DNA of 64,000 bases from a virus (lineage: Duplodnaviria; Caudoviricetes). The position numbers and the translations under genes were made by a program. The stretch lies in IMG/VR virus record IMGVR_UViG_3300037067_019009, positions 148,669-212,668 of that record. One strand, written 5' to 3'. The notes under the pieces were generated by a model that was given only the letters and a program-made list of their open reading frames with translations, did no database searches and was not told where the DNA came from. This document shows, piece by piece, positions 1 through 64,000 of the stretch (positions within the stretch are counted from its first letter, which is position 1; each line of letters opens with the position of its first letter).

Positions 1-2
1 AC

Positions 3-449
3 GCAGAAGAGGATATAGTAGTAGCTTATACCAATTACCAGTGCTTTGGGGGCACTAACGCAATTATACACCAAAGTGATTTTTCGGTAGAACTTCTAAA
101 AAGAGGATGTATAATTACAAGTTGTAGTTTATTTAGAAGAGCTGCATTGGATCATGCTATCGATGCGGGGTATCGCTATGATTATTGTAGAAATATTGGT
201 GGAGAGGATTGGGACTTCTGGTTAACCTTAGCGGAACTTGGATACACCGCTAAAAGAATACCGGAGGTATTATTTCTTTACAGAAGACATCCGGGGCAGT
301 CTATTAATAGGGTAGACATGAACTGTCTTCCTTACTTAATATTAAGGCATCCACAGCTATATTCAGAGGCAGAGGGTGCTGGAGCTAGGCAGTATATGGC
401 GTATAAGCATCCGGAAGAGCTAGCTAGTAGCAGGCCTTTAATACAGTGA
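3..449 (+). CDS. Glycosyltransferase family 2 (GT-A), 5'-truncated by window edge
   Basis: Frame is open from nt 3 (AEEDIVVAYTNYQCFG...SCSLFRRAAL...GGEDWDFWLTLAELG...LFLYRRH); EDWDFW and YRRH are typical of the GT2 C-terminal half. Confidence 0.85.
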   Translation, partial: AEEDIVVAYTNYQCFGGTNAIIHQSDFSVELLKRGCIITSCSLFRRAALDHAIDAGYRYDYCRNIGGEDWDFWLTLAELGYTAKRIPEVLFLYRRHPGQSINRVDMNCLPYLILRHPQLYSEAEGAGARQYMAYKHPEELASSRPLIQ

Positions 450-1108
450 AAGCATTTGTAAATAACTTCAACCACTTTACATGGACTAAAAGTCTTGTAG
501 AAAATTTATACAGGCTTGGCGCGGAGCCGGTAATTGTGGATAATGCATCTACCTATCCTCCTCTAATAGAGTGGTATGATTCTACCCCCTGTGAGATTAT
601 AAGATTAGAGACCAACACAGGCCACCTGGCTCCATGGAGTAGCGGTTCAGTAAATAGAATAGCTACTGGGTACTACATAGTGACGGACTCAGATCTAGAT
701 ATCTCAGAGGTTCCTAACGATACTGTATCGCATCTTATTGATGGCTACAATAAACATAAGGTAGTGAAGTGTGGGTTAAGTATAAGAATAGACGATCTTC
801 CTGAAACTAAGATGGGGCAGGTGGCAAGAACTTGGGAAGCACATTTTTGGGCAAGGCCTACAGGAGATGGGTTCTTTCATGCAGACATAGATACTACTTT
901 TGCTGTATACCATAAGGATAAAGAACCCACACGGGTGTATCCGGCTTTGCGTGCTAATTCTCCATATACAGCTAGACACATGCCCTGGTATATTACTCCA
1001 CATAATATTACTGAGGAGTTTGAGTATTTTATGGCTACTACAAGTAAGAGTGAGACTTCTTCATGGAATGAATTAGTAGCTACTATTTATGAAGGGAGTA
1101 ACGAATGA
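446..1108 (+). CDS. GT2-like (GT-A fold) glycosyltransferase
   Basis: VIVDNASTYPPL, YIVTDSDLD (DxD), IDTTFAVY, ARHMPWY; GTGA overlap with the upstream gene. Confidence 0.8.
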   Translation: MKAFVNNFNHFTWTKSLVENLYRLGAEPVIVDNASTYPPLIEWYDSTPCEIIRLETNTGHLAPWSSGSVNRIATGYYIVTDSDLDISEVPNDTVSHLIDGYNKHKVVKCGLSIRIDDLPETKMGQVARTWEAHFWARPTGDGFFHADIDTTFAVYHKDKEPTRVYPALRANSPYTARHMPWYITPHNITEEFEYFMATTSKSETSSWNELVATIYEGSNE

Positions 1109-1872
1109 AAACACTCGTAGCTACAACTCTATGGGTGCCGGATAGGGCAGAGTTTAGGTTAAGGTTGGTTACTCGCCACCTAGAGCATTTAGGACTATAT
1201 ACTGGGGATTGGGATTTGCACATTGTTGATAACTGCGGAATCCTTGCAGATGAAGTATCTGCTGTTACACGTGCAGCGGAAGATTGTGGAAGACTAGTAA
1301 CACTGAACTGCAGGTACGACAATCCTGGGTGGTGTACAGCTAGGAATCTTGCGCTTACTAGATTCTGGGAGGGTAATTATGACCAGATTATTTTGATGGA
1401 CTGCGACTCCTGGTGCACCGATCTATCATGGATAGAACTAGCTCAAGGGGCATCTAAGCTGCTCCCGGCGTACACACTTATATTCCCCGGTTCATATATA
1501 CAGGGGACCTGCTATATAGGAGAGTTCAGATTCGAGGTAGTCAGGGATTGGTACGGGAATGTAAACGTTTTAACCAGAGACGCCGTTGCTACGGTTGGTG
1601 GTTATGATGGTGTGACCTATCCTTGGGCGTGGGGTTTTCATGACCTTGATTATGGAGTACGCCTCAAGAAAGCTGGTATGTTGTCTAAAGCAGGTAATCG
1701 ATATTTGTCGCTTTGCGCTGGGTGCTCTGACGAGCACGATGAAGAGTACACACAAAAGCTGGCCACCATCAAAGGAGAGATTAGCCGTAAATCTTTTGTA
1801 TTTTTTGATAGAGTGAGGAAGATAGAGCGTGGAGAAGCTCCGGTGTTCGTTGACTACAGAGTGTTACCGTAA
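1105..1872 (+). CDS. GT2 glycosyltransferase
   Basis: HIVDN, NPGWCTARNLAL, ILMDCD (DxD), VGGYD...WGFHDLDYGVRLKKAG. Confidence 0.85.
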   Translation: MKTLVATTLWVPDRAEFRLRLVTRHLEHLGLYTGDWDLHIVDNCGILADEVSAVTRAAEDCGRLVTLNCRYDNPGWCTARNLALTRFWEGNYDQIILMDCDSWCTDLSWIELAQGASKLLPAYTLIFPGSYIQGTCYIGEFRFEVVRDWYGNVNVLTRDAVATVGGYDGVTYPWAWGFHDLDYGVRLKKAGMLSKAGNRYLSLCAGCSDEHDEEYTQKLATIKGEISRKSFVFFDRVRKIERGEAPVFVDYRVLP

Positions 1873-2546
1873 TGATGCCGGTCATCATAAATAATCGAGA
1901 CCGTTTAGTGTGGCCTAAGGCCATGATAGGCGAGATTCAACGGATGGGTGATGTTCATATTATTATTGTGGATAACGCATCCACCTACCCACCGCTACTG
2001 GAGTGGTACGTTTCTGCTCCGTGTGAGGTGGTCATGCTCAAAGATAATCTAGGTCCTCGAGCGCCTTGGACGTCAGGTGTTATTTCTGGACTGACGAAGG
2101 ATGTTTATATAGTAACGGATCCTGATCTGGACCTCTCTGGCCTGCCCGCCAATACTATAGCCTATTTAGATAATGGTCTTAGCAAGCCGGGAGTATGGAA
2201 AGTGGGATTGTCCCTGAGACTTGATGATCTACCAAATACTTCTATAGCTAACGCGGCTAAGAACTGGGAGCAGAGATTTTGGGGGTGCTACACTGGCGAT
2301 GGTTACTATGTGGCTCCGGTAGATACCACGTTTGCCTTGTATAATCGAAAGACAGTACCGGAGGATATAGGGGGCTTTATAAACGGAGCTCTCAGGGCCG
2401 CACCCCCGTATTCAGCAAGGCACTTGCCCTGGTACCTTACGCCAGATACCGTGACGGAGGAGGAAAAACACTATTTATCCGCGGCCACATGCGGAACCTC
2501 AGGTTCCTTTTGGAACCAGAGTATAAAAAACATTCTTGGTGTTTAA
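1872..2546 (+). CDS. GT2-like glycosyltransferase, paralog of 446..1108
   Basis: IIVDNASTYPPLLEWY, YIVTDPDLD, KVGLSLRLDDLP, VDTTFALY, ARHLPWY shared with 446..1108. Confidence 0.8.
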   Translation: MMPVIINNRDRLVWPKAMIGEIQRMGDVHIIIVDNASTYPPLLEWYVSAPCEVVMLKDNLGPRAPWTSGVISGLTKDVYIVTDPDLDLSGLPANTIAYLDNGLSKPGVWKVGLSLRLDDLPNTSIANAAKNWEQRFWGCYTGDGYYVAPVDTTFALYNRKTVPEDIGGFINGALRAAPPYSARHLPWYLTPDTVTEEEKHYLSAATCGTSGSFWNQSIKNILGV

Positions 2547-2557
2547 TAATTTTGGAT

Positions 2558-3202
2558 ATGGGTGATGAAAGCCCAAGGATTTTCTTGGCTATTTATACGT
2601 TTGATAAGAAGTCTTATTGTGATGAGGAGTTTTTCGGAAAAATAAAAGCTCTGACTTACACGAATAAAGAAATTCATGTGGTGGATAACTCCACTACTGG
2701 TGGGTATACCACACGATTAGCTGAACTACTCGATGGTACAGATTCAGAGATTTCGCATTTGGATATTGTCGTGCCACCAGGTTGTAGTAAGACACATGAG
2801 CATATAACCCAGTCTGCTAATCTTCTACGTGATAAGTTTTTGGGTGGCGGGTGTGACTATTTCTTTACTGTAGAATCTGATGTATTTCTTCCGAGTAATG
2901 CTATAGAGGCTCTTTTAGAAAAAGTGGGCTCTTATGATATATTTGGTGGGCTCTACTACGAGGGCCGGTACCCTAAGGAGTGGTATGAAGAGGAGCATTC
3001 GGAAATAGAGGAAATGTCCCATGTACTTTCTGGATGTACGCTATATAGTAGGAGATCGATTGAGCAGGTGGCTTTTAGGTACGACCCCACGTTTTTAGTT
3101 GGCTACCCTGATGCCTTCATTAGCCATGATATATTTGGTTTGGGGTATAAATGCGCTATGTACACTGGAGTTAAGTGTGAGCATAAGCGCGGGGGGTGGT
3201 AG
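2558..3202 (+). CDS. GT2-like glycosyltransferase
   Basis: IHVVDNS, YFFTVESDVFLPSNAIEALL, GCTLYSR, YPDAF...CEH; start moved from 2489 to ATG 2558 to avoid overlapping the previous gene. Confidence 0.75.
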   Translation: MGDESPRIFLAIYTFDKKSYCDEEFFGKIKALTYTNKEIHVVDNSTTGGYTTRLAELLDGTDSEISHLDIVVPPGCSKTHEHITQSANLLRDKFLGGGCDYFFTVESDVFLPSNAIEALLEKVGSYDIFGGLYYEGRYPKEWYEEEHSEIEEMSHVLSGCTLYSRRSIEQVAFRYDPTFLVGYPDAFISHDIFGLGYKCAMYTGVKCEHKRGGW

Positions 3203-3314
3203 CTTACAACCAATTAACGAAAATATCCCTAAAATACCACAGTCTGTTAGCTCAATCCGTGGCAAAAAAAGACCACTTTATATATGACACTTTTAGGATA
3301 GTGTATTAAAAACC

Positions 3315-4112
3315 TTGGGTAAAACTAATAAAACAAACCCCGAGCGCCTCCCAGCTCTATATATCGACTTCTCCAAACCGGTTGAAGATAACATAGTTTA
3401 CCCCCTTTCCCCAGCCACCAAGTCCAACTCTATTCAGTTAATGGCTAGAAGCGCAGGTAAGAAGGCTGACGGATGGGAGACTGCTTCCATAAAACTTGTA
3501 GATGCTCAGCATGGTCTATATAGTGACATCCCTATGCTGTGCATGGGAAAAGCAGTTTCCGGCGGATGTGAGTATTCGAAGTTTTGTCCTTATTCGGAAG
3601 AAGAAGTTAATGAACGGTTTATAGGCATTAACTGCCCGGTTGAAGTAGTTGAAGCGTTTAAACTGTTCGCAGGTTACATAGTAGATCTTGATATAAAACC
3701 TTCTGACTTTACCGATATCCAGACTGTAGTAGATATAGTCAGGCTGCATCTACAAATACGCAGGTGTGACCTCTATATGAAAAGTAGGCCCATCTGGCAG
3801 GAGAACGTGGCTGGAGTTGTGCAGAGTTCGGGTAAGGCTAAATATAACAAAGTAGTAGGGGTAGGGCACACTATGTCTAGGGAGCTTCGTGGCGACCTAG
3901 ATAGAAAATATCAGCAGCTTGTAGCCACAAGAGAAAGTAAAGTCAAAGCCGAGGTTGCCACTGGCAACGCCCAGAAAGATATGGCGACGGTCATGGCAAA
4001 TATATATGCGGCGGCGGCTAAGGTTAATAAAAACAAAGAAGATAAAGTAAAGAAATTGAAAGACACATCTACTGTAGACGCTGAGTTCGAAGTCTCTAGT
4101 GATGAAGATTGA
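3315..4112 (+). CDS. Cys-rich protein, candidate small terminase subunit
   Basis: HGLYS motif followed by four Cys (LCMG...CEYSKFCP...NCPVE), helical C-terminus, position upstream of TerL; function inferred. Confidence 0.4.
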   Translation: MGKTNKTNPERLPALYIDFSKPVEDNIVYPLSPATKSNSIQLMARSAGKKADGWETASIKLVDAQHGLYSDIPMLCMGKAVSGGCEYSKFCPYSEEEVNERFIGINCPVEVVEAFKLFAGYIVDLDIKPSDFTDIQTVVDIVRLHLQIRRCDLYMKSRPIWQENVAGVVQSSGKAKYNKVVGVGHTMSRELRGDLDRKYQQLVATRESKVKAEVATGNAQKDMATVMANIYAAAAKVNKNKEDKVKKLKDTSTVDAEFEVSSDED

Positions 4113-4131
4113 AGGTAGGAGCTGAATAGTA

Positions 4132-4536
4132 ATGGCTGGTAAGCTTGATTTTATGCGGGGCGTGTTTGGTGACCTATATAAGGCGGGACGAAAAACAGCT
4201 GCTGAGCAGGCAGTGGCTGCAGCAGATGCGAGTACTTTTGTTAAGTCTGGTATGAATGCGGTAGAAAGGGAGGCAGCACGCCGAGCCTTTTTAGCCTATA
4301 GGTATAAAAATTATGCGAAGGGTATAGGTTTGCACGCGGCGGTGGGTGCTGCTGTTGGTGGAGGCTACGCGTCTTATAGAGGGGATAATGTGTTTGGTGG
4401 AGCATGGCGCGGAGCTAAGTATGGAGCATTAGCTGGTTTAGGGGGAAGCGCTGTACGTAATATAAAAAATCTTAAACCTGTGGGTAGATTTGCACTTTCT
4501 GCATATAGAGAAATGCGTGGGCCAGGAATACACTAG
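4132..4536 (+). CDS. Small basic Gly-zipper membrane-type protein (putative internal virion protein)
   Basis: RBS AGGAG; GLHAAVGAAVGGGY and GAKYGALAGLGGSAV glycine zippers. Confidence 0.55.
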   Translation: MAGKLDFMRGVFGDLYKAGRKTAAEQAVAAADASTFVKSGMNAVEREAARRAFLAYRYKNYAKGIGLHAAVGAAVGGGYASYRGDNVFGGAWRGAKYGALAGLGGSAVRNIKNLKPVGRFALSAYREMRGPGIH

Positions 4537-4587
4537 ATGCTGCCATTACACGCTATGTAATCCTCAATTAGTGGGCTACTTTTAGCA

Positions 4588-5076
4588 ATGGGATTATCCA
4601 CAAGATTAGCAGAACAACTATCAAAAGCCGCGGAGGGCATGCTCGTAGCTGGAGTGAAGGCGGGAGAAGGCCTTCATGGCGTTTCAGGCAGGGCGATGCG
4701 AGGTATTGGTAAACAGGTATCTAAAGGCCTGTTTAATACTTATAGGGCAGAAATAGACCTATATAAGAAAGCGGGATCGTTCCTGATGTCTGGCGGTAGG
4801 GGGGCGGGTAGGATGTTAGCACGCGGGCCAAACGGCACTACTCTACCTTGGATAGTTGGAGGAGAAGTAAACCCAGTTATACAAAAGAGGCTTATACCAG
4901 CTGGATTAGCGGCAGGTGTGGGCTTGGGGACTTATTCTTCCATGCAGGCTCAAGCATCAGCTCCAGATAGTCCAGGAAACATAGCCGTTAATGGCAACCT
5001 CGAGATAAGCACTCCCGGCATGCTTGACGCCACGGGCTCCATGGTATTTTCTATGCATAAGAGAGGCAGAGGCTAA
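4588..5076 (+). CDS. Small basic Gly/Ala-rich protein (putative internal virion protein)
   Basis: LIPAGLAAGVGLGTY hydrophobic segment; TAATG coupling to the next gene. Confidence 0.55.
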   Translation: MGLSTRLAEQLSKAAEGMLVAGVKAGEGLHGVSGRAMRGIGKQVSKGLFNTYRAEIDLYKKAGSFLMSGGRGAGRMLARGPNGTTLPWIVGGEVNPVIQKRLIPAGLAAGVGLGTYSSMQAQASAPDSPGNIAVNGNLEISTPGMLDATGSMVFSMHKRGRG

Positions 5077-5483
5077 TGGGAGCGATATCCTCAGTACTTA
5101 AAGCTGCGAGCTCTAAATACGGCATCGTTGCGGTGACTGCTTATTCCGGGGCAAGCGAGCTGAAAAATCGTGAGCCGGGTAAAAGCGCCGTAGGCATAGT
5201 AGCCAAAACAGCCGCTGAAATGGCCATGTGGTACGCTATCCCCGTGGTGGGTCAGGTGGTGCTGGGCGCGGAGCTTTTGTACTCAGTGGCCTCCTTAGCC
5301 AACCAGATTCACGCTAAAAATTCATCTTATATTCGTACTGCACGCCAATCCTTTTCTCATTCATTCACTCATACTGATGCTACCTACCAGGCCCAGCAGC
5401 GTGGTATTGCTATGATAGGCAAACACAATGGGCTGCTAGGCTCCGAGGCTGGTATGATGGCCAGCCTTTACTCTCGCCGCTGA
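5076..5483 (+). CDS. Small Ala-rich hydrophobic protein (putative internal virion protein)
   Basis: AMWYAIPVVGQVVLGAELLYSVASL hydrophobic segment. Confidence 0.55.
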   Translation: MGAISSVLKAASSKYGIVAVTAYSGASELKNREPGKSAVGIVAKTAAEMAMWYAIPVVGQVVLGAELLYSVASLANQIHAKNSSYIRTARQSFSHSFTHTDATYQAQQRGIAMIGKHNGLLGSEAGMMASLYSRR

Positions 5484-5557
5484 GTATAGACTCAGCTGTT
5501 TCCTCCCCTCCTCCCTAAAAGGGCGGCATTGTTCTCTCCTCGAGTTCGGTGCCGCCC
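5479..5557. other. Tandem hairpins with C/U-rich single-stranded segments upstream of terL
   Basis: GCTGAGT/ACTCAGC (5479-5496), linker TTTCCTCCCCTCCTCCC, stem GGGCGGCATTG/CGGTGCCGCCC (5521-5557). Confidence 0.5.
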
Positions 5558-5579
5558 CCACGTATAGAGATAGTACATA

Positions 5580-7250
5580 ATGAAGGATTTCGCAAACTTA
5601 CCAGATTCCGAACTAGTAGCTCTCGCTGAGTTCATGGATAACCCCCAGCTCTGGATAGAGGCATGTCTTAGAAATCCACTGACGAACGAGCCTCTGAGAT
5701 TCAACTATGTACAGAGAAAGTTTTTTTCTACAAAACGAAAAAACAAGGTACTCAGGATACATAGGAGAGCTGGTAAAAGTTGGCTGTTGGCCTCTTATGC
5801 TATATGGTATGCGTTTACTCATGCTAGCAGACAGGTGATGATAATTTGCCCGGACTCTAGTAAAGTGGAAACTATCTTCAATGCCATAGATGATTTCATC
5901 AGGGTCTCCCCTGGAATAGCTCAGTCCGTACATGAGCGGCAGAAGACTCCCGCAAGAAGGAAGTTTACTAATGGTTCGCTTATAGCAGGATTCACTACTG
6001 GGGCCAGATCTAACTCTAAGGGTGAGTCTGTAAGAAGTAAGTCGGCTGATGTGGTGATAATAGATGAAGCCGCTTATCTCAGGGAAGAGGATTGGGCGGC
6101 CATACTACCCATTATGACGGGTGATTCGGAGCGAGTAGGGAAAGTAATCTGTTTGATAAGTTCTACTCCGACGTCTGAGCGTGGGCACTACTATATGTAT
6201 TGCACCAAAGACTTTTCTGATATTAAGGAGTCTCAGCGTTGGGATCAGATACACGTATCTGTTTTTGATAATCCTGATTTTGATGAAGATGCTCGGGCAA
6301 CGATAAGGGCCATGCACACTGAAGAGGAGCTTCGTCAGGAGTGGGAAGCCGAATTCCCTGACGTTGGAGAAGGAGTATTCAAGCGCAGTTATATTGATCG
6401 GGCGGGTAGGGCGTTTTACTATTACGATGCCGATAAACAGGAAACTATACCTAAGACTGCCATAAGGACTATGGGAGTAGATTGGGATAAGGTGCAGGCT
6501 GGACCTAATATAGTAGTACTGGAATTGGATCCCAAAGCCGAGTTTTATAGAGTTTGTTACCGAGAAGAAATCCCTAGGACCGAGTATTCTCTTACCATTG
6601 CGGTAGAGAGGATAATCGAGTTAAACACAATATTCAATCCCTCGTATATCTACGTGGATAGAGGGTATGCTGAACAGGCTGTAGAAACATTGCACCTGCA
6701 CGGGGCTAAGCACCCGGATACCGGACTCGCTAAAAAAGTGCGTGGGGTGTCGTTTTCTGAAAACGTGGAGGTTATGGATCCATTTACCGGTGAGGCCGTG
6801 AAGAAAAGGATAAAGCCCTACATGGTCAATATTCTGGTAAAGTGGTTCGAAGACAATAGCATTGTTTATCCGGCCTCTGATAAGCAGTTCATCACACAAC
6901 TAGAAGAGTTCAAAGTAGTGCGCACAACCGATAATCATATTACTTACTCTTCAGTTAATGAACACATAATAGATGCTTGTATGTTAGCTGCTTATGCGAT
7001 GCATGAAAACTACACTGACCCATTTAGATTTACTCCCGCGGAAGACTCCTATCTAATGCCGATACCCGATGTGGTTCCACCTGCCGTGGGAGAGGCGCAG
7101 GGGAGAGCCATATTCGGGCCCATAATGGATCGGGCTTACCGGGCAGAAAGTTTTACTACGAGAAAGCTTCCTATCGGGTATGGTAGGGGGTTTACCAGAG
7201 ATGCGGATGCTCAGCACGGCACGGACCTTCCAACAAGAAGTAGTTTCTAG
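5580..7250 (+). CDS. terL: Terminase large subunit
   Basis: Walker A HRRAGKS, Walker B VIIDEAAY, motif III SSTP, RNase H-like nuclease motifs MGVDWD / YVDRG / EHIIDA. Confidence 0.95.
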   Translation: MKDFANLPDSELVALAEFMDNPQLWIEACLRNPLTNEPLRFNYVQRKFFSTKRKNKVLRIHRRAGKSWLLASYAIWYAFTHASRQVMIICPDSSKVETIFNAIDDFIRVSPGIAQSVHERQKTPARRKFTNGSLIAGFTTGARSNSKGESVRSKSADVVIIDEAAYLREEDWAAILPIMTGDSERVGKVICLISSTPTSERGHYYMYCTKDFSDIKESQRWDQIHVSVFDNPDFDEDARATIRAMHTEEELRQEWEAEFPDVGEGVFKRSYIDRAGRAFYYYDADKQETIPKTAIRTMGVDWDKVQAGPNIVVLELDPKAEFYRVCYREEIPRTEYSLTIAVERIIELNTIFNPSYIYVDRGYAEQAVETLHLHGAKHPDTGLAKKVRGVSFSENVEVMDPFTGEAVKKRIKPYMVNILVKWFEDNSIVYPASDKQFITQLEEFKVVRTTDNHITYSSVNEHIIDACMLAAYAMHENYTDPFRFTPAEDSYLMPIPDVVPPAVGEAQGRAIFGPIMDRAYRAESFTTRKLPIGYGRGFTRDADAQHGTDLPTRSSF

Positions 7251-7252
7251 GT

Positions 7253-7304
7253 GTAGCTGGCCGGGGGAAGTTCCCCCATCCTCCCCACTTCTTCCGGCCA
7301 CTAC
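7253..7304. other. Long hairpin with C-rich loop downstream of terL
   Basis: 14-bp stem TGGCCGGGGGAAGT/ACTTCTTCCGGCCA, loop TCCCCCATCCTCCCC; no U-tract. Confidence 0.55.
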
Positions 7305-7312
7305 TAATACTT

Positions 7313-8722
7313 ATGGACATTACAGAGTTTTTAAAAAAACCCTCACTTGCTTATAATCCACGGACCTCCACTCTTGAGTCGCCGACCATGACGCTCACCG
7401 AGCTGGCTATAAAGGAAGGCACGGTGACCACCGTTCCCGAGGCCAGAGTAGCTATACGCGATAGTATAATCAAAGATACCGCCCGCCTTACGAATACTCG
7501 AGACGCAATCTTTGCCACTATTGAGGACGAGAGTGTGGTCCTGCAAACAGAGGTGGCTTCGGTAGCAGGGAAGTCCTATGTGACTAGAGGCGATTATATT
7601 AGCGGGTTGCTGAGTCAGGATCCAGGTGCAGTAATGGCTCGTGAGGCGTATGAGACTTATCATTCCAGTTATTATAACCAGGGGCATCCTGGCAATCTAA
7701 TCACTGGAATAATAGAGCGGTTTAAGTGCGATCTCGCGGGAAGTCTTGATATCCTCGGAAGTGAACTTCTTTCTGATGATTATTTGACGGCGTTAGGCAG
7801 CGCTGGAATGTTTACCGGCAACCCGGAGGCGGTCAAGGTCCTAGCTATTATAGATAGCGATGCCAGAGAGGCTTATGAGCTCAGGCTTGAGATCCTTCGT
7901 TGTGGGCGTGCTACTCAGGAAGCCATGCGGGCTAATTGGATTCTGCTTTTAGGACTGAACGCGGAGTTTGTTTTCTCTACTCGTAGAGAATTGGAAGACC
8001 TTTTGGACATGCTTCGTAAGATGAGAAGCGTCCTTAAACTTTGTTACGCTATTCATGGTACGGAGTTTCAAAGCCTCCTGGAGTATACAAGAAACTACGC
8101 TACAAACCAGGCCATGGATTTAGCTCTTTATGAGGTATACGAGGCTGCGTCCAGAGCTAGGAACGAGCTTATATTTCCGGTTGTTAACTGGATAGTAGTT
8201 CATGGGAACAGTCCCGTGTACTTACCGGCTGAGCAGAGATCGTTACTAGATTTGATAGCAAACACGGTTTCAGATTTGGCCGGTAGGTCTATCGATAGTC
8301 TTGTTGATCTCAGGATTCGCAAGCAACAAAGGACTTCTCTGCACGTAGCCAGTGTTGGTAAAGTGAAGTCTATGCTCTATATGCGTGGCTTGATAATGAA
8401 ACTGGATGTTTTAATATCTATGCTTCCTCAAGTCATAAGCGGAGTATTAGATCCGGAATGGGCGCACACATGTTTATCAGGCGGCGGTGATGTACCAGCC
8501 ACCGACGGGTGGGATGAGCGTGTTTCTCAAGAAGAGAAAGAAGAAGTCGGGTTTGACCCCCTAGTGGTAGGAGAGGTCACTAATGTTCCACAAGACCTTT
8601 ATCCTGTGGTGTTTGCCGATCAGTTTTCGTCAGACTCCTCGGCAATGGGGTCAGGGTCCGATGGAAGTGGTTTTGTGCAAGCTTGGATAAAGGCTCAATC
8701 AGAGCTTTCAAATCGGGGGTAA
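7313..8722 (+). CDS. Hypothetical helical protein (probable virion protein)
   Basis: 469-aa ORF between terL and portal; no motif recognised. Confidence 0.6.
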   Translation: MDITEFLKKPSLAYNPRTSTLESPTMTLTELAIKEGTVTTVPEARVAIRDSIIKDTARLTNTRDAIFATIEDESVVLQTEVASVAGKSYVTRGDYISGLLSQDPGAVMAREAYETYHSSYYNQGHPGNLITGIIERFKCDLAGSLDILGSELLSDDYLTALGSAGMFTGNPEAVKVLAIIDSDAREAYELRLEILRCGRATQEAMRANWILLLGLNAEFVFSTRRELEDLLDMLRKMRSVLKLCYAIHGTEFQSLLEYTRNYATNQAMDLALYEVYEAASRARNELIFPVVNWIVVHGNSPVYLPAEQRSLLDLIANTVSDLAGRSIDSLVDLRIRKQQRTSLHVASVGKVKSMLYMRGLIMKLDVLISMLPQVISGVLDPEWAHTCLSGGGDVPATDGWDERVSQEEKEEVGFDPLVVGEVTNVPQDLYPVVFADQFSSDSSAMGSGSDGSGFVQAWIKAQSELSNRG

Positions 8723-8734
8723 GTCAGCGGGAGG

Positions 8735-9265
8735 ATGTGTTGGATGCTGAGAGATTTATTTACATGGAAATCCACTATACGTAAACTTAGGGATGAGTTA
8801 CAAAAGGTGGTTCTAGTCAGTGAAGCGGCCATTATAGATAGAGATAATTTAGCCCAGGAAGCAAAAGAACTAAAAGATTCCGCTGTGTATGCTACGTCCG
8901 AAATGGATCGGGTGAGCCATGTTAAGGCTTGTTTACAGGACAAGGAATGCTTGGTGGGCGGAAGGCCTTTCATAGAAGCTGGTTTGTATAACTGGCTGAA
9001 TATAAATAACCCGATATACCTGGATTTTCTTTTCCCCGATGTTCCACTGGCTATTTTAGTTAAGCCTAATATGGATGTATGTCCAGGTGCGTATAAGCAT
9101 ACCGATGTTAGAGTAGGGAACAGGATTTCGCAGGAAGCCGCGTATGTAACTGTAGTGTGCCATAGAGCGGGAGTTCCTCTTATGGTGGTAGAGCCAGAAG
9201 ACAAAACTGACGTGTACACTATTGCTCTTAAAGTAAGAAAAGCCTTAGAGTCGTGGAAGGAGTAG
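8735..9265 (+). CDS. Coiled-coil plus degenerate Vsr/DUF559-like nuclease fold
   Basis: RBS GGGAGG; YLDFLFPDVPLAILV resembles xLDFYxPxxxLAIEV but lacks the catalytic Glu. Confidence 0.4.
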   Translation: MCWMLRDLFTWKSTIRKLRDELQKVVLVSEAAIIDRDNLAQEAKELKDSAVYATSEMDRVSHVKACLQDKECLVGGRPFIEAGLYNWLNINNPIYLDFLFPDVPLAILVKPNMDVCPGAYKHTDVRVGNRISQEAAYVTVVCHRAGVPLMVVEPEDKTDVYTIALKVRKALESWKE

Positions 9266-9272
9266 TAGACAA

Positions 9273-10919
9273 TTGGCTATAATTGAAACAAACTTACCAC
9301 TCCGTCCAATAACTGGTTTCAGACGTATAGACGCCACGGAAGCCAGTTACTCTATTCCAAGAATAGGCAACCCTTCTCCTGAGATGGATTATGGGTTTTC
9401 TAGGGCACACTCACTTCTTAACGGAAATTCTCGCACTCTGAAAGATATACAGAATGGCTACATGACTGATGGTTATATTCATCAGGCCGTAAGCAGATAT
9501 GCGGAAAAGGTTATAAAAGAGGGCTACTACTTTTCAGGCGAGGAAGCTCCGGTAAAATACCTACAGACTCGTCTTGATATGATGACCGTGGCGACTGGAG
9601 AATTTTTCTTCACCCCAATACTTGAAGCCCTACGAGACTATATCAAGTACGCTAATGGTTACCTACTAAAGGCCAGATATGACAGCTCGGTTGTGTTATC
9701 GGGTCCCAAGGTTAAAGGGATCAGACGTATACAGGGAATTAATGGTAAAGGCCCAATTGGGGGGTACTACAGCGTTTCTCCTCTTCATGTGAGCCCTAAA
9801 ACTGAATACGTTAATGGCGTGTCTACTCAGACCGGGTGGTACATCGATAGCTGTGTTTCTGGCATGAAGACTGTGGATAAAGATGACCTTATCCACATAA
9901 CGTACGATAAACAATCTGGTAGCATTAGTGGGATTCCGTGGGTCATACCAGCGTTGGAAGACGTAAGAGCGCTTAGGGCGCTGGAAGAGATGGTCATACA
10001 GCTTGTATTTAAAAGCCTCAACCCACTAATACATCATGAGGTGCCTGATTCCACGGGAACCGGAAGAGGCAGACAAGAAGATGTAACTCGAACCGCGCAA
10101 AAACATGATGTAATGGCCGTTAACGGCTACATTATTACTCCTCCTGGCCACAAGATTCAGATGATTGGAGCTGAGTCCAAGGCCCTACGAGCCGAAGGCT
10201 ACCTAAAAATGCTCCGTTATAGAGTGTACGCTGCTCTTGGGGTCAATCCAGTAATGATGGGAGAGGCAAGTACCACTGGAGTCGGAGTTACTGAAGGCTT
10301 TACTGCCATCATGCACGACAGGGTGCGGTTCTTTCAGAAAGAATTTGCAGACGCGCTTACTTACGGTATGCTTTGGGAGTTGTTGGAGGAGGGGGGTTAC
10401 TCCCCAGCGATGAACTCAGTGGATCGTGCGTACTGGGTGTTTAACGAAGTAGACATAGATCGTAGGATAAAGGAAGAGTCCAACAACTTACTCAAATATC
10501 ATGGAAACGCCATAACGGAACCAGAGCTTCGAGCGACGCTTAAGATGTCCCCAATTGCTGAATCTGATAGAAAAGACATGTACCTGAACTTAGTTCAAAT
10601 TCCGCAGATTACCGCCCAAGCTTCAGCTAGAGGAAGCGCCTACCAAAATGCTACACAAGAGGCGGCAACTAATATAAGCATAGACGGACTTAAAGCATTC
10701 TTGACCCCCAGTGTTACTTCCGGTGTTATTGATTCCGAGCATTTATGCCTTCAGGCAAAAGGCTACGCGGATGCACATGGATTTGATTTCATGGTTAAAG
10801 ACTCTATAAATGACGCTATTGTTTTGTTTTGTGCTTCTACATCCGAATCGGATTCCATAGTTGAAAAAGTTAGTAAGCTGCATGCTTATCTGGATGTATA
10901 TGCACAGACTTTCGGTTAG
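9273..10919 (+). CDS. Portal protein
   Basis: DYIKYANGYLLK, DLIHI...SGIPWVIPAL, VYAALGVNPVMMG, AITEPELRATLKMSP; size and position between terL and the protease. Confidence 0.88.
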   Translation: MAIIETNLPLRPITGFRRIDATEASYSIPRIGNPSPEMDYGFSRAHSLLNGNSRTLKDIQNGYMTDGYIHQAVSRYAEKVIKEGYYFSGEEAPVKYLQTRLDMMTVATGEFFFTPILEALRDYIKYANGYLLKARYDSSVVLSGPKVKGIRRIQGINGKGPIGGYYSVSPLHVSPKTEYVNGVSTQTGWYIDSCVSGMKTVDKDDLIHITYDKQSGSISGIPWVIPALEDVRALRALEEMVIQLVFKSLNPLIHHEVPDSTGTGRGRQEDVTRTAQKHDVMAVNGYIITPPGHKIQMIGAESKALRAEGYLKMLRYRVYAALGVNPVMMGEASTTGVGVTEGFTAIMHDRVRFFQKEFADALTYGMLWELLEEGGYSPAMNSVDRAYWVFNEVDIDRRIKEESNNLLKYHGNAITEPELRATLKMSPIAESDRKDMYLNLVQIPQITAQASARGSAYQNATQEAATNISIDGLKAFLTPSVTSGVIDSEHLCLQAKGYADAHGFDFMVKDSINDAIVLFCASTSESDSIVEKVSKLHAYLDVYAQTFG

Positions 10920-10970
10920 GTAACTAACCCGCACATCTGGCCACAACAAACTTCACACTACGAGGGACAA

Positions 10971-11300
10971 ATGCCTGGATATATGTTTTTTATAGCTGGG
11001 GTGATCGGTGCTATAGTATCCGCTAACCTTAGAGACGGAGGCCTAGAGCTTCCTACGATCGTACAGTTAAGGAATGGGACAGGTAAAAAGCTGTGCTTAG
11101 GATGTTTGGTTGGACTGATATGCGGTGGGTTTGCTGGATATTACGCTGACAATACTTGGTTAAACGCCGGTATTTGGGGATTCGGTGGCCAGTACTTTAT
11201 CGAGAGTGGCGGCAGAAAGCTGATAACTACTGTTACCGATGTAGTTAGCGGCAAGGATAGTGGGGCGAAAGGAGGAGACAATAGTATTGCCGCGCAGTAA
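10971..11300 (+). CDS. Small multi-TM membrane protein, holin-like (DUF4257-type)
   Basis: 2-3 Gly-rich hydrophobic helices (FFIAGVIGAIVS; LGCLVGLICGGFAGYY; AGIWGFGGQYFI) and a charged tail. Confidence 0.5.
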   Translation: MPGYMFFIAGVIGAIVSANLRDGGLELPTIVQLRNGTGKKLCLGCLVGLICGGFAGYYADNTWLNAGIWGFGGQYFIESGGRKLITTVTDVVSGKDSGAKGGDNSIAAQ

Positions 11301-11320
11301 CACGAATATCAGTGAGGTGA

Positions 11321-12235
11321 ATGATGGATGAGATGCGGAGGTACTTTGAGTCTATAACGCTCCCGGTGCCTACAAGATACGAAGACCTAAGACATGTTAC
11401 CGAAAGTTTTGGCGACGACCTTCCGTTTGCCATATTTCCCGAAATACATGTTATTACGGCAGATAAAGTTACGAAAAACTATACCTACTACCCCTACAAG
11501 TCTTTGAAGGGGGATCCTAATGCTGGCACAGGCATCACTTCTTTTTACTACCCATATAACGTACCGATCATAAAAGATCACAACACAAGCGGAGGTTTCT
11601 TCGGTGGGGAGGGCTGCGCTCCTTATGGAAGGGTATATCACGCCGCTTTGAAACAGCCAAAGAACGCTTCTAAGTGGGTGCAGGCAGTGCCTGCTATAAC
11701 AGATCCTTGGGCGATAGAGATGATTCTCACGAAAAGATTCCTGACTGTTTCATTAGGAAGCGAGACGGATGAGGTTAAGTGCTCTATTTGTATGGCGCAG
11801 CTTGGGGAGAAGAAGGCCCCTAATATGATCGAGGTGGGTAGGTGCGATCACTATAGAGGCGAGGTCTATGACGAGGGATTGTGCTATTGGGTTATAGGTC
11901 CTATCAAAGCTTTGGAGACCAGTTTTGTAAACGAGCCCGCTGATGATGAAGCTGGTGTAGTTAGGCCTGACATAGGTGAGGCCGCTAGGGCTCTCATAGT
12001 TGGAACAGATGGAGAAACCCTTCTAGACATGGCTACCAGTAGTAAGGAATCGGCAGAGGCTTATAGGTCTACTTCTCTTTGTGTGAGTAAGGAGACTTTC
12101 AATACGATCATGAAGAGAGCAGAAAAGTCTAGAAAAGCGTATGAATACGCCGTTGGTGAAACACCTAGGCTAGGCCACCTGACGGTGGATGAAGATAAGA
12201 TCATGGCCTTTCATTCTAAGTTGAGAGGCTACTAA
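11321..12235 (+). CDS. Prohead (capsid maturation) protease
   Basis: PIIKDHN, GRVYHA, FLTVSLGS, CSIC...CDH zinc-finger insertion, ETSFVNEPAD. Confidence 0.88.
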   Translation: MMDEMRRYFESITLPVPTRYEDLRHVTESFGDDLPFAIFPEIHVITADKVTKNYTYYPYKSLKGDPNAGTGITSFYYPYNVPIIKDHNTSGGFFGGEGCAPYGRVYHAALKQPKNASKWVQAVPAITDPWAIEMILTKRFLTVSLGSETDEVKCSICMAQLGEKKAPNMIEVGRCDHYRGEVYDEGLCYWVIGPIKALETSFVNEPADDEAGVVRPDIGEAARALIVGTDGETLLDMATSSKESAEAYRSTSLCVSKETFNTIMKRAEKSRKAYEYAVGETPRLGHLTVDEDKIMAFHSKLRGY

Positions 12236-12297
12236 ACGCCAAGCGCGAAAGGAGGCAGGCGTTGGACTATTATGTATAATCCATCGCCTTACTAAGT

Positions 12298-13626
12298 ATG
12301 AAGAAATTTTATGCTCTTCGTCTGGTGGATTCGGCCTATCAGGTAGAGTTTCCTTTCTATTGTATGGACGCGGAGTCTAAGGAAGAGGTTGAGCAGGCCA
12401 TAGATGCCATTAATCACTCTAACTTGACTCCGGAACAAGTTAGCGGAATGCTCGGAGTTATATTAGCTAATATTGACGATGAGTTATTTTCTTCGGAGGA
12501 GAAGACCAACCTGTTTGGTGAAATAACTCCCGCTGAAGAGACGGCTCCGTATGCGATAGAATTAGGCGAAAACACCATACCACTTTTGTATAATTTCATT
12601 CCAAACGCCATAGATGGCGAATGTGTAGAATGGAAGTATACTGTTGCCGCGGAAAATTCTCATGAGCTGGAGGATCTTAAGGAGAAGCTGGCAGAGGCTG
12701 AGAGGGCAATGGAGGCCGCAATGAGCTTTGATGAGGCGGTTGTTCCATTCCAAAACCTCCCCCTTGCGGAAGACAGTACGACATGGGATCAAGAGGATGC
12801 CAGAGCTAAGCTTAAGGACTGGGCTAACGGGGATATGTCCAAATATAAGAGGGGGTTTGTATGGTATGACGCCGAAAAAGCTGATAACTACACATCTTAT
12901 AAGTTCCCCATAGCCACTATTATTAATAGTAAGCTGACAGCTGTTCCGGGAGCAATATCCGCAGCCGCTGGCAGACTCGCGGGTTCTAAGATTCCAGCGG
13001 GAGATAAGCCTGGGGTCAAGGCCCATCTTAACAAGTACTATAAGAAGATGGGTAAGCCTTATCCTGGTGAGTCGTATGAGGATATGGAGTTTGCTGCCGG
13101 CACACTGGATGCTGATAATATCATCAAGGAAGCCGTAGCTAAAAAAACTTCTGAACTGGAAAGTAAGGTTGATTCCCTCAACGAGACTGTATCACAGAAA
13201 GATTCCATGATAGCCTCACTTCAAGAGGCCGCAGTGGAGCTTAAAGCCTACAAGCATTACTCACTTGCTAGAGAAGCTGCCGAACTTGCTAGCAAGCTTG
13301 AGAAGCCTGTGGCTAAAGACAAGTTACTAGATGACCTTTGTGCGCTGTTTGTAACGAGGACCGATGAATCACTCAAAGATACCATTGCCGACCTCAAACT
13401 AGAGCTGGATTCAGTAGATGAATCGGGTAGTTCTATTAAGGTAGAGTCAATTACTAACCCTCTTGGTGTAGTCGCTGACGCTGGCGCCAGCGGGTCTGAT
13501 CCAATAGTTCCAGACGAAACCTTTACGCAGACTCTGCAGGAGACTATAGAGGAGTCTGAAGACGACGTGTACACGGTGTACCTTCAAAGGCTAAATCAGG
13601 GACGAGATAAGAAAGCTAGCGCTTAA
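12298..13626 (+). CDS. Capsid scaffolding protein with inserted globular domain
   Basis: Acidic, coiled-coil rich, between the protease and capsid genes. Confidence 0.65.
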   Translation: MKKFYALRLVDSAYQVEFPFYCMDAESKEEVEQAIDAINHSNLTPEQVSGMLGVILANIDDELFSSEEKTNLFGEITPAEETAPYAIELGENTIPLLYNFIPNAIDGECVEWKYTVAAENSHELEDLKEKLAEAERAMEAAMSFDEAVVPFQNLPLAEDSTTWDQEDARAKLKDWANGDMSKYKRGFVWYDAEKADNYTSYKFPIATIINSKLTAVPGAISAAAGRLAGSKIPAGDKPGVKAHLNKYYKKMGKPYPGESYEDMEFAAGTLDADNIIKEAVAKKTSELESKVDSLNETVSQKDSMIASLQEAAVELKAYKHYSLAREAAELASKLEKPVAKDKLLDDLCALFVTRTDESLKDTIADLKLELDSVDESGSSIKVESITNPLGVVADAGASGSDPIVPDETFTQTLQETIEESEDDVYTVYLQRLNQGRDKKASA

Positions 13627-13646
13627 TCTTTTAAAGGAGAAATTAA

Positions 13647-15035
13647 ATGCCACTACTTGGTACTAACAAGCTTACTGGTCACGTTTGGCCAGGACAGCTG
13701 GAATGCTACAAGATTGAAGCTCCCGGCGAAGAGTGGGTTGTAGATCCGGCTCTTCCGATACTCAGCTATGATCCGAGGTTTGTCTCGGATGCCATAGTCA
13801 TTGGTCGTGGTAAATTGGTAGGTCCTAAATCTACCGCAACCGCCACCTCCTCGGGCATAACCCAGAGTTATGGGGCTGACCACAAGACATACCTTACAAT
13901 AGCCGACGGAATTAATGTCGCGCCTGTTGGGTATGCCCCGTACAATATTTTAAAAGACTGGAACAGTCGTACTAATGGTATGGCTCCAATTATGGCCAGA
14001 GACCACGCCATATCTGTTCCATACCTGAGCATAGCCAGCAGCGCGGAGACTTCTAACTCTGCGTTTGGAGAGCTTACTCAGGGCGATAAGGTTACCGCGC
14101 ACCCTGGCTACACCGTCAGCGCGGCGACAGCGTCTGATCCGCGCTTAAAAGGAATGATAGTAAAGTGGGTTCCAGAGACGGTATACACGGAGACCTACAC
14201 AGGTGCTACTTCCGGTACAACGGTAGTTTTAGCGGATGCTCCGTATCAGTGCTTTGAGCCTACATTACTTGGAGGCTATACTGCAGCCGGAGCGTACGTT
14301 ACACCATCGACCGCAACAACCAGCTGGAGCGCTACCGCGGGAAGCGACGGCCTTGGCCGCTGGACTGCTACTTTTGCCTCAGGCATTTTAGAGATTATCT
14401 ATGCTTATGGGCAGAAGGCCAGCATGATTGCCGGAGAGGTGTATGGTCTCGAGACCTTGGACGACCTTCCTGGCTATTTGAAGTGGGTTAAAGATAACTT
14501 TGGCGCATGGAGCTTGCCTCTCATGTACCCAAATAACTCGACGTCTACTTCTACTACTCCCGCCAGCTCCGCCATGCTTTCTTTGGGTAATGGAGCGTTC
14601 TCGTTCGCTAAGGACGGAACCTCGCCAGTCTATACGAGAATCGATGCGTCCAAGCCGATTACCGTTAAGCTTGCTACCGGTTGCATCTACGCGGACGAAA
14701 ACAATGATCTTCAGACGACTTCGGCGTTGACTACCCTACCGGCGGCTGATTTTGAGGGTGCTGATTATACGCAAGGTAAGAACTATAATATCAACCCTAT
14801 CACTGGTACGATCCAGTTCTTCGGGGTTTATGATTCGGATATGGGCGCTTTGGAGACAGACGACTTCACGGTTACCTTCTATGCCGAGTCTACGGCTACT
14901 AGCCGAAGCGCTAATGTGTATGAGCCTAGGGGCCTTGTTGGACTTACTGATGGCTCGCTGAACGGCGTTGTGGGTACTGAGCCTCAGTACAACCTCACTG
15001 GAGCGATTGGTATCCTGAGGGTCGCCATCCACTAA
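13647..15035 (+). CDS. Head decoration / minor capsid protein, Ser/Thr-rich
   Basis: Strong RBS AAAGGAGA, directly upstream of the MCP; VIGRGKLVG...PVGYAPYNI beta-rich pattern. Confidence 0.65.
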   Translation: MPLLGTNKLTGHVWPGQLECYKIEAPGEEWVVDPALPILSYDPRFVSDAIVIGRGKLVGPKSTATATSSGITQSYGADHKTYLTIADGINVAPVGYAPYNILKDWNSRTNGMAPIMARDHAISVPYLSIASSAETSNSAFGELTQGDKVTAHPGYTVSAATASDPRLKGMIVKWVPETVYTETYTGATSGTTVVLADAPYQCFEPTLLGGYTAAGAYVTPSTATTSWSATAGSDGLGRWTATFASGILEIIYAYGQKASMIAGEVYGLETLDDLPGYLKWVKDNFGAWSLPLMYPNNSTSTSTTPASSAMLSLGNGAFSFAKDGTSPVYTRIDASKPITVKLATGCIYADENNDLQTTSALTTLPAADFEGADYTQGKNYNINPITGTIQFFGVYDSDMGALETDDFTVTFYAESTATSRSANVYEPRGLVGLTDGSLNGVVGTEPQYNLTGAIGILRVAIH

Positions 15036-15043
15036 ACAAGTAA

Positions 15044-15067
15044 GGGGAGTGGTTCTATCTGCTCCCC
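15044..15067 (+). other. Intergenic hairpin before the MCP (RNA stability/processing element?)
   Basis: GGGGAGTGG/CTGCTCCCC stem, no U-tract. Confidence 0.4.
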
Positions 15068-15091
15068 ATGACTACCATAAAGGAGAAATCA

Positions 15092-16231
15092 ATGAAAAAG
15101 CTTTTCGAGGAAATCCTCCATGAGGCTCAGAAGCCGAAGTCCGTTCAGATCGGAGATAAAGTAATTGATGAGAAGACCATAGAAAAGAACGTTGGGGTCA
15201 TCTTATCACTCATGTCGACTTCTGGAGAAAGCCTGGGGCTGCCTCATGTTGATATGAGGGAGGCTTTGGGCGCGGCTGATGCCTCTATCCTATTCCCAAG
15301 GGCGATAGATCTACAGCTGATCAAGCCTATTGAGCCCGCGCCACTAGCGTCTACGCAGTTGGCAAAGGTTATTACTATAGATAGCGGTGCTCGTTCGGTT
15401 GTATTCCCTACGCTCGGAGCCGTACGCGGCGCTGAGATCGGAGATACGCAGAATTATCCCGAAGTTCATCCAGGTTTTGCGGAAAACACTACGGAAGTTA
15501 AGACCAAAAAGCATGGTCTTATGATCCCTGTTTCGGAGTATGTCATTTCAGAGTCCATGTGGGACGTGTTAGCACTCTTCTTGGAGTGTGGACGAAATGC
15601 TATGGTAAGGCTTAAGGAAGAGAAGTGCTTCAAGGAGCTGACGCTCAATTCCCATGTGGTATTTGATAACGATATCTCTGACACTGATGCTCAGACTACG
15701 GGCACTGACATTACCGGAGGCCTGAACTATACAATAACCTGGCTCGACTTGGTCGATATGGTATCCGTGCTTCTGGCTAATGAGTTCAACCCAACTGACG
15801 TTTGTATACACCCGCTACTCTGGTCGGCGTTTGCTAAGGATCCCATCCTTTCTTACCAGGTAGTGCAGTCGGGTAATGTGGGACAGTTCTTCCAGGCTGC
15901 TGGAGCACAAGGACTTAGCACGTCGATGCCGGTTCCGTATAATCTGAATGTGAGTCCTTATATCGATTACACGGCAAGCGACACAGTCCAGTCTTTGACT
16001 GGTCCATCGACTAGTATTCATATTCTCGACAGAAGCAGCTCTTTAGTTCTTCTGGTGAAGGAAGCTCTTTCTACGGACGAGTTCACCGACCCATATCGAG
16101 ACATAAGGAATATCAAAATCAAGGAGTACTATGGCGTTGGAACTCTCAACGCTGGTAAGGCCTCCGTAGTTGCTAAGAAGGTAAGAGTAGCAGTTAACGC
16201 TGCGCCGCTCTATACGATAAGGACTATCTAG
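15092..16231 (+). CDS. Major capsid protein (HK97 fold)
   Basis: REALGAADASILFPRAI, AEIGDTQNYPE, KKHGLMIPVSEYVISES, VCIHPLLW, IKIKEYYGVG; start at ATG 15092 behind AAAGGAGA. Confidence 0.9.
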   Translation: MKKLFEEILHEAQKPKSVQIGDKVIDEKTIEKNVGVILSLMSTSGESLGLPHVDMREALGAADASILFPRAIDLQLIKPIEPAPLASTQLAKVITIDSGARSVVFPTLGAVRGAEIGDTQNYPEVHPGFAENTTEVKTKKHGLMIPVSEYVISESMWDVLALFLECGRNAMVRLKEEKCFKELTLNSHVVFDNDISDTDAQTTGTDITGGLNYTITWLDLVDMVSVLLANEFNPTDVCIHPLLWSAFAKDPILSYQVVQSGNVGQFFQAAGAQGLSTSMPVPYNLNVSPYIDYTASDTVQSLTGPSTSIHILDRSSSLVLLVKEALSTDEFTDPYRDIRNIKIKEYYGVGTLNAGKASVVAKKVRVAVNAAPLYTIRTI

Positions 16232-16243
16232 TTCTACTGACAT

Positions 16244-16272
16244 GGGGTGGGCATGCCCCACCCCTCTCTATT
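16244..16272 (+). terminator. GC-rich hairpin after the MCP, putative (weak) terminator
   Basis: GGGGTGGG-CATGC-CCCACCCC followed by pyrimidine-rich TCTCTATT. Confidence 0.5.
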
Positions 16273-16289
16273 CCTAAACGGAGCACACT

Positions 16290-17855
16290 TTGGTAGATTT
16301 TTCCAGCTCATACTATCCCGCCATCATATCTACACTTCCTGCTGCCACCAGTACGGGTATTTCCAGAGACACCGAAATTGAAATCAGATTTTCTCTGGAT
16401 ATAGCCTTGCCTCATGACTATGAGGAAGACGAGGCTGGACTAAACGCGCAGCTTAACGAGCTGGTTACTCTATTTCCTACCGCATCTCCGATGAAGCTCC
16501 CCGTGGTATTTGCGGACTATGATACGTCGCACTACCTACTTACCATTGCTCCTTCTGCTGATCTGACTCCAGGCGAGACGTACACTATTATATGTTCTAG
16601 AGAGTTCAGATCCGTGGGCGGGAGGGGGATGACCGATGACTATACCTGGTCATTCACTGTAGATGACTATGGGGTTGATAAGGTATTGCTTATCGACCCG
16701 GCAGACAATACGTATTATGCCTCGGTTCCGACACTTTCTTGGTATGCCGCTAGCGGAGCTAGCAGATACACGATAGAGATAGCTGATACTCTGGTTTTTT
16801 CTTCCGCGGATATAGTTTACACTGCTAGTGTGTCCGGAACTTCGCTAGATAATATATCAGCTTCGGAGTTCAGAGACGGAACCACATACTACTGGAGAGT
16901 CTGTGGATTGGATGCTGATGGGGGACCCGGCCCATGGAGCGATACCAGAGCATTCAGGATAGACTCTACTCCAGATACCGCTCCTGCCTCCAGGGTAAGG
17001 GATGTTTTTACACCCTTCGCGGTTTCTGTGCTCTACCCGGAGCAGGAAAGCGTCGTATCCGTCGGTGCCTTGTCCCCTGTAGTTACGTTTTCCAGAGATG
17101 TAGACGCAAGTTCTCTCACTGGAAAAGTTACTTTGTCTGTTACACATGTAGACGGAGAATCGGTTGCCTCGTCTACGATATCGTCGCTTGCTGGCACTGT
17201 CTCCGACGCTGTCGTGCTATTCGACCCTATAACAGTAGAGAGCAATAAACTATACACCATTATTCTTGCTCCAGGCATCTCTTCTACGGACGGTAAACTA
17301 TTATCTTCCGCCACTAAGTTGGTGTTCACTGGGCCGTATGTCCCTCTTTACTCATCGTCTGATGCTGTGCGGAGTCTATACGGAGAGTTCTTGTCTATTT
17401 ATTCTGACGCTGATATCGTGTTTCAGCTGCATCGAAACTCCGTATTGTGCAATAAGATGATAGATGATGCCGCGGCGGCTGCTACCACTATTACTCTAGG
17501 TAGCGGAACGTTACTCGAGGACCTGTTGACCCAGAAGGAAGTCACCTACGAAATAAGGCACTTTGTTGAAATTCGTACAGCCTACTGCCTAATACAGAAT
17601 TATCAATTTCAGCTACTTAGAGAAGTCGACAGGCGCACTCAAGTAGATACGTATACAGCTGAGACAGGCGCCAGGCTTCTTCAAGAGATAGCCGATATAT
17701 TGGCTAAGCTGAAAGATGACATGACTGATGCTGAGGTCAGCGTTGTGTCTGGTGGAGCTCCTTATCCAGAGGTCGGTGTAAGGTCCAGCAGGTGGAGGGT
17801 GGCAAATCTCTATGATGATTGGTCCACGGCCAGGTTGAGAAGAGGAAAGTTTTAG
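16290..17855 (+). CDS. Ig-like (Big_5/Fn3) domains fused to a head-tail adaptor-like C-terminus
   Basis: IEIRFS...LTPGETYTI...DYTWSFTV; PTLSW...YYWRVCG...PWSDTRAF; VVTFSRDVD...LYTIILAPGISS; C-terminal PLYSSSDAVRS helical domain; follows the MCP. Confidence 0.7.
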   Translation: MVDFSSSYYPAIISTLPAATSTGISRDTEIEIRFSLDIALPHDYEEDEAGLNAQLNELVTLFPTASPMKLPVVFADYDTSHYLLTIAPSADLTPGETYTIICSREFRSVGGRGMTDDYTWSFTVDDYGVDKVLLIDPADNTYYASVPTLSWYAASGASRYTIEIADTLVFSSADIVYTASVSGTSLDNISASEFRDGTTYYWRVCGLDADGGPGPWSDTRAFRIDSTPDTAPASRVRDVFTPFAVSVLYPEQESVVSVGALSPVVTFSRDVDASSLTGKVTLSVTHVDGESVASSTISSLAGTVSDAVVLFDPITVESNKLYTIILAPGISSTDGKLLSSATKLVFTGPYVPLYSSSDAVRSLYGEFLSIYSDADIVFQLHRNSVLCNKMIDDAAAAATTITLGSGTLLEDLLTQKEVTYEIRHFVEIRTAYCLIQNYQFQLLREVDRRTQVDTYTAETGARLLQEIADILAKLKDDMTDAEVSVVSGGAPYPEVGVRSSRWRVANLYDDWSTARLRRGKF

Positions 17856-17857
17856 TT

Positions 17858-18361
17858 ATGCAAACCCTGGACAGGTTTTCTGCCTTCCTTTACAAGCATG
17901 CTCCATGGGTCATTTACATAAGGCGGGATGAAAATTTCACCTGCCAGTATTGTAGTCCTGACCCTAATGCTGGCGAAGGGGATCCTACATGTCCGATGTG
18001 CATGGGGACCGGATATCCAGTTACTTTAGAAAAGGTCAAGGTTCTTATTGCCAAAGCCAACAGGACAGCAAGACCCAACTCAGATAATCTTCCTGGACTA
18101 GTCTCGTTAGGGGAAATACGCGCCTATTTTACTAAAGATGATCTTCCAAAGCAAGGAGATTATTTGTTAGAGGTGGAGTGGACCGTAGACTCCGACTACG
18201 TGGAGTCTGTGGGTGAGCCGGTTTCCATTATTCATGCTTATAAAGTGGACACTCTAGAGCCCCAGTATGACGAAGATATACTATACTTCTCCGGCGTTCT
18301 AGATGTTATGGACACTAAGAAGGCCCCACTGGAGAAAGCTCTCTTTACGAGGAATCAGTAA
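17858..18361 (+). CDS. Head closure/neck protein with CxxC-CPxCxGTG zinc finger
   Basis: TCQYC...TCPMCMGTGY; position between adaptor and sheath; start at ATG 17858 behind AGAGGA. Confidence 0.6.
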   Translation: MQTLDRFSAFLYKHAPWVIYIRRDENFTCQYCSPDPNAGEGDPTCPMCMGTGYPVTLEKVKVLIAKANRTARPNSDNLPGLVSLGEIRAYFTKDDLPKQGDYLLEVEWTVDSDYVESVGEPVSIIHAYKVDTLEPQYDEDILYFSGVLDVMDTKKAPLEKALFTRNQ

Positions 18362-18365
18362 GTAA

Positions 18366-19856
18366 GTGATTGATCTACTATTAATTGGTACTGGCGGGGA
18401 TGGACCTGATTCCGTTCCCATTCTCATAGAATCCATAGACCAAGCGTACGATGTGTTTGGGGGGTACTGTTGGGATTGGGTGGACCTGACCTCGTCTTCA
18501 GCGAGTGCCCAACTTTCTCATACGCCGATCTCCGACTTCTCGACTTTTGTCGAGGAGGATGGAGAGTTGGTGGATTACCCTCTGTACACTCTCGAGGCTA
18601 GTGGAGACATCATAACTTTTGAGCCTACGGGAGAAGAGGTATCCGTAGCGCTGAGGTACTTGGCGGCACAAGAAGATACCGCGCTGTATAAAGGTGTGGC
18701 AGAAGCCATGACCACAGTTAATCGGCCAGTCGCTTGTTTCAGGTTAGGTACCGGATCTAAGGCAACACTCGGTATTCAGGTAGGAAGTTCTGAGCTTTTA
18801 CTTCGTTCTTATTATAATGGTGTATTTTATAATACAACATTAGTCAGATCTGCTACGGGAGAGGATGGCTACCAATACCTGTGTATTCGTCCTCCCGCGA
18901 GTAAGGGGCTCGAGCGCCAGTATAAGATCACCTCTGGGCTTTTGGTAAGCGAACTTGCTGATGCTATTGACCTGGACTGGGCCAAGGGGTATTCTCCGAT
19001 TCGAGCCTCATACACCAATGGGGCCGACAATGTGGTGGTAGAAAGTACCCTTTCTTGTTATCTCACAGGAGGGGCGGATGGTGCTGCCGCGTCTGGAGAT
19101 TATAGTGATGCCCTAAGTATCATGGATTTGGCGACTACCAAAGTGGTCACGCTTGTAGGTAAGACATTCGATGATGTGGCTGGAGTACTTACAGATAGCT
19201 TCTTTGAAGATATCGGATACCCAGTCATGTTTGTTCAGGGCGCTTACTACGATCCTGAAACTTTGGCTTCAGCGTATGCTTCTGGATTAGTAGATAACAA
19301 AACTATTTCTAATTGGATGCTTTCTTTGGTAGCTGGGGAAGGTACCTACGATTATCAACCTAGGGGTTCCTATTGGGGAAGCTTGGCTACGTCGTATGCA
19401 GCGCTGTTCGCGGCGTCCAATACCGGAACCACTAGGAAGTCTTTCAGTGTATCTGCTACAAGGCCTGGATTTTCTGCTTCACTTCTAGATATGCTATCTT
19501 CCTATGGCTATATCGCTCCAACGGCAAGTGTTTCTGGAGGGCATGTAGTTTACAGGGGGATCACATCTAATGCAAACTGTTCCGCCATAATACCAATTAC
19601 TTATGGGTTAGTAGTGCGCGGACTTCAGCCTGTTCTAGAGCCGTGCATAGGACAAGCGGAGGTTGATAAGTCGCTGATAGAAACAGCGGTCACGGAACTT
19701 CTTTCAAGTATATCCACTATAAGTGACTATAGCTTTACAGTTACATATTTTCCAGGAAAAGTTTTAGTGGAAATTACAATATTCATTGTTGGAGAAGTAG
19801 AGTCTATAACGTTTTCTGTGGGAGTAGTGACTAGTGGAATATCTACAGTCTCCTAA
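18366..19856 (+). CDS. Tail sheath-like protein (divergent paralog)
   Basis: N-terminal LLLIGTGGDGP...AYDVFG matches sheath VLIIGNAVDGP...ESLFG; LTGGADG; C-terminal VEITIFIVGEVESITFSV. Confidence 0.7.
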   Translation: MIDLLLIGTGGDGPDSVPILIESIDQAYDVFGGYCWDWVDLTSSSASAQLSHTPISDFSTFVEEDGELVDYPLYTLEASGDIITFEPTGEEVSVALRYLAAQEDTALYKGVAEAMTTVNRPVACFRLGTGSKATLGIQVGSSELLLRSYYNGVFYNTTLVRSATGEDGYQYLCIRPPASKGLERQYKITSGLLVSELADAIDLDWAKGYSPIRASYTNGADNVVVESTLSCYLTGGADGAAASGDYSDALSIMDLATTKVVTLVGKTFDDVAGVLTDSFFEDIGYPVMFVQGAYYDPETLASAYASGLVDNKTISNWMLSLVAGEGTYDYQPRGSYWGSLATSYAALFAASNTGTTRKSFSVSATRPGFSASLLDMLSSYGYIAPTASVSGGHVVYRGITSNANCSAIIPITYGLVVRGLQPVLEPCIGQAEVDKSLIETAVTELLSSISTISDYSFTVTYFPGKVLVEITIFIVGEVESITFSVGVVTSGISTVS

Positions 19857-20640
19857 TTGTGTGCCTCTTGTACTTGCTGATTGCATCAAGACTTCGGCAC
19901 TCAGGGGCGTTGTGTTTACTCAAGAGTATCCAGACTCCCCGGTAAAGATTCCTACGATAGTATGGAGAGTGTACCACAGAACTCCAGGAAATGAAGGTAA
20001 GGAAAAGTATGGTCCTAGAGCAAGAGGTGGGCAGCACAATATAAACCACTCTACCGTAGTGCATTACTGGGCGCAATGGAATACTGTAATATACCAATTC
20101 GATTTATTCCATGCAACAAATGCAGCGGTAGATGAACTTATGGAGAAGTTCGAGTTGTTTGCCAAAGAAGTTTCATCCGCTTTGAAGAACATAGGAATAG
20201 AGTATTTCGGGTTTTACGAACAACTTCAAGACTACACACTTCCCACCCCTAAGGAAGTTCCAAGCAGGAGCCTGCGGTATTTGGCTACGTTTTCGGTTAC
20301 GCTTCCTCTATATATACCACGTATCAGGCAGATAGACCGGTTCGTAGCTGTTAACACCTTAGGTAAAAGCTTTGAGGAAAACTCCTTGTCTTTGGTTAGG
20401 GGAGACGAGGATGTAGATAATATCAATCTTCCGCTCGCTGCTATCACTATGATTGCCGACCAACCACTACCTCCAGCCCCTGACTATATAGCCGGGATAG
20501 ACTACGAGCTTACGGTGGCAGAGAATGGACACTCGACAGATATTACTTGGACGCTTGCAGGCAAGCGCCCAGCGGCCGGCTCTACATATTATGTTATGTA
20601 TGGCGACGTAGACGCATTCACGTATACGACTATTACGTAA
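19834..20640 (+). CDS. Tail terminator/completion protein
   Basis: FTQEYP...PTIVWRV...IYQFDLF...VDELMEKFE...RSLRY gpU/gp15-like pattern; directly upstream of the sheath. Confidence 0.55.
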   Translation: MEYLQSPNCVPLVLADCIKTSALRGVVFTQEYPDSPVKIPTIVWRVYHRTPGNEGKEKYGPRARGGQHNINHSTVVHYWAQWNTVIYQFDLFHATNAAVDELMEKFELFAKEVSSALKNIGIEYFGFYEQLQDYTLPTPKEVPSRSLRYLATFSVTLPLYIPRIRQIDRFVAVNTLGKSFEENSLSLVRGDEDVDNINLPLAAITMIADQPLPPAPDYIAGIDYELTVAENGHSTDITWTLAGKRPAAGSTYYVMYGDVDAFTYTTIT

Positions 20641-20652
20641 GGAGAAACTATT

Positions 20653-22545
20653 ATGGCTTTAGACAATATACCGTCCATGACTCTGCATATAGGGGATGGC
20701 GGACTGATTACCGTGGTTGACGAGAGGCCTATTACAGATTCCGTTTTAATCATCGGAAATGCAGTTGATGGGCCTACAGATAGGCCAGTCAGTGTGAATT
20801 CCAGAACAGTGGAATCTCTTTTCGGTCCACTGATATTCAATGACAGCTACGCTCCCAGTTCCGATAAGCCTTATTTAAAAGGTAAGTTTAATGGAAACAC
20901 GCTTGTAAAGGCGTTTTATGAAATAGCGGCCGGAGGCTGCGCTGATATTTATTTATATCGCGTTGGAGGAACTGCTGCTACGGCTTATAGGTGTACTGGA
21001 GATACCTACCCCACCACAATAACCACAAGACCCGCCAGTTCGGATCTTGGCTTTACCATCGACGCTATATATCCAGGAGATGTATATAACGATGTTTTAC
21101 TGACACTGACTCTCTCCTCGACGTCTAGTGGGGTGGCAGATATCACCGCTGCTGTGTTGGACATAACGCAGGCTGGAGATACCAATGGCACGACTACATA
21201 CTGTGATGCTCGAAAAGGCGCGACTGTGTCGTATAACTTGATTACGAACTCTAAGCGAATGATGGACTTCTTCTACGAGGTTAACTCTGATCCACTGAAC
21301 AAGACAATTCGATTGTATATTGCCGGATCGACTTCTCTTGAAGATTCCGCGATCAGCGGCATCGCCGCGGGGCTTTTAGCTTCTTTACCGGCCTCAGCGT
21401 TTCCATTAGATGAAGAGGAATATTATTTCAGGCTTTCCGGGGGAGTGAATGGCACTCGACTAGATGATTACTCAACCACAGGAAGTAAGGGAGTGTCGGG
21501 ACTGTATGCTGATCTTCTGGAAGAGGATACAGGAGCATTTGATATGCTGCAGTCCGTAGAAGCGGATATTTGCTATCTAGCATGCTTGTACGCTGATGAG
21601 AATGTAGGTACCGCGCTGGCTCCTGAGTCGGTGGTAAAAGAGTTTGCTGAGGCGCTTCACGTAGCATCCGTTGAGAACTACCCTATGCGTGGAGTTATAG
21701 GCATATCCACACTAGGAGGGTCCTACACGAGGGCGGCTGTTTCCGCTAGAGTTGGAGAACTAATAGTATCAGCGGATAATGGGGTGCTTTTAAACTCTGC
21801 CGGTAAGGTGAAGCTGGGCACTTATACTAGCCAGTCCGCTGGAGATACTACCTTGTTCGACGGGGTAGATGAAGACACAGGAGAAAATGTAGACTATGGC
21901 CGCTATCTTCAAATAGTGGCAGGACCGGACGCCGTTCTTTCACAGGCCAAACTTGGAACCTATTTAGATTCTCCGGCTGGTTTATACGCTGGGTTGCTAC
22001 CGACTGTAGCACCGTCTAGAGCGGCTACGAATCTTACGCTCCCAGGACTCCAGGGACTTGCTTTTGACTATACGAGACGGGAAGTTAATAAGCTTGCTGG
22101 TGGGCAGCCTTGGGACGACGTAACGTCGACCAGTGGAAAGGGCGGCTCTTACGTAGTATTGAGGCGTAACGCGACAAGAGACATAGTTATCAACTTAGAC
22201 AACACCTGCGCGGGCCGAGAATCGGATTACGCCAATGATCAGGTGCTCAACGTGGTTAACACAGTAGCTAGTGGCGTTAAAAGTATAGTCAGCCCGTTCT
22301 TCGGGCACGGTAACCAGACTGGTACTATTCAGGCGATGCGCACGCAGCTGAGAAACTTCCTGAACACCATGTCAGAGCAAGGTATAATCGCTGGTGGGGA
22401 AGGCAACGGCTACGAGCTGGCTGTCGAATCCAGCAGTCTTGATGCAGTTATCGGACGCGTCAGAATAAGTCTACTTCTCAGACCTGCTATGCAGATCAAA
22501 GAAGTGTTAGTTGTAATCAATGTCGCTCCACCGGCAGGCCAGTAA
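20653..22545 (+). CDS. Major tail sheath protein
   Basis: RBS AAGGAGA; AIYPGDVYND, LSGGVNGT, C-terminal VRISLLLRPAMQIKEVLVVINV. Confidence 0.9.
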   Translation: MALDNIPSMTLHIGDGGLITVVDERPITDSVLIIGNAVDGPTDRPVSVNSRTVESLFGPLIFNDSYAPSSDKPYLKGKFNGNTLVKAFYEIAAGGCADIYLYRVGGTAATAYRCTGDTYPTTITTRPASSDLGFTIDAIYPGDVYNDVLLTLTLSSTSSGVADITAAVLDITQAGDTNGTTTYCDARKGATVSYNLITNSKRMMDFFYEVNSDPLNKTIRLYIAGSTSLEDSAISGIAAGLLASLPASAFPLDEEEYYFRLSGGVNGTRLDDYSTTGSKGVSGLYADLLEEDTGAFDMLQSVEADICYLACLYADENVGTALAPESVVKEFAEALHVASVENYPMRGVIGISTLGGSYTRAAVSARVGELIVSADNGVLLNSAGKVKLGTYTSQSAGDTTLFDGVDEDTGENVDYGRYLQIVAGPDAVLSQAKLGTYLDSPAGLYAGLLPTVAPSRAATNLTLPGLQGLAFDYTRREVNKLAGGQPWDDVTSTSGKGGSYVVLRRNATRDIVINLDNTCAGRESDYANDQVLNVVNTVASGVKSIVSPFFGHGNQTGTIQAMRTQLRNFLNTMSEQGIIAGGEGNGYELAVESSSLDAVIGRVRISLLLRPAMQIKEVLVVINVAPPAGQ

Positions 22546-22564
22546 GGAATAAAGGAGAAGTCTA

Positions 22565-23269
22565 ATGAGTTTTAGAGTCGCTAAAACAGTTCCATCCGGA
22601 AATGCTATATCCATAGCTGGAGACAGTGCGAGCCGTATATATCAAGCATATAGTGGGTGTGATACCATTGCACACATCAACGACGTACAGATTGGCACTC
22701 TTGAAGGCATAACCATCTCTATCACAAGAGAAGTAGTTCCTCAATATACGATGAATGGGCGGGATCCTAAGGGATTCGTCAAAGGCAAACGTGGTATCGC
22801 GGGAACACTGTCGTTTTCGACGTTTGACAGGCACGCCCTTATTTACGACGCTTTCAGGTCCAAGTTCAACGGCACCGGTCCTGGAATGCGTTATGGAAGT
22901 ACTAGACTTATAGAGCTGCTTGATTCCACGCAGCAGTACGCTACCGGTGACAGATACGGCGATCCGGTAACGGTTGATGCTGGAAGAGCAATAAGCAGCC
23001 TAAACTACGGAGGCCGAGCGGACATCCAAGAGTTCATGCGAAGTCGTGTAGTGCAGTACTCCGATGAGATTCCACCATTCAATATTACCCTAACTATGAT
23101 AAACGATAGTGGGGCCGCCTCTTACTTGACCGTGGAGGGGGTTGTAATCGTAAACGAGGCTTACGGGGTTAGTATCGACGACTTGACTTCCTCTAGCGCG
23201 TTTACTTACGTAGCACGGAAAGTGACCCCGCTTACATCTCTTACTGACTTCTTTTACCCAATAAGTTAA
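22565..23269 (+). CDS. Major tail tube protein
   Basis: RBS AAAGGAGA after the sheath gene; YSGCD...ITISITRE...GKRGIAGTLSF...DEIPPFNITL...FTYVAR. Confidence 0.8.
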   Translation: MSFRVAKTVPSGNAISIAGDSASRIYQAYSGCDTIAHINDVQIGTLEGITISITREVVPQYTMNGRDPKGFVKGKRGIAGTLSFSTFDRHALIYDAFRSKFNGTGPGMRYGSTRLIELLDSTQQYATGDRYGDPVTVDAGRAISSLNYGGRADIQEFMRSRVVQYSDEIPPFNITLTMINDSGAASYLTVEGVVIVNEAYGVSIDDLTSSSAFTYVARKVTPLTSLTDFFYPIS

Positions 23270-23289
23270 GAGTTGGTATGTAGTTCTTT

Positions 23290-23333
23290 TAAGGCACCAA
23301 AGAAAAAATATTTCCGCGGTGCCTTATTTTTTG
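23290..23333 (+). terminator. Intrinsic terminator after the tube gene
   Basis: TAAGGCACC/GGTGCCTTA stem followed by TTTTTT. Confidence 0.7.
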
Positions 23334-23337
23334 TGTG

Positions 23338-23356
23338 CCTGCTGCCTATAATATAT
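23338..23356 (+). promoter_or_regulatory. Putative phage promoter, TGCCTATAATA motif copy
   Basis: CCTGCTGCCTATAATATA directly after the terminator; same core as 33498 and 51082. Confidence 0.6.
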
Positions 23357-23364
23357 AATGGAGC

Positions 23365-23979
23365 GTGCGTATGCGCTACGATCAGTATTATGATACCCAC
23401 TCAGCCGTAGAACTTGCGGCATATTTACTTCCTCCTCACGGCACGGGACTGGGAACAGATCCAATTCCTTTTGGAACCTTATCTCTTTTATCCATATCTA
23501 CCCACAGAGATAAGTTCCCAGTCTCAGCCCTTTCGCGTGTACGTCCCAGGGGGTTTACTTCAGGACACTCTACCATCGCTGGAACACTAGCTTTCAACAC
23601 AGTAGACAGGGCTATGTTTACCAGGATAACCGACGAAGCGAACGCTTCTTACTTTACAGACCATGTAAAGGCCGATGAACTTCCTCTGTTTGATATATCT
23701 ATAGTGCTGGTGAATGAGTTTGGGCGTGCAAGCTACTCTACTGTCATTGGTGTTACTTTGTTGGATTGTGGAGTCACCTACTCTCTAGAAAATATATTAC
23801 TTACTGAGAATTATTCGTATATGGCGCTGGATTACGTTCCGCTGCAGCCGTTACTTGGCTACCGTGGAGAGAAAACATCAGCAACTAGGAGCTGGATACA
23901 AACAGTTACTGACGATGTTCCCCTGTCCAGCTCCACTAGTAGCGAGGGTACACTTATAGTGATACCTCCGGTGGTGTAA
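23365..23979 (+). CDS. Tail tube paralog 2 (tube initiator-like)
   Basis: LSISTHRD...RGFTSGHSTIAGTLAF...DELPLFDISIVLVNEFG aligns by eye to the tube protein. Confidence 0.75.
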   Translation: MRMRYDQYYDTHSAVELAAYLLPPHGTGLGTDPIPFGTLSLLSISTHRDKFPVSALSRVRPRGFTSGHSTIAGTLAFNTVDRAMFTRITDEANASYFTDHVKADELPLFDISIVLVNEFGRASYSTVIGVTLLDCGVTYSLENILLTENYSYMALDYVPLQPLLGYRGEKTSATRSWIQTVTDDVPLSSSTSSEGTLIVIPPVV

Positions 23980-23982
23980 AGC

Positions 23983-24816
23983 ATGTTTCCAAAGACTGGT
24001 TTTGTAAAAGGTACTTACCGTGCCCCATCTTACACATATGCAAAGGATGTGCCTAAGTGGGTGATGGTGGATCAGTTCAACTCGAGCTACTACTCAGGCC
24101 TGGATATATCAGTGTACTTCGGCGCGGTGTACATGGATGAAGTCATAAGTCTGCAATACCAAGAGGTAGAGCAGGTAAAGCCCAACTTTAGTTATGCTAG
24201 CTATACGTATAATAGCATATCGAGGGGAGCGCGACTAGTAACGGGCAGCTTTACCATAAACTTTAAGGAGTCCGGTTACCTATATAACCTGTTAAAAACT
24301 TTACGTAATACCGGTACTATGGAGGCCAACCTACAAAGGATGTATAGCGGGGAAGCCGATTACCCATATTCTAAGGAAGCTAAAGATCGGCTGGAGAAGG
24401 TTTCCGTGGTTCAGGATGCATTAGCTAATGACTTCACTTTAGAAGATTTCGTAGCTATAGCGTCATCTGGCTCGAAAGTGTACAACAAAGATAACTATCA
24501 AGAGGTTATGGATCAGCTCGACACGGCTATATGGGAGCCCGCAGCACACTACAATGACAGGGACGTAGTGACAAAGCGCAATTCAGAAACTAAGCGTGGG
24601 GTTGACTTGGATACCGCTAAATTTCGGGGGCCGTCTTTAGGCTTCGATGTAATAATAAAGTATGGCCAACCGGAGGATGCCGGAAAGGGCAAACCCGGTT
24701 GGGGAACCATTGAAACTGTAAGGGGCTGCCACATAACGGGAGTCTCCAAAACGATAGACGATACGGGCAAGAACACCTTGGAAGTCTACTCGTTTGTTGG
24801 GCAGACTGTAGAATAA
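23983..24816 (+). CDS. Tail tube paralog 3 (tube initiator/baseplate-proximal)
   Basis: YYSGLDISVYF...RGARLVTGSFTINF...FDVIIKYG...EVYSFVG. Confidence 0.65.
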   Translation: MFPKTGFVKGTYRAPSYTYAKDVPKWVMVDQFNSSYYSGLDISVYFGAVYMDEVISLQYQEVEQVKPNFSYASYTYNSISRGARLVTGSFTINFKESGYLYNLLKTLRNTGTMEANLQRMYSGEADYPYSKEAKDRLEKVSVVQDALANDFTLEDFVAIASSGSKVYNKDNYQEVMDQLDTAIWEPAAHYNDRDVVTKRNSETKRGVDLDTAKFRGPSLGFDVIIKYGQPEDAGKGKPGWGTIETVRGCHITGVSKTIDDTGKNTLEVYSFVGQTVE

Positions 24817-24828
24817 GGGAGGACGTAT

Positions 24829-25530
24829 TTGATTTACGAAGATATAAACAGCTGTAGTGGGTGTAGGGTTACACCAAACTCTAGGCCGTTATTCACTCAT
24901 ATAGTAGAGAAGCCTAGGGTAGAAAGAGAATATGATGATATCGTAGCTACATTCTTTCCTAGGCTTAAAGATAAGCTACCAGAACTTACCGATGATCTTT
25001 ACATGGAACTCGCTAGGGCAGCAAGGCAGCTGGCGGGCTGCCCTAAACCAGATGAGGTGCCTTACACCAAGTATTTCGACGTTTATGGGATGCGGGGATG
25101 TGCAGCCGAGTATGAAGCAGTCCCTGCTGAATGCAGCCTCTCTCCTGAGACTTTTCATATCCAGTTGGATCTTTTATGCACTTCCACGCCAGATGGTGAA
25201 GCTGACGATATCTGTGATTACATAGGGGCTGTGCTCATGGGATCTCCAATAGTGCTGCCACAAATAAAAGCTGCAGAGGCCTATATTCGGTATGGTGGCA
25301 TACTTACCTCCGCGGGTAGTTATGTCTATGAGCCGCTGGAGAACAGCGAGGCAGCAGATGTTATCGCCGATACTTGTATACTTGGGTACGCGTCTGGATG
25401 CCCTGTTACAGTGTGCCTGTTTACGTCAGTTACGGGCGAACCTGAACTAGTCGCGGAGGCCTACGCTACGTTTCCATCGCCGAACTCTGCGTATGTAACG
25501 GTGGGGTATATGAATCTGGCGCCTAGTTAG
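24829..25530 (+). CDS. Hypothetical Cys-rich protein
   Basis: RBS GGGAGG plus TTG start; N-terminal CSGC. Confidence 0.55.
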   Translation: MIYEDINSCSGCRVTPNSRPLFTHIVEKPRVEREYDDIVATFFPRLKDKLPELTDDLYMELARAARQLAGCPKPDEVPYTKYFDVYGMRGCAAEYEAVPAECSLSPETFHIQLDLLCTSTPDGEADDICDYIGAVLMGSPIVLPQIKAAEAYIRYGGILTSAGSYVYEPLENSEAADVIADTCILGYASGCPVTVCLFTSVTGEPELVAEAYATFPSPNSAYVTVGYMNLAPS

Positions 25531-25573
25531 CAGCCCCTTGTGGCTAACACATATATGTATAGGAGGAAAACCT

Positions 25574-25807
25574 GTGAATGTAGACGAGATGAAAAGGCTT
25601 AGGCAAGAACTGGATCGGGCCATAGAGGAAGCAAAGAAGGCTCCGGCCACTATATCATCTATAGTGGCCATACTCGAAAGGATAGAGAAGCTTCTGGAAA
25701 AGGAGCGTATTACCAGTATTCCATGTCCCTATCCGGTTCCGTATCCTGCGCCATGGACCAACCCGTGGCACCAACCATACTATGTTACGTGGTACACGAG
25801 AACATAG
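25574..25807 (+). CDS. Small coiled-coil protein with Pro/aromatic tail
   Basis: RBS AGGAGG then GTG 25574; PCPYPVPYPAPWTNPW tail. Confidence 0.55.
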   Translation: MNVDEMKRLRQELDRAIEEAKKAPATISSIVAILERIEKLLEKERITSIPCPYPVPYPAPWTNPWHQPYYVTWYTRT

Positions 25808-25895
25808 TATTATGACGGTGGATTGGATGTACGTATCGTCAGTAGCAGCAATAGCTAGCGAGTTGTAGCTCTATGAGGAGAAGGAGAAACAGATT

Positions 25896-26567
25896 TTGGA
25901 TTTTTTAACTCAAGAACAAATTGATACTTTGAAGAAAGAGTATGGTAAACTTTATAAAGTTCCTATATGCGGGACTGATTACATTATCCGTCCGGTGTAC
26001 AAAGCTGATTGGGAAATAGTCACTAAACTTGCTGCGGATAACCCCAGTGTAGGAATGCCGGAGTTAGATGAGAAGCTCGTAGACATCGCGTTAATTGGAC
26101 CCAAGCCGGATGTTACCAAAGGCGGGTGGGCCATAGTGCCGGCGGGAGTTATTCCCACACTGTCGAAATGGATACAGGCGAAGAGTGGGTTCCTGGTTCC
26201 TGATCTCGCCGGGCAGCAGGAGATTTCCAGCGAGCCTATAGGTGGGGACGCTGTCTCTATTTATGGTAAACCGTCAGATGAAGACGTTGCCACGGCTAAG
26301 ACACAAAGCAGTCTCAAACTAAACCTGGTCAGGATAGATGACGATTACTATATCATACGACCTCTTTTGCGACAAGAGTGGAGGGCGATTATGAAGTCCG
26401 CTCCTGAGGACTCAGGAGAAAGGGACTACCTTATAGCACAGAGGTCAGTTGTTTGGCCTAAGAAGGTTAACTGGGACGAGACGCCAGCCGGGTATTGCTC
26501 TAGCATAACTGGGGCCGTAATGAATATTTCCGGATACTCGGGAGTTACCTCTGTAGAAGAGTTGTAA
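25896..26567 (+). CDS. Tail assembly chaperone (two tandem domains)
   Basis: QEQIDTLKKEYG...YIIRP...PAG...SGF unit repeated twice; upstream of the tape-measure-position gene. Confidence 0.75.
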   Translation: MDFLTQEQIDTLKKEYGKLYKVPICGTDYIIRPVYKADWEIVTKLAADNPSVGMPELDEKLVDIALIGPKPDVTKGGWAIVPAGVIPTLSKWIQAKSGFLVPDLAGQQEISSEPIGGDAVSIYGKPSDEDVATAKTQSSLKLNLVRIDDDYYIIRPLLRQEWRAIMKSAPEDSGERDYLIAQRSVVWPKKVNWDETPAGYCSSITGAVMNISGYSGVTSVEEL

Positions 26568-26570
26568 AGC

Positions 26571-27131
26571 ATGGTTACATATGTAACCAGTGTATTAGGA
26601 AAAGATTATCGATATAGGTTGGTTACCCGGCGTGAACTCCGCACTCTTTTTGAGGAGGCGCAAGGGGATCATATTCTATTCGAGGATCTGGTATTCTCGT
26701 TGTCTGTAGTAGAAACCCCAGAGGACTTTCCAGGTTTGGACGAGTGTTTAGCTGGGGTGCCGACAGCTGTCGTCGAGCAGGTGCTGGCGAATAGCGGCTA
26801 TGCTCCCGCCGCAAGTAGCGGGGAGGGCGTAAGGCTTACTCCGCCAGAAGAAAAAGCTTTAGAGTGGGTCAGGGGGGCGCAGAGTCGAGTAGATATGCTT
26901 ATCTGCTTTTGCTTCCCCGGAATTACTTTGAATTCACTAGAGGATATGAATCCTGAGGAGTACCAGAAATATGTAGCTGGGGCTCACATAGTAGCCAGAA
27001 GCCTTTATGGTATGGATATAGCAGCGTTTTTAGATCCAGACTCCGATGGGGCATCTCCTGCTTCAGCGCGTTCTCCTCATCCCCCTGGGCCAATCGAGCC
27101 CTCGGGATCGCCAAACTACCTTTTCGAGTAA
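26571..27131 (+). CDS. Second tail assembly chaperone
   Basis: YRYRLVTRRE...LAGVPTAVVEQVLANSGY (third copy of the domain) plus FPGITLNSLEDMNPEE GT-like C-terminal part. Confidence 0.7.
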   Translation: MVTYVTSVLGKDYRYRLVTRRELRTLFEEAQGDHILFEDLVFSLSVVETPEDFPGLDECLAGVPTAVVEQVLANSGYAPAASSGEGVRLTPPEEKALEWVRGAQSRVDMLICFCFPGITLNSLEDMNPEEYQKYVAGAHIVARSLYGMDIAAFLDPDSDGASPASARSPHPPGPIEPSGSPNYLFE

Positions 27132-27133
27132 AT

Positions 27134-27167
27134 AAAGGGGACTTGCCTTATGGTGAGTCCCTTTTTT
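27134..27167 (+). terminator. Intrinsic terminator directly upstream of the 2101-aa gene
   Basis: GGGGACTTGCC-TTAT-GGTGAGTCCC followed by TTTTTT. Confidence 0.75.
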
Positions 27168-27174
27168 AATAAAT

Positions 27175-30100
27175 ATGGAAACTTATCAAAAGCGAGAGCA
27201 TAGTAATAGCCTAGCTAAATGGGGAGCCTCCGCTGGCGCGGTGGCTGCTCTTGTAGTGGGACGTAAAAAGATAGCTGCCTACGCTGTCGGTGGGCTGGAA
27301 AAAGTCGCGGCTAACCTAGCAAAAAGTGAACGAAGTCATGCCGAGTTTGCTGTTACGCGTTGGGTTAGAGACTTGGAGCAGACTGGCGAATCTTTGCGTA
27401 ATGCCGCCGCTGTACAAGTTGGGCAGGCCAGGATGGAGAAGATCCTGTCCACTGGTATAGAAGAAGAGCTTCCTGCTTGGGGAGCCCAACACATAAAAGC
27501 TCTGTTTGGAGCTAAAGGTGAGCACTCTTGGATTTTTGCTGGGGCTCGGCGAGGTGTTCCAGAGATCTCCGGCTATCTGGAGTCCCCAGAGTTTGCTGAC
27601 ATGGTTGAGGCCGCAGGTGGTGTAGCTTCGGCTACTAGAGCGATTCTACGGGCTAGGCAAGCAGCCAATGTAGGGGATCTTTTTACTTCCGGCGGACTTC
27701 CAGAAAACGTGGAGCGGCAGTTAGCGAACGCTCTTCGCGTACATGAGAAACATGCATGGGGGGAGTTCGAGCGTCTAGCCGAGCCCGCTGCCTTTGGCGT
27801 TCATAATGCCGGTAAGGTGGGGTGGGGAAGGCAGCTACTATATGCGAGTGGAACTAAGGAAGCCACCTTATCTGAAGTAGAAGGGATGCTGAGTTCGGGG
27901 TCTGTCTCAGAAGGCATGCGCGAGTCTCTTAACAGATTATTAGGTGATAAGAGAACCATAGAAGAGATCGGGAAGCGCGTAGGGGCAAGCCAGGAGAGGG
28001 TAGAGCAAGTAGTTCGCAACCTGCGTGTAGAGGGGTTGTACAATACAGAGGCTGGGCTAAAAGACCTGCGGGGTCTTTCTGAAGGCATGGCCGGGCTACA
28101 TGACTATCTAGGTACCCACTTTCAAATACCCATAATACCCTACATATCTGGTTTCAACCCACTCAGCATGGCTCCATGGCTCGCCAAGTCTGGGGCCCCC
28201 AAGTCTGCGTTTATCGGTTTTAATGAGACCGAAAAGCAGCTTGGACTTCTAGACAAACTGCGGCCTGGAATGAATCTTTCCGTCTATCAAGGAAAGGCTG
28301 TTGGAGTTAGGTTCGTAGAGGGGGGAGTGGAGACGGCCTCTGAAGTCGAGGGCACTGTAAGATTGTTGCAGTCCGGCGCTGGGGGATTTCAGAGTAGGGT
28401 TGTAGAGAATTTGCTGGCCTCCACAAACCAGGAACCAATCGGCGGAGTCAGGGGCTTTTTTGGGTTCGGGCAGCACCAGCCCTCACTACTGAGTAAGTTG
28501 GGATCGATTTTCAGTAAGTACAGTGATCCAAGATATCCCTCCACGGCACTAGAGCTAATATACGGACAGGGTAAGGACGCACCAGAAGAAGCCGTTAGAT
28601 CCATAACAAGTTTTCTGAAACGCCGAGGACGCATTTCATCTGAGGCTATAGAGCGCCTGGTTTCGGAATCTCCGGGGGTAACTAAGGGCTCACCCATTGA
28701 TGAGGTGCTTAAGAACTTCTCTAGTGATGAGGCAGTAAAAGAATTCTTTTTCAAATATCGTAGAGGCTTACCCGAAGAATATCTTGGAGCATCAGGTAGT
28801 CTTCGTAATTTGTTAAAGGATTTTGATGCGGATCCCCTTGGGGTGATCGGGCGCAAAAAGATATTAGCGGATACGGACTTCTTCACTATAAATCTCCTCG
28901 GCTCCCCCGATCCGATAAGTGGCGTGGACTTGATGCGCCAGGCTCTGCTGGATGAGTACGTATTAAAATACGGAGATCCGATGTGGTCGAACGCTAAGCC
29001 ACTCCTTGAAAGCTTGAAGGGCCTTGGGCTAACTGATAAGGAGTTAGTGGAAGCGGAATCTTTTGTGCACGGCGCTAATCTTTCTAGGTTACTGGGAAGA
29101 GGATCATACAAAGATGCTATTTCGTATATGACCGAGGGTACCCAGTCAGGAAGTGTGCAGCGTACAGCCGAGCAGTTAGTTAACACAAAGCTATCCATTC
29201 TGGAGCCATTTACCAAGCCTAGTAAGGTTGAGGGCTTGCCGGAAGTCTTTGCTATTCGTGAAGGCGAGAGCATTCTTGCGTACATAAACAGAAGCATAAA
29301 AGAAGGCAAGTCGGTTCGGGAAATTTTAGAAGAGTTGCCAAGATCCGCTGTGGTGCAGCAGGGCATACCGGCTTTCTTTAAAGGAATAAAGGATCCGGTG
29401 AACTTTACGACTGGGTCCCTTCCATCTTACTTCATGGCGGAGAGACTCAATACCTCCATAGCGGATTACGGGCTTGGTCTTTCTCCTGAGCACTTAGGCA
29501 GTGGCTGGGATATACTGTCCGGTCTCATATTTAAGAGGGTGCTGCCTGGTTGGGCAGCCTACGAAGCGTGGAACTATCTAAACTATGAGTCTGAAAACGA
29601 TTTCGGGACGAGCCCAAAAGATGTTATTACCAATGTCAGAGCTAGAGCCAGGATAGCTAGAGCTCATCTTACGGGGTGGATGCGGGCGGATGATCTATTC
29701 CCGGGATTTGATCGCAACCCCATACTTGCTCCGATATTATCAAAAGGCAATGTAGATGAAGAGCTTCAGCAGTTGTCTTCCGGCTACGAACCGGTAAGGC
29801 AAGGCAGGTACTGGATGTTTGGAACCGGTACGCCTTTCACCGGTGGAAAGATCCAGTACTATCTACCAGACCCGTACCAGAGAGCTCACTCCAACTGGGA
29901 GTCTGCCGATAATGCTGATCTGTCTACTGCCAGATCGTGGTCTCATTCCATACTACCGACACCTCGTTACCCACTCAGTTTCGTAGAGCACTTCGCAGAT
30001 CCTTACTGGTGGGAGTCCGCTCATTCTATGGGATCTAATCCTGACAGGCCCTATGTTATTTCCGGGCCAATGAGTGACCCCAGTACTCCATGGGGACCAA

Positions 30101-33100
30101 TAGTAAATAGCACGATAGGGCAAGTGCTAAAACCAACTAGGGTTTTGTACCCAGAGTACGATCCTAGAAACATGAAGAGCGGGACAGCTTACTATGGCTA
30201 TACGCCTACTGAGGATGATTACCTGCTAGAGTATGAGCGGAATGAGGGGGACGACTACTCCTATGATGACCTTATACTCTCTGGTCCTACAGCCGCTAGA
30301 ACTATGCCTGCAGGCGCTGTACAGCTGGCTAGCGTTGGTGGGAGATATGGAGGTGGTTATGGGTCGGCTGGAATTGGGTATGGCGGCGCGGGAGAAGGCG
30401 GCTATGGCGGCATAGGGACCGGCGGTGGCGGAGGTTATGGAAATCTTACATCCGGCAGAGCGGTAGTAAGTATGGGGCGCGGCGCCGCTTATCTAGGCAC
30501 CTCTGGAGGAGGACGAGCCAGACTTAAATATCCTCATGGCGCTGAAATAGTTGGTTATCTAGGAGATCCTACTGACACAGAATATCCAGATGTGGTAGGA
30601 CAGTCAGCCTCCAGTCTTAGGGAGCTGGCTGGTATTTATGGTTGGGGAACGGCTGTACTCACTGGAACAAACGATACTTATGGCCTGAGGATGGACGATC
30701 CAAGTGCGGCTTATGGTGCTGGAGCAAGATACTGGAGCGCTAACATTGGTGGCTTGGGAGGAGTCGCTAGTGAAATTGGTAGAAGATTTTTATACAAAAG
30801 GCCAAAGACTGCCGAGTATTACGATCCGGTGCCGAACTCTCTGGCCGACACATGGCTGCCAGGTTCAAGCTACTTCACTAATTTTCAGCGTGGAGACCCA
30901 TATGCTGATAACAATGGTTTGTTGAGGCTTCCAGGAGAGGCTTACGAAAGGGCGCATGGAGTAAAGCTCATGCTTACACGTGCGAGCTCAGTAGGAAAAT
31001 CCCCTAATGAACTGCTGCTCGAGCTTATACACCAGAAAGAGCCCCTGGATGAGGAAGCGGAAAAGATAACAGGTTTGGGTACGCAGCTGCACAAAGTTAT
31101 CCAGTCCCAGTGGAGACGGCAAGGGGTGCTACTCGCGTCTGAAGTTCCTATTTTCGATGACAAAGTTGGAGTGTCCGGCCACATGGACGCGGTTCTTAAT
31201 TGGAATGGCAGTCCGGTGATAGCTGAAATAAAGACTATGTCGGAGAAAAGGTACAATATGGGTGGGCTTTTCCCTGAACATCAGGAACAGCTTAATTTCT
31301 ATATGCATACCACAGGAATAAGCAGGGGATTGATGGTGTACGTTAATAGAGATGATGCAAGGGATGTAAGGACCACTTGGATGGATTACTCCCCTGGGCT
31401 GTACGCCTCTACGATGAACAAGTTGAATTCCGTGCGCAGACAGGCCAAGTCTTTAGTCGATTCTGGAGTCATCTCTAGGGCAGATCTATATGATGATATA
31501 ACGCGCTTCGAAATTCTTAGCGATGTTGCGGCATATAGTGATGAGTTCTATGGCATGCGGGATTACCTGAGCCATCAACGACAAGTAGGACAACTCGATG
31601 ACGCTCAGTTTGAAAGGTTTAAGGCCGCTAAAAAGCGGGCCATGCACTCCAAAGAAAAATACAACCTAGATTCCTACCGATTTGCTGGCAGCAGTACTAC
31701 ACAGAAGAGTTACGTAGTGGATAGGATAGTTGATCCTAATACCATACTAGTTGAGGGCAGCGATACTCCGATACGTCTGGCCGGGGTGAGAGGATCTGGC
31801 GAGCGTATAGCGGAATACTTCTCCAAGCACCACATGGACGGCGGAAACTTGATTCGTGGGTTACTTGGGATGGAGGATGAAGAGTTTTCGTCCCCAGCTG
31901 AGGAAATGTATGCTAGGGTGTATGGTATTCGGAAAGGTTCTGAGATCGATGTGGGGGTAAGCACGGATCCAGAGGAGCAGTACGGCAAAGACATGTTCGG
32001 GACGGAGCGTGTTGTCCTCTACCATAATGGCGTTAACATTAGCCATGACATGCTTATGCGCGGGTTGGCGGTTGAAAAAGAAACCGACTATTCATCTGCT
32101 GGAGTAGAAGCAAGATTTACTCCAATCCAAAGAGGGTTCGGTACCCTGTATGAAGAACTGGCTCACGCGGATACGCCATTCAATACCAAGCTCTCCAAGG
32201 TAAGGAGCCCGGTGGAGGAGTATATTAGAACTCAGGTATATGGGAAGCTGGGAACCTCGTGGTCGCACCCCATAGCCTCCTTCATTACTCCAACAATAGA
32301 GGCTTACGCGGTCAGGGATCCAATACTTGCCGGTGTTTCCATGGCGGCATTTGCTTCGATGTTCGGTAGAACCAAAAGCATGAAGGGCAAACTGGCTTTA
32401 GTTGGTTTGGCCGCTGGAGCTGCGGCTTCCTTGGGATTGAAGGCTCATGAGTTAAGTACAGGGGAGCCATGGATACCAAAGAGGGTACGCAAACGGCGAG
32501 AAATTGAAGAGTACTACGATATCTTAAAGTACACGAAGTACATGGGTCTGTACGAATACGCTAAGAGAGAAGCGAAAAGTAAAGAGTCTTTCGATGTAGA
32601 GGGTTTCCTGTTGGAGGAGGCCACGGCAGGAGACGAGCGTAATCGCATACGTAGGGGCTTAGTTAAACGTAAGGCTAAGTTGAAGCACGATATGATGTCG
32701 TCTACTCCTACTCCAGCCGAGCAGCTTCGTTCAATAAACTCTAAGATAAAAGCGCCCGGTGACAAGTCCGTTAAACTGACAAACAAAGACCAGCTCAAGA
32801 TAATAAATCAAGAGATCAACAGCATAGCTGGCTATAGAAAAGACGTGTCCCTTGGACCGTGGGCTTCCCAAGCCATACTATACAAACAGATGGCTGACCG
32901 TACTATGTATGCTGCGGAACCCACTGATTTTAGGACTATGATGGGAGCTCTGCCTAAGTACGAGCGTGAGATTCTAATCAAGGCCATAGCTAATTCCACA
33001 CCAGAAGAGCGCAAGCGTTTATATGGTCTTTTACCTGATTATGAGAAGCGCCTCCTCGGTCCACATTTAGGGTTCTCCGACAAACTGCAGCGAATGGAGT

Positions 33101-33480
33101 TAGCGGAGTACTTTAAAACTCATACGCTCCCTAGCAAAGACTGGGAGGGGTGGAGAGAAGACGTTCCCTTGGAAGCGCTAAAGATACGCACCATACGCTA
33201 TGAAGGATTGGATCCGATGGACTTCGGTGTTTATCCGCAGGTAGTCGAACAGGTTGATAGGACTGCCGCGAATGTGGAAGTGCCTACAGTGAATGGTAAA
33301 GGTTCTGATATAGAGAACGCGTTAGCCGATGTACTTGCGGGCCAGGGGCTGTCCAATCTAAACGTCCATGTGAGAGTTGTTCCGGACAGGCAGTCTCACG
33401 AGGATGTTATCGATGTTAATATGGATATTCGTCACGATAGGAGAGCAGACTTAGTCTCTGCCCTACGAAAATACTACTAG
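27175..33480 (+). CDS. Tape-measure-position giant protein with PD-(D/E)XK (Cas4/RecB-like) nuclease and SNase-like domains
   Basis: Follows the chaperones; TM-like Gly/Ala segments; GTQLH...E...GHMD...EIKT...QLNFY; VDRIVDPNTI...IRLAGV...DMFG...MLMRGLA. Confidence 0.75.
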   Translation: METYQKREHSNSLAKWGASAGAVAALVVGRKKIAAYAVGGLEKVAANLAKSERSHAEFAVTRWVRDLEQTGESLRNAAAVQVGQARMEKILSTGIEEELPAWGAQHIKALFGAKGEHSWIFAGARRGVPEISGYLESPEFADMVEAAGGVASATRAILRARQAANVGDLFTSGGLPENVERQLANALRVHEKHAWGEFERLAEPAAFGVHNAGKVGWGRQLLYASGTKEATLSEVEGMLSSGSVSEGMRESLNRLLGDKRTIEEIGKRVGASQERVEQVVRNLRVEGLYNTEAGLKDLRGLSEGMAGLHDYLGTHFQIPIIPYISGFNPLSMAPWLAKSGAPKSAFIGFNETEKQLGLLDKLRPGMNLSVYQGKAVGVRFVEGGVETASEVEGTVRLLQSGAGGFQSRVVENLLASTNQEPIGGVRGFFGFGQHQPSLLSKLGSIFSKYSDPRYPSTALELIYGQGKDAPEEAVRSITSFLKRRGRISSEAIERLVSESPGVTKGSPIDEVLKNFSSDEAVKEFFFKYRRGLPEEYLGASGSLRNLLKDFDADPLGVIGRKKILADTDFFTINLLGSPDPISGVDLMRQALLDEYVLKYGDPMWSNAKPLLESLKGLGLTDKELVEAESFVHGANLSRLLGRGSYKDAISYMTEGTQSGSVQRTAEQLVNTKLSILEPFTKPSKVEGLPEVFAIREGESILAYINRSIKEGKSVREILEELPRSAVVQQGIPAFFKGIKDPVNFTTGSLPSYFMAERLNTSIADYGLGLSPEHLGSGWDILSGLIFKRVLPGWAAYEAWNYLNYESENDFGTSPKDVITNVRARARIARAHLTGWMRADDLFPGFDRNPILAPILSKGNVDEELQQLSSGYEPVRQGRYWMFGTGTPFTGGKIQYYLPDPYQRAHSNWESADNADLSTARSWSHSILPTPRYPLSFVEHFADPYWWESAHSMGSNPDRPYVISGPMSDPSTPWGPIVNSTIGQVLKPTRVLYPEYDPRNMKSGTAYYGYTPTEDDYLLEYERNEGDDYSYDDLILSGPTAARTMPAGAVQLASVGGRYGGGYGSAGIGYGGAGEGGYGGIGTGGGGGYGNLTSGRAVVSMGRGAAYLGTSGGGRARLKYPHGAEIVGYLGDPTDTEYPDVVGQSASSLRELAGIYGWGTAVLTGTNDTYGLRMDDPSAAYGAGARYWSANIGGLGGVASEIGRRFLYKRPKTAEYYDPVPNSLADTWLPGSSYFTNFQRGDPYADNNGLLRLPGEAYERAHGVKLMLTRASSVGKSPNELLLELIHQKEPLDEEAEKITGLGTQLHKVIQSQWRRQGVLLASEVPIFDDKVGVSGHMDAVLNWNGSPVIAEIKTMSEKRYNMGGLFPEHQEQLNFYMHTTGISRGLMVYVNRDDARDVRTTWMDYSPGLYASTMNKLNSVRRQAKSLVDSGVISRADLYDDITRFEILSDVAAYSDEFYGMRDYLSHQRQVGQLDDAQFERFKAAKKRAMHSKEKYNLDSYRFAGSSTTQKSYVVDRIVDPNTILVEGSDTPIRLAGVRGSGERIAEYFSKHHMDGGNLIRGLLGMEDEEFSSPAEEMYARVYGIRKGSEIDVGVSTDPEEQYGKDMFGTERVVLYHNGVNISHDMLMRGLAVEKETDYSSAGVEARFTPIQRGFGTLYEELAHADTPFNTKLSKVRSPVEEYIRTQVYGKLGTSWSHPIASFITPTIEAYAVRDPILAGVSMAAFASMFGRTKSMKGKLALVGLAAGAAASLGLKAHELSTGEPWIPKRVRKRREIEEYYDILKYTKYMGLYEYAKREAKSKESFDVEGFLLEEATAGDERNRIRRGLVKRKAKLKHDMMSSTPTPAEQLRSINSKIKAPGDKSVKLTNKDQLKIINQEINSIAGYRKDVSLGPWASQAILYKQMADRTMYAAEPTDFRTMMGALPKYEREILIKAIANSTPEERKRLYGLLPDYEKRLLGPHLGFSDKLQRMELAEYFKTHTLPSKDWEGWREDVPLEALKIRTIRYEGLDPMDFGVYPQVVEQVDRTAANVEVPTVNGKGSDIENALADVLAGQGLSNLNVHVRVVPDRQSHEDVIDVNMDIRHDRRADLVSALRKYY

Positions 33481-33497
33481 GGCGAAATATTCTGTGT

Positions 33498-33513
33498 CTA
33501 CTTGCCTATAATA
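33498..33513 (+). promoter_or_regulatory. Putative phage promoter CTACTTGCCTATAATA
   Basis: 16/16 identical to 51082..51097; intergenic; contains TATAAT. Confidence 0.7.
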
Positions 33514-33543
33514 AATTGTGGCCACGCTTAGGAGGAAATTGTT

Positions 33544-34596
33544 CTGAATACAGTAGATACGCAAGAGAAAGTGAGATTAGGCCTAGATGAGGGGCTACCT
33601 GCAATACAACTGATGAAGTTGGTTCCTGGGCGCACCCCAGGGCAGAAAGCCGCTAACCTTAGAGATATAGTCAGGGACCTAATTAATCGTGGAGAATTGG
33701 CTCCATCTAAGGCTGTCATAGCTAGCCCCGAGCGGGGGTATGCTGATTTATCTTACTCTGAGGTTCTGGAGGAGTACAACGCTCTAATCAAGCGCGATGC
33801 TGTTCCAGTAGAAAAAGTTCCATATGTGTCAGTGTCTTCTAAGGAAACCACCATAGTTATTGGAGATCTGCACACACCAGAGCACAGGATGGATTTACTC
33901 ATGCGTATTGCTAAAGAGCATGAGGGGTCTAGGCTTATAATAGCCGGTGACTTAATGGATTTTCAAAGATTTTCTAAGTTCACTAAAAATGTAAGGTCAG
34001 CGAACCGTAGTCTCGAGCAGCGTATGTCAGTGGTGGAACTTCTTAAGACAGGGACGGCTGTTGTAGACATACTCCGTCATTACTTTTCGGACGTCGTAAT
34101 AAAGCGTGGTAACCATGATATACGTCTAGCTTCAATGTTGTCCCAGTGTTTCTCAGATGGAGCAGAACTCGCGGACTTTTTATTCGAGTCCATGTTTGCG
34201 AATATGCCAAATGTTTCCATGATGAGTTCTGCTATAGAAGATTTCTTTATGCTGAAGCGCGGAGACGCTTGGGTTGGGCACTGGGATTGTATCTCCGCTA
34301 AAGTAACTAATCGCGGCGCTAACGAGGCAGTCGATTGGATGTTGGATAATGACTACATAACAGCTCAAGGGGAATGGAATGTTCTGATACAATTGCACAC
34401 GCATCTAGCCAGTCTTGGAATACATAGAGGTAAACTGGCTATCGAGTGCGGGTGTATGTCTAGGATGCAGGATTATACGTGGGAAAAGCCAGGGAAGTAC
34501 AGATATCCAAGGAATGGCTACTTTGAGCTAGTGCAGTACGATGGGATAACGGATTGGGAGGAGAGTAGGCTTCGTCTTTTGAGGACGAAAGAGTAG
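33544..34596 (+). CDS. Calcineurin-like metallophosphoesterase
   Basis: GDLH, GDLMD, GNHD, H, HTH motifs; GGAGG at 33531 suggests a CTG start at 33544 (GTG 33571 is the alternative). Confidence 0.85.
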   Translation: MNTVDTQEKVRLGLDEGLPAIQLMKLVPGRTPGQKAANLRDIVRDLINRGELAPSKAVIASPERGYADLSYSEVLEEYNALIKRDAVPVEKVPYVSVSSKETTIVIGDLHTPEHRMDLLMRIAKEHEGSRLIIAGDLMDFQRFSKFTKNVRSANRSLEQRMSVVELLKTGTAVVDILRHYFSDVVIKRGNHDIRLASMLSQCFSDGAELADFLFESMFANMPNVSMMSSAIEDFFMLKRGDAWVGHWDCISAKVTNRGANEAVDWMLDNDYITAQGEWNVLIQLHTHLASLGIHRGKLAIECGCMSRMQDYTWEKPGKYRYPRNGYFELVQYDGITDWEESRLRLLRTKE

Positions 34597-34609
34597 CCTA
34601 ATAAACATC

Positions 34610-35527
34610 ATGACGAGTACTATTTTTTATACATGGTCAGGATTAGCTGACGCTTTACTTGCTATGGGAGCAGTGAGAAGTTACTGTAAGGCGTTCAATA
34701 CCACGGTAGATGTTGCTGTGTCTGAGGAGAGCCTGATGCCTATTCTAACTAATGCATGGTTTGTTAGAAAAGTCATACATGTGGCCGCCGGGCAAGAGAT
34801 AGATACAAGTAGCTACGAGTCTACCGTAGACGTCACGGATGTCGATAGGGCAGTTTGCGTGGAGGCCGAACTTCAACTCCGTAGAGAAAGAAAAGCTGTA
34901 ATAGACGCCGAGATAACTAAGGTAGCAGAGAAGCTTGATGTTGCGGAGGACAAAATACAAAAACCGCCGGAGTATCCCATGCTTGAAAGGGACACGCCCA
35001 CCTGGAATAAGTTAATGGGGTATGTGCATTCTATCCACACACAGCTCAATGTGGATTTCGAATTAGATGAGCATCGGCCTCTTATGCCTTCTGTTCCCGG
35101 AATAGCCGAAAGGACTAGAAAATGGCTCAACGCGAACAGGCAGGATATCCGGCCTGGTATTCCTTTTATATTGGTTCAAGGACTGGACTGGCTTGATTCC
35201 TACGGCATGGAGTTTATTTATCCCGACTGTATGGAGTGTATAGTCGTAGACGATCTGGATCTCAGCTTAGTGGTGGGTCTGGTGTCACACAAATTGTGCG
35301 CTGCCGTAGCTGGTCCGGTATCTGGAGGCCTTTCCTATCTAGGATGGGCGGCCAACGTGCAACTAATTATAGAGTTCATCAATAAGGATGTAGAACCTTA
35401 TTGGCAGTTGTCCAGGCATGACAACGCGGTATCCTTTAAGATAGATGACGCGGATAAGGCAATTATGCTGTCTAGAAGCTTAGCCGCTATTTACGAGAAG
35501 CGGCTTGGTGTGGAGGTAGTTTTATAG
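34610..35527 (+). CDS. GT9 (heptosyltransferase-like, GT-B) glycosyltransferase-like protein
   Basis: SGLADALLAMGAVRS...ILTNAWFVRKVI resembles GT9 GIGDvl...llxxxPxvdeVi; VAGPVSGGLSYLGWAANVQLI resembles the GT9 DSGxxHxAxA region. Confidence 0.55.
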   Translation: MTSTIFYTWSGLADALLAMGAVRSYCKAFNTTVDVAVSEESLMPILTNAWFVRKVIHVAAGQEIDTSSYESTVDVTDVDRAVCVEAELQLRRERKAVIDAEITKVAEKLDVAEDKIQKPPEYPMLERDTPTWNKLMGYVHSIHTQLNVDFELDEHRPLMPSVPGIAERTRKWLNANRQDIRPGIPFILVQGLDWLDSYGMEFIYPDCMECIVVDDLDLSLVVGLVSHKLCAAVAGPVSGGLSYLGWAANVQLIIEFINKDVEPYWQLSRHDNAVSFKIDDADKAIMLSRSLAAIYEKRLGVEVVL

Positions 35528-35528
35528 T

Positions 35529-36095
35529 ATGAAGGTACTAATAGACCCAGGTCATGGTGGAAAAGACTCCGGCGCCTTTAGCGCTGGGGTGGCAGAGGAA
35601 AACATAGTGTTGGAGTTTGCCGCAATGTTAGGGCACTTTTTAAGAGAGCAGGGAGTGAAAACGTCGTTCACTAGAACAGATGATAGATTCATCGAAGTGA
35701 TGGATAGGGCCGATACTATCAGTGAGGGAGATGTTCTTATCTCGTGTCATGTTAACTCGGCTGCTAATTCCTCTGCAAATGGGGTGTCTGTGTGGTATCA
35801 CGGAGGACAAGCGGACTCCAAAGATTTGGCCAGTTCGGTGTTGACGGCTATTCTGAGTACAGGATTTTTAAGGAAATACAACGCTGGGGTCATAGCCGAT
35901 ACTACGAGATATCCAAAAGGTGGGTTTGGGGTGTTGCGAGAGGCTACAGAAAGACGGGCTGCCGGCGCCGTGTTGGTGGAGCTGGGATTTATATGCAATC
36001 CCAGTGACCGTAGAGTTATGACTGATTCTAGAAAGAGGAATCTTATGGCCATGGCTTCAGCTAAGGCCATTACGGACTGGATCACTAGCCGCTAG
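35529..36095 (+). CDS. N-acetylmuramoyl-L-alanine amidase (Amidase_3), putative endolysin
   Basis: VLIDPGHGGKDSGA, E, ISCHVNS, VLVELGFICN; no cell-wall-binding domain. Confidence 0.92.
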   Translation: MKVLIDPGHGGKDSGAFSAGVAEENIVLEFAAMLGHFLREQGVKTSFTRTDDRFIEVMDRADTISEGDVLISCHVNSAANSSANGVSVWYHGGQADSKDLASSVLTAILSTGFLRKYNAGVIADTTRYPKGGFGVLREATERRAAGAVLVELGFICNPSDRRVMTDSRKRNLMAMASAKAITDWITSR

Positions 36096-36121
36096 TTACA
36101 TGAAGGGGAGGATACCATAAC

Positions 36122-36973
36122 TTGTTAAACTGTGAGGAAAGGGTGCTTTACAGTAATTATGGACGGGATGATGGGCATAGGATATACTGCTGCGATGCTT
36201 TTGCTTTTCTAAAACAAGAAGCGGCAGACACGCGCAAACTTAGAAGTTCTGGTAATGAGGTTGGCTACCGGACAATTGTAACCAGTCCACGTTACAATAC
36301 TGGAAAGGCTTACGGTAGGATAAATGACCGTACGTCTCGTGGAGTCTACCTGGAAGAGATGGAAAAAGCGGGAGAGCTACTTTACGAAGTAGCGGCTGAC
36401 GATTGTGTTTTCTTCTTAAACGTGGGAGACGATTCCGAGTGGCCAGACCGCAGTTGGCAGGTAATGAATGCTTACCGCTTTGCTGGCTGGGATCTAGTCC
36501 AGACTCTGGTCTGGACCAAGCATCAGTCGGGTAGGGGGCATTTTACCCCCATACTGGGAACCAAGCATGTTACTAGCGTGACTGAAAATATTTTTATCAT
36601 GGTAAAGGATCTAAGATTCTACACACTGGATAGACTCGCAGTTGGTGTGGAGTACACGGACAAGAGCAACATAGACAGATTTAACGTTGGTCAGGATCTT
36701 AGGTGCAGGGGGAACTTGTGGTTTATTCCTTACGAGACCACTGGCCGCTCTCACAAAAAGGGGCGCCCGGCCACGTTTCCGGTGAACCTTCCTAAGATGT
36801 GTATAAAACTAAATGGCTGCAAGTACCCGGTTCTTGATCCCTTTGCTGGGTCGCTGACGACCGCTGTAGCGTGTGAGGAGCTTGAGTTACCATATACAGT
36901 ATTGGAGTCCTCAGAGCAGGCGGTAGAATTTGGCATCCAGAGGATACTTAAGGTGTCTAAGTATGGAGACTAA
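36122..36973 (+). CDS. N4-C/N6-A DNA methyltransferase, beta class
   Basis: Motif IV TSPRY before motif I VLDPFAGS; LVWTK; PATFPVNLP. Confidence 0.85.
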   Translation: MLNCEERVLYSNYGRDDGHRIYCCDAFAFLKQEAADTRKLRSSGNEVGYRTIVTSPRYNTGKAYGRINDRTSRGVYLEEMEKAGELLYEVAADDCVFFLNVGDDSEWPDRSWQVMNAYRFAGWDLVQTLVWTKHQSGRGHFTPILGTKHVTSVTENIFIMVKDLRFYTLDRLAVGVEYTDKSNIDRFNVGQDLRCRGNLWFIPYETTGRSHKKGRPATFPVNLPKMCIKLNGCKYPVLDPFAGSLTTAVACEELELPYTVLESSEQAVEFGIQRILKVSKYGD

Positions 36974-37283
36974 TTACGAAATAGAACAGATAGGGGGGGC
37001 CGAAAAAGAGATCTACCGAATAGAAACGGCGGCAGGTTCTATTTTTAACTGTGAGTTCAAGCCCACGCTTAGGGTAGTTGAGTGTGAAAGCAGCAGTGAA
37101 TATGGAGATGTGTTCTTAGAGGGATGGGCAGTCTCCGTTGGAAGGCAGATAAGATTCGTAGGTATAGCCGCGACACCGGAAGTTGGGGGTCTGGTTACAG
37201 TGTCGGACTATCGACCGGTGGATGGGCAGGATGACATGGAAAGGGATAGCGAATTAATAACGAATGTCAGGCGACTACGTTAG
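36963..37283 (+). CDS. Hypothetical protein
   Basis: ATG 36963 overlaps the end of the methyltransferase gene; about 106 aa. Confidence 0.5.
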   Translation: METNYEIEQIGGAEKEIYRIETAAGSIFNCEFKPTLRVVECESSSEYGDVFLEGWAVSVGRQIRFVGIAATPEVGGLVTVSDYRPVDGQDDMERDSELITNVRRLR

Positions 37284-37300
37284 AAAGGGACATAGTTAAA

Positions 37301-37891
37301 ATAAAACCAACACACGAATATAATAACATCCCAGAAGAGTGGACTAGCCCATATGATTGGGCCTACTTCTGTAGACTGGACACGACAGAGGTGGGAGAGG
37401 CCGCGAGAGTGGCGAGAAAAGACGCGGAGTTTTTCAGAGGCACGGGCTATGCTTCGTATGCGTATAATTGTGGGCCTGTAGAAAAAGCGGGGGAGCAGGT
37501 TGTTCGTAGGTTTTTCGACTACTTTAGCATACGATACACTAAGAACGGAGACCCCTACCTTCCCCCGTTTATAGTTAGTGGGCTTAATATAGATGTGCAT
37601 ACCAGGGCCTTAAAATTCAAAGAGCAGTACGATCATTATGGACTAACCGGAGGAAATCTGAATATAGAGAGGTTTCCTGGAATAGTTCCAGAGTTGGGGT
37701 TGCTGCGGTCTGCCGACATCTATGTTTTCTGCGGATTTGATGTGTGCAGCTATGAGGGTTTTTTGTTTGGGTGGACGGACAGTGGGACTCTAGCTGAGGT
37801 GGAACTATCTACCGGGTGCAAATACCCCGCGAAATTTGTAAAGCTATCAAAACTTTATAGTCCCCATTCATTGTTAGATGAGTTATGTTAA
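37301..37891 (+). CDS. Restriction-endonuclease-fold (PD-(D/E)XK-like) phage protein
   Basis: AGEQVV...NIDVHTR...ADIYVFC...FLFGW pattern; frame is open upstream of GTG 37391 to a GAAAGGGA RBS, so the start is uncertain (ATA 37292/37301). Confidence 0.45.
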   Translation: MKPTHEYNNIPEEWTSPYDWAYFCRLDTTEVGEAARVARKDAEFFRGTGYASYAYNCGPVEKAGEQVVRRFFDYFSIRYTKNGDPYLPPFIVSGLNIDVHTRALKFKEQYDHYGLTGGNLNIERFPGIVPELGLLRSADIYVFCGFDVCSYEGFLFGWTDSGTLAEVELSTGCKYPAKFVKLSKLYSPHSLLDELC

Positions 37892-37947
37892 GTTTGGTTC
37901 GGTCAGGTATAGTAAGGTATGGTTTAGTCATGGAGGTAAAAACAAAA

Positions 37948-38259
37948 ATGGAAAACACCAGAGCAGCCACTAACGATTGTAATAAGACGGTAGACGTTCT
38001 TTATAATTACTACGTGAGTGCACACGAATTATTGGGAGTACATGGCAGTACGCTAGAGGGGCGCATTAAAACTTTAGTTGAGATCATAATGCCCCCTGGG
38101 CAGCAACTAGATGCTCTCAAATCCCAACTAACAGACACTCTGTGGAGAGCACTCAATGATATGCGAGAGACTCTCCATGGGATGTACACTCGTAGTTTGG
38201 ACCAACTTGGTGTGGATGCGGGAAATGTTATTCCGCCATCAGGCCAAGGGGTAGGTTAA
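37948..38259 (+). CDS. Hypothetical helical protein
   Basis: Strong RBS GGAGGT at 37932, ATG 37948. Confidence 0.55.
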   Translation: MENTRAATNDCNKTVDVLYNYYVSAHELLGVHGSTLEGRIKTLVEIIMPPGQQLDALKSQLTDTLWRALNDMRETLHGMYTRSLDQLGVDAGNVIPPSGQGVG

Positions 38260-38298
38260 TTTAACTGACTCTGGCCGAACCAATTTCAGTAATATAGG

Positions 38299-38338
38299 AT
38301 AGCCGTGGTGGGGGTAACTTTGCCACGGCTGTATTTTC
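38299..38338 (+). terminator. Terminator-like hairpin directly upstream of the 1821-aa gene
   Basis: ATAGCCGTGGTGGGG-GTAA-CTTTGCCACGGCTGT (GNRA loop) followed by ATTTTC. Confidence 0.65.
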
Positions 38339-38342
38339 AAAT

Positions 38343-41300
38343 ATGCCGATATATGATTACACAAGAGTATCAGTAGGAGATAAGGTTAGAGATAACCAGA
38401 CGCTGGAAGAGGGCACTATTGTCGATATGCAGGCGATGGGCCAGTGGACAGTGCTGATTACCATCGTAGTGGGTCTCTCCGGGATACAGAAAAAGCTGCT
38501 GGTTCAAGTAGAAAGGCCTACGGGAATCGGAGGTTTAGCCACGACCTCTCCAATCTCCACTCTGGAAGTCAGGGCTGACGAGCTGGGTAAGGCCGGGCAG
38601 AAGGTTGTAGCTAAAGCTAAACCTGATAGCATTACACCACAAGTTGCAGTAGAGGCTAGGGGCGCGGCGGGAGGGATAAGCCCAGCTAAGCTTGTAGGTA
38701 AGTCTAAGCTGGAAGAGCTTAGGCTTTATGTAGATAAGACTTATCTCGACAGGCGCATAAATGGGGTAGAGAAGGAAAAGATTCTCTCTCTCATGGACGA
38801 TTTAGCGCGTCTTCCGAAGAGCAGACAGGAAAGCCTCTTACGAGAGATAATACACGGGCCTGACGAGTCTGGTGTTAAAGCCGCTATCAACTCGGCACTC
38901 GCCGAGGCAGGAAAGACTACTTACTCTGAAGAATCTATCGCCACATTTGATTTGCTTGTGACCAGGCATAGTTCACTTATAGGAGCTGAGGCTGAGCATA
39001 TAGCCTTTAAGTCGTCCATTGATATGGGCAAGCGTGCGAGTATGCTCGGCGGGTTGTCAATGGATTATACGGGCACAGCGGCTCCTATGATAAGGGATAT
39101 ATCCGAGGCCTTATCAGCAGGCGTGGATCCCAGGGATTTAGTTGAAGATCTGTTTCAGATTCATAGAGGTAACTTATCTCCCGGTAGGCTTGGTGAGCAC
39201 ACATCTGCTCTTGAGGGAGTCCTGTCCGGTGGTAGATGGTACGATCCATGGTGTATTCGCGATACGGCATGGGATTTAGCGTTAGAGCTGGAAGAAGCGT
39301 TTCCTGGACATACTAAGGTATATAGCCCTAATGAATTTGCTGATGCTGAGTATGAGAAGAAGTTGTCCAGAGAAGGTGGCACACTTCAACCATTCTTTGA
39401 ATCAAGGGCAGAGAATGCTACGCTGCGGTCTATGCATCGGGCTGGTACTAGGCCGAGTGGTTTTCTCCCTACTGCTGGGGTGTCCGTAGCGCAGTACAAC
39501 GAGGGTGTACTTGGTAAACTTATTAGCGGACAGCCTATGGTGGTTGAGCATGAAGGTCTGATGTTCAGAATTACTGGAGCCGCACAGCCGATAGTAGGTA
39601 AGGAGCCTTATCTTATAGGGGAGCTACTAAGCCGCGTGGATCCCAGCAAGGTCGGCATTATGACCGAGGTTTCCGTGGCCGGAGAGGCAGGAATCGGTAC
39701 TGTGCATGAGCTACTATCTAGATTTGTAGGCGGAGAAGGCTACTCCGTTTGGGCCGAGTACTTGACGGGAAAAGATCCTATCTCTAACTTATCAGCTGCT
39801 ATTGAGAACTTTGTTCCTAAGCCAGAAGATCCTAGGTTTGAGGAATTTTTATCTGCCTCTTATGGTGATGCAAGAGATCCTGAGGCTTTGTTCAGATCTA
39901 AGGTAATGTCGAAGATCAGGAAATCTGGCATACCTCAGAGACTCCTTGAGGATGTAGATCTTCTTACTAGGGAACCTGTAATACTGTCCAGTATTTATGA
40001 TGATGCCTTCGTGCTTTATTATAAAAAGGCATTGGAAGAGGCTTACCGTACGCCAGGCCCAGTTGATTTAGGAGCCGTGTTTAATCGTGTATTCGAATCC
40101 AAAGAAACAGATGCCATAATATCTCTTCTGACTCGTAGGGCTGTTATGGGACAGATTGACGTAGACGCCGATGTGTCTCTCTTCGCCGAGCTCACTAAGA
40201 CTAACGAAGGATTTGAAGACTATCTTACTAGGGAAGCAGAGATGCAGCCCATTACAGGGGGCCGGCGGGACGACCCAGTATCGGAGCTTATGAAAAAGGC
40301 TTCTCCCGTGCAAGAAGGAATAGACTACAGAAAAATCCTTCTTGACATGGATCTACATGGGATTACGTTGACCGCGGAAGATATGACTGCGTCTATGTCG
40401 AAGAGCAGGTTCAACGAACTTCTTTTTCAAGGATTGGCGAATGAGGCCGAATTCACTACTGTCAATGGCAAGCTGGTTTTGATCCCGAAAGATCTTCCAT
40501 TATTTTTGAGGCGTTTATCAGAGATCGATACTCTTTCTGGTGGATCGATAGCTGAGGCATTTAAGCTTTCCTACACCACTATAAATGGTAAAGCTGTTCT
40601 GGCTGTTCCTGTTGTAAACGTAGAAACTGGTACTGGGTATAAAGCCGCGGGGCATGCCTCCACTGGGGAAACTATATTGGAAGAACAACGAGGCAGGGGT
40701 CGACTTTTGATAAGCGGGGAGCCAGTAACAGTAGAGCTTCCATGGCATGCTGGATTAAAAGAGCGCCCTGTGTACAATACTTCTTATACGGCAATAGCCG
40801 GAGCCGCCGTGCCAGGAGAAGCTGCTCCGATCTATAAAGTAGCCGCGGGTTATATATCTAGCGCTACCACTCCTATCGAGTATACAGCCGAGATCCGCAG
40901 GCTGCTGGACGTTGTAGAAGGTAAGCAACGCACCATTTTAGGAATAGACATCGAAGCCAGTATGGATCCCTATAGTTTTGGTAGAGTATGGGAGGCCGGG
41001 GTTCAGGCTTATACGAGAGAGGGAGAGGGTAAATTCGCTACGGCGGGCGGTAAGTTATTCACTACTAGGTCTATTACCAAAGAAGAGGCTAGAGGCATGG
41101 AAGTGGTGCAAGTCGGTAGCGAGTCCGAGGTAATAGAAAGAGTTTATAAGGAACTTCGAGGACATCCTGATGCCTACAGTCTGATTCATAATGAGGTGTA
41201 CGATTTTCCACAGTTGGCTAAGAGGGCGGAAGCTCTCGGTATGCCCGAAGAGGTAGTGGGGTATTTCAAATCCCAGACCGCGGATAGAGTCATCGACACT

Positions 41301-43808
41301 ATGCGCACGTCCACCCCACTGTGGAACCCCAATCTGGAAAGCTACTCTCTAGAAAACGTAGCGAAGGCCGCGGGTGTGCGTGAGCTGGCGTGGGTGGAGG
41401 AGCATAGGGCTCCAGCTGACATCCAGACTATGGTAGATGTTTTTAATGAGCAGCTGTTTGGGAAAGGCAGGAAGGCCACCCTAGCTAATCTGCAATCTCT
41501 GGATTTATCTGAAGGCTTAGGAGGTCTTAGCCAAGAAGCCGTTGCCGGTAAGTACTACTGGAATCCAAGAATGGGTAGGCTCTATACATTTGGGATGGAA
41601 GTCGAAGGTGGAAGAGCTTTATACGCTCGTGTTCCTTTATATGATCCATCAATGGATCCTACATTGTCCCCCATAGCTATGCTTTTTGAGGAAGTGCATG
41701 GCTATCCGAACTTACCAAACGTGCCTTACGCGTATATAACACAGCCATGGGTGACAGGTAGGGAGCTATCGGCTAACTTCAAAGAGGTCACGGCGGAAGA
41801 GGGACGGGCTCTATCACAGCGCAAGGTGGAAGACCTTGCCATGAAGCGAATACGCGAGATAGAGAACACGGGGTCTGGTGTTTCCGCTGAGCTGGAACGT
41901 ATACGACTTGCCCATGAGTTCATAGAAGGTAAGTCAGCGTTGCTTACTCCAGAAGTCATGGACGTGGTACAGCAAGAGGTCGCGAGTAAGTTTCCCGGGA
42001 TGCGGGAACGAGCTCCCGGTGGGCTGCTTGATCAGGCATATAGAGAAGCGCTGGATAAGGCCATCTCTAAGAAGGCGGCGTTGTCATCGGACATGATTGA
42101 CTGGGTGACACACTATGTACAAGATCCGAGGATGCTTGACCAGCTCATGTGGATGGAGGAGAACTACTTCGGAAGTAGCACCTATAGAAATATTCTAGCC
42201 CCAGTATACAACGCGCTAGAAAATACTGAGTTGTCACCTCAAGATAGGAGCTATCTATCCAAAACCTTTTTCTCTAAGTTATCTGGCGTGACAAAGAGAC
42301 CGGAACGTACGGTGGAAGTAGACCCAGCAAACCGTAGGATAGCTTTTATGGTAGAGGAGTTCGGTGAGGCCGAGACTATACGGATAGGAGGCGCCGCGGA
42401 GGCCGCGTCGGACGTAGAAAGGGTAGCCAATAGATACGTTAAGACTACATCGTCCGAGCGCTTAGCCAGACTGTTGGAAGGGAAGCTTTCTCCGCGCCAA
42501 TTGACGGACTTTCTTATTCATAGGAATATATCTATTCTTCCTAGGGCTGCTGCCGATGTGGTGATTTCTAGTATAAGAGACGTAGAAATTTTCGAATCTT
42601 TACGCCGCGGTCTTACTCCGTTCGCAAAAAAAATTGGGGGCAGAAAACTTTATAATGCTTTCGCCGTTGGACCGGAAGAAACTTATGAAGAGCTCCTCAG
42701 GATAGGAAGCAAGGCCGACCTGACCAAGTCTCAGTTGTCTTTGCTTGAGGAAGCGGACTTCACTGATTATGGCGCTGATTGGTTAGCGGAAGCTGGTAAG
42801 ACCGAAGAAGCCACGTCTGTCATGCGAGAGATGCTCGAAGAGATTCACAACCCTAATGTGCCGTCTCCTATGGTGAGTGCCTCGGAGCGTACGGCCTTTC
42901 CATCTGGTGATCAAATACCTTACGCCCTCCGAGGCCGAAGAAGCCTAGAATCGGCCACAGAGGAAGCTATAAGAAGGCATCTTAGAGACAATCCAGACGA
43001 TCCTACCGCCGCCATAAACGCCGCGAAACGAGAGATAATCAGGGCGGCCCACAAGGTGTACACTGATCCCAAAGCATTGTCTCTTTTCGATTCTACGGGA
43101 CAAGAAGCCTTAGCGGGCCTACTAGGTATCCCAGCCCTTGAAAACGCCACCAGCATAAATGACATAGCAGATCTCGTCGTTCCTACCGGAAGGCATTCTG
43201 GAAGAAAGCTTGGAGACTTAACCAAAGCGGACCTGCGAGACTTGGTAAGGTATGAGGGGCTCAGTGAGGAGTTCAGGGATACTATTCGCGGCTTCATAAA
43301 GGAACCTTCCGTAGAGATACCTTTTGAGCCTAGAGGAGTAGCTACTAAGCAGGCCGGTATAGGGAAGGTATTGAGCACCATAGATGAAACCGGAAGGAGC
43401 CTTTTGTCTGATGCTAAAGATATGATTAGGGGTGAGGGCAGAGGGGCAGTAATGGCCGCGTTGTTGGCGGCTACAGCTGCTATGGTATACACCGTGGGGC
43501 ATGACGTTGATGTTAGAAGCGATGAGGAAAAGATGACCCCAAGACAAAGATTCCTGCACTTCATAGAAACTAAAGAGACTGCCTTACACCATAGAATTTC
43601 AGTGAACATTGCGGGTGATACTGGGGGACTGCCAGGGGTGTCGGAAGGCGGCATCATTGAGTCTACGCGACAAGCAATAGCCCCATTTCTTCCTGGTGGA
43701 GTAAACGTAGGTGAAGTTTCTGGGCAGGACGATAGAACCAATTATGATAAGAGGCGGCTGGATAAGACAGAGGCGTCTCTACATAAGTACACGGGAAGAT
43801 TGATGTAA
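38343..43808 (+). CDS. Giant putative virion protein with DEDDh (DnaQ-like) 3'-5' exonuclease domain
   Basis: ExoI ILGIDIEA, ExoII IHNEVYDFPQL, VIDTM...SYSLENVA, ExoIII EHRAPADI; C-terminal TM helix AVMAALLAATAAMVYTVG. Confidence 0.75.
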   Translation: MPIYDYTRVSVGDKVRDNQTLEEGTIVDMQAMGQWTVLITIVVGLSGIQKKLLVQVERPTGIGGLATTSPISTLEVRADELGKAGQKVVAKAKPDSITPQVAVEARGAAGGISPAKLVGKSKLEELRLYVDKTYLDRRINGVEKEKILSLMDDLARLPKSRQESLLREIIHGPDESGVKAAINSALAEAGKTTYSEESIATFDLLVTRHSSLIGAEAEHIAFKSSIDMGKRASMLGGLSMDYTGTAAPMIRDISEALSAGVDPRDLVEDLFQIHRGNLSPGRLGEHTSALEGVLSGGRWYDPWCIRDTAWDLALELEEAFPGHTKVYSPNEFADAEYEKKLSREGGTLQPFFESRAENATLRSMHRAGTRPSGFLPTAGVSVAQYNEGVLGKLISGQPMVVEHEGLMFRITGAAQPIVGKEPYLIGELLSRVDPSKVGIMTEVSVAGEAGIGTVHELLSRFVGGEGYSVWAEYLTGKDPISNLSAAIENFVPKPEDPRFEEFLSASYGDARDPEALFRSKVMSKIRKSGIPQRLLEDVDLLTREPVILSSIYDDAFVLYYKKALEEAYRTPGPVDLGAVFNRVFESKETDAIISLLTRRAVMGQIDVDADVSLFAELTKTNEGFEDYLTREAEMQPITGGRRDDPVSELMKKASPVQEGIDYRKILLDMDLHGITLTAEDMTASMSKSRFNELLFQGLANEAEFTTVNGKLVLIPKDLPLFLRRLSEIDTLSGGSIAEAFKLSYTTINGKAVLAVPVVNVETGTGYKAAGHASTGETILEEQRGRGRLLISGEPVTVELPWHAGLKERPVYNTSYTAIAGAAVPGEAAPIYKVAAGYISSATTPIEYTAEIRRLLDVVEGKQRTILGIDIEASMDPYSFGRVWEAGVQAYTREGEGKFATAGGKLFTTRSITKEEARGMEVVQVGSESEVIERVYKELRGHPDAYSLIHNEVYDFPQLAKRAEALGMPEEVVGYFKSQTADRVIDTMRTSTPLWNPNLESYSLENVAKAAGVRELAWVEEHRAPADIQTMVDVFNEQLFGKGRKATLANLQSLDLSEGLGGLSQEAVAGKYYWNPRMGRLYTFGMEVEGGRALYARVPLYDPSMDPTLSPIAMLFEEVHGYPNLPNVPYAYITQPWVTGRELSANFKEVTAEEGRALSQRKVEDLAMKRIREIENTGSGVSAELERIRLAHEFIEGKSALLTPEVMDVVQQEVASKFPGMRERAPGGLLDQAYREALDKAISKKAALSSDMIDWVTHYVQDPRMLDQLMWMEENYFGSSTYRNILAPVYNALENTELSPQDRSYLSKTFFSKLSGVTKRPERTVEVDPANRRIAFMVEEFGEAETIRIGGAAEAASDVERVANRYVKTTSSERLARLLEGKLSPRQLTDFLIHRNISILPRAAADVVISSIRDVEIFESLRRGLTPFAKKIGGRKLYNAFAVGPEETYEELLRIGSKADLTKSQLSLLEEADFTDYGADWLAEAGKTEEATSVMREMLEEIHNPNVPSPMVSASERTAFPSGDQIPYALRGRRSLESATEEAIRRHLRDNPDDPTAAINAAKREIIRAAHKVYTDPKALSLFDSTGQEALAGLLGIPALENATSINDIADLVVPTGRHSGRKLGDLTKADLRDLVRYEGLSEEFRDTIRGFIKEPSVEIPFEPRGVATKQAGIGKVLSTIDETGRSLLSDAKDMIRGEGRGAVMAALLAATAAMVYTVGHDVDVRSDEEKMTPRQRFLHFIETKETALHHRISVNIAGDTGGLPGVSEGGIIESTRQAIAPFLPGGVNVGEVSGQDDRTNYDKRRLDKTEASLHKYTGRLM

Positions 43809-43809
43809 T

Positions 43810-44133
43810 ATGTCCTTATCAATTAGTAACATTAGCGGTGTTACGAGACTCCTTTCTAATAAACAAGCGGTGAAGGCCGGCATGAATCAGGTAGCGGGTT
43901 CGTCCGAAGTATCACGTTTATCTGCATTACTTCTATCAGACCAACGAACAGCAGAACGTGCAGGCAAGGTAATTCAAACGGTCCAACCTGTCCCGGAAGA
44001 GATAATTAAAACCAATATCCCCTCTACGTTCTCCCCGGCAAGAATGACCACTAATATAAGATCCCGAGACTTACCCATACCGAATACTTCGGATATCTAC
44101 CATAGGCATAATAAGCGAGGTTTGGCATACTAA
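43810..44133 (+). CDS. Hypothetical basic protein
   Basis: Fills the gap between two giant genes; abuts both. Confidence 0.5.
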   Translation: MSLSISNISGVTRLLSNKQAVKAGMNQVAGSSEVSRLSALLLSDQRTAERAGKVIQTVQPVPEEIIKTNIPSTFSPARMTTNIRSRDLPIPNTSDIYHRHNKRGLAY

Positions 44134-47100
44134 ATGAACAGCGTTCCTGATAACTGGACATTACAACAAAAAAATAAGCTGTACGATCCCACAGACGAAG
44201 AGCTGCGTAATGGGGTATATAGCTACATGGGGATAGTCCTCCCAACTAGTGACCCAAGGTACATGAACATCGTCAGGCCTCAGGATATTACCAGACAAAG
44301 CGACGGCACTATTGTAGTTCCTTATACTAAGTATAGGGTTTCTTCGACGTCTCAGACCAGCGAGGATTGGGTGAGGGTGATTTCCAACAAGAAAGCCAAG
44401 ACTAGTAGTGATGGCGCTATCGTTGCGGGAGGCAACGCTAACTCCGTGAGTATACGGGCGCTGTCTAACATGGATAAGGACGTAATGCACTACGCGTGGA
44501 ACAGTATGCCAGAGTCCGCTAAAGCTGACACAAAAAACCCAGTATACAGGTACGACCAAACCTTTCATAATTTAATAGATGAGGTTTCAGGTAGGGCAAC
44601 CAACACAATGGAAGAGGCGAAGGCATGGAGAGTAGGCAAGGCTGTGAATAGAATCAAAAAGCCGGAAGTGGATGTCTGGTTCCCTACTCCAATTCCATAT
44701 GTTCCTAGCAGGGAAGAGCTCAAAAGCATGTTGAAGCCGGGCTATATGCGTATTGGTTACGCTGGATTTTTAATGCCTCCTACAGATATAACGTACATGC
44801 GTAAGTATCCGGTAGATATAAAGCCGTTGATGCGGGCGTCGTCCAGCCTTAAGAGAGGGTTTGGACATTCTTCACGTGAGTTCCAGCTGAACTTCCAGTT
44901 CGATAGCCCTATGCAGGTCAACCAGGTTTTACTTCCACTGATACGGCAATTTCAGAGGACTCCGTTTCTACCCATAGTGAACTCCTACTTCAATGATACC
45001 TTAGATATAGACGCGGTAGCGCTGCAGGCCATACAATACAGCACTATCCCTGGGTTTCCCGGTAGGATAGATGCCACTATACAAATGGCCGAGTTCAACT
45101 GGACTGCTTATATGCCAGGTGAGGCCAACTTTGATACTACTATATGCTATCCGCTTCTGAAGATTTGGTGTGAGGCGAATACACACACCCAGAAGATACG
45201 TGGAGTTCCCCTTGCCAACTCTGATGATATAGGATTCGATGGAGTTTTAAAGTGGTACCTGCCGACGGAGGAATATTTAGCTGCGACTGAAGAGAAGGCT
45301 ACTAAGCCCTACTCTGATCTATCGGCAATAGAAAAGGAGTCGGTGGACATAGAAAATGTGATGCTTGGTGTCAGCTACCTTTCTGGAAATGCTATTCAGG
45401 AACTAGAGGATAACTACGGCTTGAAAAGCGTTGTAGCTACTGAGAACCTCAAGAACTTACATGGACGTAACTATGCCGTTAATCGCCCCTTCTTCGTTGG
45501 AAATGTAGATATCATTCCACCAGATGTAGACGTGCCTGGATTTCCGACTAAAGCAGTGGTAATTAAGCTCAGCGACCCACGCTTTATAGTAGAAATGCTT
45601 AAACGACTAGCCGATGCTGGAACATCGGAAGACGGTGGGGATTTCACTAATGGTGCTGTAGTTTATGGTAATGTAGAACTGGTTCCTTCTCGCTCTATCG
45701 GAGGAGCGGCTACCATCCGTGGCTCTGTTATGATTCCATATGACATGAAAGACATCGTTGCTAGTATGGAAAGTGTCATATCGACGTCCTCGGACAGCAG
45801 CGTGAGTCGTAAGTATCTAGAAGCCTTAGACATGATGCGTGGCGCTTACTTCGTTATCCCTAAACAAAGTATTGGGATGCTGAATGATCTTGTAACGTTA
45901 TACGAGGGGGGGGCTCAGGCTGCTATAAAGGCTGGCCCATCCGCCGCCCAAGGAAGACTGATTCTCGAAAAGATGTGGAAGGAATATATTTTTCCATCTG
46001 CTGTCATTACACGTGTAACAGCTACAACGGAAAATTTGTTGACGAGTGTCCAACCACAGATGACTAGTTCACCTTTGCATCAGTACATGGGAAGAGCCGA
46101 CTCTTATTTTACGGTGGAGATGGCTGTCAATCAAGAGATCGATGTTCGAGCTATCAAGCAGATGCTGGAAGATGTAGATTATCTTGTACGTAGGTACGGT
46201 GGCATATCCTTTTATGAAGGATATATGAAAGTAGATAACGAACTATTTTCTCTTCTTGGGGCGGACAGAGTAATCCCCGTATCATGCCAGATTACGACGG
46301 TAGAAGACTACCCCGGTACATATAATGTAGTGCTTCAGCTCGCACATTTTGACCCTGAGCAGGAAAGTCGGGAGAAGTTGAAAGCCGGAAAGATGAGCGA
46401 CTTTTACAATCCTTCTGGGCAAGTAGGAGCGCCTTATGATATTGTAGAGCGTACTACTGATGGGTTTAAGCAGCACATGGTTAGGGCGGAGGCATTCAAT
46501 GACAAGTTGAGTACCCTGGAGCTTTATCCAGACTTGGCTCTGCCTACTTACGATCAGATGAGAACATGGATAAGATACGCGAAACAGGGAGGGGTGGGAG
46601 TCGCTAAGATACTCACAGACTCAGTTGTCAGTGACGCGCACGGTAGCCCTGTAGGCGTGGAGGGATGGAACTGGACGGCGGGGGATTGCGCTAATCTCGA
46701 ATGCCCATCATCCGACGCTTATGTGGACCCTGATTTCTATTGCGCCCCCAGCTATCAAGTGGGAGCTGAAATAGTAGATACAACGATAAAGGCGATGCTG
46801 AGCGGCCAAGCTAAGTATACTATGATCGCGGAGTCTGGGGGTGGCAAGGCAGACCTGGCATTTATGGGGTACCTTGGTGGACTGGATACTACGGCCCAGG
46901 CTGGGGCGGACTTGTATAACAGCATGTCTTTTTTAGGTGCGGAGGACATGCAAGCGTCCGGTCTTCAGTCTTTAACAAGTGGTGAGTATTTTTCCGGAGC
47001 CGCAGACTCTAAGAATCCCGGTACACCGCAAGACGTTATAATACAACTTCGCAAGTCAGGATGTACCCTGGGGGATATACAGTACATATTAGATTATTCT

Positions 47101-50100
47101 AGAGAAGCTGGGCTACCTGTTGGAGTTGTGTGCAGATGGTTTCTACAGGAGGGGGGCATATCACAAAGAACACAGCCAGCGAACAATAGCCACGCGGGTA
47201 TGGGCCAACTTGGGTCTTCAGCTATAACTGACATTAACCGTAAACTGGCGGGCAAAAGAACACCATGGGGAGCTAGCTCGGTTGGGCTGGATGATCGTTT
47301 CCCCCGCTCGGATACTGGCAGGCAGCGAGCTATATGGGCCAGTATTCAGTACATGAAGATGTGTTATGATGGGGTATCTTCCCTTACTAAAGGGTACACG
47401 CTAAGAGCTGAAGAGCGATTAGGGTTGGGGGTACTGAGTTATACCAGCGGGGCTGGGAGCGTCCAGACTGCTCTTAAGACTTGTCCTCCATCCATGATTG
47501 TAGCGATGCCCGAGGCAGTGGTTAAATATGCTAAAGGTAATAAGATGTCCCGATATTTACCTAATACTATACGTGGGTTTATGGAGTCGGACCGAGCTTA
47601 TACACAAGCATTTAACGCACTTACCAGTGGCCAGTCCATAGAAGATTGGCTTTCCAGCACACCATCCTATAAAGTGCCAAGCAATCTTACACTAGAGGGT
47701 GTGATGGCTAGTAATCGCAGACAAAGCGTTCCGTCAAGTAGTATTCCATCATCTCTTATAGCCGGAGGAACTCCTCCTGTACTTTCAAATACCGGTCAGC
47801 TGAGTTATGTTTCCGCTGACGCCACTAGCGCATTTATCGCAAGTGATGACGAGGGGCCCAGTTACTGTACTGTAGATCAAGCATTCTACGATAAGTCGGG
47901 GGCGGGCAGGGATATGTTTCATGACATGCGTAAGTACTCTAAAGCAGGACGGCTACTTCAGGCATTCCCTACCTACTGCTTGTTGCTGGTAGATGGTGGA
48001 AGATGGCTCCGGTTTTGGAGGCTCTACGATAAGTGGTATGGAATGGCGGCTATTAACTCCATAGAGATTGCCAAGTCCAGGAAGAGCCCGGTAGACGTGG
48101 CTGTAGTGAAGATAGCGAACATGTACGGCCACCTCACCACCAGGCCCGCGGAACAAGAAATGGATGACTACATGGCCGATAAGATAGGGGATAGTCATAG
48201 ATGGGGTAGCGAGTTTGTGTGGAATTCCTTCAAGGAATCGTTTGTAGGTCCCCCATCTAAAGATACTACAGAAATATGGGCCAGGTACGCCAATTCTCTG
48301 ATGCTGAGACCTGGAGCTAGAATGCATATACGCATGGGATATGGAAGTAACGCTAGTCATTTACCGGTGGTGTTCAACGGCGTAATTTCCGAGGTCCCTC
48401 CCGGAGATGATCTCCTCGAAGTGACTGCGCTAGGAGATGGCGTGGAGCTTACTCATAAGCTCAAACCTACTGGGAGTACTGACAAGGAAGTATATAAGAG
48501 TACTTCATGGTTTGGGGGAGGCACCAACCCAAAAGAAATAATAACTCGGCTGTTCGCCCCAAGTTTCGTAGCCACAGTCACGCACGGTGGCTACGCGCAC
48601 GATAACCCGCACGGAATAGAGCACTTTGGAGCCCGCGAATACGACAAGGCAGTAAGCCGAAATGGTGAGTGCGGCATGAATATCTACGCTGTCACTAATG
48701 GGGCTATATTATCTGATGATATTAGTAATGGGCAGAAAACTGGTCCCGTGAAGGGGGTTATCAACGCGCTCAACTTAATTCCTGGGTGGGGTGCCGTCGA
48801 TGCTGGCGCTTCAAACCTCCTTATAGGGGTGGCCATGGAGGACGCCACTGCTTGGGACGTGTGTACCACGGCGCAGAGGGTGGCTCCGGAATATATTCTT
48901 GCGGTTTATCCGTTCGAGCTTAGGAGCACTCTATTTTATGGGAAGCCTCACTGGCCGCTGAGATACGAATACACATCCGACTACTTGTTCAACGCTGTAG
49001 ATGGATCAGCCACTAACCCTTATACCAGTTCGGATGATCTTGATTCTATCGTAGAGTGGAAGCCATTTAGTCAAATACATATTACCAGTTCCACTACGAA
49101 TCTGATCAGCAATGGAATACGGGCGTCGAGCGAAGATATGTACACGCAATGTCAGGCAATAGGTACGCATAATGGCTTCTTCAATTTGGATAAACAGGAT
49201 AACGACCGCTCATTGATAATGAACCTGGATACAGATATATACCAAGAGAACCAGAAGCTTCTTTATACCACCAGTGGACTTTATTCTACTGGAAGTCAGA
49301 AACTGAAGGATCTATTAAATAATTTGGATTTAATGTCTCCCTTTGAGTGCAGAAAAGCGTTGAATACTTATGCTGCTCAAACGTTGAAAGAATCAGTTAA
49401 GGATATGTATGGAGGGGATTGCCTGGAGTTGGGCTCGCCTTCAATGAAGCCGCATGATCGTGTATTTCTTTATGATGTAAGAACACAGATGGATGGGGTA
49501 GTGGAGGTTAAGGAAGTAATTCATTCCTTGTCCTTCGACACTGGAATGACCACCAGCTGGCAGCCGGATCTGTTGGCATCTCTGATAGAAACCGCCGACC
49601 AAATGCAGTGGAATTGGATATCCTTATTTGGCTCTAGATTGGCATCCAGTTTTGGGTTACGTATGATAATAGGAGCTCTGATATCGAGGGCGTCTGTAAA
49701 CAATGGCCTCAGGGCGTTGCTTTCGTTCAGAGAGTACGTAAAAGCCTATGCGTCCGGGGACGTGGTTTGGGCACAACGTATACTAAATGGCTCTCCTGAT
49801 GAGGGTCTTTCGGGAATAGATGATATTCTAGGGAGATATATAAGATCCGATGGGCAGGCGCTTTCTAATCGGATAGACACCGCTATATCTTCGGCATCCG
49901 GGCTTAGCAGACTTACAGAGGAGATCGCCCCCACATTTTCTCAAGTCTCGAAAGATGTAGTCGACTTGGCTAACCAGGCCGGAGCAGATGCTAAATATAT
50001 AGAATCCGTAGTTCATCCTTTAGTGTCATGGCAAGAGGCATATAATGCGTTAAGCCTGACTAAAAAGATTGGTGATGCTATAGGAGATAAACTTACCGCT

Positions 50101-51054
50101 GCTGCGGTAGGCGCCGCTATTTCTACTTTTAAGGACACTATTAGCTGTACGAATATCCAACACGCGTTCGGAGGCAGGATTCCCGCCCTAGGACTGCTAT
50201 CCGCTCCAATAAGAGGAACGGCTTTGATACTTTCCGGCTCCGGCGGGCTGAGTGAGTGGATGGAGCGTAAGTTGGTTGCCAGACAGTGTCTGGTGCTACG
50301 ACCATTAACGATAGCTGGTCGAGAGTTCAGTGCTGGTATAGAGGGGCATGCCGGATGTATAGTAGGAGATCAGCCTGGGTTCTGGGATGGAGTTATCCAA
50401 GCAACGGTACCGACTGTGAGGTACTCTGTTTCACAGTACGGCACAACGGGAGTGACGTATAGCACAGGTGGAGGGTTTCCTTCAGCGATGCGAGGCATCG
50501 TGGCCCTTGGTAGTGTATTTTTTGGAGGAATGGGCGTAGACGTATTCGATGATGATGCGAGACAAAAATCCTTATTCAGAGATGGCCAGATACGAGATCT
50601 TAGTGGAGAACTTTCTAGAGCTAAGGCCGAGCAGTCTGCTGCTGTGGCTTCAGATGGGGGCACGAACTATGATGCTACTGGCGCAAATTGGGCCAAGGCA
50701 TTGCATGGCAGGATAACAAGCCCATTTGGTATGCGAAAGCATCCGATAACTGGCATGTATAAGATGCATACTGGTGTAGATATAGCTGCCGCTAAAGGGA
50801 CTCCGATAAAAGCCGCCGCTTCCGGTGTGGTAGAAAAAGCTAGCTGGAATAGCGTTTACGGTAATCAGGTAATCATAAACCACGGAGGCGGAGTAACTAC
50901 TATGTATGGCCATTGTGAAAGGCTTTTAGTGCAGGTGGGACAAGTAGTCAAAGAAGGAGATCAAATAGCTACTGTCGGAAGTACTGGGAATAGCACGGGA
51001 CCACACCTTCATTTTGAGAAGAGGGTTAATGGAGACGCGGTCAGTCCGATGTAA
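44134..51054 (+). CDS. Baseplate hub / tail-associated lysin with lytic transglycosylase-like and peptidase M23 domains
   Basis: LQEGG...AGMGQL...IQYMK...SYTSGAGSV (SLT-like); RMHIRMGYGSN...VFNGVISEV and GSPSMKPHDRV...VKEVIHSLSFDTG (hub); HTGVDIAA...YGHC...GPHLHFE (M23). Confidence 0.85.
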   Translation: MNSVPDNWTLQQKNKLYDPTDEELRNGVYSYMGIVLPTSDPRYMNIVRPQDITRQSDGTIVVPYTKYRVSSTSQTSEDWVRVISNKKAKTSSDGAIVAGGNANSVSIRALSNMDKDVMHYAWNSMPESAKADTKNPVYRYDQTFHNLIDEVSGRATNTMEEAKAWRVGKAVNRIKKPEVDVWFPTPIPYVPSREELKSMLKPGYMRIGYAGFLMPPTDITYMRKYPVDIKPLMRASSSLKRGFGHSSREFQLNFQFDSPMQVNQVLLPLIRQFQRTPFLPIVNSYFNDTLDIDAVALQAIQYSTIPGFPGRIDATIQMAEFNWTAYMPGEANFDTTICYPLLKIWCEANTHTQKIRGVPLANSDDIGFDGVLKWYLPTEEYLAATEEKATKPYSDLSAIEKESVDIENVMLGVSYLSGNAIQELEDNYGLKSVVATENLKNLHGRNYAVNRPFFVGNVDIIPPDVDVPGFPTKAVVIKLSDPRFIVEMLKRLADAGTSEDGGDFTNGAVVYGNVELVPSRSIGGAATIRGSVMIPYDMKDIVASMESVISTSSDSSVSRKYLEALDMMRGAYFVIPKQSIGMLNDLVTLYEGGAQAAIKAGPSAAQGRLILEKMWKEYIFPSAVITRVTATTENLLTSVQPQMTSSPLHQYMGRADSYFTVEMAVNQEIDVRAIKQMLEDVDYLVRRYGGISFYEGYMKVDNELFSLLGADRVIPVSCQITTVEDYPGTYNVVLQLAHFDPEQESREKLKAGKMSDFYNPSGQVGAPYDIVERTTDGFKQHMVRAEAFNDKLSTLELYPDLALPTYDQMRTWIRYAKQGGVGVAKILTDSVVSDAHGSPVGVEGWNWTAGDCANLECPSSDAYVDPDFYCAPSYQVGAEIVDTTIKAMLSGQAKYTMIAESGGGKADLAFMGYLGGLDTTAQAGADLYNSMSFLGAEDMQASGLQSLTSGEYFSGAADSKNPGTPQDVIIQLRKSGCTLGDIQYILDYSREAGLPVGVVCRWFLQEGGISQRTQPANNSHAGMGQLGSSAITDINRKLAGKRTPWGASSVGLDDRFPRSDTGRQRAIWASIQYMKMCYDGVSSLTKGYTLRAEERLGLGVLSYTSGAGSVQTALKTCPPSMIVAMPEAVVKYAKGNKMSRYLPNTIRGFMESDRAYTQAFNALTSGQSIEDWLSSTPSYKVPSNLTLEGVMASNRRQSVPSSSIPSSLIAGGTPPVLSNTGQLSYVSADATSAFIASDDEGPSYCTVDQAFYDKSGAGRDMFHDMRKYSKAGRLLQAFPTYCLLLVDGGRWLRFWRLYDKWYGMAAINSIEIAKSRKSPVDVAVVKIANMYGHLTTRPAEQEMDDYMADKIGDSHRWGSEFVWNSFKESFVGPPSKDTTEIWARYANSLMLRPGARMHIRMGYGSNASHLPVVFNGVISEVPPGDDLLEVTALGDGVELTHKLKPTGSTDKEVYKSTSWFGGGTNPKEIITRLFAPSFVATVTHGGYAHDNPHGIEHFGAREYDKAVSRNGECGMNIYAVTNGAILSDDISNGQKTGPVKGVINALNLIPGWGAVDAGASNLLIGVAMEDATAWDVCTTAQRVAPEYILAVYPFELRSTLFYGKPHWPLRYEYTSDYLFNAVDGSATNPYTSSDDLDSIVEWKPFSQIHITSSTTNLISNGIRASSEDMYTQCQAIGTHNGFFNLDKQDNDRSLIMNLDTDIYQENQKLLYTTSGLYSTGSQKLKDLLNNLDLMSPFECRKALNTYAAQTLKESVKDMYGGDCLELGSPSMKPHDRVFLYDVRTQMDGVVEVKEVIHSLSFDTGMTTSWQPDLLASLIETADQMQWNWISLFGSRLASSFGLRMIIGALISRASVNNGLRALLSFREYVKAYASGDVVWAQRILNGSPDEGLSGIDDILGRYIRSDGQALSNRIDTAISSASGLSRLTEEIAPTFSQVSKDVVDLANQAGADAKYIESVVHPLVSWQEAYNALSLTKKIGDAIGDKLTAAAVGAAISTFKDTISCTNIQHAFGGRIPALGLLSAPIRGTALILSGSGGLSEWMERKLVARQCLVLRPLTIAGREFSAGIEGHAGCIVGDQPGFWDGVIQATVPTVRYSVSQYGTTGVTYSTGGGFPSAMRGIVALGSVFFGGMGVDVFDDDARQKSLFRDGQIRDLSGELSRAKAEQSAAVASDGGTNYDATGANWAKALHGRITSPFGMRKHPITGMYKMHTGVDIAAAKGTPIKAAASGVVEKASWNSVYGNQVIINHGGGVTTMYGHCERLLVQVGQVVKEGDQIATVGSTGNSTGPHLHFEKRVNGDAVSPM

Positions 51055-51081
51055 ATAAATATTACTCTTAATATTATACGC

Positions 51082-51097
51082 CTACTTGCCTATAATA
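51082..51097 (+). promoter_or_regulatory. Putative phage promoter CTACTTGCCTATAATA
   Basis: 16/16 identical to 33498..33513; intergenic, AT-rich context. Confidence 0.7.
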
Positions 51098-51101
51098 TAA
51101 G

Positions 51102-51470
51102 GTGAGCCTAATGGATTACACAGAACATTTTAAAGCTATTCTAGATTCGAGGTTGGGGCAAATAGCCCTGCCCCGTCCTGGAGTGGTTACACAATTCGAC
51201 TCCACCTACTATACAGCGGTAATTGAGGTATCTACGGGCAGAGGAAAGGAGTTCGCGCTACACGAGTTGCCTTGGCCCATACAGATGTATGGCGCATATA
51301 TACCGGCCCCGTCTATTGGAACTCAAGTTATCGTAGGTTACCTTGGAGGTAATCCTGACAGGCCCTACGTCGCTTGTATTTACGATGCCTTCTGGAAAGA
51401 TAGCTACAAACAAACGCTGACGCGAAATAAGAACACCTACTCCACTAGAATAGACAAGTCCCTTCTTTAA
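51102..51470 (+). CDS. Baseplate spike OB-fold (gpV/gp5 N-terminal-like)
   Basis: GVVTQFD...PAPSIGTQVIVGYLGGNPDRPYV. Confidence 0.8.
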   Translation: MSLMDYTEHFKAILDSRLGQIALPRPGVVTQFDSTYYTAVIEVSTGRGKEFALHELPWPIQMYGAYIPAPSIGTQVIVGYLGGNPDRPYVACIYDAFWKDSYKQTLTRNKNTYSTRIDKSLL

Positions 51471-51475
51471 CCACT

Positions 51476-52012
51476 ATGGATTCTCGAAACTATAAATCGA
51501 TAAATGAGTATTTGAACGCCGCTAAATCCGTTGATGACGAAGTGGAGTCCCGACTGTACCCTACCGGTAGTAGCGTAGGGCTTAAACACAAGGAGCTGGA
51601 TTCTGGCATTTATATCAGGGATGATGGGTCCATAGAGATAAACGCCGCCGGCACCAGTATTTTAGTGGACGGTAAGAGTGGCTCTATTTATATCGGAGCT
51701 AAGAAAGTGGCAACTGTCTCTAACGAGGAAGTGCATTTATCTTCACCAAAAGGCTATGTGTTCGGGGCCGGATACCTAAATCCAGCTTGGCTGATATCAG
51801 AAACTAGCGAGCAATCCGCATGTAGCTTAGGCCCATTGGTGGCCCGTTCCGCTGGCGCGTTGAATACCAAGATAATGGTGGAGGTAGCGGGCAGTCCCAC
51901 TTCCGTGCCTACGCCACTTAGCAGTTTGGTGGATGTGGTGCCTTTGTTTAGTCGTCGCCCCGTGGCCTCCAGGATATCTTCTTATATAAAAACCATAATT
52001 GCTGAGGGATAA
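51476..52012 (+). CDS. Spike-associated beta-strand-rich protein
   Basis: SGIYIRDDGSIEINAAGTSILVDGKSGSIYI beta-helix-like repeats. Confidence 0.55.
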   Translation: MDSRNYKSINEYLNAAKSVDDEVESRLYPTGSSVGLKHKELDSGIYIRDDGSIEINAAGTSILVDGKSGSIYIGAKKVATVSNEEVHLSSPKGYVFGAGYLNPAWLISETSEQSACSLGPLVARSAGALNTKIMVEVAGSPTSVPTPLSSLVDVVPLFSRRPVASRISSYIKTIIAEG

Positions 52013-52410
52013 TGCAGTATAAAGATCTGTATCTAAACGAAGACGGGGACTTGGAAGTCGGATTTAATGGAGATCTCAAAGTCGTCTATGACGACGATGT
52101 CATGGTTGAGTCTATAATATTTCGGCTAAAGACTTTTGCTGGGGACTATGAACTGGCGCCCCAGTGCGGGGCATCACTCGAAGACTTTATAGGTGCCCCG
52201 AATACCAAGGAATTAGGCAAACAGATTGAATCTCGAGTGATGAGCGCTCTTACCCACGATGGGTTCCTATCACTCGACCAGTTCACCGTGCGCGTGTCTC
52301 CGCTAACACCTACCAGTTTACTGATACTAGTGACCGTGGACGGATTACGTGGGAATTTTAGTGTTCTCAGCTCTTTGGATCTTTTGACCGGAGAGCTTAC
52401 AATTCAGTAA
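52012..52410 (+). CDS. gp25/gpW-like baseplate wedge (sheath initiator)
   Basis: DLYLNEDGDL...IIFRLKT...GDY...GASLEDFIGAPN. Confidence 0.8.
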   Translation: MQYKDLYLNEDGDLEVGFNGDLKVVYDDDVMVESIIFRLKTFAGDYELAPQCGASLEDFIGAPNTKELGKQIESRVMSALTHDGFLSLDQFTVRVSPLTPTSLLILVTVDGLRGNFSVLSSLDLLTGELTIQ

Positions 52411-52424
52411 TTGGGGAGGATCAT

Positions 52425-53585
52425 TTGACAACTTCATATTCGTTTTTCAAGGTGGCCGGATTATGCGCCGATGAAAGTGCATGTGGTTACTATAGGGTGA
52501 TAAACCCACTTAACACACTTAAGAAGCTTGGGGCAAAAACAACAACCTTTGTAGTAGTATCTCCTGGGGACTTGAGAGACTACGATATCATAATCGCTCA
52601 GCGTCAGGTAAGTCCCACCATATATCGTATGCTCGGTGGTATGATAGAAGCTGGTAAAACGGTAATTTTTGAAAGTGATGACTTGATGGATAAAATAGAT
52701 CCAGCTTCTCCGGCCTTCAGGTACTACCACACAGGATCAGCTGACCTTAATGTGATGAAGAATATAATGTCTAGGTCTCATGGCATTACGGTAACCACCC
52801 CGGAGCTGGCTGCTGATGCTTTACAGTATTCTAAGAACGTAAGAGTGATCCCGAATTACATAGATTTTTCTGAGCGAGACTGGAAAGTAAAGAAGCACAC
52901 TAAAAATAAAGACGCCATAACTCTCATATGGTCAGGCTCGAAGTCACACTTACCGGATATGCCCATCTTGGGAGCAGCCCTTGAACGTATAATGCGTAAA
53001 TATCCCAAGGTTCGCTACGCGCACTATGCGTCGGAGGATCTACTCAAGTATTTGGTAAACACTTGGGATATCCCACAGGACAGGGTAGAGGTGGTACCCA
53101 TGCGTTCTTTCGCAGACTATCCGTCTGGGCTTCTGTCAGGAGACATAGGCTTGGCACCAATAAAAAATATAGCGTTTAACCGCGCAAAAAGTCCGCTTAA
53201 AGTGCTTGAATTTTCTAGCTGTGGGATTCCCTATGTCGCCAGCAGAGTTGCTCCTTACCAAAGGTTTAACCAGACCAGTCCCGGCGGCCGTACCTCGGAT
53301 ACCACATCTGAGTGGGTAGATCGTTTGTCGGAGTATATCGATGACCCAAAAAGGATTCGTGAGGAAGGACAAGCATTAGCCGACTATGCACGCGAGGAAT
53401 GGGATATAGAGAAGCATATAGACGAGTATATTTCTGCGTGGACTGATATCGGTTTTGCGGCAAAGATGGGGGACGTCGGAGCGGCTCTTGCTGTCAACTT
53501 GGAACCTAAACGCAACGATAAATGCCCGTGTGGCAGTGGTAAGAAGTATAAGAAGTGCTGCATTCCAAGCTATGGAGGAGGATAA
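52425..53585 (+). CDS. GT4 (GT-B) glycosyltransferase with C-terminal SEC-C motif
   Basis: VIFESDD, VTTPELA, VIPN, DIGLAP...FNRAKSPLKVLEFSSCGIPYVAS; RNDKCPCGSGKKYKKCC. Confidence 0.88.
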   Translation: MTTSYSFFKVAGLCADESACGYYRVINPLNTLKKLGAKTTTFVVVSPGDLRDYDIIIAQRQVSPTIYRMLGGMIEAGKTVIFESDDLMDKIDPASPAFRYYHTGSADLNVMKNIMSRSHGITVTTPELAADALQYSKNVRVIPNYIDFSERDWKVKKHTKNKDAITLIWSGSKSHLPDMPILGAALERIMRKYPKVRYAHYASEDLLKYLVNTWDIPQDRVEVVPMRSFADYPSGLLSGDIGLAPIKNIAFNRAKSPLKVLEFSSCGIPYVASRVAPYQRFNQTSPGGRTSDTTSEWVDRLSEYIDDPKRIREEGQALADYAREEWDIEKHIDEYISAWTDIGFAAKMGDVGAALAVNLEPKRNDKCPCGSGKKYKKCCIPSYGGG

Positions 53586-53589
53586 AGCG

Positions 53590-53742
53590 ATGTGGAAAAA
53601 TAAACAACGGCGGGGCTACAACCCACCACCAGATAAGCCAGCGCCCCCTCCACCACCCCCGCCTCCTCCAGCTCCAGTTCCTATAAGCGGGCCTAAAGAG
53701 CGTGTAATTGTGGTTGTAGCGTTAGCTGAGTTGCATAAATAA
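53590..53742 (+). CDS. 50-aa polyproline microprotein
   Basis: RBS GGAGGAGG then ATG 53590; PPPDKPAPPPPPPPPPAPVP. Confidence 0.5.
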   Translation: MWKNKQRRGYNPPPDKPAPPPPPPPPPAPVPISGPKERVIVVVALAELHK

Positions 53743-53783
53743 GACACATAGGACGTTGTCCACCCCCAAAAGGACGTAATTAA

Positions 53784-54893
53784 ATGGCAGTAGTCACCCC
53801 AACTTACGATGAACTAGTTAAAATAGCACAAGATGCATTGAAAGAGCGGGCTGGGATCACTAACTTTTCTGAATCAAGCGTGATCGGCACGCTTGTCAAC
53901 GTGATGGCCGCCTATACGCTGGATATGTACAGTGTAGTAAAACTGCTTGAGACTCAGTCCAGCTTATCTACTGCAACGGGGGCGAATCTGGATAAGATAG
54001 GAGAGCTCTTTGGCGTAACCCGCCTGAGTTCCAAAGAGGCGACCACTATAGGTGGGGGCACCTCGGTAATGTTTACTAACTCATCAGCCGTGCAAGATAT
54101 AACAGTACCGGAACGCACCCGCATTTGGAGCCCGCGCGATTATAACGTGGCTTTCTACACGACTTCTACAATCGTAGTGCCTCATGGCAGTCGTGCTTAC
54201 ACTGATGTGGTTGCAGCCGGCGTGGGTGAGTCGTTTAATGTAGGACCGGAGACTCTGACACAGCATAACCTTTCGTATTCGGAACTCGCGGTAACTAACA
54301 TACTACCCATAGCCAACGGGATCTCCACCGAGACTGATGAAAACTACAGGTACCGGATATCGCAGGCCCTACTTGCCAAGGGTGGGTCTAATGAAGCTGC
54401 TATTCGTATGCGACTTTTAGAGGTACCTGGAGTAAAAGATGCTGTAGTGCAGTCTCTGGTGAGAGGAACAGGCACAGTCGATATAGTTATAATTCCGGTG
54501 GCTAGGAGAGTATCTCAAGAGCTTCTCGATTTGTGTCAGTCCGCGGTTGGTGAGGTAGTGGCCTTTGGTATTTCTGCCGTCGTTAAGGCTCCGGCCGAGA
54601 GGTCAGTCGATCTTACTATAAGCGTGAGGGTATCAGCGACTGGAGATGCCTCGTTGGTTAGAAGCATGGTGTCCGCGGCTGCGAGGGGATATATAGACAA
54701 TTTACCAATAGGGGATAGCGCGGGCGGAGGAGATCTTATCTATAATGAACTGACTTCCAGGGTAATGGGCGCCTCGGTTGATGTAGTCGACGCAATAATA
54801 GAGCTGAAGGTAGACGGAAAGTTAGCTCTCAACATCAACCAAAAAGCAAAACCTGGTGAGCGGTTCTATTTACAGTCCATAAGAGTTGTATAA
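53784..54893 (+). CDS. Baseplate J / gp47-like wedge protein
   Basis: TATGANLDKIGELFGVTR, GESFNVGPETLT, ETDENYRYRI, VPGVKDA...GTGTVDIVI. Confidence 0.92.
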   Translation: MAVVTPTYDELVKIAQDALKERAGITNFSESSVIGTLVNVMAAYTLDMYSVVKLLETQSSLSTATGANLDKIGELFGVTRLSSKEATTIGGGTSVMFTNSSAVQDITVPERTRIWSPRDYNVAFYTTSTIVVPHGSRAYTDVVAAGVGESFNVGPETLTQHNLSYSELAVTNILPIANGISTETDENYRYRISQALLAKGGSNEAAIRMRLLEVPGVKDAVVQSLVRGTGTVDIVIIPVARRVSQELLDLCQSAVGEVVAFGISAVVKAPAERSVDLTISVRVSATGDASLVRSMVSAAARGYIDNLPIGDSAGGGDLIYNELTSRVMGASVDVVDAIIELKVDGKLALNINQKAKPGERFYLQSIRVV

Positions 54894-54896
54894 ATC

Positions 54897-56396
54897 GTGG
54901 CTAAGTATGGAACCGCTGTTTATGGTATTGCTTATTATGGGGAACAGGTCGCTCTTTATCCCCTGGAGGTTGATCCAGACGATGCTGAGCGCTTGTTGCC
55001 TGCATGGATGTTAGTGTCTAGCTATGATGATTCAATCCGCACATCCAGCCTGCACTGGAATACTGTGTCCGGGCTGCTGGCTCCAGTAGTTTGTTTACAC
55101 TCTGATCTAAAAATACTCGCCGCTAATTGCTGGCTACCCGACAACTCCCTTCCGATACAAAGTTACATATGGGGCTGCTCTATTGGCGAGCTGGTTGACA
55201 TATCCACTGTAACTGTCATGGTAAGTTCCGACACAGAGGCAACTGTTCTGCGTAGAGCTACCAGTGAGTTCGATTTTTTCTCCTCGCGTGATGCGGTGTT
55301 CGTGGTGTCGCCAGACCACATGGTTTACATGCGTAACATCGATACAACAGTCGATGCAGTAGCTACCAATAGTGATGGTGTGGCGGCTTTACCTAGTAAT
55401 ATGAGTCATGATTCGCGCATATTAGTAGCTTCTTCGGAGGATTATTCTTCGTGGACGCTACTAGCGGAAGTTTATATAAACCGTGACTCATACACAGCAG
55501 TAATGCCCACTACAGGTGAGTATTTAATAGACTACGTATCTGACACGCGAGTAGATGAACTATCGGCTCCCTCTATTTACATAGACACTCTCCCTCCAAA
55601 GCCCGCTACTAAGTATTTTACATGGAACAGATTTGACGAGGAGGCCTTGTCGGTAGGTGAACACAGACTAACTGATGAGACTAACTTCGATCTAAGAGAT
55701 CGTATTAGGGCGGCCTATTGTCTAGTAGACACTATCGGAAAAGACTCGGTCACAGCCAAAGTGGGGCAGGGAGTCGGGCTAGTTGGAATAATGGAGTGGG
55801 ATGGGATATCTACTGTAGATTTTGCGGCTTCCGGCTTGACTGAAATTACATCCGTTGTAGTTAGGGGAATACCCAGACAGGAACTAGTATCTGGCGATGA
55901 ACTATATCATGACTCGACTAATGAAGTATTTATTTCCAGTAAAGCACAATGGGATTCTGGGTACCTAATCTACATAGACGGTATGCAAGTTTCTCCTACT
56001 AGTGTCAGCGCCACCGTAGCGAGTGGGAGAGTTGAGTTCGATGACGCTCAGTCTGGGAGGGTAGTCGCTACTTATGGTGTAACCAACTATGAGATTACAA
56101 TTACTGGCGGATACGTGACTAGTATAGCTCCTACCAACAACATGGTGCCGGGAAACTACAGGCTGCTTTATGTTTATAAGCTACAATCTTATCCAGTCAG
56201 CGATGTTGATTACCAAGAGTCTCAGCTCCTGACCTCATCTGGCGAAGCCAATGAAAAACTTCAACAGTTGAAACGAGTCATACAGTCCCATATCCCTATA
56301 ACACTTGGCACTGTCGAGTGGAGTGAGCATGACTACTGGTTCGATGGTAACGAGCCCGTTCCCACACTCTCAAGCCTTCCTCTCATTTTGAATTAA
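54897..56396 (+). CDS. Baseplate wedge protein (gpI/gp7-like), acidic
   Basis: LLPAW near the N-terminus; FDEEALSVGEHRLTDETNFDLRDRI motif; follows baseplate J. Confidence 0.65.
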   Translation: MAKYGTAVYGIAYYGEQVALYPLEVDPDDAERLLPAWMLVSSYDDSIRTSSLHWNTVSGLLAPVVCLHSDLKILAANCWLPDNSLPIQSYIWGCSIGELVDISTVTVMVSSDTEATVLRRATSEFDFFSSRDAVFVVSPDHMVYMRNIDTTVDAVATNSDGVAALPSNMSHDSRILVASSEDYSSWTLLAEVYINRDSYTAVMPTTGEYLIDYVSDTRVDELSAPSIYIDTLPPKPATKYFTWNRFDEEALSVGEHRLTDETNFDLRDRIRAAYCLVDTIGKDSVTAKVGQGVGLVGIMEWDGISTVDFAASGLTEITSVVVRGIPRQELVSGDELYHDSTNEVFISSKAQWDSGYLIYIDGMQVSPTSVSATVASGRVEFDDAQSGRVVATYGVTNYEITITGGYVTSIAPTNNMVPGNYRLLYVYKLQSYPVSDVDYQESQLLTSSGEANEKLQQLKRVIQSHIPITLGTVEWSEHDYWFDGNEPVPTLSSLPLILN

Positions 56397-56398
56397 AC

Positions 56399-58381
56399 AT
56401 GAGCTACGCCCCTCTATATTCTACTGACTTCTATAATTCGCAGTACGGCAAAGTAATAGTCAACGGAGACTATGCAATCGTAACTGGTACCGCGTCTGTG
56501 ACAGGCACTCTTGATCTGTACGGTAGCGATATACAGTCCGGTATCTGCTGGGACTCTACCGCTACCCCAACAAGTACTTGGCTAGCATCCAGCAACTGGA
56601 TTGAACTCTCGTCTGGCCCGTGTGTAGTTTTTACTCCGACTGATAGCCCCGCAGCGTCTAATTATATGGCCACGCTGTATATAAACTGGGAGGGCGCGAC
56701 GTCCAGCGAAGATGGGTCTGGGGAGGCCGCGGTGTTTGTCAAGTATACTGATGGTTCTACCGGCGAGGTAGCCTATATGGGCGGAGTAATGCCGAGTGGC
56801 TGGTTAGTATCGAGACTGGGGTATAGAACATTCATAGATAACAACGAAGCATGGACGGCAACAAAGCCCGTTTCTGGCTTCTTGCTCGGGTTTAGGAATA
56901 GTGATTCAGAGAAAGGCTGCACTTTACGAAACTGGCGATTCTTCGAATCGACTACCGCCTCCCCTACAGGGTCAGGATACATAAGTGACGCGACGACTAG
57001 CTCTATTACCTATACCTCCAGCATAACCGGAGCTGCAACCGATACCGGGAGGCGCTCACAGGTAATCTATCTAGAGAGTTGGCCACATGCGGCGGAGGAG
57101 GACCAGGTAGTATCTATTCCCGCGTCCGCTGTATATTCAGACGCCATAGTGTTCACCGGTTTAAACGCTGGCTGCTATGGTGGGCCCGTAGCTATCTATG
57201 ATGGGTATGGCAACAAAGGATATCTAGACGGCGTAGATTACGCTATGACTGATATCGGCGTAGACATCACGACCGATATGACTACTGGAGTAGATGGATA
57301 TTCTAGAGTCAGCCTGGATATTTTGTTTGCGGATACATGCAGCCAATGTCCTAGTGCGGGTGCATTTACACAGCACTACTATTACGTGTCTTCCTCAATA
57401 GATGGCGGGAGCACCTATACTTGCGAAGCTACAGGATCTTATGGTGTAGTTAGTCTAGGAGACCTGCTGTGCTCTTTCCCAGACAGCGACTCCAACCAAC
57501 TAGCAGGTATAATGTGGGCCCCAGAGCAGCTGTTTAAAGTAGGAATGCAGCTAAGCAGGTACTACCCAGACCTACTCTACGGGTTAGGTGATTCTGCCGT
57601 GCCTGGTGAGGTTTACGCTAATGTAGAGTACTTATACGCTGGTACGGATAGCAGTGACCCTCAGATAACCAGTATACTTGCGCGAGCGTGGGGCAGAGAT
57701 ATCTACGTAGTAGCTAGTGGATATAGCCTATCCGGTCTGGATGCTATAATCTTTTATCAAGGCAGTTACTCAGATCCAGTAGAGACCTATGCGCCGTTTG
57801 CTACCAGTTTTCTGGATGGCGATATCGAGGCGGAGTGTTCACAGCACTATTCCACTTCGGCTACTGGAGTCTATGGCGTTTGTGCAAGGGCGGTTTCTGA
57901 TAGTGGAAGCGAGTCGGCTTTGTCACGGGTAGTACGCGTGGCAGTCGATAGTACAGATGAAATCTCTCTGCCAGTAGATTATGACGATCCAACAATAACA
58001 GCCCAAATAATAGACAATTCCTATGTGGCTATTGCGTGGAGTGGTCTAGATGCATTTATGCCGCGGACTTATGGCGTTCCAAATAGCATAGTAAATATAG
58101 TCATCAAGCGCAGATCTCCGGGAGAGGCTGGGTATACAGTAATCGCTACGCTTGGGGCGGAGGCCACCAGTTATATGGACTACGCTCTTACTGTAGTTGG
58201 AATGTATGATTACATTATAGAATTTATAGATTATAGAGATTTGGTATCGACGGCAGCCATTCAAGCCTATCTTTCTCAAGTGCTTCCAATAAGCCATGTG
58301 CCTTTTTTGGAGCGCTATATGGGTATGATTCCCAAATGGACTGCCGCCACATCTAAACGTTTAGCTGGGGGGACTCCTTAG
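56399..58381 (+). CDS. Acidic Ser/Thr-rich beta protein with C-terminal Fn3-like domains (distal tail)
   Basis: YGVCARAVSDSGSESALS; AIAWSG...IKRRSPG...TSYMDY...YDYIIE. Confidence 0.55.
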   Translation: MSYAPLYSTDFYNSQYGKVIVNGDYAIVTGTASVTGTLDLYGSDIQSGICWDSTATPTSTWLASSNWIELSSGPCVVFTPTDSPAASNYMATLYINWEGATSSEDGSGEAAVFVKYTDGSTGEVAYMGGVMPSGWLVSRLGYRTFIDNNEAWTATKPVSGFLLGFRNSDSEKGCTLRNWRFFESTTASPTGSGYISDATTSSITYTSSITGAATDTGRRSQVIYLESWPHAAEEDQVVSIPASAVYSDAIVFTGLNAGCYGGPVAIYDGYGNKGYLDGVDYAMTDIGVDITTDMTTGVDGYSRVSLDILFADTCSQCPSAGAFTQHYYYVSSSIDGGSTYTCEATGSYGVVSLGDLLCSFPDSDSNQLAGIMWAPEQLFKVGMQLSRYYPDLLYGLGDSAVPGEVYANVEYLYAGTDSSDPQITSILARAWGRDIYVVASGYSLSGLDAIIFYQGSYSDPVETYAPFATSFLDGDIEAECSQHYSTSATGVYGVCARAVSDSGSESALSRVVRVAVDSTDEISLPVDYDDPTITAQIIDNSYVAIAWSGLDAFMPRTYGVPNSIVNIVIKRRSPGEAGYTVIATLGAEATSYMDYALTVVGMYDYIIEFIDYRDLVSTAAIQAYLSQVLPISHVPFLERYMGMIPKWTAATSKRLAGGTP

Positions 58382-61300
58382 TGCTGTATATACAGTATGG
58401 TGAAGATATAACAAGGACATACTCAGCTAGTTACGAGTTTAGTTCTTATGATACGGAGCGTGTAGCCTATCTTATAGATCTTGATATTGAGACTGGTTAC
58501 TACATATCTGAGACTACCTCTACTCTTGCTACGGAAAGTATTAACAGTGAGCTTACATTATCACTAGGCACACTGACGTTTTCTGGGCCAGAACGGTCAT
58601 GGAATGGGACTACGCTGAGTTTCCTTTTCTCTGTGCAGGACTCTGCCGGGGGGTATGAGGATGGCCCATCGCTTGTTTACCCCAGTGCTGATGTTTATGG
58701 TGAGTGTGGTGTATTTACCGAGACTGCTGTAGACTATTCCGGAATAGTGAATATCACGGTATCTGAGATTTGGGTTCCTGTTTTATGTTTGACCGATAAT
58801 GCTGAGGCTACTAACTATACTAGCTACATGCTATGCAGGAGGGGCTTCCCTACTTGGACTCTCAGTGTATCAGGCTCTTTTGGGAGTTACAACTGGTCAT
58901 CTGAAAGTCCGGGAGAAGGAAACACCTGGTACTCGAGTGAGCTAGCTGCACTCTTAGTTAACCCGCAGCTTGGTGATGTGGTTGTAGCGGCGAATGCTAG
59001 CATATCTGATATCTATGAGGGATCGACTGCTGATGCCACTGTATATGTAGAATCAAGTATTCCATTAAGTATTCCCACTACGACGATAGAAGGGGTGGGA
59101 GATAGTTACGCGAGTGTCCAGCCGTATGGCGATGGGATAGTGGTATCGGCCAGGGCGTACACTTTAGGAAATCCCTATCATGACGCTTGTGATCCTGCCA
59201 TAGGTAATGACAACATAAGTTACCTAGCACAGGGTGCGATGTCTCCTACGCTTTCTATTGACGTTCCTCCTATAACTATCAATATGTCGGCCTCCTCTCG
59301 TGGTCCAGAACAAGAGCTGCCAGTAGATTCCTTATGTGCTAGTATACGTCCCAATTCTACATGGGAGTGGGAGGTAGCTAATGGGGATAAGGTTTTCGAT
59401 CTGCATGGTGACTACGATTTATCTATAATATCTTCTGTCATAGAAATATCGGGCCTGACCACTGGTGATAGGGAGGATGTACAGGAGTTAGCCGTGGCTG
59501 TCAGCGGAGATTCTAAAGCGGCCACTGGAGTAACGGAAACAGCGTTCGTTTATGGAGTCAACGATAGCGTAGACTGGGATGCTGCTTTTCCGATATCGTG
59601 GCCGGAAGGCATGACCAGAACATTCTCATGGATAAGCGACCCTCTAGAAAGTGTCGTAGATGTTATCGCGCTCACGTCTGATTCAACAGTCTCAAACTCT
59701 ACAGGGCTTCCGCACACACATGCTACACCCGGCACTAGTACGTTTACCGTACCGGCTTCCTCGTTAGGAGGAGCTTCCTACTACATAGGAAAAAACCTTC
59801 AGGTAGCGACTAGTTCTGCCGGGGCGGTCAGCTCCATAAAGCTACTTGGTCCAGTATTGTCATCTGGACTTAAACCTTACTGGAACATAAACACTACCGG
59901 TACTACGACTATCGATCTTCTCAACCCATCTTGGGATGGGGAGATAGGACAGACGGATTACTACACACGAAATGACTTGCCCGAATGGATATCCACACCA
60001 ACGTATACGTTTGAAACAGTAATGGCTCCAGGTGCAAGCGCTACAATTACAAGTCTCACTTTAGTGAATAGAGAGCCTGGTGTCATACGAACGGACATGG
60101 GATGGTTTTCCGTAATCGATGATATGCCAACGGATACGGAGGTTCTCGGTTCCGCGGACTGGGAAGCGTTGCTGGATACTCTCGTTACTCTGGACGGAGT
60201 AGCAACGGCCACTATGGTGGCTTCACCTAGCTCCTCTGGAGATATTATAGACTACCTTTATCAGGGAGAGACTACAATAATAGGGGAACCTCTTCACTCC
60301 TCCGCAATCTTATGCAGGAGAGAAGGAACAGATATACTGAATGGTTATGATATCTTGCCATTTTATGTTAGTGTTCCTGGAAACCTGTCGGCGGTTGTGA
60401 AACTTGATACTACTAAGATAGATCAGTACTCCACGTTATTTTCTACGGGGGTAATAGACCTTACATATAATATTTACAATGTGGCTTTTGTTGGCGGGGT
60501 ATGCAGGAGATTTCCTGGTCCTCTAGACTGCCCAGTGGAAATAACTCCAGGGCTGTCGGGAGAACCTTTCGAGTTTACCGGAGTTGATGGTTGTCTGCCT
60601 GTGTACTATGACGTGGCGTACGGTACTCTAATATCCAATACAGCCGTGGGAGCTACGGGAAGTTACCTATATCCGCCTCTTACAATCCTGTGGTTCGAGC
60701 AAGAGGCTCCACCAGAGCCCCCGGGATGGGAAGATCCATTCGTACAACCGGAGGAGACGGCTGCTACTACTCCAGATCCCTATACTCCCCCGGATTCCAG
60801 TACGCCTCCGGTATTGCGGCAGATACCAGCAGAAGAATATCTGGTGGTGTGTGATAAGGATAGCAGCTTTTTAAAAATATATAACCTGCACAACTGGTTG
60901 TACACTGGTTGGATCGAGGTTCTCTATGGTGGCGGGTATCCGGTAATGGTGAGTAGAGACTCAGTCGGGAACTTATATGCATTAATAGACGAAACTACTC
61001 CTACGCACGTAGTTAATATTCCCGTATCGGGAAGTCAGGTGGATCTTATAGTTGCCGGAGTAGACTATGCTAAAGTTCATTCCGCTAAAGTATTGGATGA
61101 CTACCTTTGGGTTTTGGCTTCCCATGCGGATGGAAGAGTTATACTGATCAAGCATACTTTAGGTGGGGTTGAAGAGTTATCCATAGATACCGGGTGGGAA
61201 GCGGTAGGAGACCACAGAGGGGGAGCAGTGTCCCATGATAGCGACGGTGTTATCTATGTCGCCATCAGCAGCTCATGGAATGCCTCCGACGAAAGTTTAC

Positions 61301-63255
61301 TGAAAATAGCACGCTGCCATTCTGACGGCACCGGATGGGAAGAAATTGTAGCAGAGGAGTTGGAGGAAATTTCCTGGCCTACGGAGATTTCCATGGAGAT
61401 CATCTATGATCGCATCTATGTTGGAATGGGTATAACTCCCGCCAGCTCGGCTCCTTGGAGAGTTTATAATCTGGACGGTTCCGGTTTACGCCTTGTAGGA
61501 ATCGGAGGAGGAGATGGATCTACCGCTGGTTATATACGAGCCGCGGCTGGGGGGTTTGCCTATAATGCTACGGCGTGTTTGCTGACACAGTATGTAAACC
61601 CACTATCCTCAGCGACCGGTTATATCGTTCATGTCTATGATTATGATGAGGACCTGTTCACATACATACATGTACCGGGCCTAACCAGTAGTGAGTATTC
61701 GGCGTTTTGGTCCCCTGGTACACAGAATATGTGCACCAAGTTATATGGGCCTAATGGTTACGGTATTACTGACACATCAGTAGCGTTATTCCTCGATTCA
61801 GAGTTTGGAAGAAACGCGAATTTCACTTGCTCTGCCGAAACCAGTGATGACTCTCTTTATAGAAAAGTGCTGGTGTCCCTTGGATTCGTGCCCCATACAG
61901 TTAAAGTCGACGCGAAATCAGCAGTAGATGCTGCTATACCTTCTATCATAGGAGTAGAGGATGACTCCTACCTATGGAAATCCGATATAGCGCTAGGCAT
62001 AGAGGATGAGGCCCAGATCGAAGTGAGGTTCGGACTATCTACGATAACTCCTCGTCGTGCGGCTACTGAGCGGGATTTCTTTTTAGCGACTGATCCGGTA
62101 TGGTATCCGGGGCGTTTTGTTGAAGAGCAGTTGGGATTAGCCTATGGTGATGCGTTAGTATATTTACGAAACTTAGAAGTAACGACGATCACAGTGGCAT
62201 GTTCTGGCGGGCTAGCCTATATAGGGGACGCCGATACTATATATGAAGATAGTGCTATTTATTATGAGCTTCCCCCAACGGATAAGGTAGGCCTTCCAAA
62301 AGAGCTTCATTGGAGAAAAGTATCACTAGACGCTCTAGTAAGAGACACCACGGTGTGGGCAACTATACCATACAGAGGCAATGTCAGTGTCAGATATCGT
62401 AGTAATGATTTAATAGAAGACTTGGAAACCTCCGCTACAGTGGTGCTTGCTGGAAGAGTAGAACGAGCTTTGGAAAGATTGACTTATCGCAACTCTCTTG
62501 ACGCGGTTGCTGGTATGTTATCACTCGAGCGGATAGACGACGAGACCAATACCAGTTTTCTTACAAGAATGCTGAACACGAGCAAATTGCCTGTAGGCTC
62601 TGATTATGGCAGCACTCCCTTCTTAGTGGCGAACGATCTCAGCCTAGTTTCGGTCATGACATGGAATGTGACAGGCGGAAATGACAGCGTAACTATGCCG
62701 GTCAATACACGTTTGGCTTATGTGCACAATCTGGTGGCCTCTGTTCCGGTAAGCGAGTGGCTTACCCAAGAAGTCATAGATGGGGAGTATTACTATTTTG
62801 GCAGCCGGAAGCATTGGTCTGATGGGTATGTTATTGTGGCTGATGGGGAGTATATAACAAACCCCTCAGTAGACACTACAAAAGGTATTGTGAGTGGTCT
62901 TGGGTCGCGTGGGAATGTGCATGCTCATTATCTAGCCAGCAACTTTTTAATATCATATGATGGTGAATATATAGACACCATTACTTCTATACCAGGAACC
63001 ACCCCCATCGGGGTATACTCCGTAGCGGCTGTAACATCCACGCAATGTGGGTCTTTGGGCATGACCGATTATATAGAAGATTTCTATACGGAAGATGGGT
63101 CGGTCACTGGCGCGTTGCAAGCTATAAGCAGCGTGATCAGTGAAGCTATTCCTATCGTGGTAGGAAAAGCGGCGTGGGGCCCTGCTACATGGTTTGATGA
63201 TAAGGACAAGACTCCGGTAGTAAGCAGCTTACCAACGCTGCTGGATGCAAGGTAA
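58381..63255 (+). CDS. Large baseplate/receptor-binding protein: beta-rich N-terminus, Pro linker, beta-propeller, wedge-like C-terminus
   Basis: YWTD/NHL-like blades at about 60830-61700; C-terminal ~430 aa paralogous to 54897..56396. Confidence 0.65.
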   Translation: MLYIQYGEDITRTYSASYEFSSYDTERVAYLIDLDIETGYYISETTSTLATESINSELTLSLGTLTFSGPERSWNGTTLSFLFSVQDSAGGYEDGPSLVYPSADVYGECGVFTETAVDYSGIVNITVSEIWVPVLCLTDNAEATNYTSYMLCRRGFPTWTLSVSGSFGSYNWSSESPGEGNTWYSSELAALLVNPQLGDVVVAANASISDIYEGSTADATVYVESSIPLSIPTTTIEGVGDSYASVQPYGDGIVVSARAYTLGNPYHDACDPAIGNDNISYLAQGAMSPTLSIDVPPITINMSASSRGPEQELPVDSLCASIRPNSTWEWEVANGDKVFDLHGDYDLSIISSVIEISGLTTGDREDVQELAVAVSGDSKAATGVTETAFVYGVNDSVDWDAAFPISWPEGMTRTFSWISDPLESVVDVIALTSDSTVSNSTGLPHTHATPGTSTFTVPASSLGGASYYIGKNLQVATSSAGAVSSIKLLGPVLSSGLKPYWNINTTGTTTIDLLNPSWDGEIGQTDYYTRNDLPEWISTPTYTFETVMAPGASATITSLTLVNREPGVIRTDMGWFSVIDDMPTDTEVLGSADWEALLDTLVTLDGVATATMVASPSSSGDIIDYLYQGETTIIGEPLHSSAILCRREGTDILNGYDILPFYVSVPGNLSAVVKLDTTKIDQYSTLFSTGVIDLTYNIYNVAFVGGVCRRFPGPLDCPVEITPGLSGEPFEFTGVDGCLPVYYDVAYGTLISNTAVGATGSYLYPPLTILWFEQEAPPEPPGWEDPFVQPEETAATTPDPYTPPDSSTPPVLRQIPAEEYLVVCDKDSSFLKIYNLHNWLYTGWIEVLYGGGYPVMVSRDSVGNLYALIDETTPTHVVNIPVSGSQVDLIVAGVDYAKVHSAKVLDDYLWVLASHADGRVILIKHTLGGVEELSIDTGWEAVGDHRGGAVSHDSDGVIYVAISSSWNASDESLLKIARCHSDGTGWEEIVAEELEEISWPTEISMEIIYDRIYVGMGITPASSAPWRVYNLDGSGLRLVGIGGGDGSTAGYIRAAAGGFAYNATACLLTQYVNPLSSATGYIVHVYDYDEDLFTYIHVPGLTSSEYSAFWSPGTQNMCTKLYGPNGYGITDTSVALFLDSEFGRNANFTCSAETSDDSLYRKVLVSLGFVPHTVKVDAKSAVDAAIPSIIGVEDDSYLWKSDIALGIEDEAQIEVRFGLSTITPRRAATERDFFLATDPVWYPGRFVEEQLGLAYGDALVYLRNLEVTTITVACSGGLAYIGDADTIYEDSAIYYELPPTDKVGLPKELHWRKVSLDALVRDTTVWATIPYRGNVSVRYRSNDLIEDLETSATVVLAGRVERALERLTYRNSLDAVAGMLSLERIDDETNTSFLTRMLNTSKLPVGSDYGSTPFLVANDLSLVSVMTWNVTGGNDSVTMPVNTRLAYVHNLVASVPVSEWLTQEVIDGEYYYFGSRKHWSDGYVIVADGEYITNPSVDTTKGIVSGLGSRGNVHAHYLASNFLISYDGEYIDTITSIPGTTPIGVYSVAAVTSTQCGSLGMTDYIEDFYTEDGSVTGALQAISSVISEAIPIVVGKAAWGPATWFDDKDKTPVVSSLPTLLDAR

Positions 63256-63259
63256 ATAT

Positions 63260-64000
63260 ATGGTTGATATTCCAGTCCCAGCCCCATACGTTACATATGT
63301 AACTTCACTTCCATGCACAGGTACGTACACCACCACCTCTACTGGAGAGTCTATAGATATATATGTACACTTTACTGAAGGCATTGAAGTTTCCGGTTCT
63401 CCCACTCTGTTGCTCAATGCTGGGGGCGCATGTTACTGTACTTATGTAGCTTCCGCATCAGGAGAGGCTAGCGGAGTGTTGAATCTGCGTTACACCACAG
63501 CTTCGGGAGATTATGTGCCTGGGGGAGGCCTCTTAGATTATACCTCCACTGCAGCGCTGTCCGGCTCAGTAGTGGGTGTGGATTCTGGTGAGGTCGGAGT
63601 CATGACGCTACCGGCTCCAGGTGAAGATGCTTCATTATCTGGCAGCTCTTGTATATACGTTGACACTCTTTGCCCATCCGCAAACAGAGTCATTTCCGAT
63701 ATACCTGCAGGCACTTATCAAGAAGGCAGTGTAATTCCGATTGTAATAGAGATGACTGAGCCTGTTATAGTTACTCCAGGTGACGGTCGTATGGCTCTAC
63801 TGCTGAATTGTGGGTCGACGGGAAACGCCGCCTATGCCTATTACGAGACTGGCAGTGGTACGGACAGACTTATTTTTAGCTATGTGGTAAGAGATGGCGA
63901 TGGGGCGGACCCTCTGGATGTGTACTCGAATAGCCTGGTTCTCGGCAACTGGAGCATGGCCGACAGCGTCGGTAATGAGGTCACCACTACTCTTTACGCT
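63260..64000 (+). CDS. Tandem Ig-like adhesin-repeat protein, 3'-truncated by window edge (absent from the ORF track)
   Basis: Open from ATG 63260 to the window end; two ~130-aa repeats (IDIYVHFTEGIEVSGSPTLLLN...; IPIVIEMTEPVIV...AYYETGSGTDRLIFSYVVRDGD...DSVGN). Confidence 0.7.
   Translation, partial: MVDIPVPAPYVTYVTSLPCTGTYTTTSTGESIDIYVHFTEGIEVSGSPTLLLNAGGACYCTYVASASGEASGVLNLRYTTASGDYVPGGGLLDYTSTAALSGSVVGVDSGEVGVMTLPAPGEDASLSGSSCIYVDTLCPSANRVISDIPAGTYQEGSVIPIVIEMTEPVIVTPGDGRMALLLNCGSTGNAAYAYYETGSGTDRLIFSYVVRDGDGADPLDVYSNSLVLGNWSMADSVGNEVTTTLYA

Follow-up and report, generated by a model that had tools for sequence, protein, structure and literature searches.

Two giant proteins encoded in the tail module of an uncultured jumbo myovirus carry nuclease domains with intact-looking catalytic motifs, a RecB-like PD-(D/E)XK nuclease inserted into the first and a DEDDh 3'-5' exonuclease embedded in the second, which occupies the slot of the tape measure. 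Since these domains appear intact and since relatives of their carriers are proven virion components of a cultured Bacillus phage, it is probable that phages of this kind deliver DNA-cutting enzymes to the cell along with their genome. Our profile comparisons also reveal as a new finding that the predicted exonuclease is found beyond the immediate clade of the second giant, extending into cultured relatives.

Organization of the tail module

The window, which is the whole stretch of 64,000 nucleotides that was analysed, is the 3'-terminal part of a jumbo myovirus contig of 212.7 kb. Synteny and BLASTP define its tail ORFs as collinear with gp136-gp151 of Bacillus phage 0305phi8-36. The module is framed by the following features:

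25896..26567, + strand: tail chaperonin gene 1, gp143-like, 223 aa (aa 122-214 match the N-terminus of gp144)
26571..27131, + strand: tail chaperonin gene 2, gp144 homologue, 186 aa (BLASTP with gp144 E=6e-10, with gp143 E=2e-4)
27134..27167, + strand: terminator-like hairpin with T-run, read by eye, ending 8 nt before the start of P0001 (AAATATG context)
27175..33480, + strand: giant 1, P0001, 2101 aa, gp145 orthologue (BLASTP)
38301..38337, + strand: hairpin AGCCGTGG...CCACGGCT with T-rich tail, read by eye, directly 5' of the start of P0002 (AAATATG context)
38343..43808, + strand: giant 2, P0002, 1821 aa, in the position of gp146 (location relative to gp145 and the hub)
44134..51054, + strand: giant 3, P0003, 2306 aa, baseplate hub, gp147 homologue with C-terminal M23 peptidase

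In 0305phi8-36, gp143 and gp144 share a domain (PMC2147016), an arrangement that is repeated in the two chaperonin ORFs of the window, where the C-terminus of the 223-aa protein also matches the N-terminus of the following ORF (E=0.001). The hairpin at 27134..27167 is absent from the list of a simple terminator scan, and a promoter and terminator scan of the sequence found no excess over shuffled controls.

The original prediction had described two giant ORFs of 2101 and 1821 aa with tail chaperones upstream and a hub downstream. The sizes are exact (27175-33480 and 38343-43808, both on the + strand) and the identity of the flanking genes is borne out by homology to gp143/144 and gp147 of 0305phi8-36. 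It had also proposed to examine the chaperone-giant-giant-hub synteny in homologues, and this order is kept throughout the lineage, with giants 1, 2 and 3 following each other in all relatives whose loci cover all three positions. The giants are not direct neighbours, as seven genes lie in between.

The third giant is, by sequence homology, the hub. P0003 matches gp147 in BLASTP (E=5e-62), both proteins belong to PHROG 20474 (E=6e-155 for P0003, 2729 bits for gp147), and gp147 contains the hub domain of T4 gp27 (PMC2147016). The assignment of the hydrolases to the hub gene holds for the M23 peptidase of P0003 (Pfam E=2e-35) but not for an Amidase_3 protein, which is encoded by a free-standing gene between the giants.

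Genes between the giants

The seven intervening genes encode a metallophosphoesterase, a 305-aa protein, the Amidase_3 protein, a DNA methyltransferase and the products of three small ORFs:

33571..34596, + strand: calcineurin-like metallophosphoesterase, 341 aa (Pfam Metallophos, 29.1 bits, above the cut-off)
34610..35527, + strand: conserved 305-aa protein (homologues at the same position in relatives L002 and L007)
35529..36095, + strand: N-acetylmuramoyl-L-alanine amidase, 188 aa (Pfam Amidase_3, E=5.8e-39)
36122..36973, + strand: N6/N4 DNA methyltransferase, 283 aa (Pfam N6_N4_Mtase, E=5.5e-27)

The metallophosphoesterase matches PHROG 221 (E=4e-12) and, with weaker score, PHROG 1745 annotated as 'DNA transfer protein', with no match in the PDB. 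A gene in its position is found in L002, L008, the contig encoding P0024 and, by a weak alignment only, in L007, which makes it a conserved neighbour of the nuclease-bearing giant 1. The 305-aa protein has no match in Pfam, PHROG or PDB; the contig of P0024 contains a gene of similar length and position. Giant 2 is followed by a gene for DNA polymerase A in two relatives.

Giant 1 and its nuclease insert

P0001 is, as defined by sequence and position, orthologous to gp145, a virion protein of 0305phi8-36. BLASTP aligns the two in 1,504 columns (aa 735-2099 of P0001) with 31% identity and 596 bits, and both follow a two-gene chaperonin at the same position of the module. A DNA search with P0001 against GenBank phages gave no match, and 13 giant homologues were found on jumbo-phage contigs. 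The records of gp145 and gp146 in GenBank both carry the note 'identified as virion protein by mass spectrometry'. The proposal that the two giants are virion proteins is thus indirectly supported by their counterparts, the 31% identical gp145 in case of P0001 and gp146 as occupant of the slot of P0002. The following regions are distinguished in the protein:

29377..30948, + strand: conserved core of the gp145 family, aa 735-1258 (invariant alignment columns)
30949..31512, + strand: PD-(D/E)XK nuclease insert, RecB/Cas4-like and cysteine-free, aa 1259-1446 (PHROG and motifs)
31702..32109, + strand: probable SNase-like OB-fold region, aa about 1510-1645 (weak profile match)
32392..32448, + strand: Gly/Ala-rich hydrophobic segment, aa 1740-1758 (Kyte-Doolittle 19-residue window, 1.41)

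The core features the invariant motifs GDPY and RLPGEAYE as well as a tract rich in Gly (aa about 1055-1115). Its profile has no sequence match in the PDB, an AlphaFold model of aa 735-1262 is poor (pLDDT 43.6), and look-ups of the core and of P0002 in the ESM Atlas returned solely nameless viral clusters below 0.85.

The nuclease insert that follows the core contains the residues H1306, D1338 (in the sequence GHMD), E1351-I-K1353 and Q1372..Y1376. Residues 1269-1396 match PHROG 1706/1990, annotated as 'Cas4-domain exonuclease', with E=5.8e-19; the domain profile matches the Cas4 structure 4ic1 with E=0.012, and Pfam PDDEXK_1 remains with 17.1 bits below its cut-off of 22 bits. The domain had been predicted to be of RecB/Cas4 type, and its PD-(D/E)XK motifs are indeed intact. 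However, aa 1259-1446 contain no cysteine and hence lack the four-cysteine Fe-S signature of Cas4 and AddB, which argues for a cluster-free RecB-like nuclease instead of a Cas4 protein proper.

On sequence evidence, this domain is optional in gp145-type proteins, into which it is inserted at a single fixed site. It is found in seven of the 17 giant-1 proteins that were examined, including gp145, where it resides at the same site as in P0001, and it is missing from the remaining ten. The D..(D/E)xK..QxxxY residues are intact in six of the seven bearers. The exception is L002, the closest syntenic relative, whose degenerate motifs read DIE for EIK and KLNFL for QLNFY. Among the bearers, the identities of the domain parallel those of the whole proteins, which points to vertical inheritance. 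A word-index search found no free-standing relatives of the domain, and searching viral contigs by pattern with the nuclease region yielded no confirmed match.

The SNase-like region is kept in nearly all members of the giant-1 family. Its profile matches the thermonuclease structure 3sr1 weakly (E=0.036), and Pfam SNase is detected in four of 11 members at sub-threshold level (E of at least 0.029). In the alignment, the RLxxxD/E motif of SNase is matched by RLAGV(K/R), and the acidic residues are missing. The region is probably an inactive nucleic-acid-binding fold, which adjoins the insertion site of the PD-(D/E)XK domain.

Giant 2 in the position of gp146

The gene of P0002 is located between the chaperone genes and the hub, an interval shared by giant 1 and the seven other genes. 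Its product is found in the slot of the tape measure, which in 0305phi8-36 is filled by gp146, the presumed tape measure of that phage. P0002 forms a family with five other full-length giants and one fragment and contains the following features:

38343..38522, + strand: conserved N-terminal module of the P0002 clade, DYTRVxVGDKVRDNQTLEEG (invariant columns)
40890..41522, + strand: DEDDh (DnaQ-like) 3'-5' exonuclease domain, aa about 850-1060 (profile, model and motifs)
43443..43499, + strand: Gly/Ala-rich hydrophobic segment, aa 1701-1719 (Kyte-Doolittle window, 1.74)

The relationship between P0002 and gp146 is defined by position, a short C-terminal motif and the common exonuclease domain only, since neither BLAST nor hhalign of the full profiles detected significant similarity. 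A profile of the C-terminal motif matches the extreme C-termini of CDS0031 of the Moorella phage (E=1e-5), KLEB27-3 gp034 (0.0018), gp146 (0.037) and WH1 gp095 (0.078). A sub-profile of the N-terminal module found no significant match in giant 2 proteins outside of the P0002 clade, in a scan that left out WH1 and KLEB27-3.

Both giants had been described as carrying tape-measure-like Gly/Ala segments near their C-termini. Such segments are located at aa 1740-1758 of P0001 and aa 1701-1719 of P0002, and both are conserved, the former in the family consensus and the latter in all six members. The length of the slot-2 protein varies between 1267 and 3287 aa across the lineage, which is consistent with a tape measure, whereas gp145-type proteins remain near 2000 aa, so that in length only giant 2 behaves like one. 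Neither of the two matches any tape-measure family in Pfam or PHROG. Although the C-terminal layouts of the giants look alike by eye, a common origin of both is not supported, as hhalign between their families was not significant.

A DEDDh exonuclease in giant 2

The motifs, profiles and models agree in the assignment of a DEDDh exonuclease to the 1821-aa giant, as originally predicted. The motif residues of P0002 are D869/E871, N950/D954 in the sequence HNEVYD and H1021/D1026 in the sequence HRAPAD, and its ExoII motif aligns with the ExoII region of PolB. All six positions, the five catalytic residues and N950, are invariant in 6/6 members of the family at about 23% identity. Five of the six also share the H-x4-D spacing, and in P0020 an 11-residue insertion separates H and D. 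The 11-residue insertion in the ExoIII motif of L002, together with the degenerate PD-(D/E)XK motifs of this relative, indicates that catalysis is dispensable in at least one phage. The proposed check for catalytic residues in homologues thus has found these conserved in both nucleases, with L002 as exception among the PD-(D/E)XK bearers.

With E=1.3e-8, the family profile finds the PolC-type exonuclease 2p1j in a match that spans the entire domain. An AlphaFold model of the domain (pLDDT 86.4) finds RNase T and the exonuclease domains of PolB as best Foldseek matches at probability 1.0, and almost all of the best 50 PDB and best 50 viral matches are DnaQ-type exonucleases or proteins bearing such a domain. 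The best Pfam family, RNase_H_2, scores 20.1 bits compared to a cut-off of 22 bits, and no Pfam family exceeds its threshold. Since no polymerase motifs follow the exonuclease and DNA polymerase A is encoded elsewhere, we have rejected the idea of P0002 as a diverged DNA polymerase. The presence of the phage's own polymerase A in another part of the genome also means that P0002 is not its proofreading subunit.

A tblastn search of GenBank phages with the exonuclease region gave no match, and relatives were recovered only by profile HMMs run without filters. By this approach, the domain was found in the slot proteins of WH1 and KLEB27-3 (Bacillus), MTATph1 (Moorella), two metagenomic relatives and in gp146. 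The A3 profile of the P0002 domain matches WH1 gp095 with E=2.7e-9, its comparison by hhalign to the A9 profile of the slot-2 giants of the wider lineage yields a probability of 95% (E=2.5e-8), and an HMM of 11 sequences, from whose training gp146 was excluded, matches gp146 with E=7.5e-8. The three motifs ExoI, ExoII and ExoIII are readable in order in WH1, KLEB27-3, L009 and the Moorella phage, and in L008 ExoI and ExoIII alone are clear; the D-x-E of ExoI is found in all of these proteins and in gp146. A profile of the five out-of-clade regions alone retrieved Exonuclease I and RB69 polymerase as its top three PDB matches with an E-value of about 0.5, too weak to count as support, and in L010 and L011 the domain was not detected in giant 2. 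Along the slot-2 protein, the domain can lie anywhere between roughly aa 100 and aa 1240, with WH1, KLEB27-3 and L009 carrying it near the N-terminus. The comparison of these sequences suggests that the DEDDh exonuclease is old in this lineage and nearly universal among its slot-2 proteins.

The two nucleases had been interpreted as a complementary pair. Their distribution speaks against such a pair being obligate, since the PD-(D/E)XK domain is optional, with 10 of 17 giant-1 proteins lacking it, whereas the exonuclease is found almost throughout.

Discussion

The properties of P0001 and P0002 suggest a function of both as internal tail proteins that carry competent-looking nucleases, are ejected during infection and act on nucleic acid at an early stage, a combined reading for which we see even chances. 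Building on the identity of the domains, the conservation of their catalytic residues, the synteny and the presence of the Bacillus phage counterparts in virions, we infer the ejection of the proteins, their insertion into the membrane, their substrate and the timing of their action as follows. Both giants would be assembled into the lumen of the tail with the help of the two-gene chaperonin. Upon contraction of the sheath, they would exit via the tube before or alongside the leading end of the genome and their hydrophobic segments would engage the membrane, allowing the nuclease domains to refold on the cytoplasmic side and to act on nucleic acid ahead of phage gene expression. One point against this scheme is that a folded domain of 25 kDa is too big for a tube lumen of about 4 nm, so that it would need to travel unfolded or occupy a wider cavity. 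The likeliest actions would be either the trimming or resection of terminal repeats, leading to annealing and escape from host exonucleases, or the degradation of host or defence nucleic acids. In a more specific version, the tail would harbour a preassembled DNA-end-processing machine, consisting of the DEDDh exonuclease and in some lineages of the RecB-like nuclease and an SNase-like clamp, which enters with the leading genome end and establishes the genome at entry by resecting or trimming its long terminal repeats or by destroying host or defence nucleic acids, all ahead of phage gene expression. We regard this version as tentative and rather doubtful.

The non-structural appearance of genes between the giants, together with the polymerase gene following giant 2 in two relatives, leaves room for a role outside of the virion. 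P0002, perhaps with the intervening genes, might thus belong to a non-structural island of DNA metabolism that ended up within the tail module, with an unpackaged exonuclease acting in replication, recombination or repair of the producing cell. The intervening metallophosphoesterase and methyltransferase, the polymerase A gene, and the missing resemblance of P0002 to tape-measure families and to full-length gp146 would all be in line with such an island. It nevertheless appears unlikely in light of the exonuclease-bearing giants of 0305phi8-36, WH1 and L009, which occupy the slot without any intervening genes, the detection of gp146 in virions by mass spectrometry, and the hydrophobic segment and terminal motif that are common to the C-termini of slot-2 proteins; without P0002, the tape-measure slot of the phage would moreover be empty. 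Alternatively, the nuclease folds might bind nucleic acid or play a structural role without cutting, for example as clamps of the genome end in neck or tail. An active nuclease beside packaged DNA would pose a hazard, the adjoining SNase-like region seems to be stripped of its catalytic residues, and L002 combines degenerate PD-(D/E)XK motifs with an interrupted ExoIII. Yet the six DEDDh positions are invariant in strongly diverged sequences and readable in distant members of the lineage, and all but one of the PD-(D/E)XK copies retain every catalytic residue, a pattern that indicates selection on catalysis beyond that on the fold alone and that renders pure binding improbable.

A third role would place the nucleases in the producing cell, where they might process DNA or act during virion assembly by trimming the DNA end that enters the tail upon head-tail joining. 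In other long-tailed phages, the N-terminus of the tape measure is its head-proximal end. If the same applied here, the N-terminal exonucleases of WH1, KLEB27-3 and L009 would be located near the end of the genome, which, according to a study on long-tailed phages, touches the tape measure in the neck (PMC11661146). However, no known phage requires such trimming, and the shifting location of the exonuclease within the slot-2 protein is unlike that of a fixed contact point, so that we consider a function in assembly quite improbable. Finally, the PD-(D/E)XK insert could be a selfish homing-type nuclease, which spreads in-frame among gp145 alleles and offers no benefit to the phage. This idea receives some support from its patchy distribution on the giant-1 tree, where it is found in one clade and in 0305phi8-36, and from signs of an insertion hotspot, as P0004 contains an intein 16 residues upstream of the site and the giant-1 gene of KLEB27-3 is split, with an extra ORF nearby. 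We still find it very improbable, because the parallel identities of domain and host protein do not indicate recent transfer and because the domain is part of the RecB/Cas4 exonuclease group and not of known homing endonucleases. Additionally, nuclease-free proteins keep a short linker that aligns to the D..G..G..D strand, which suggests deletion, and the DEDDh domain would be left unexplained.

In its tail module, the phage resembles 0305phi8-36 (Thomas et al. 2007; Hardies et al. 2007, PMC2147016), where a two-gene chaperonin is followed by two giants and a hub, with gp145 including its nuclease insert corresponding to P0001 and gp147 to P0003. It differs in the seven genes that part the giants and that are absent in the Bacillus phage, and in the second giant, where gp146 and P0002 are alike only in their exonuclease domain and C-terminal motif. 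A nuclease in gp145 or gp146 is mentioned neither in the GenBank record nor in the literature covered, the 2007 Virology proteome paper being outside its scope. The closest precedent by analogy is the tape measure gp96 of Thermus phage P23-45, whose fusion partner is a virion RNA polymerase that becomes active once delivered (bioRxiv 10.1101/2022.12.01.518664). Both cases feature a nucleic-acid enzyme within a giant protein of tape-measure type, thought to be threaded through the tail for early infection. In contrast to our system, where two proteins of a myovirus lineage each carry a predicted nuclease, gp96 carries an RNA polymerase, belongs to a siphovirus, is experimentally validated, and shows no sequence relationship to the giants. 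Similarly, the polyvalent proteins of phages and conjugative elements are very large multidomain proteins with early-acting enzymatic domains, for which entry into the host together with the DNA has been proposed (Iyer et al. 2017, PMC5512222). These are strings of many effector domains, often combined with a processing peptidase, whereas here one or two enzymes reside inside conserved structural scaffolds, and tape measures are not mentioned in that work. Tape measures carrying hydrolases, such as families with M23 domains, share an embedded globular catalytic domain and a hydrophobic C-terminal segment with the giants, but their cargo cuts the cell wall, whereas here nucleic-acid enzymes are the cargo and hydrolases are found on the hub. 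Handling of DNA ends after entry by virion-delivered proteins that travel with the genome is familiar from gpN of Mu and gp2 of T4. These proteins protect or join ends and are not known to contain nuclease domains.

Tail-lumen proteins are usually seen as rulers and as tools to breach the cell wall, and the P23-45 tape measure is the only other case of a nucleic-acid enzyme that we have found for such a protein. The question is directly accessible to experiment, as the exonuclease is found in the four cultured relatives 0305phi8-36, vB_BceM_WH1, KLEB27-3 and MTATph1, the first of which also carries the PD-(D/E)XK domain. If the enzymes enter the cell, it would be necessary to rethink for these phages how the ends of the genome are handled on arrival, how the incoming DNA escapes host exonucleases and defence systems, and how globular enzymes pass a 4-nm tube. 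If the DNA-end-processing machine exists as proposed, a step in the establishment of the genome would be carried out wholly by virion-borne enzymes.

Results

The window encodes the tail module of a lineage of jumbo phages

The stretch constitutes the final 64 kb of an IMG/VR virus contig of 212,668 bp, whose completeness is estimated by CheckV at 84%, and its sizeable ORFs all reside on the + strand. PHROG scans have identified a tail sheath, tube paralogues and a hub-type giant protein with an M23 peptidase. When compared by BLASTP to the annotated proteins of Bacillus phage 0305phi8-36, the ORFs are collinear with gp136 to gp151, including the counterparts of the sheath (gp137/139), the tube protein gp140 and its paralogue gp141, gp142, the two-gene chaperonin gp143/144 with the domain common to both genes, gp145, the hub gp147, gp150 and the gpJ-like gp151. 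The collinearity with gp143/144 and gp147 thus confirms the assignment of chaperones and hub in the original prediction. Features relevant for this study are:

27134-27167, terminator-like hairpin a few bases 5' of the start of giant 1
27175-33480 (+), giant 1 (P0001, 2101 aa), of the gp145 type
33571-34596, metallophosphoesterase
38301-38337, terminator-like hairpin a few bases 5' of the start of giant 2
38343-43808 (+), giant 2 (P0002, 1821 aa), in the tape-measure position of gp146 (slot 2)
52425-53585, glycosyltransferase with SEC-C motif directly 3' of a gp25-like sheath-initiator gene

The related contig L002 has a glycosyltransferase with SEC-C motif at the equivalent place (L002:25578-26333). 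Neither giant gene has a clearly recognisable Shine-Dalgarno sequence, and both begin in the context AAATATG; together with the hairpins, this may throttle the expression of low-copy tail proteins. A protein-level search with the conserved part of giant 1 detected relatives in only six GenBank phage records, all of them jumbo myoviruses of Firmicutes (0305phi8-36 in two records, Moorella phage MTATph1 and the Bacillus phages vB_BauM_KLEB27-3, vB_BceM_WH1 and Edson).

Giant 1 contains an optional PD-(D/E)XK nuclease

Giant 1 shares 31% identity with gp145 across 1,504 columns of a BLASTP alignment (aa 735-2099). The GenBank annotation of gp145 states its detection in virions by mass spectrometry. 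Another 13 giant homologues were found in jumbo-phage contigs. Its PD-(D/E)XK domain (aa 1259-1446) is an insertion present in five of the 14 aligned proteins; in proteins lacking the nuclease, a short linker of about 20-45 residues connects the motifs RLPGEAYE and ILADVAPYS. Upon inclusion of gp145, the Moorella protein and giant 1 of contig L007, the domain is found in seven of 17 proteins. The domain matches PHROG 1706/1990 (E=5.8e-19) and, in a profile comparison to the PDB, the Cas4 structure 4ic1 (E=0.012), and the absence of any cysteine excludes its identity as an Fe-S Cas4 protein. In a tree computed from the remainder of the protein, the nuclease bearers form a single clade (support 0.998), with gp145 placed apart beside a nuclease-free protein. 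Since the identities between nuclease domains track those between the whole proteins, ancestral presence followed by losses would fit better than recent mobility of the insert.

The strongly conserved core (aa 735-1258) did not match any PDB entry in a profile search. The region 3' of the nuclease weakly resembles staphylococcal nuclease, without its acidic residues, and is followed towards the C-terminus by a conserved hydrophobic segment. The homologue P0004 contains an intein of the LAGLIDADG type (about 520 aa, Pfam PF14528, with C...HN boundaries), aligned just after aa 1243 of P0001. The intein directly follows GDPY, a motif invariant in the gp145 family, and is located 16 residues upstream of the site where the nuclease is inserted; this location marks GDPY as functionally critical. 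In KLEB27-3 (L012:11505-18658), two ORFs, gp031 (1340 aa) and gp033 (677 aa), together make up the gp145 homologue; an unrelated 211-aa ORF separates them, and the break is located approximately at the position of the insert in other phages.

A DEDDh exonuclease in the tape-measure slot

Word-index and full HMMER searches retrieved five more giants (1786-2110 aa) and one fragment as members of the giant 2 clade. Common to all six giants are a highly conserved module at the N-terminus, the DEDDh residues (D869, E871, N950, D954, H1021 and D1026 in P0002), a hydrophobic segment and a C-terminal motif. The exonuclease profile matches a PolC-type exonuclease structure across the full domain (E=1.3e-8), and a confident model of the domain (pLDDT 86.4) has, as its 50 best Foldseek matches in the PDB and its 50 best in a viral library, nearly exclusively DnaQ-type exonucleases or proteins with such a domain, with no structural protein among them. 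Conservation of the catalytic residues in homologues holds for the exonuclease in six of six cases and for the PD-(D/E)XK domain, with its H, D, (D/E)-x-K and Q-x3-Y motifs, in six of seven, the exception being the L002 phage protein, where these motifs are degenerate.

With HMMER filters off, the clade profile also matches the slot-2 giant of WH1 (E=2.7e-9) and, more weakly, those of KLEB27-3, the contigs L009 and L008, and Moorella phage. The motifs ExoI, ExoII and ExoIII are readable in correct order in WH1, KLEB27-3, L009 and Moorella, where an insertion of 100-150 residues separates ExoI from ExoII; of the three motifs, L008 clearly displays just ExoI and ExoIII. A profile-profile comparison of the six clade members with the exonuclease regions of these five outsiders yielded a probability of 95% (E=2.5e-8), and an HMM of the 11 sequences detects gp146, which was left out of its training set (E=7.5e-8, with ExoI reading YLDIETTG). 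The exonuclease maps to about aa 1227-1720 in gp146 and to about aa 85-395 in WH1 gp095. The same HMM found no convincing match in giant 2 of contigs L010 and L011. As judged by these profiles, the exonuclease is lineage-wide and nearly universal in slot-2 proteins.

Hardies et al. (PMC2147016) deduced the tape-measure function of gp146 from the length of the protein and that of the tail (486 nm), and were able to align no more than the last 60 residues of gp146 to relatives. A profile of the C-terminal 130 residues matches the extreme C-termini of the proteins of Moorella phage (E=1e-5), KLEB27-3 (0.0018), gp146 (0.037) and WH1 (0.078). The shared exonuclease and C-terminal motif thus unite the slot-2 proteins in a single, fast-evolving family. 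Their length varies between 1267 and 3287 aa, with giant 1 remaining near 2000 aa throughout, which is how a ruler would behave. At all loci, the C-termini of both giants display the same layout, where a Gly/Ala-rich hydrophobic segment is followed, after 50-100 residues, by alternating hydrophobic strands and a D-(D/N)-R-type motif; homology was not supported by profile comparison. In MTATph1 (L004:23747-31103), slot 2 is apparently split by a transposase insertion into CDS0027 (1309 aa), containing the exonuclease, and CDS0031 (313 aa), containing the C-terminal motif.

Genes between and beside the giants

The giants are adjacent in 0305phi8-36, WH1 and L009. In the window they are separated by genes for a metallophosphoesterase, a conserved unknown protein, an amidase, a DNA methyltransferase and three small ORFs. 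Directly after giant 1, a metallophosphoesterase is encoded in the window, L002, L008 and the contig encoding the homologue P0024, and the L007 gene in this position aligns only weakly. These five loci are all members of the clade with nuclease-bearing giant 1, and such a gene succeeds giant 1 in every relative of this clade. The window protein weakly matches PHROG 1745 'DNA transfer protein' (E=5e-5), which may correspond to A1 of phage T5. Genes separating the giants in L007 include a ClpP-like protease and an RRXRR-domain protein (L007:7189-8963). In L007 (15432-17399) and the P0024 contig, giant 2 with its exonuclease is immediately followed by a complete family-A DNA polymerase gene, comprising exonuclease and polymerase domains, which directly precedes the hub gene. 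The genome that includes the window encodes its DNA polymerase A far off on the minus strand (G000 28890-30032).

Discussion

Our sequence comparisons show that both giants embed genuine nuclease domains under purifying selection, that the proteins carrying them have counterparts in the virion of a Bacillus phage and that they are part of a conserved tail-assembly context. For gp145 and gp146, we encountered no reference to a nuclease, either in the GenBank record or in accessible literature on 0305phi8-36, and a literature search of limited coverage revealed no publication linking tape measures to DEDD exonucleases. The closest functional precedent is the tape measure of P23-45 with its virion RNA polymerase; injected polyvalent proteins offer a looser analogy.

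The proposal that both nucleases act as a complementary pair is, in its obligate form, unlikely, because the PD-(D/E)XK insert is optional and the exonuclease nearly universal. We further infer that P0001 and P0002 would both occupy the tail lumen and exit together with the DNA, and that their nuclease domains would act on nucleic acid at entry. The genome of 0305phi8-36 is not permuted and has a terminal repeat of 6.5 kb (PMC3357382), and an exonuclease arriving with such a genome could therefore expose complementary strands of the repeat for annealing; equally, the nucleases may degrade host or defence nucleic acids.
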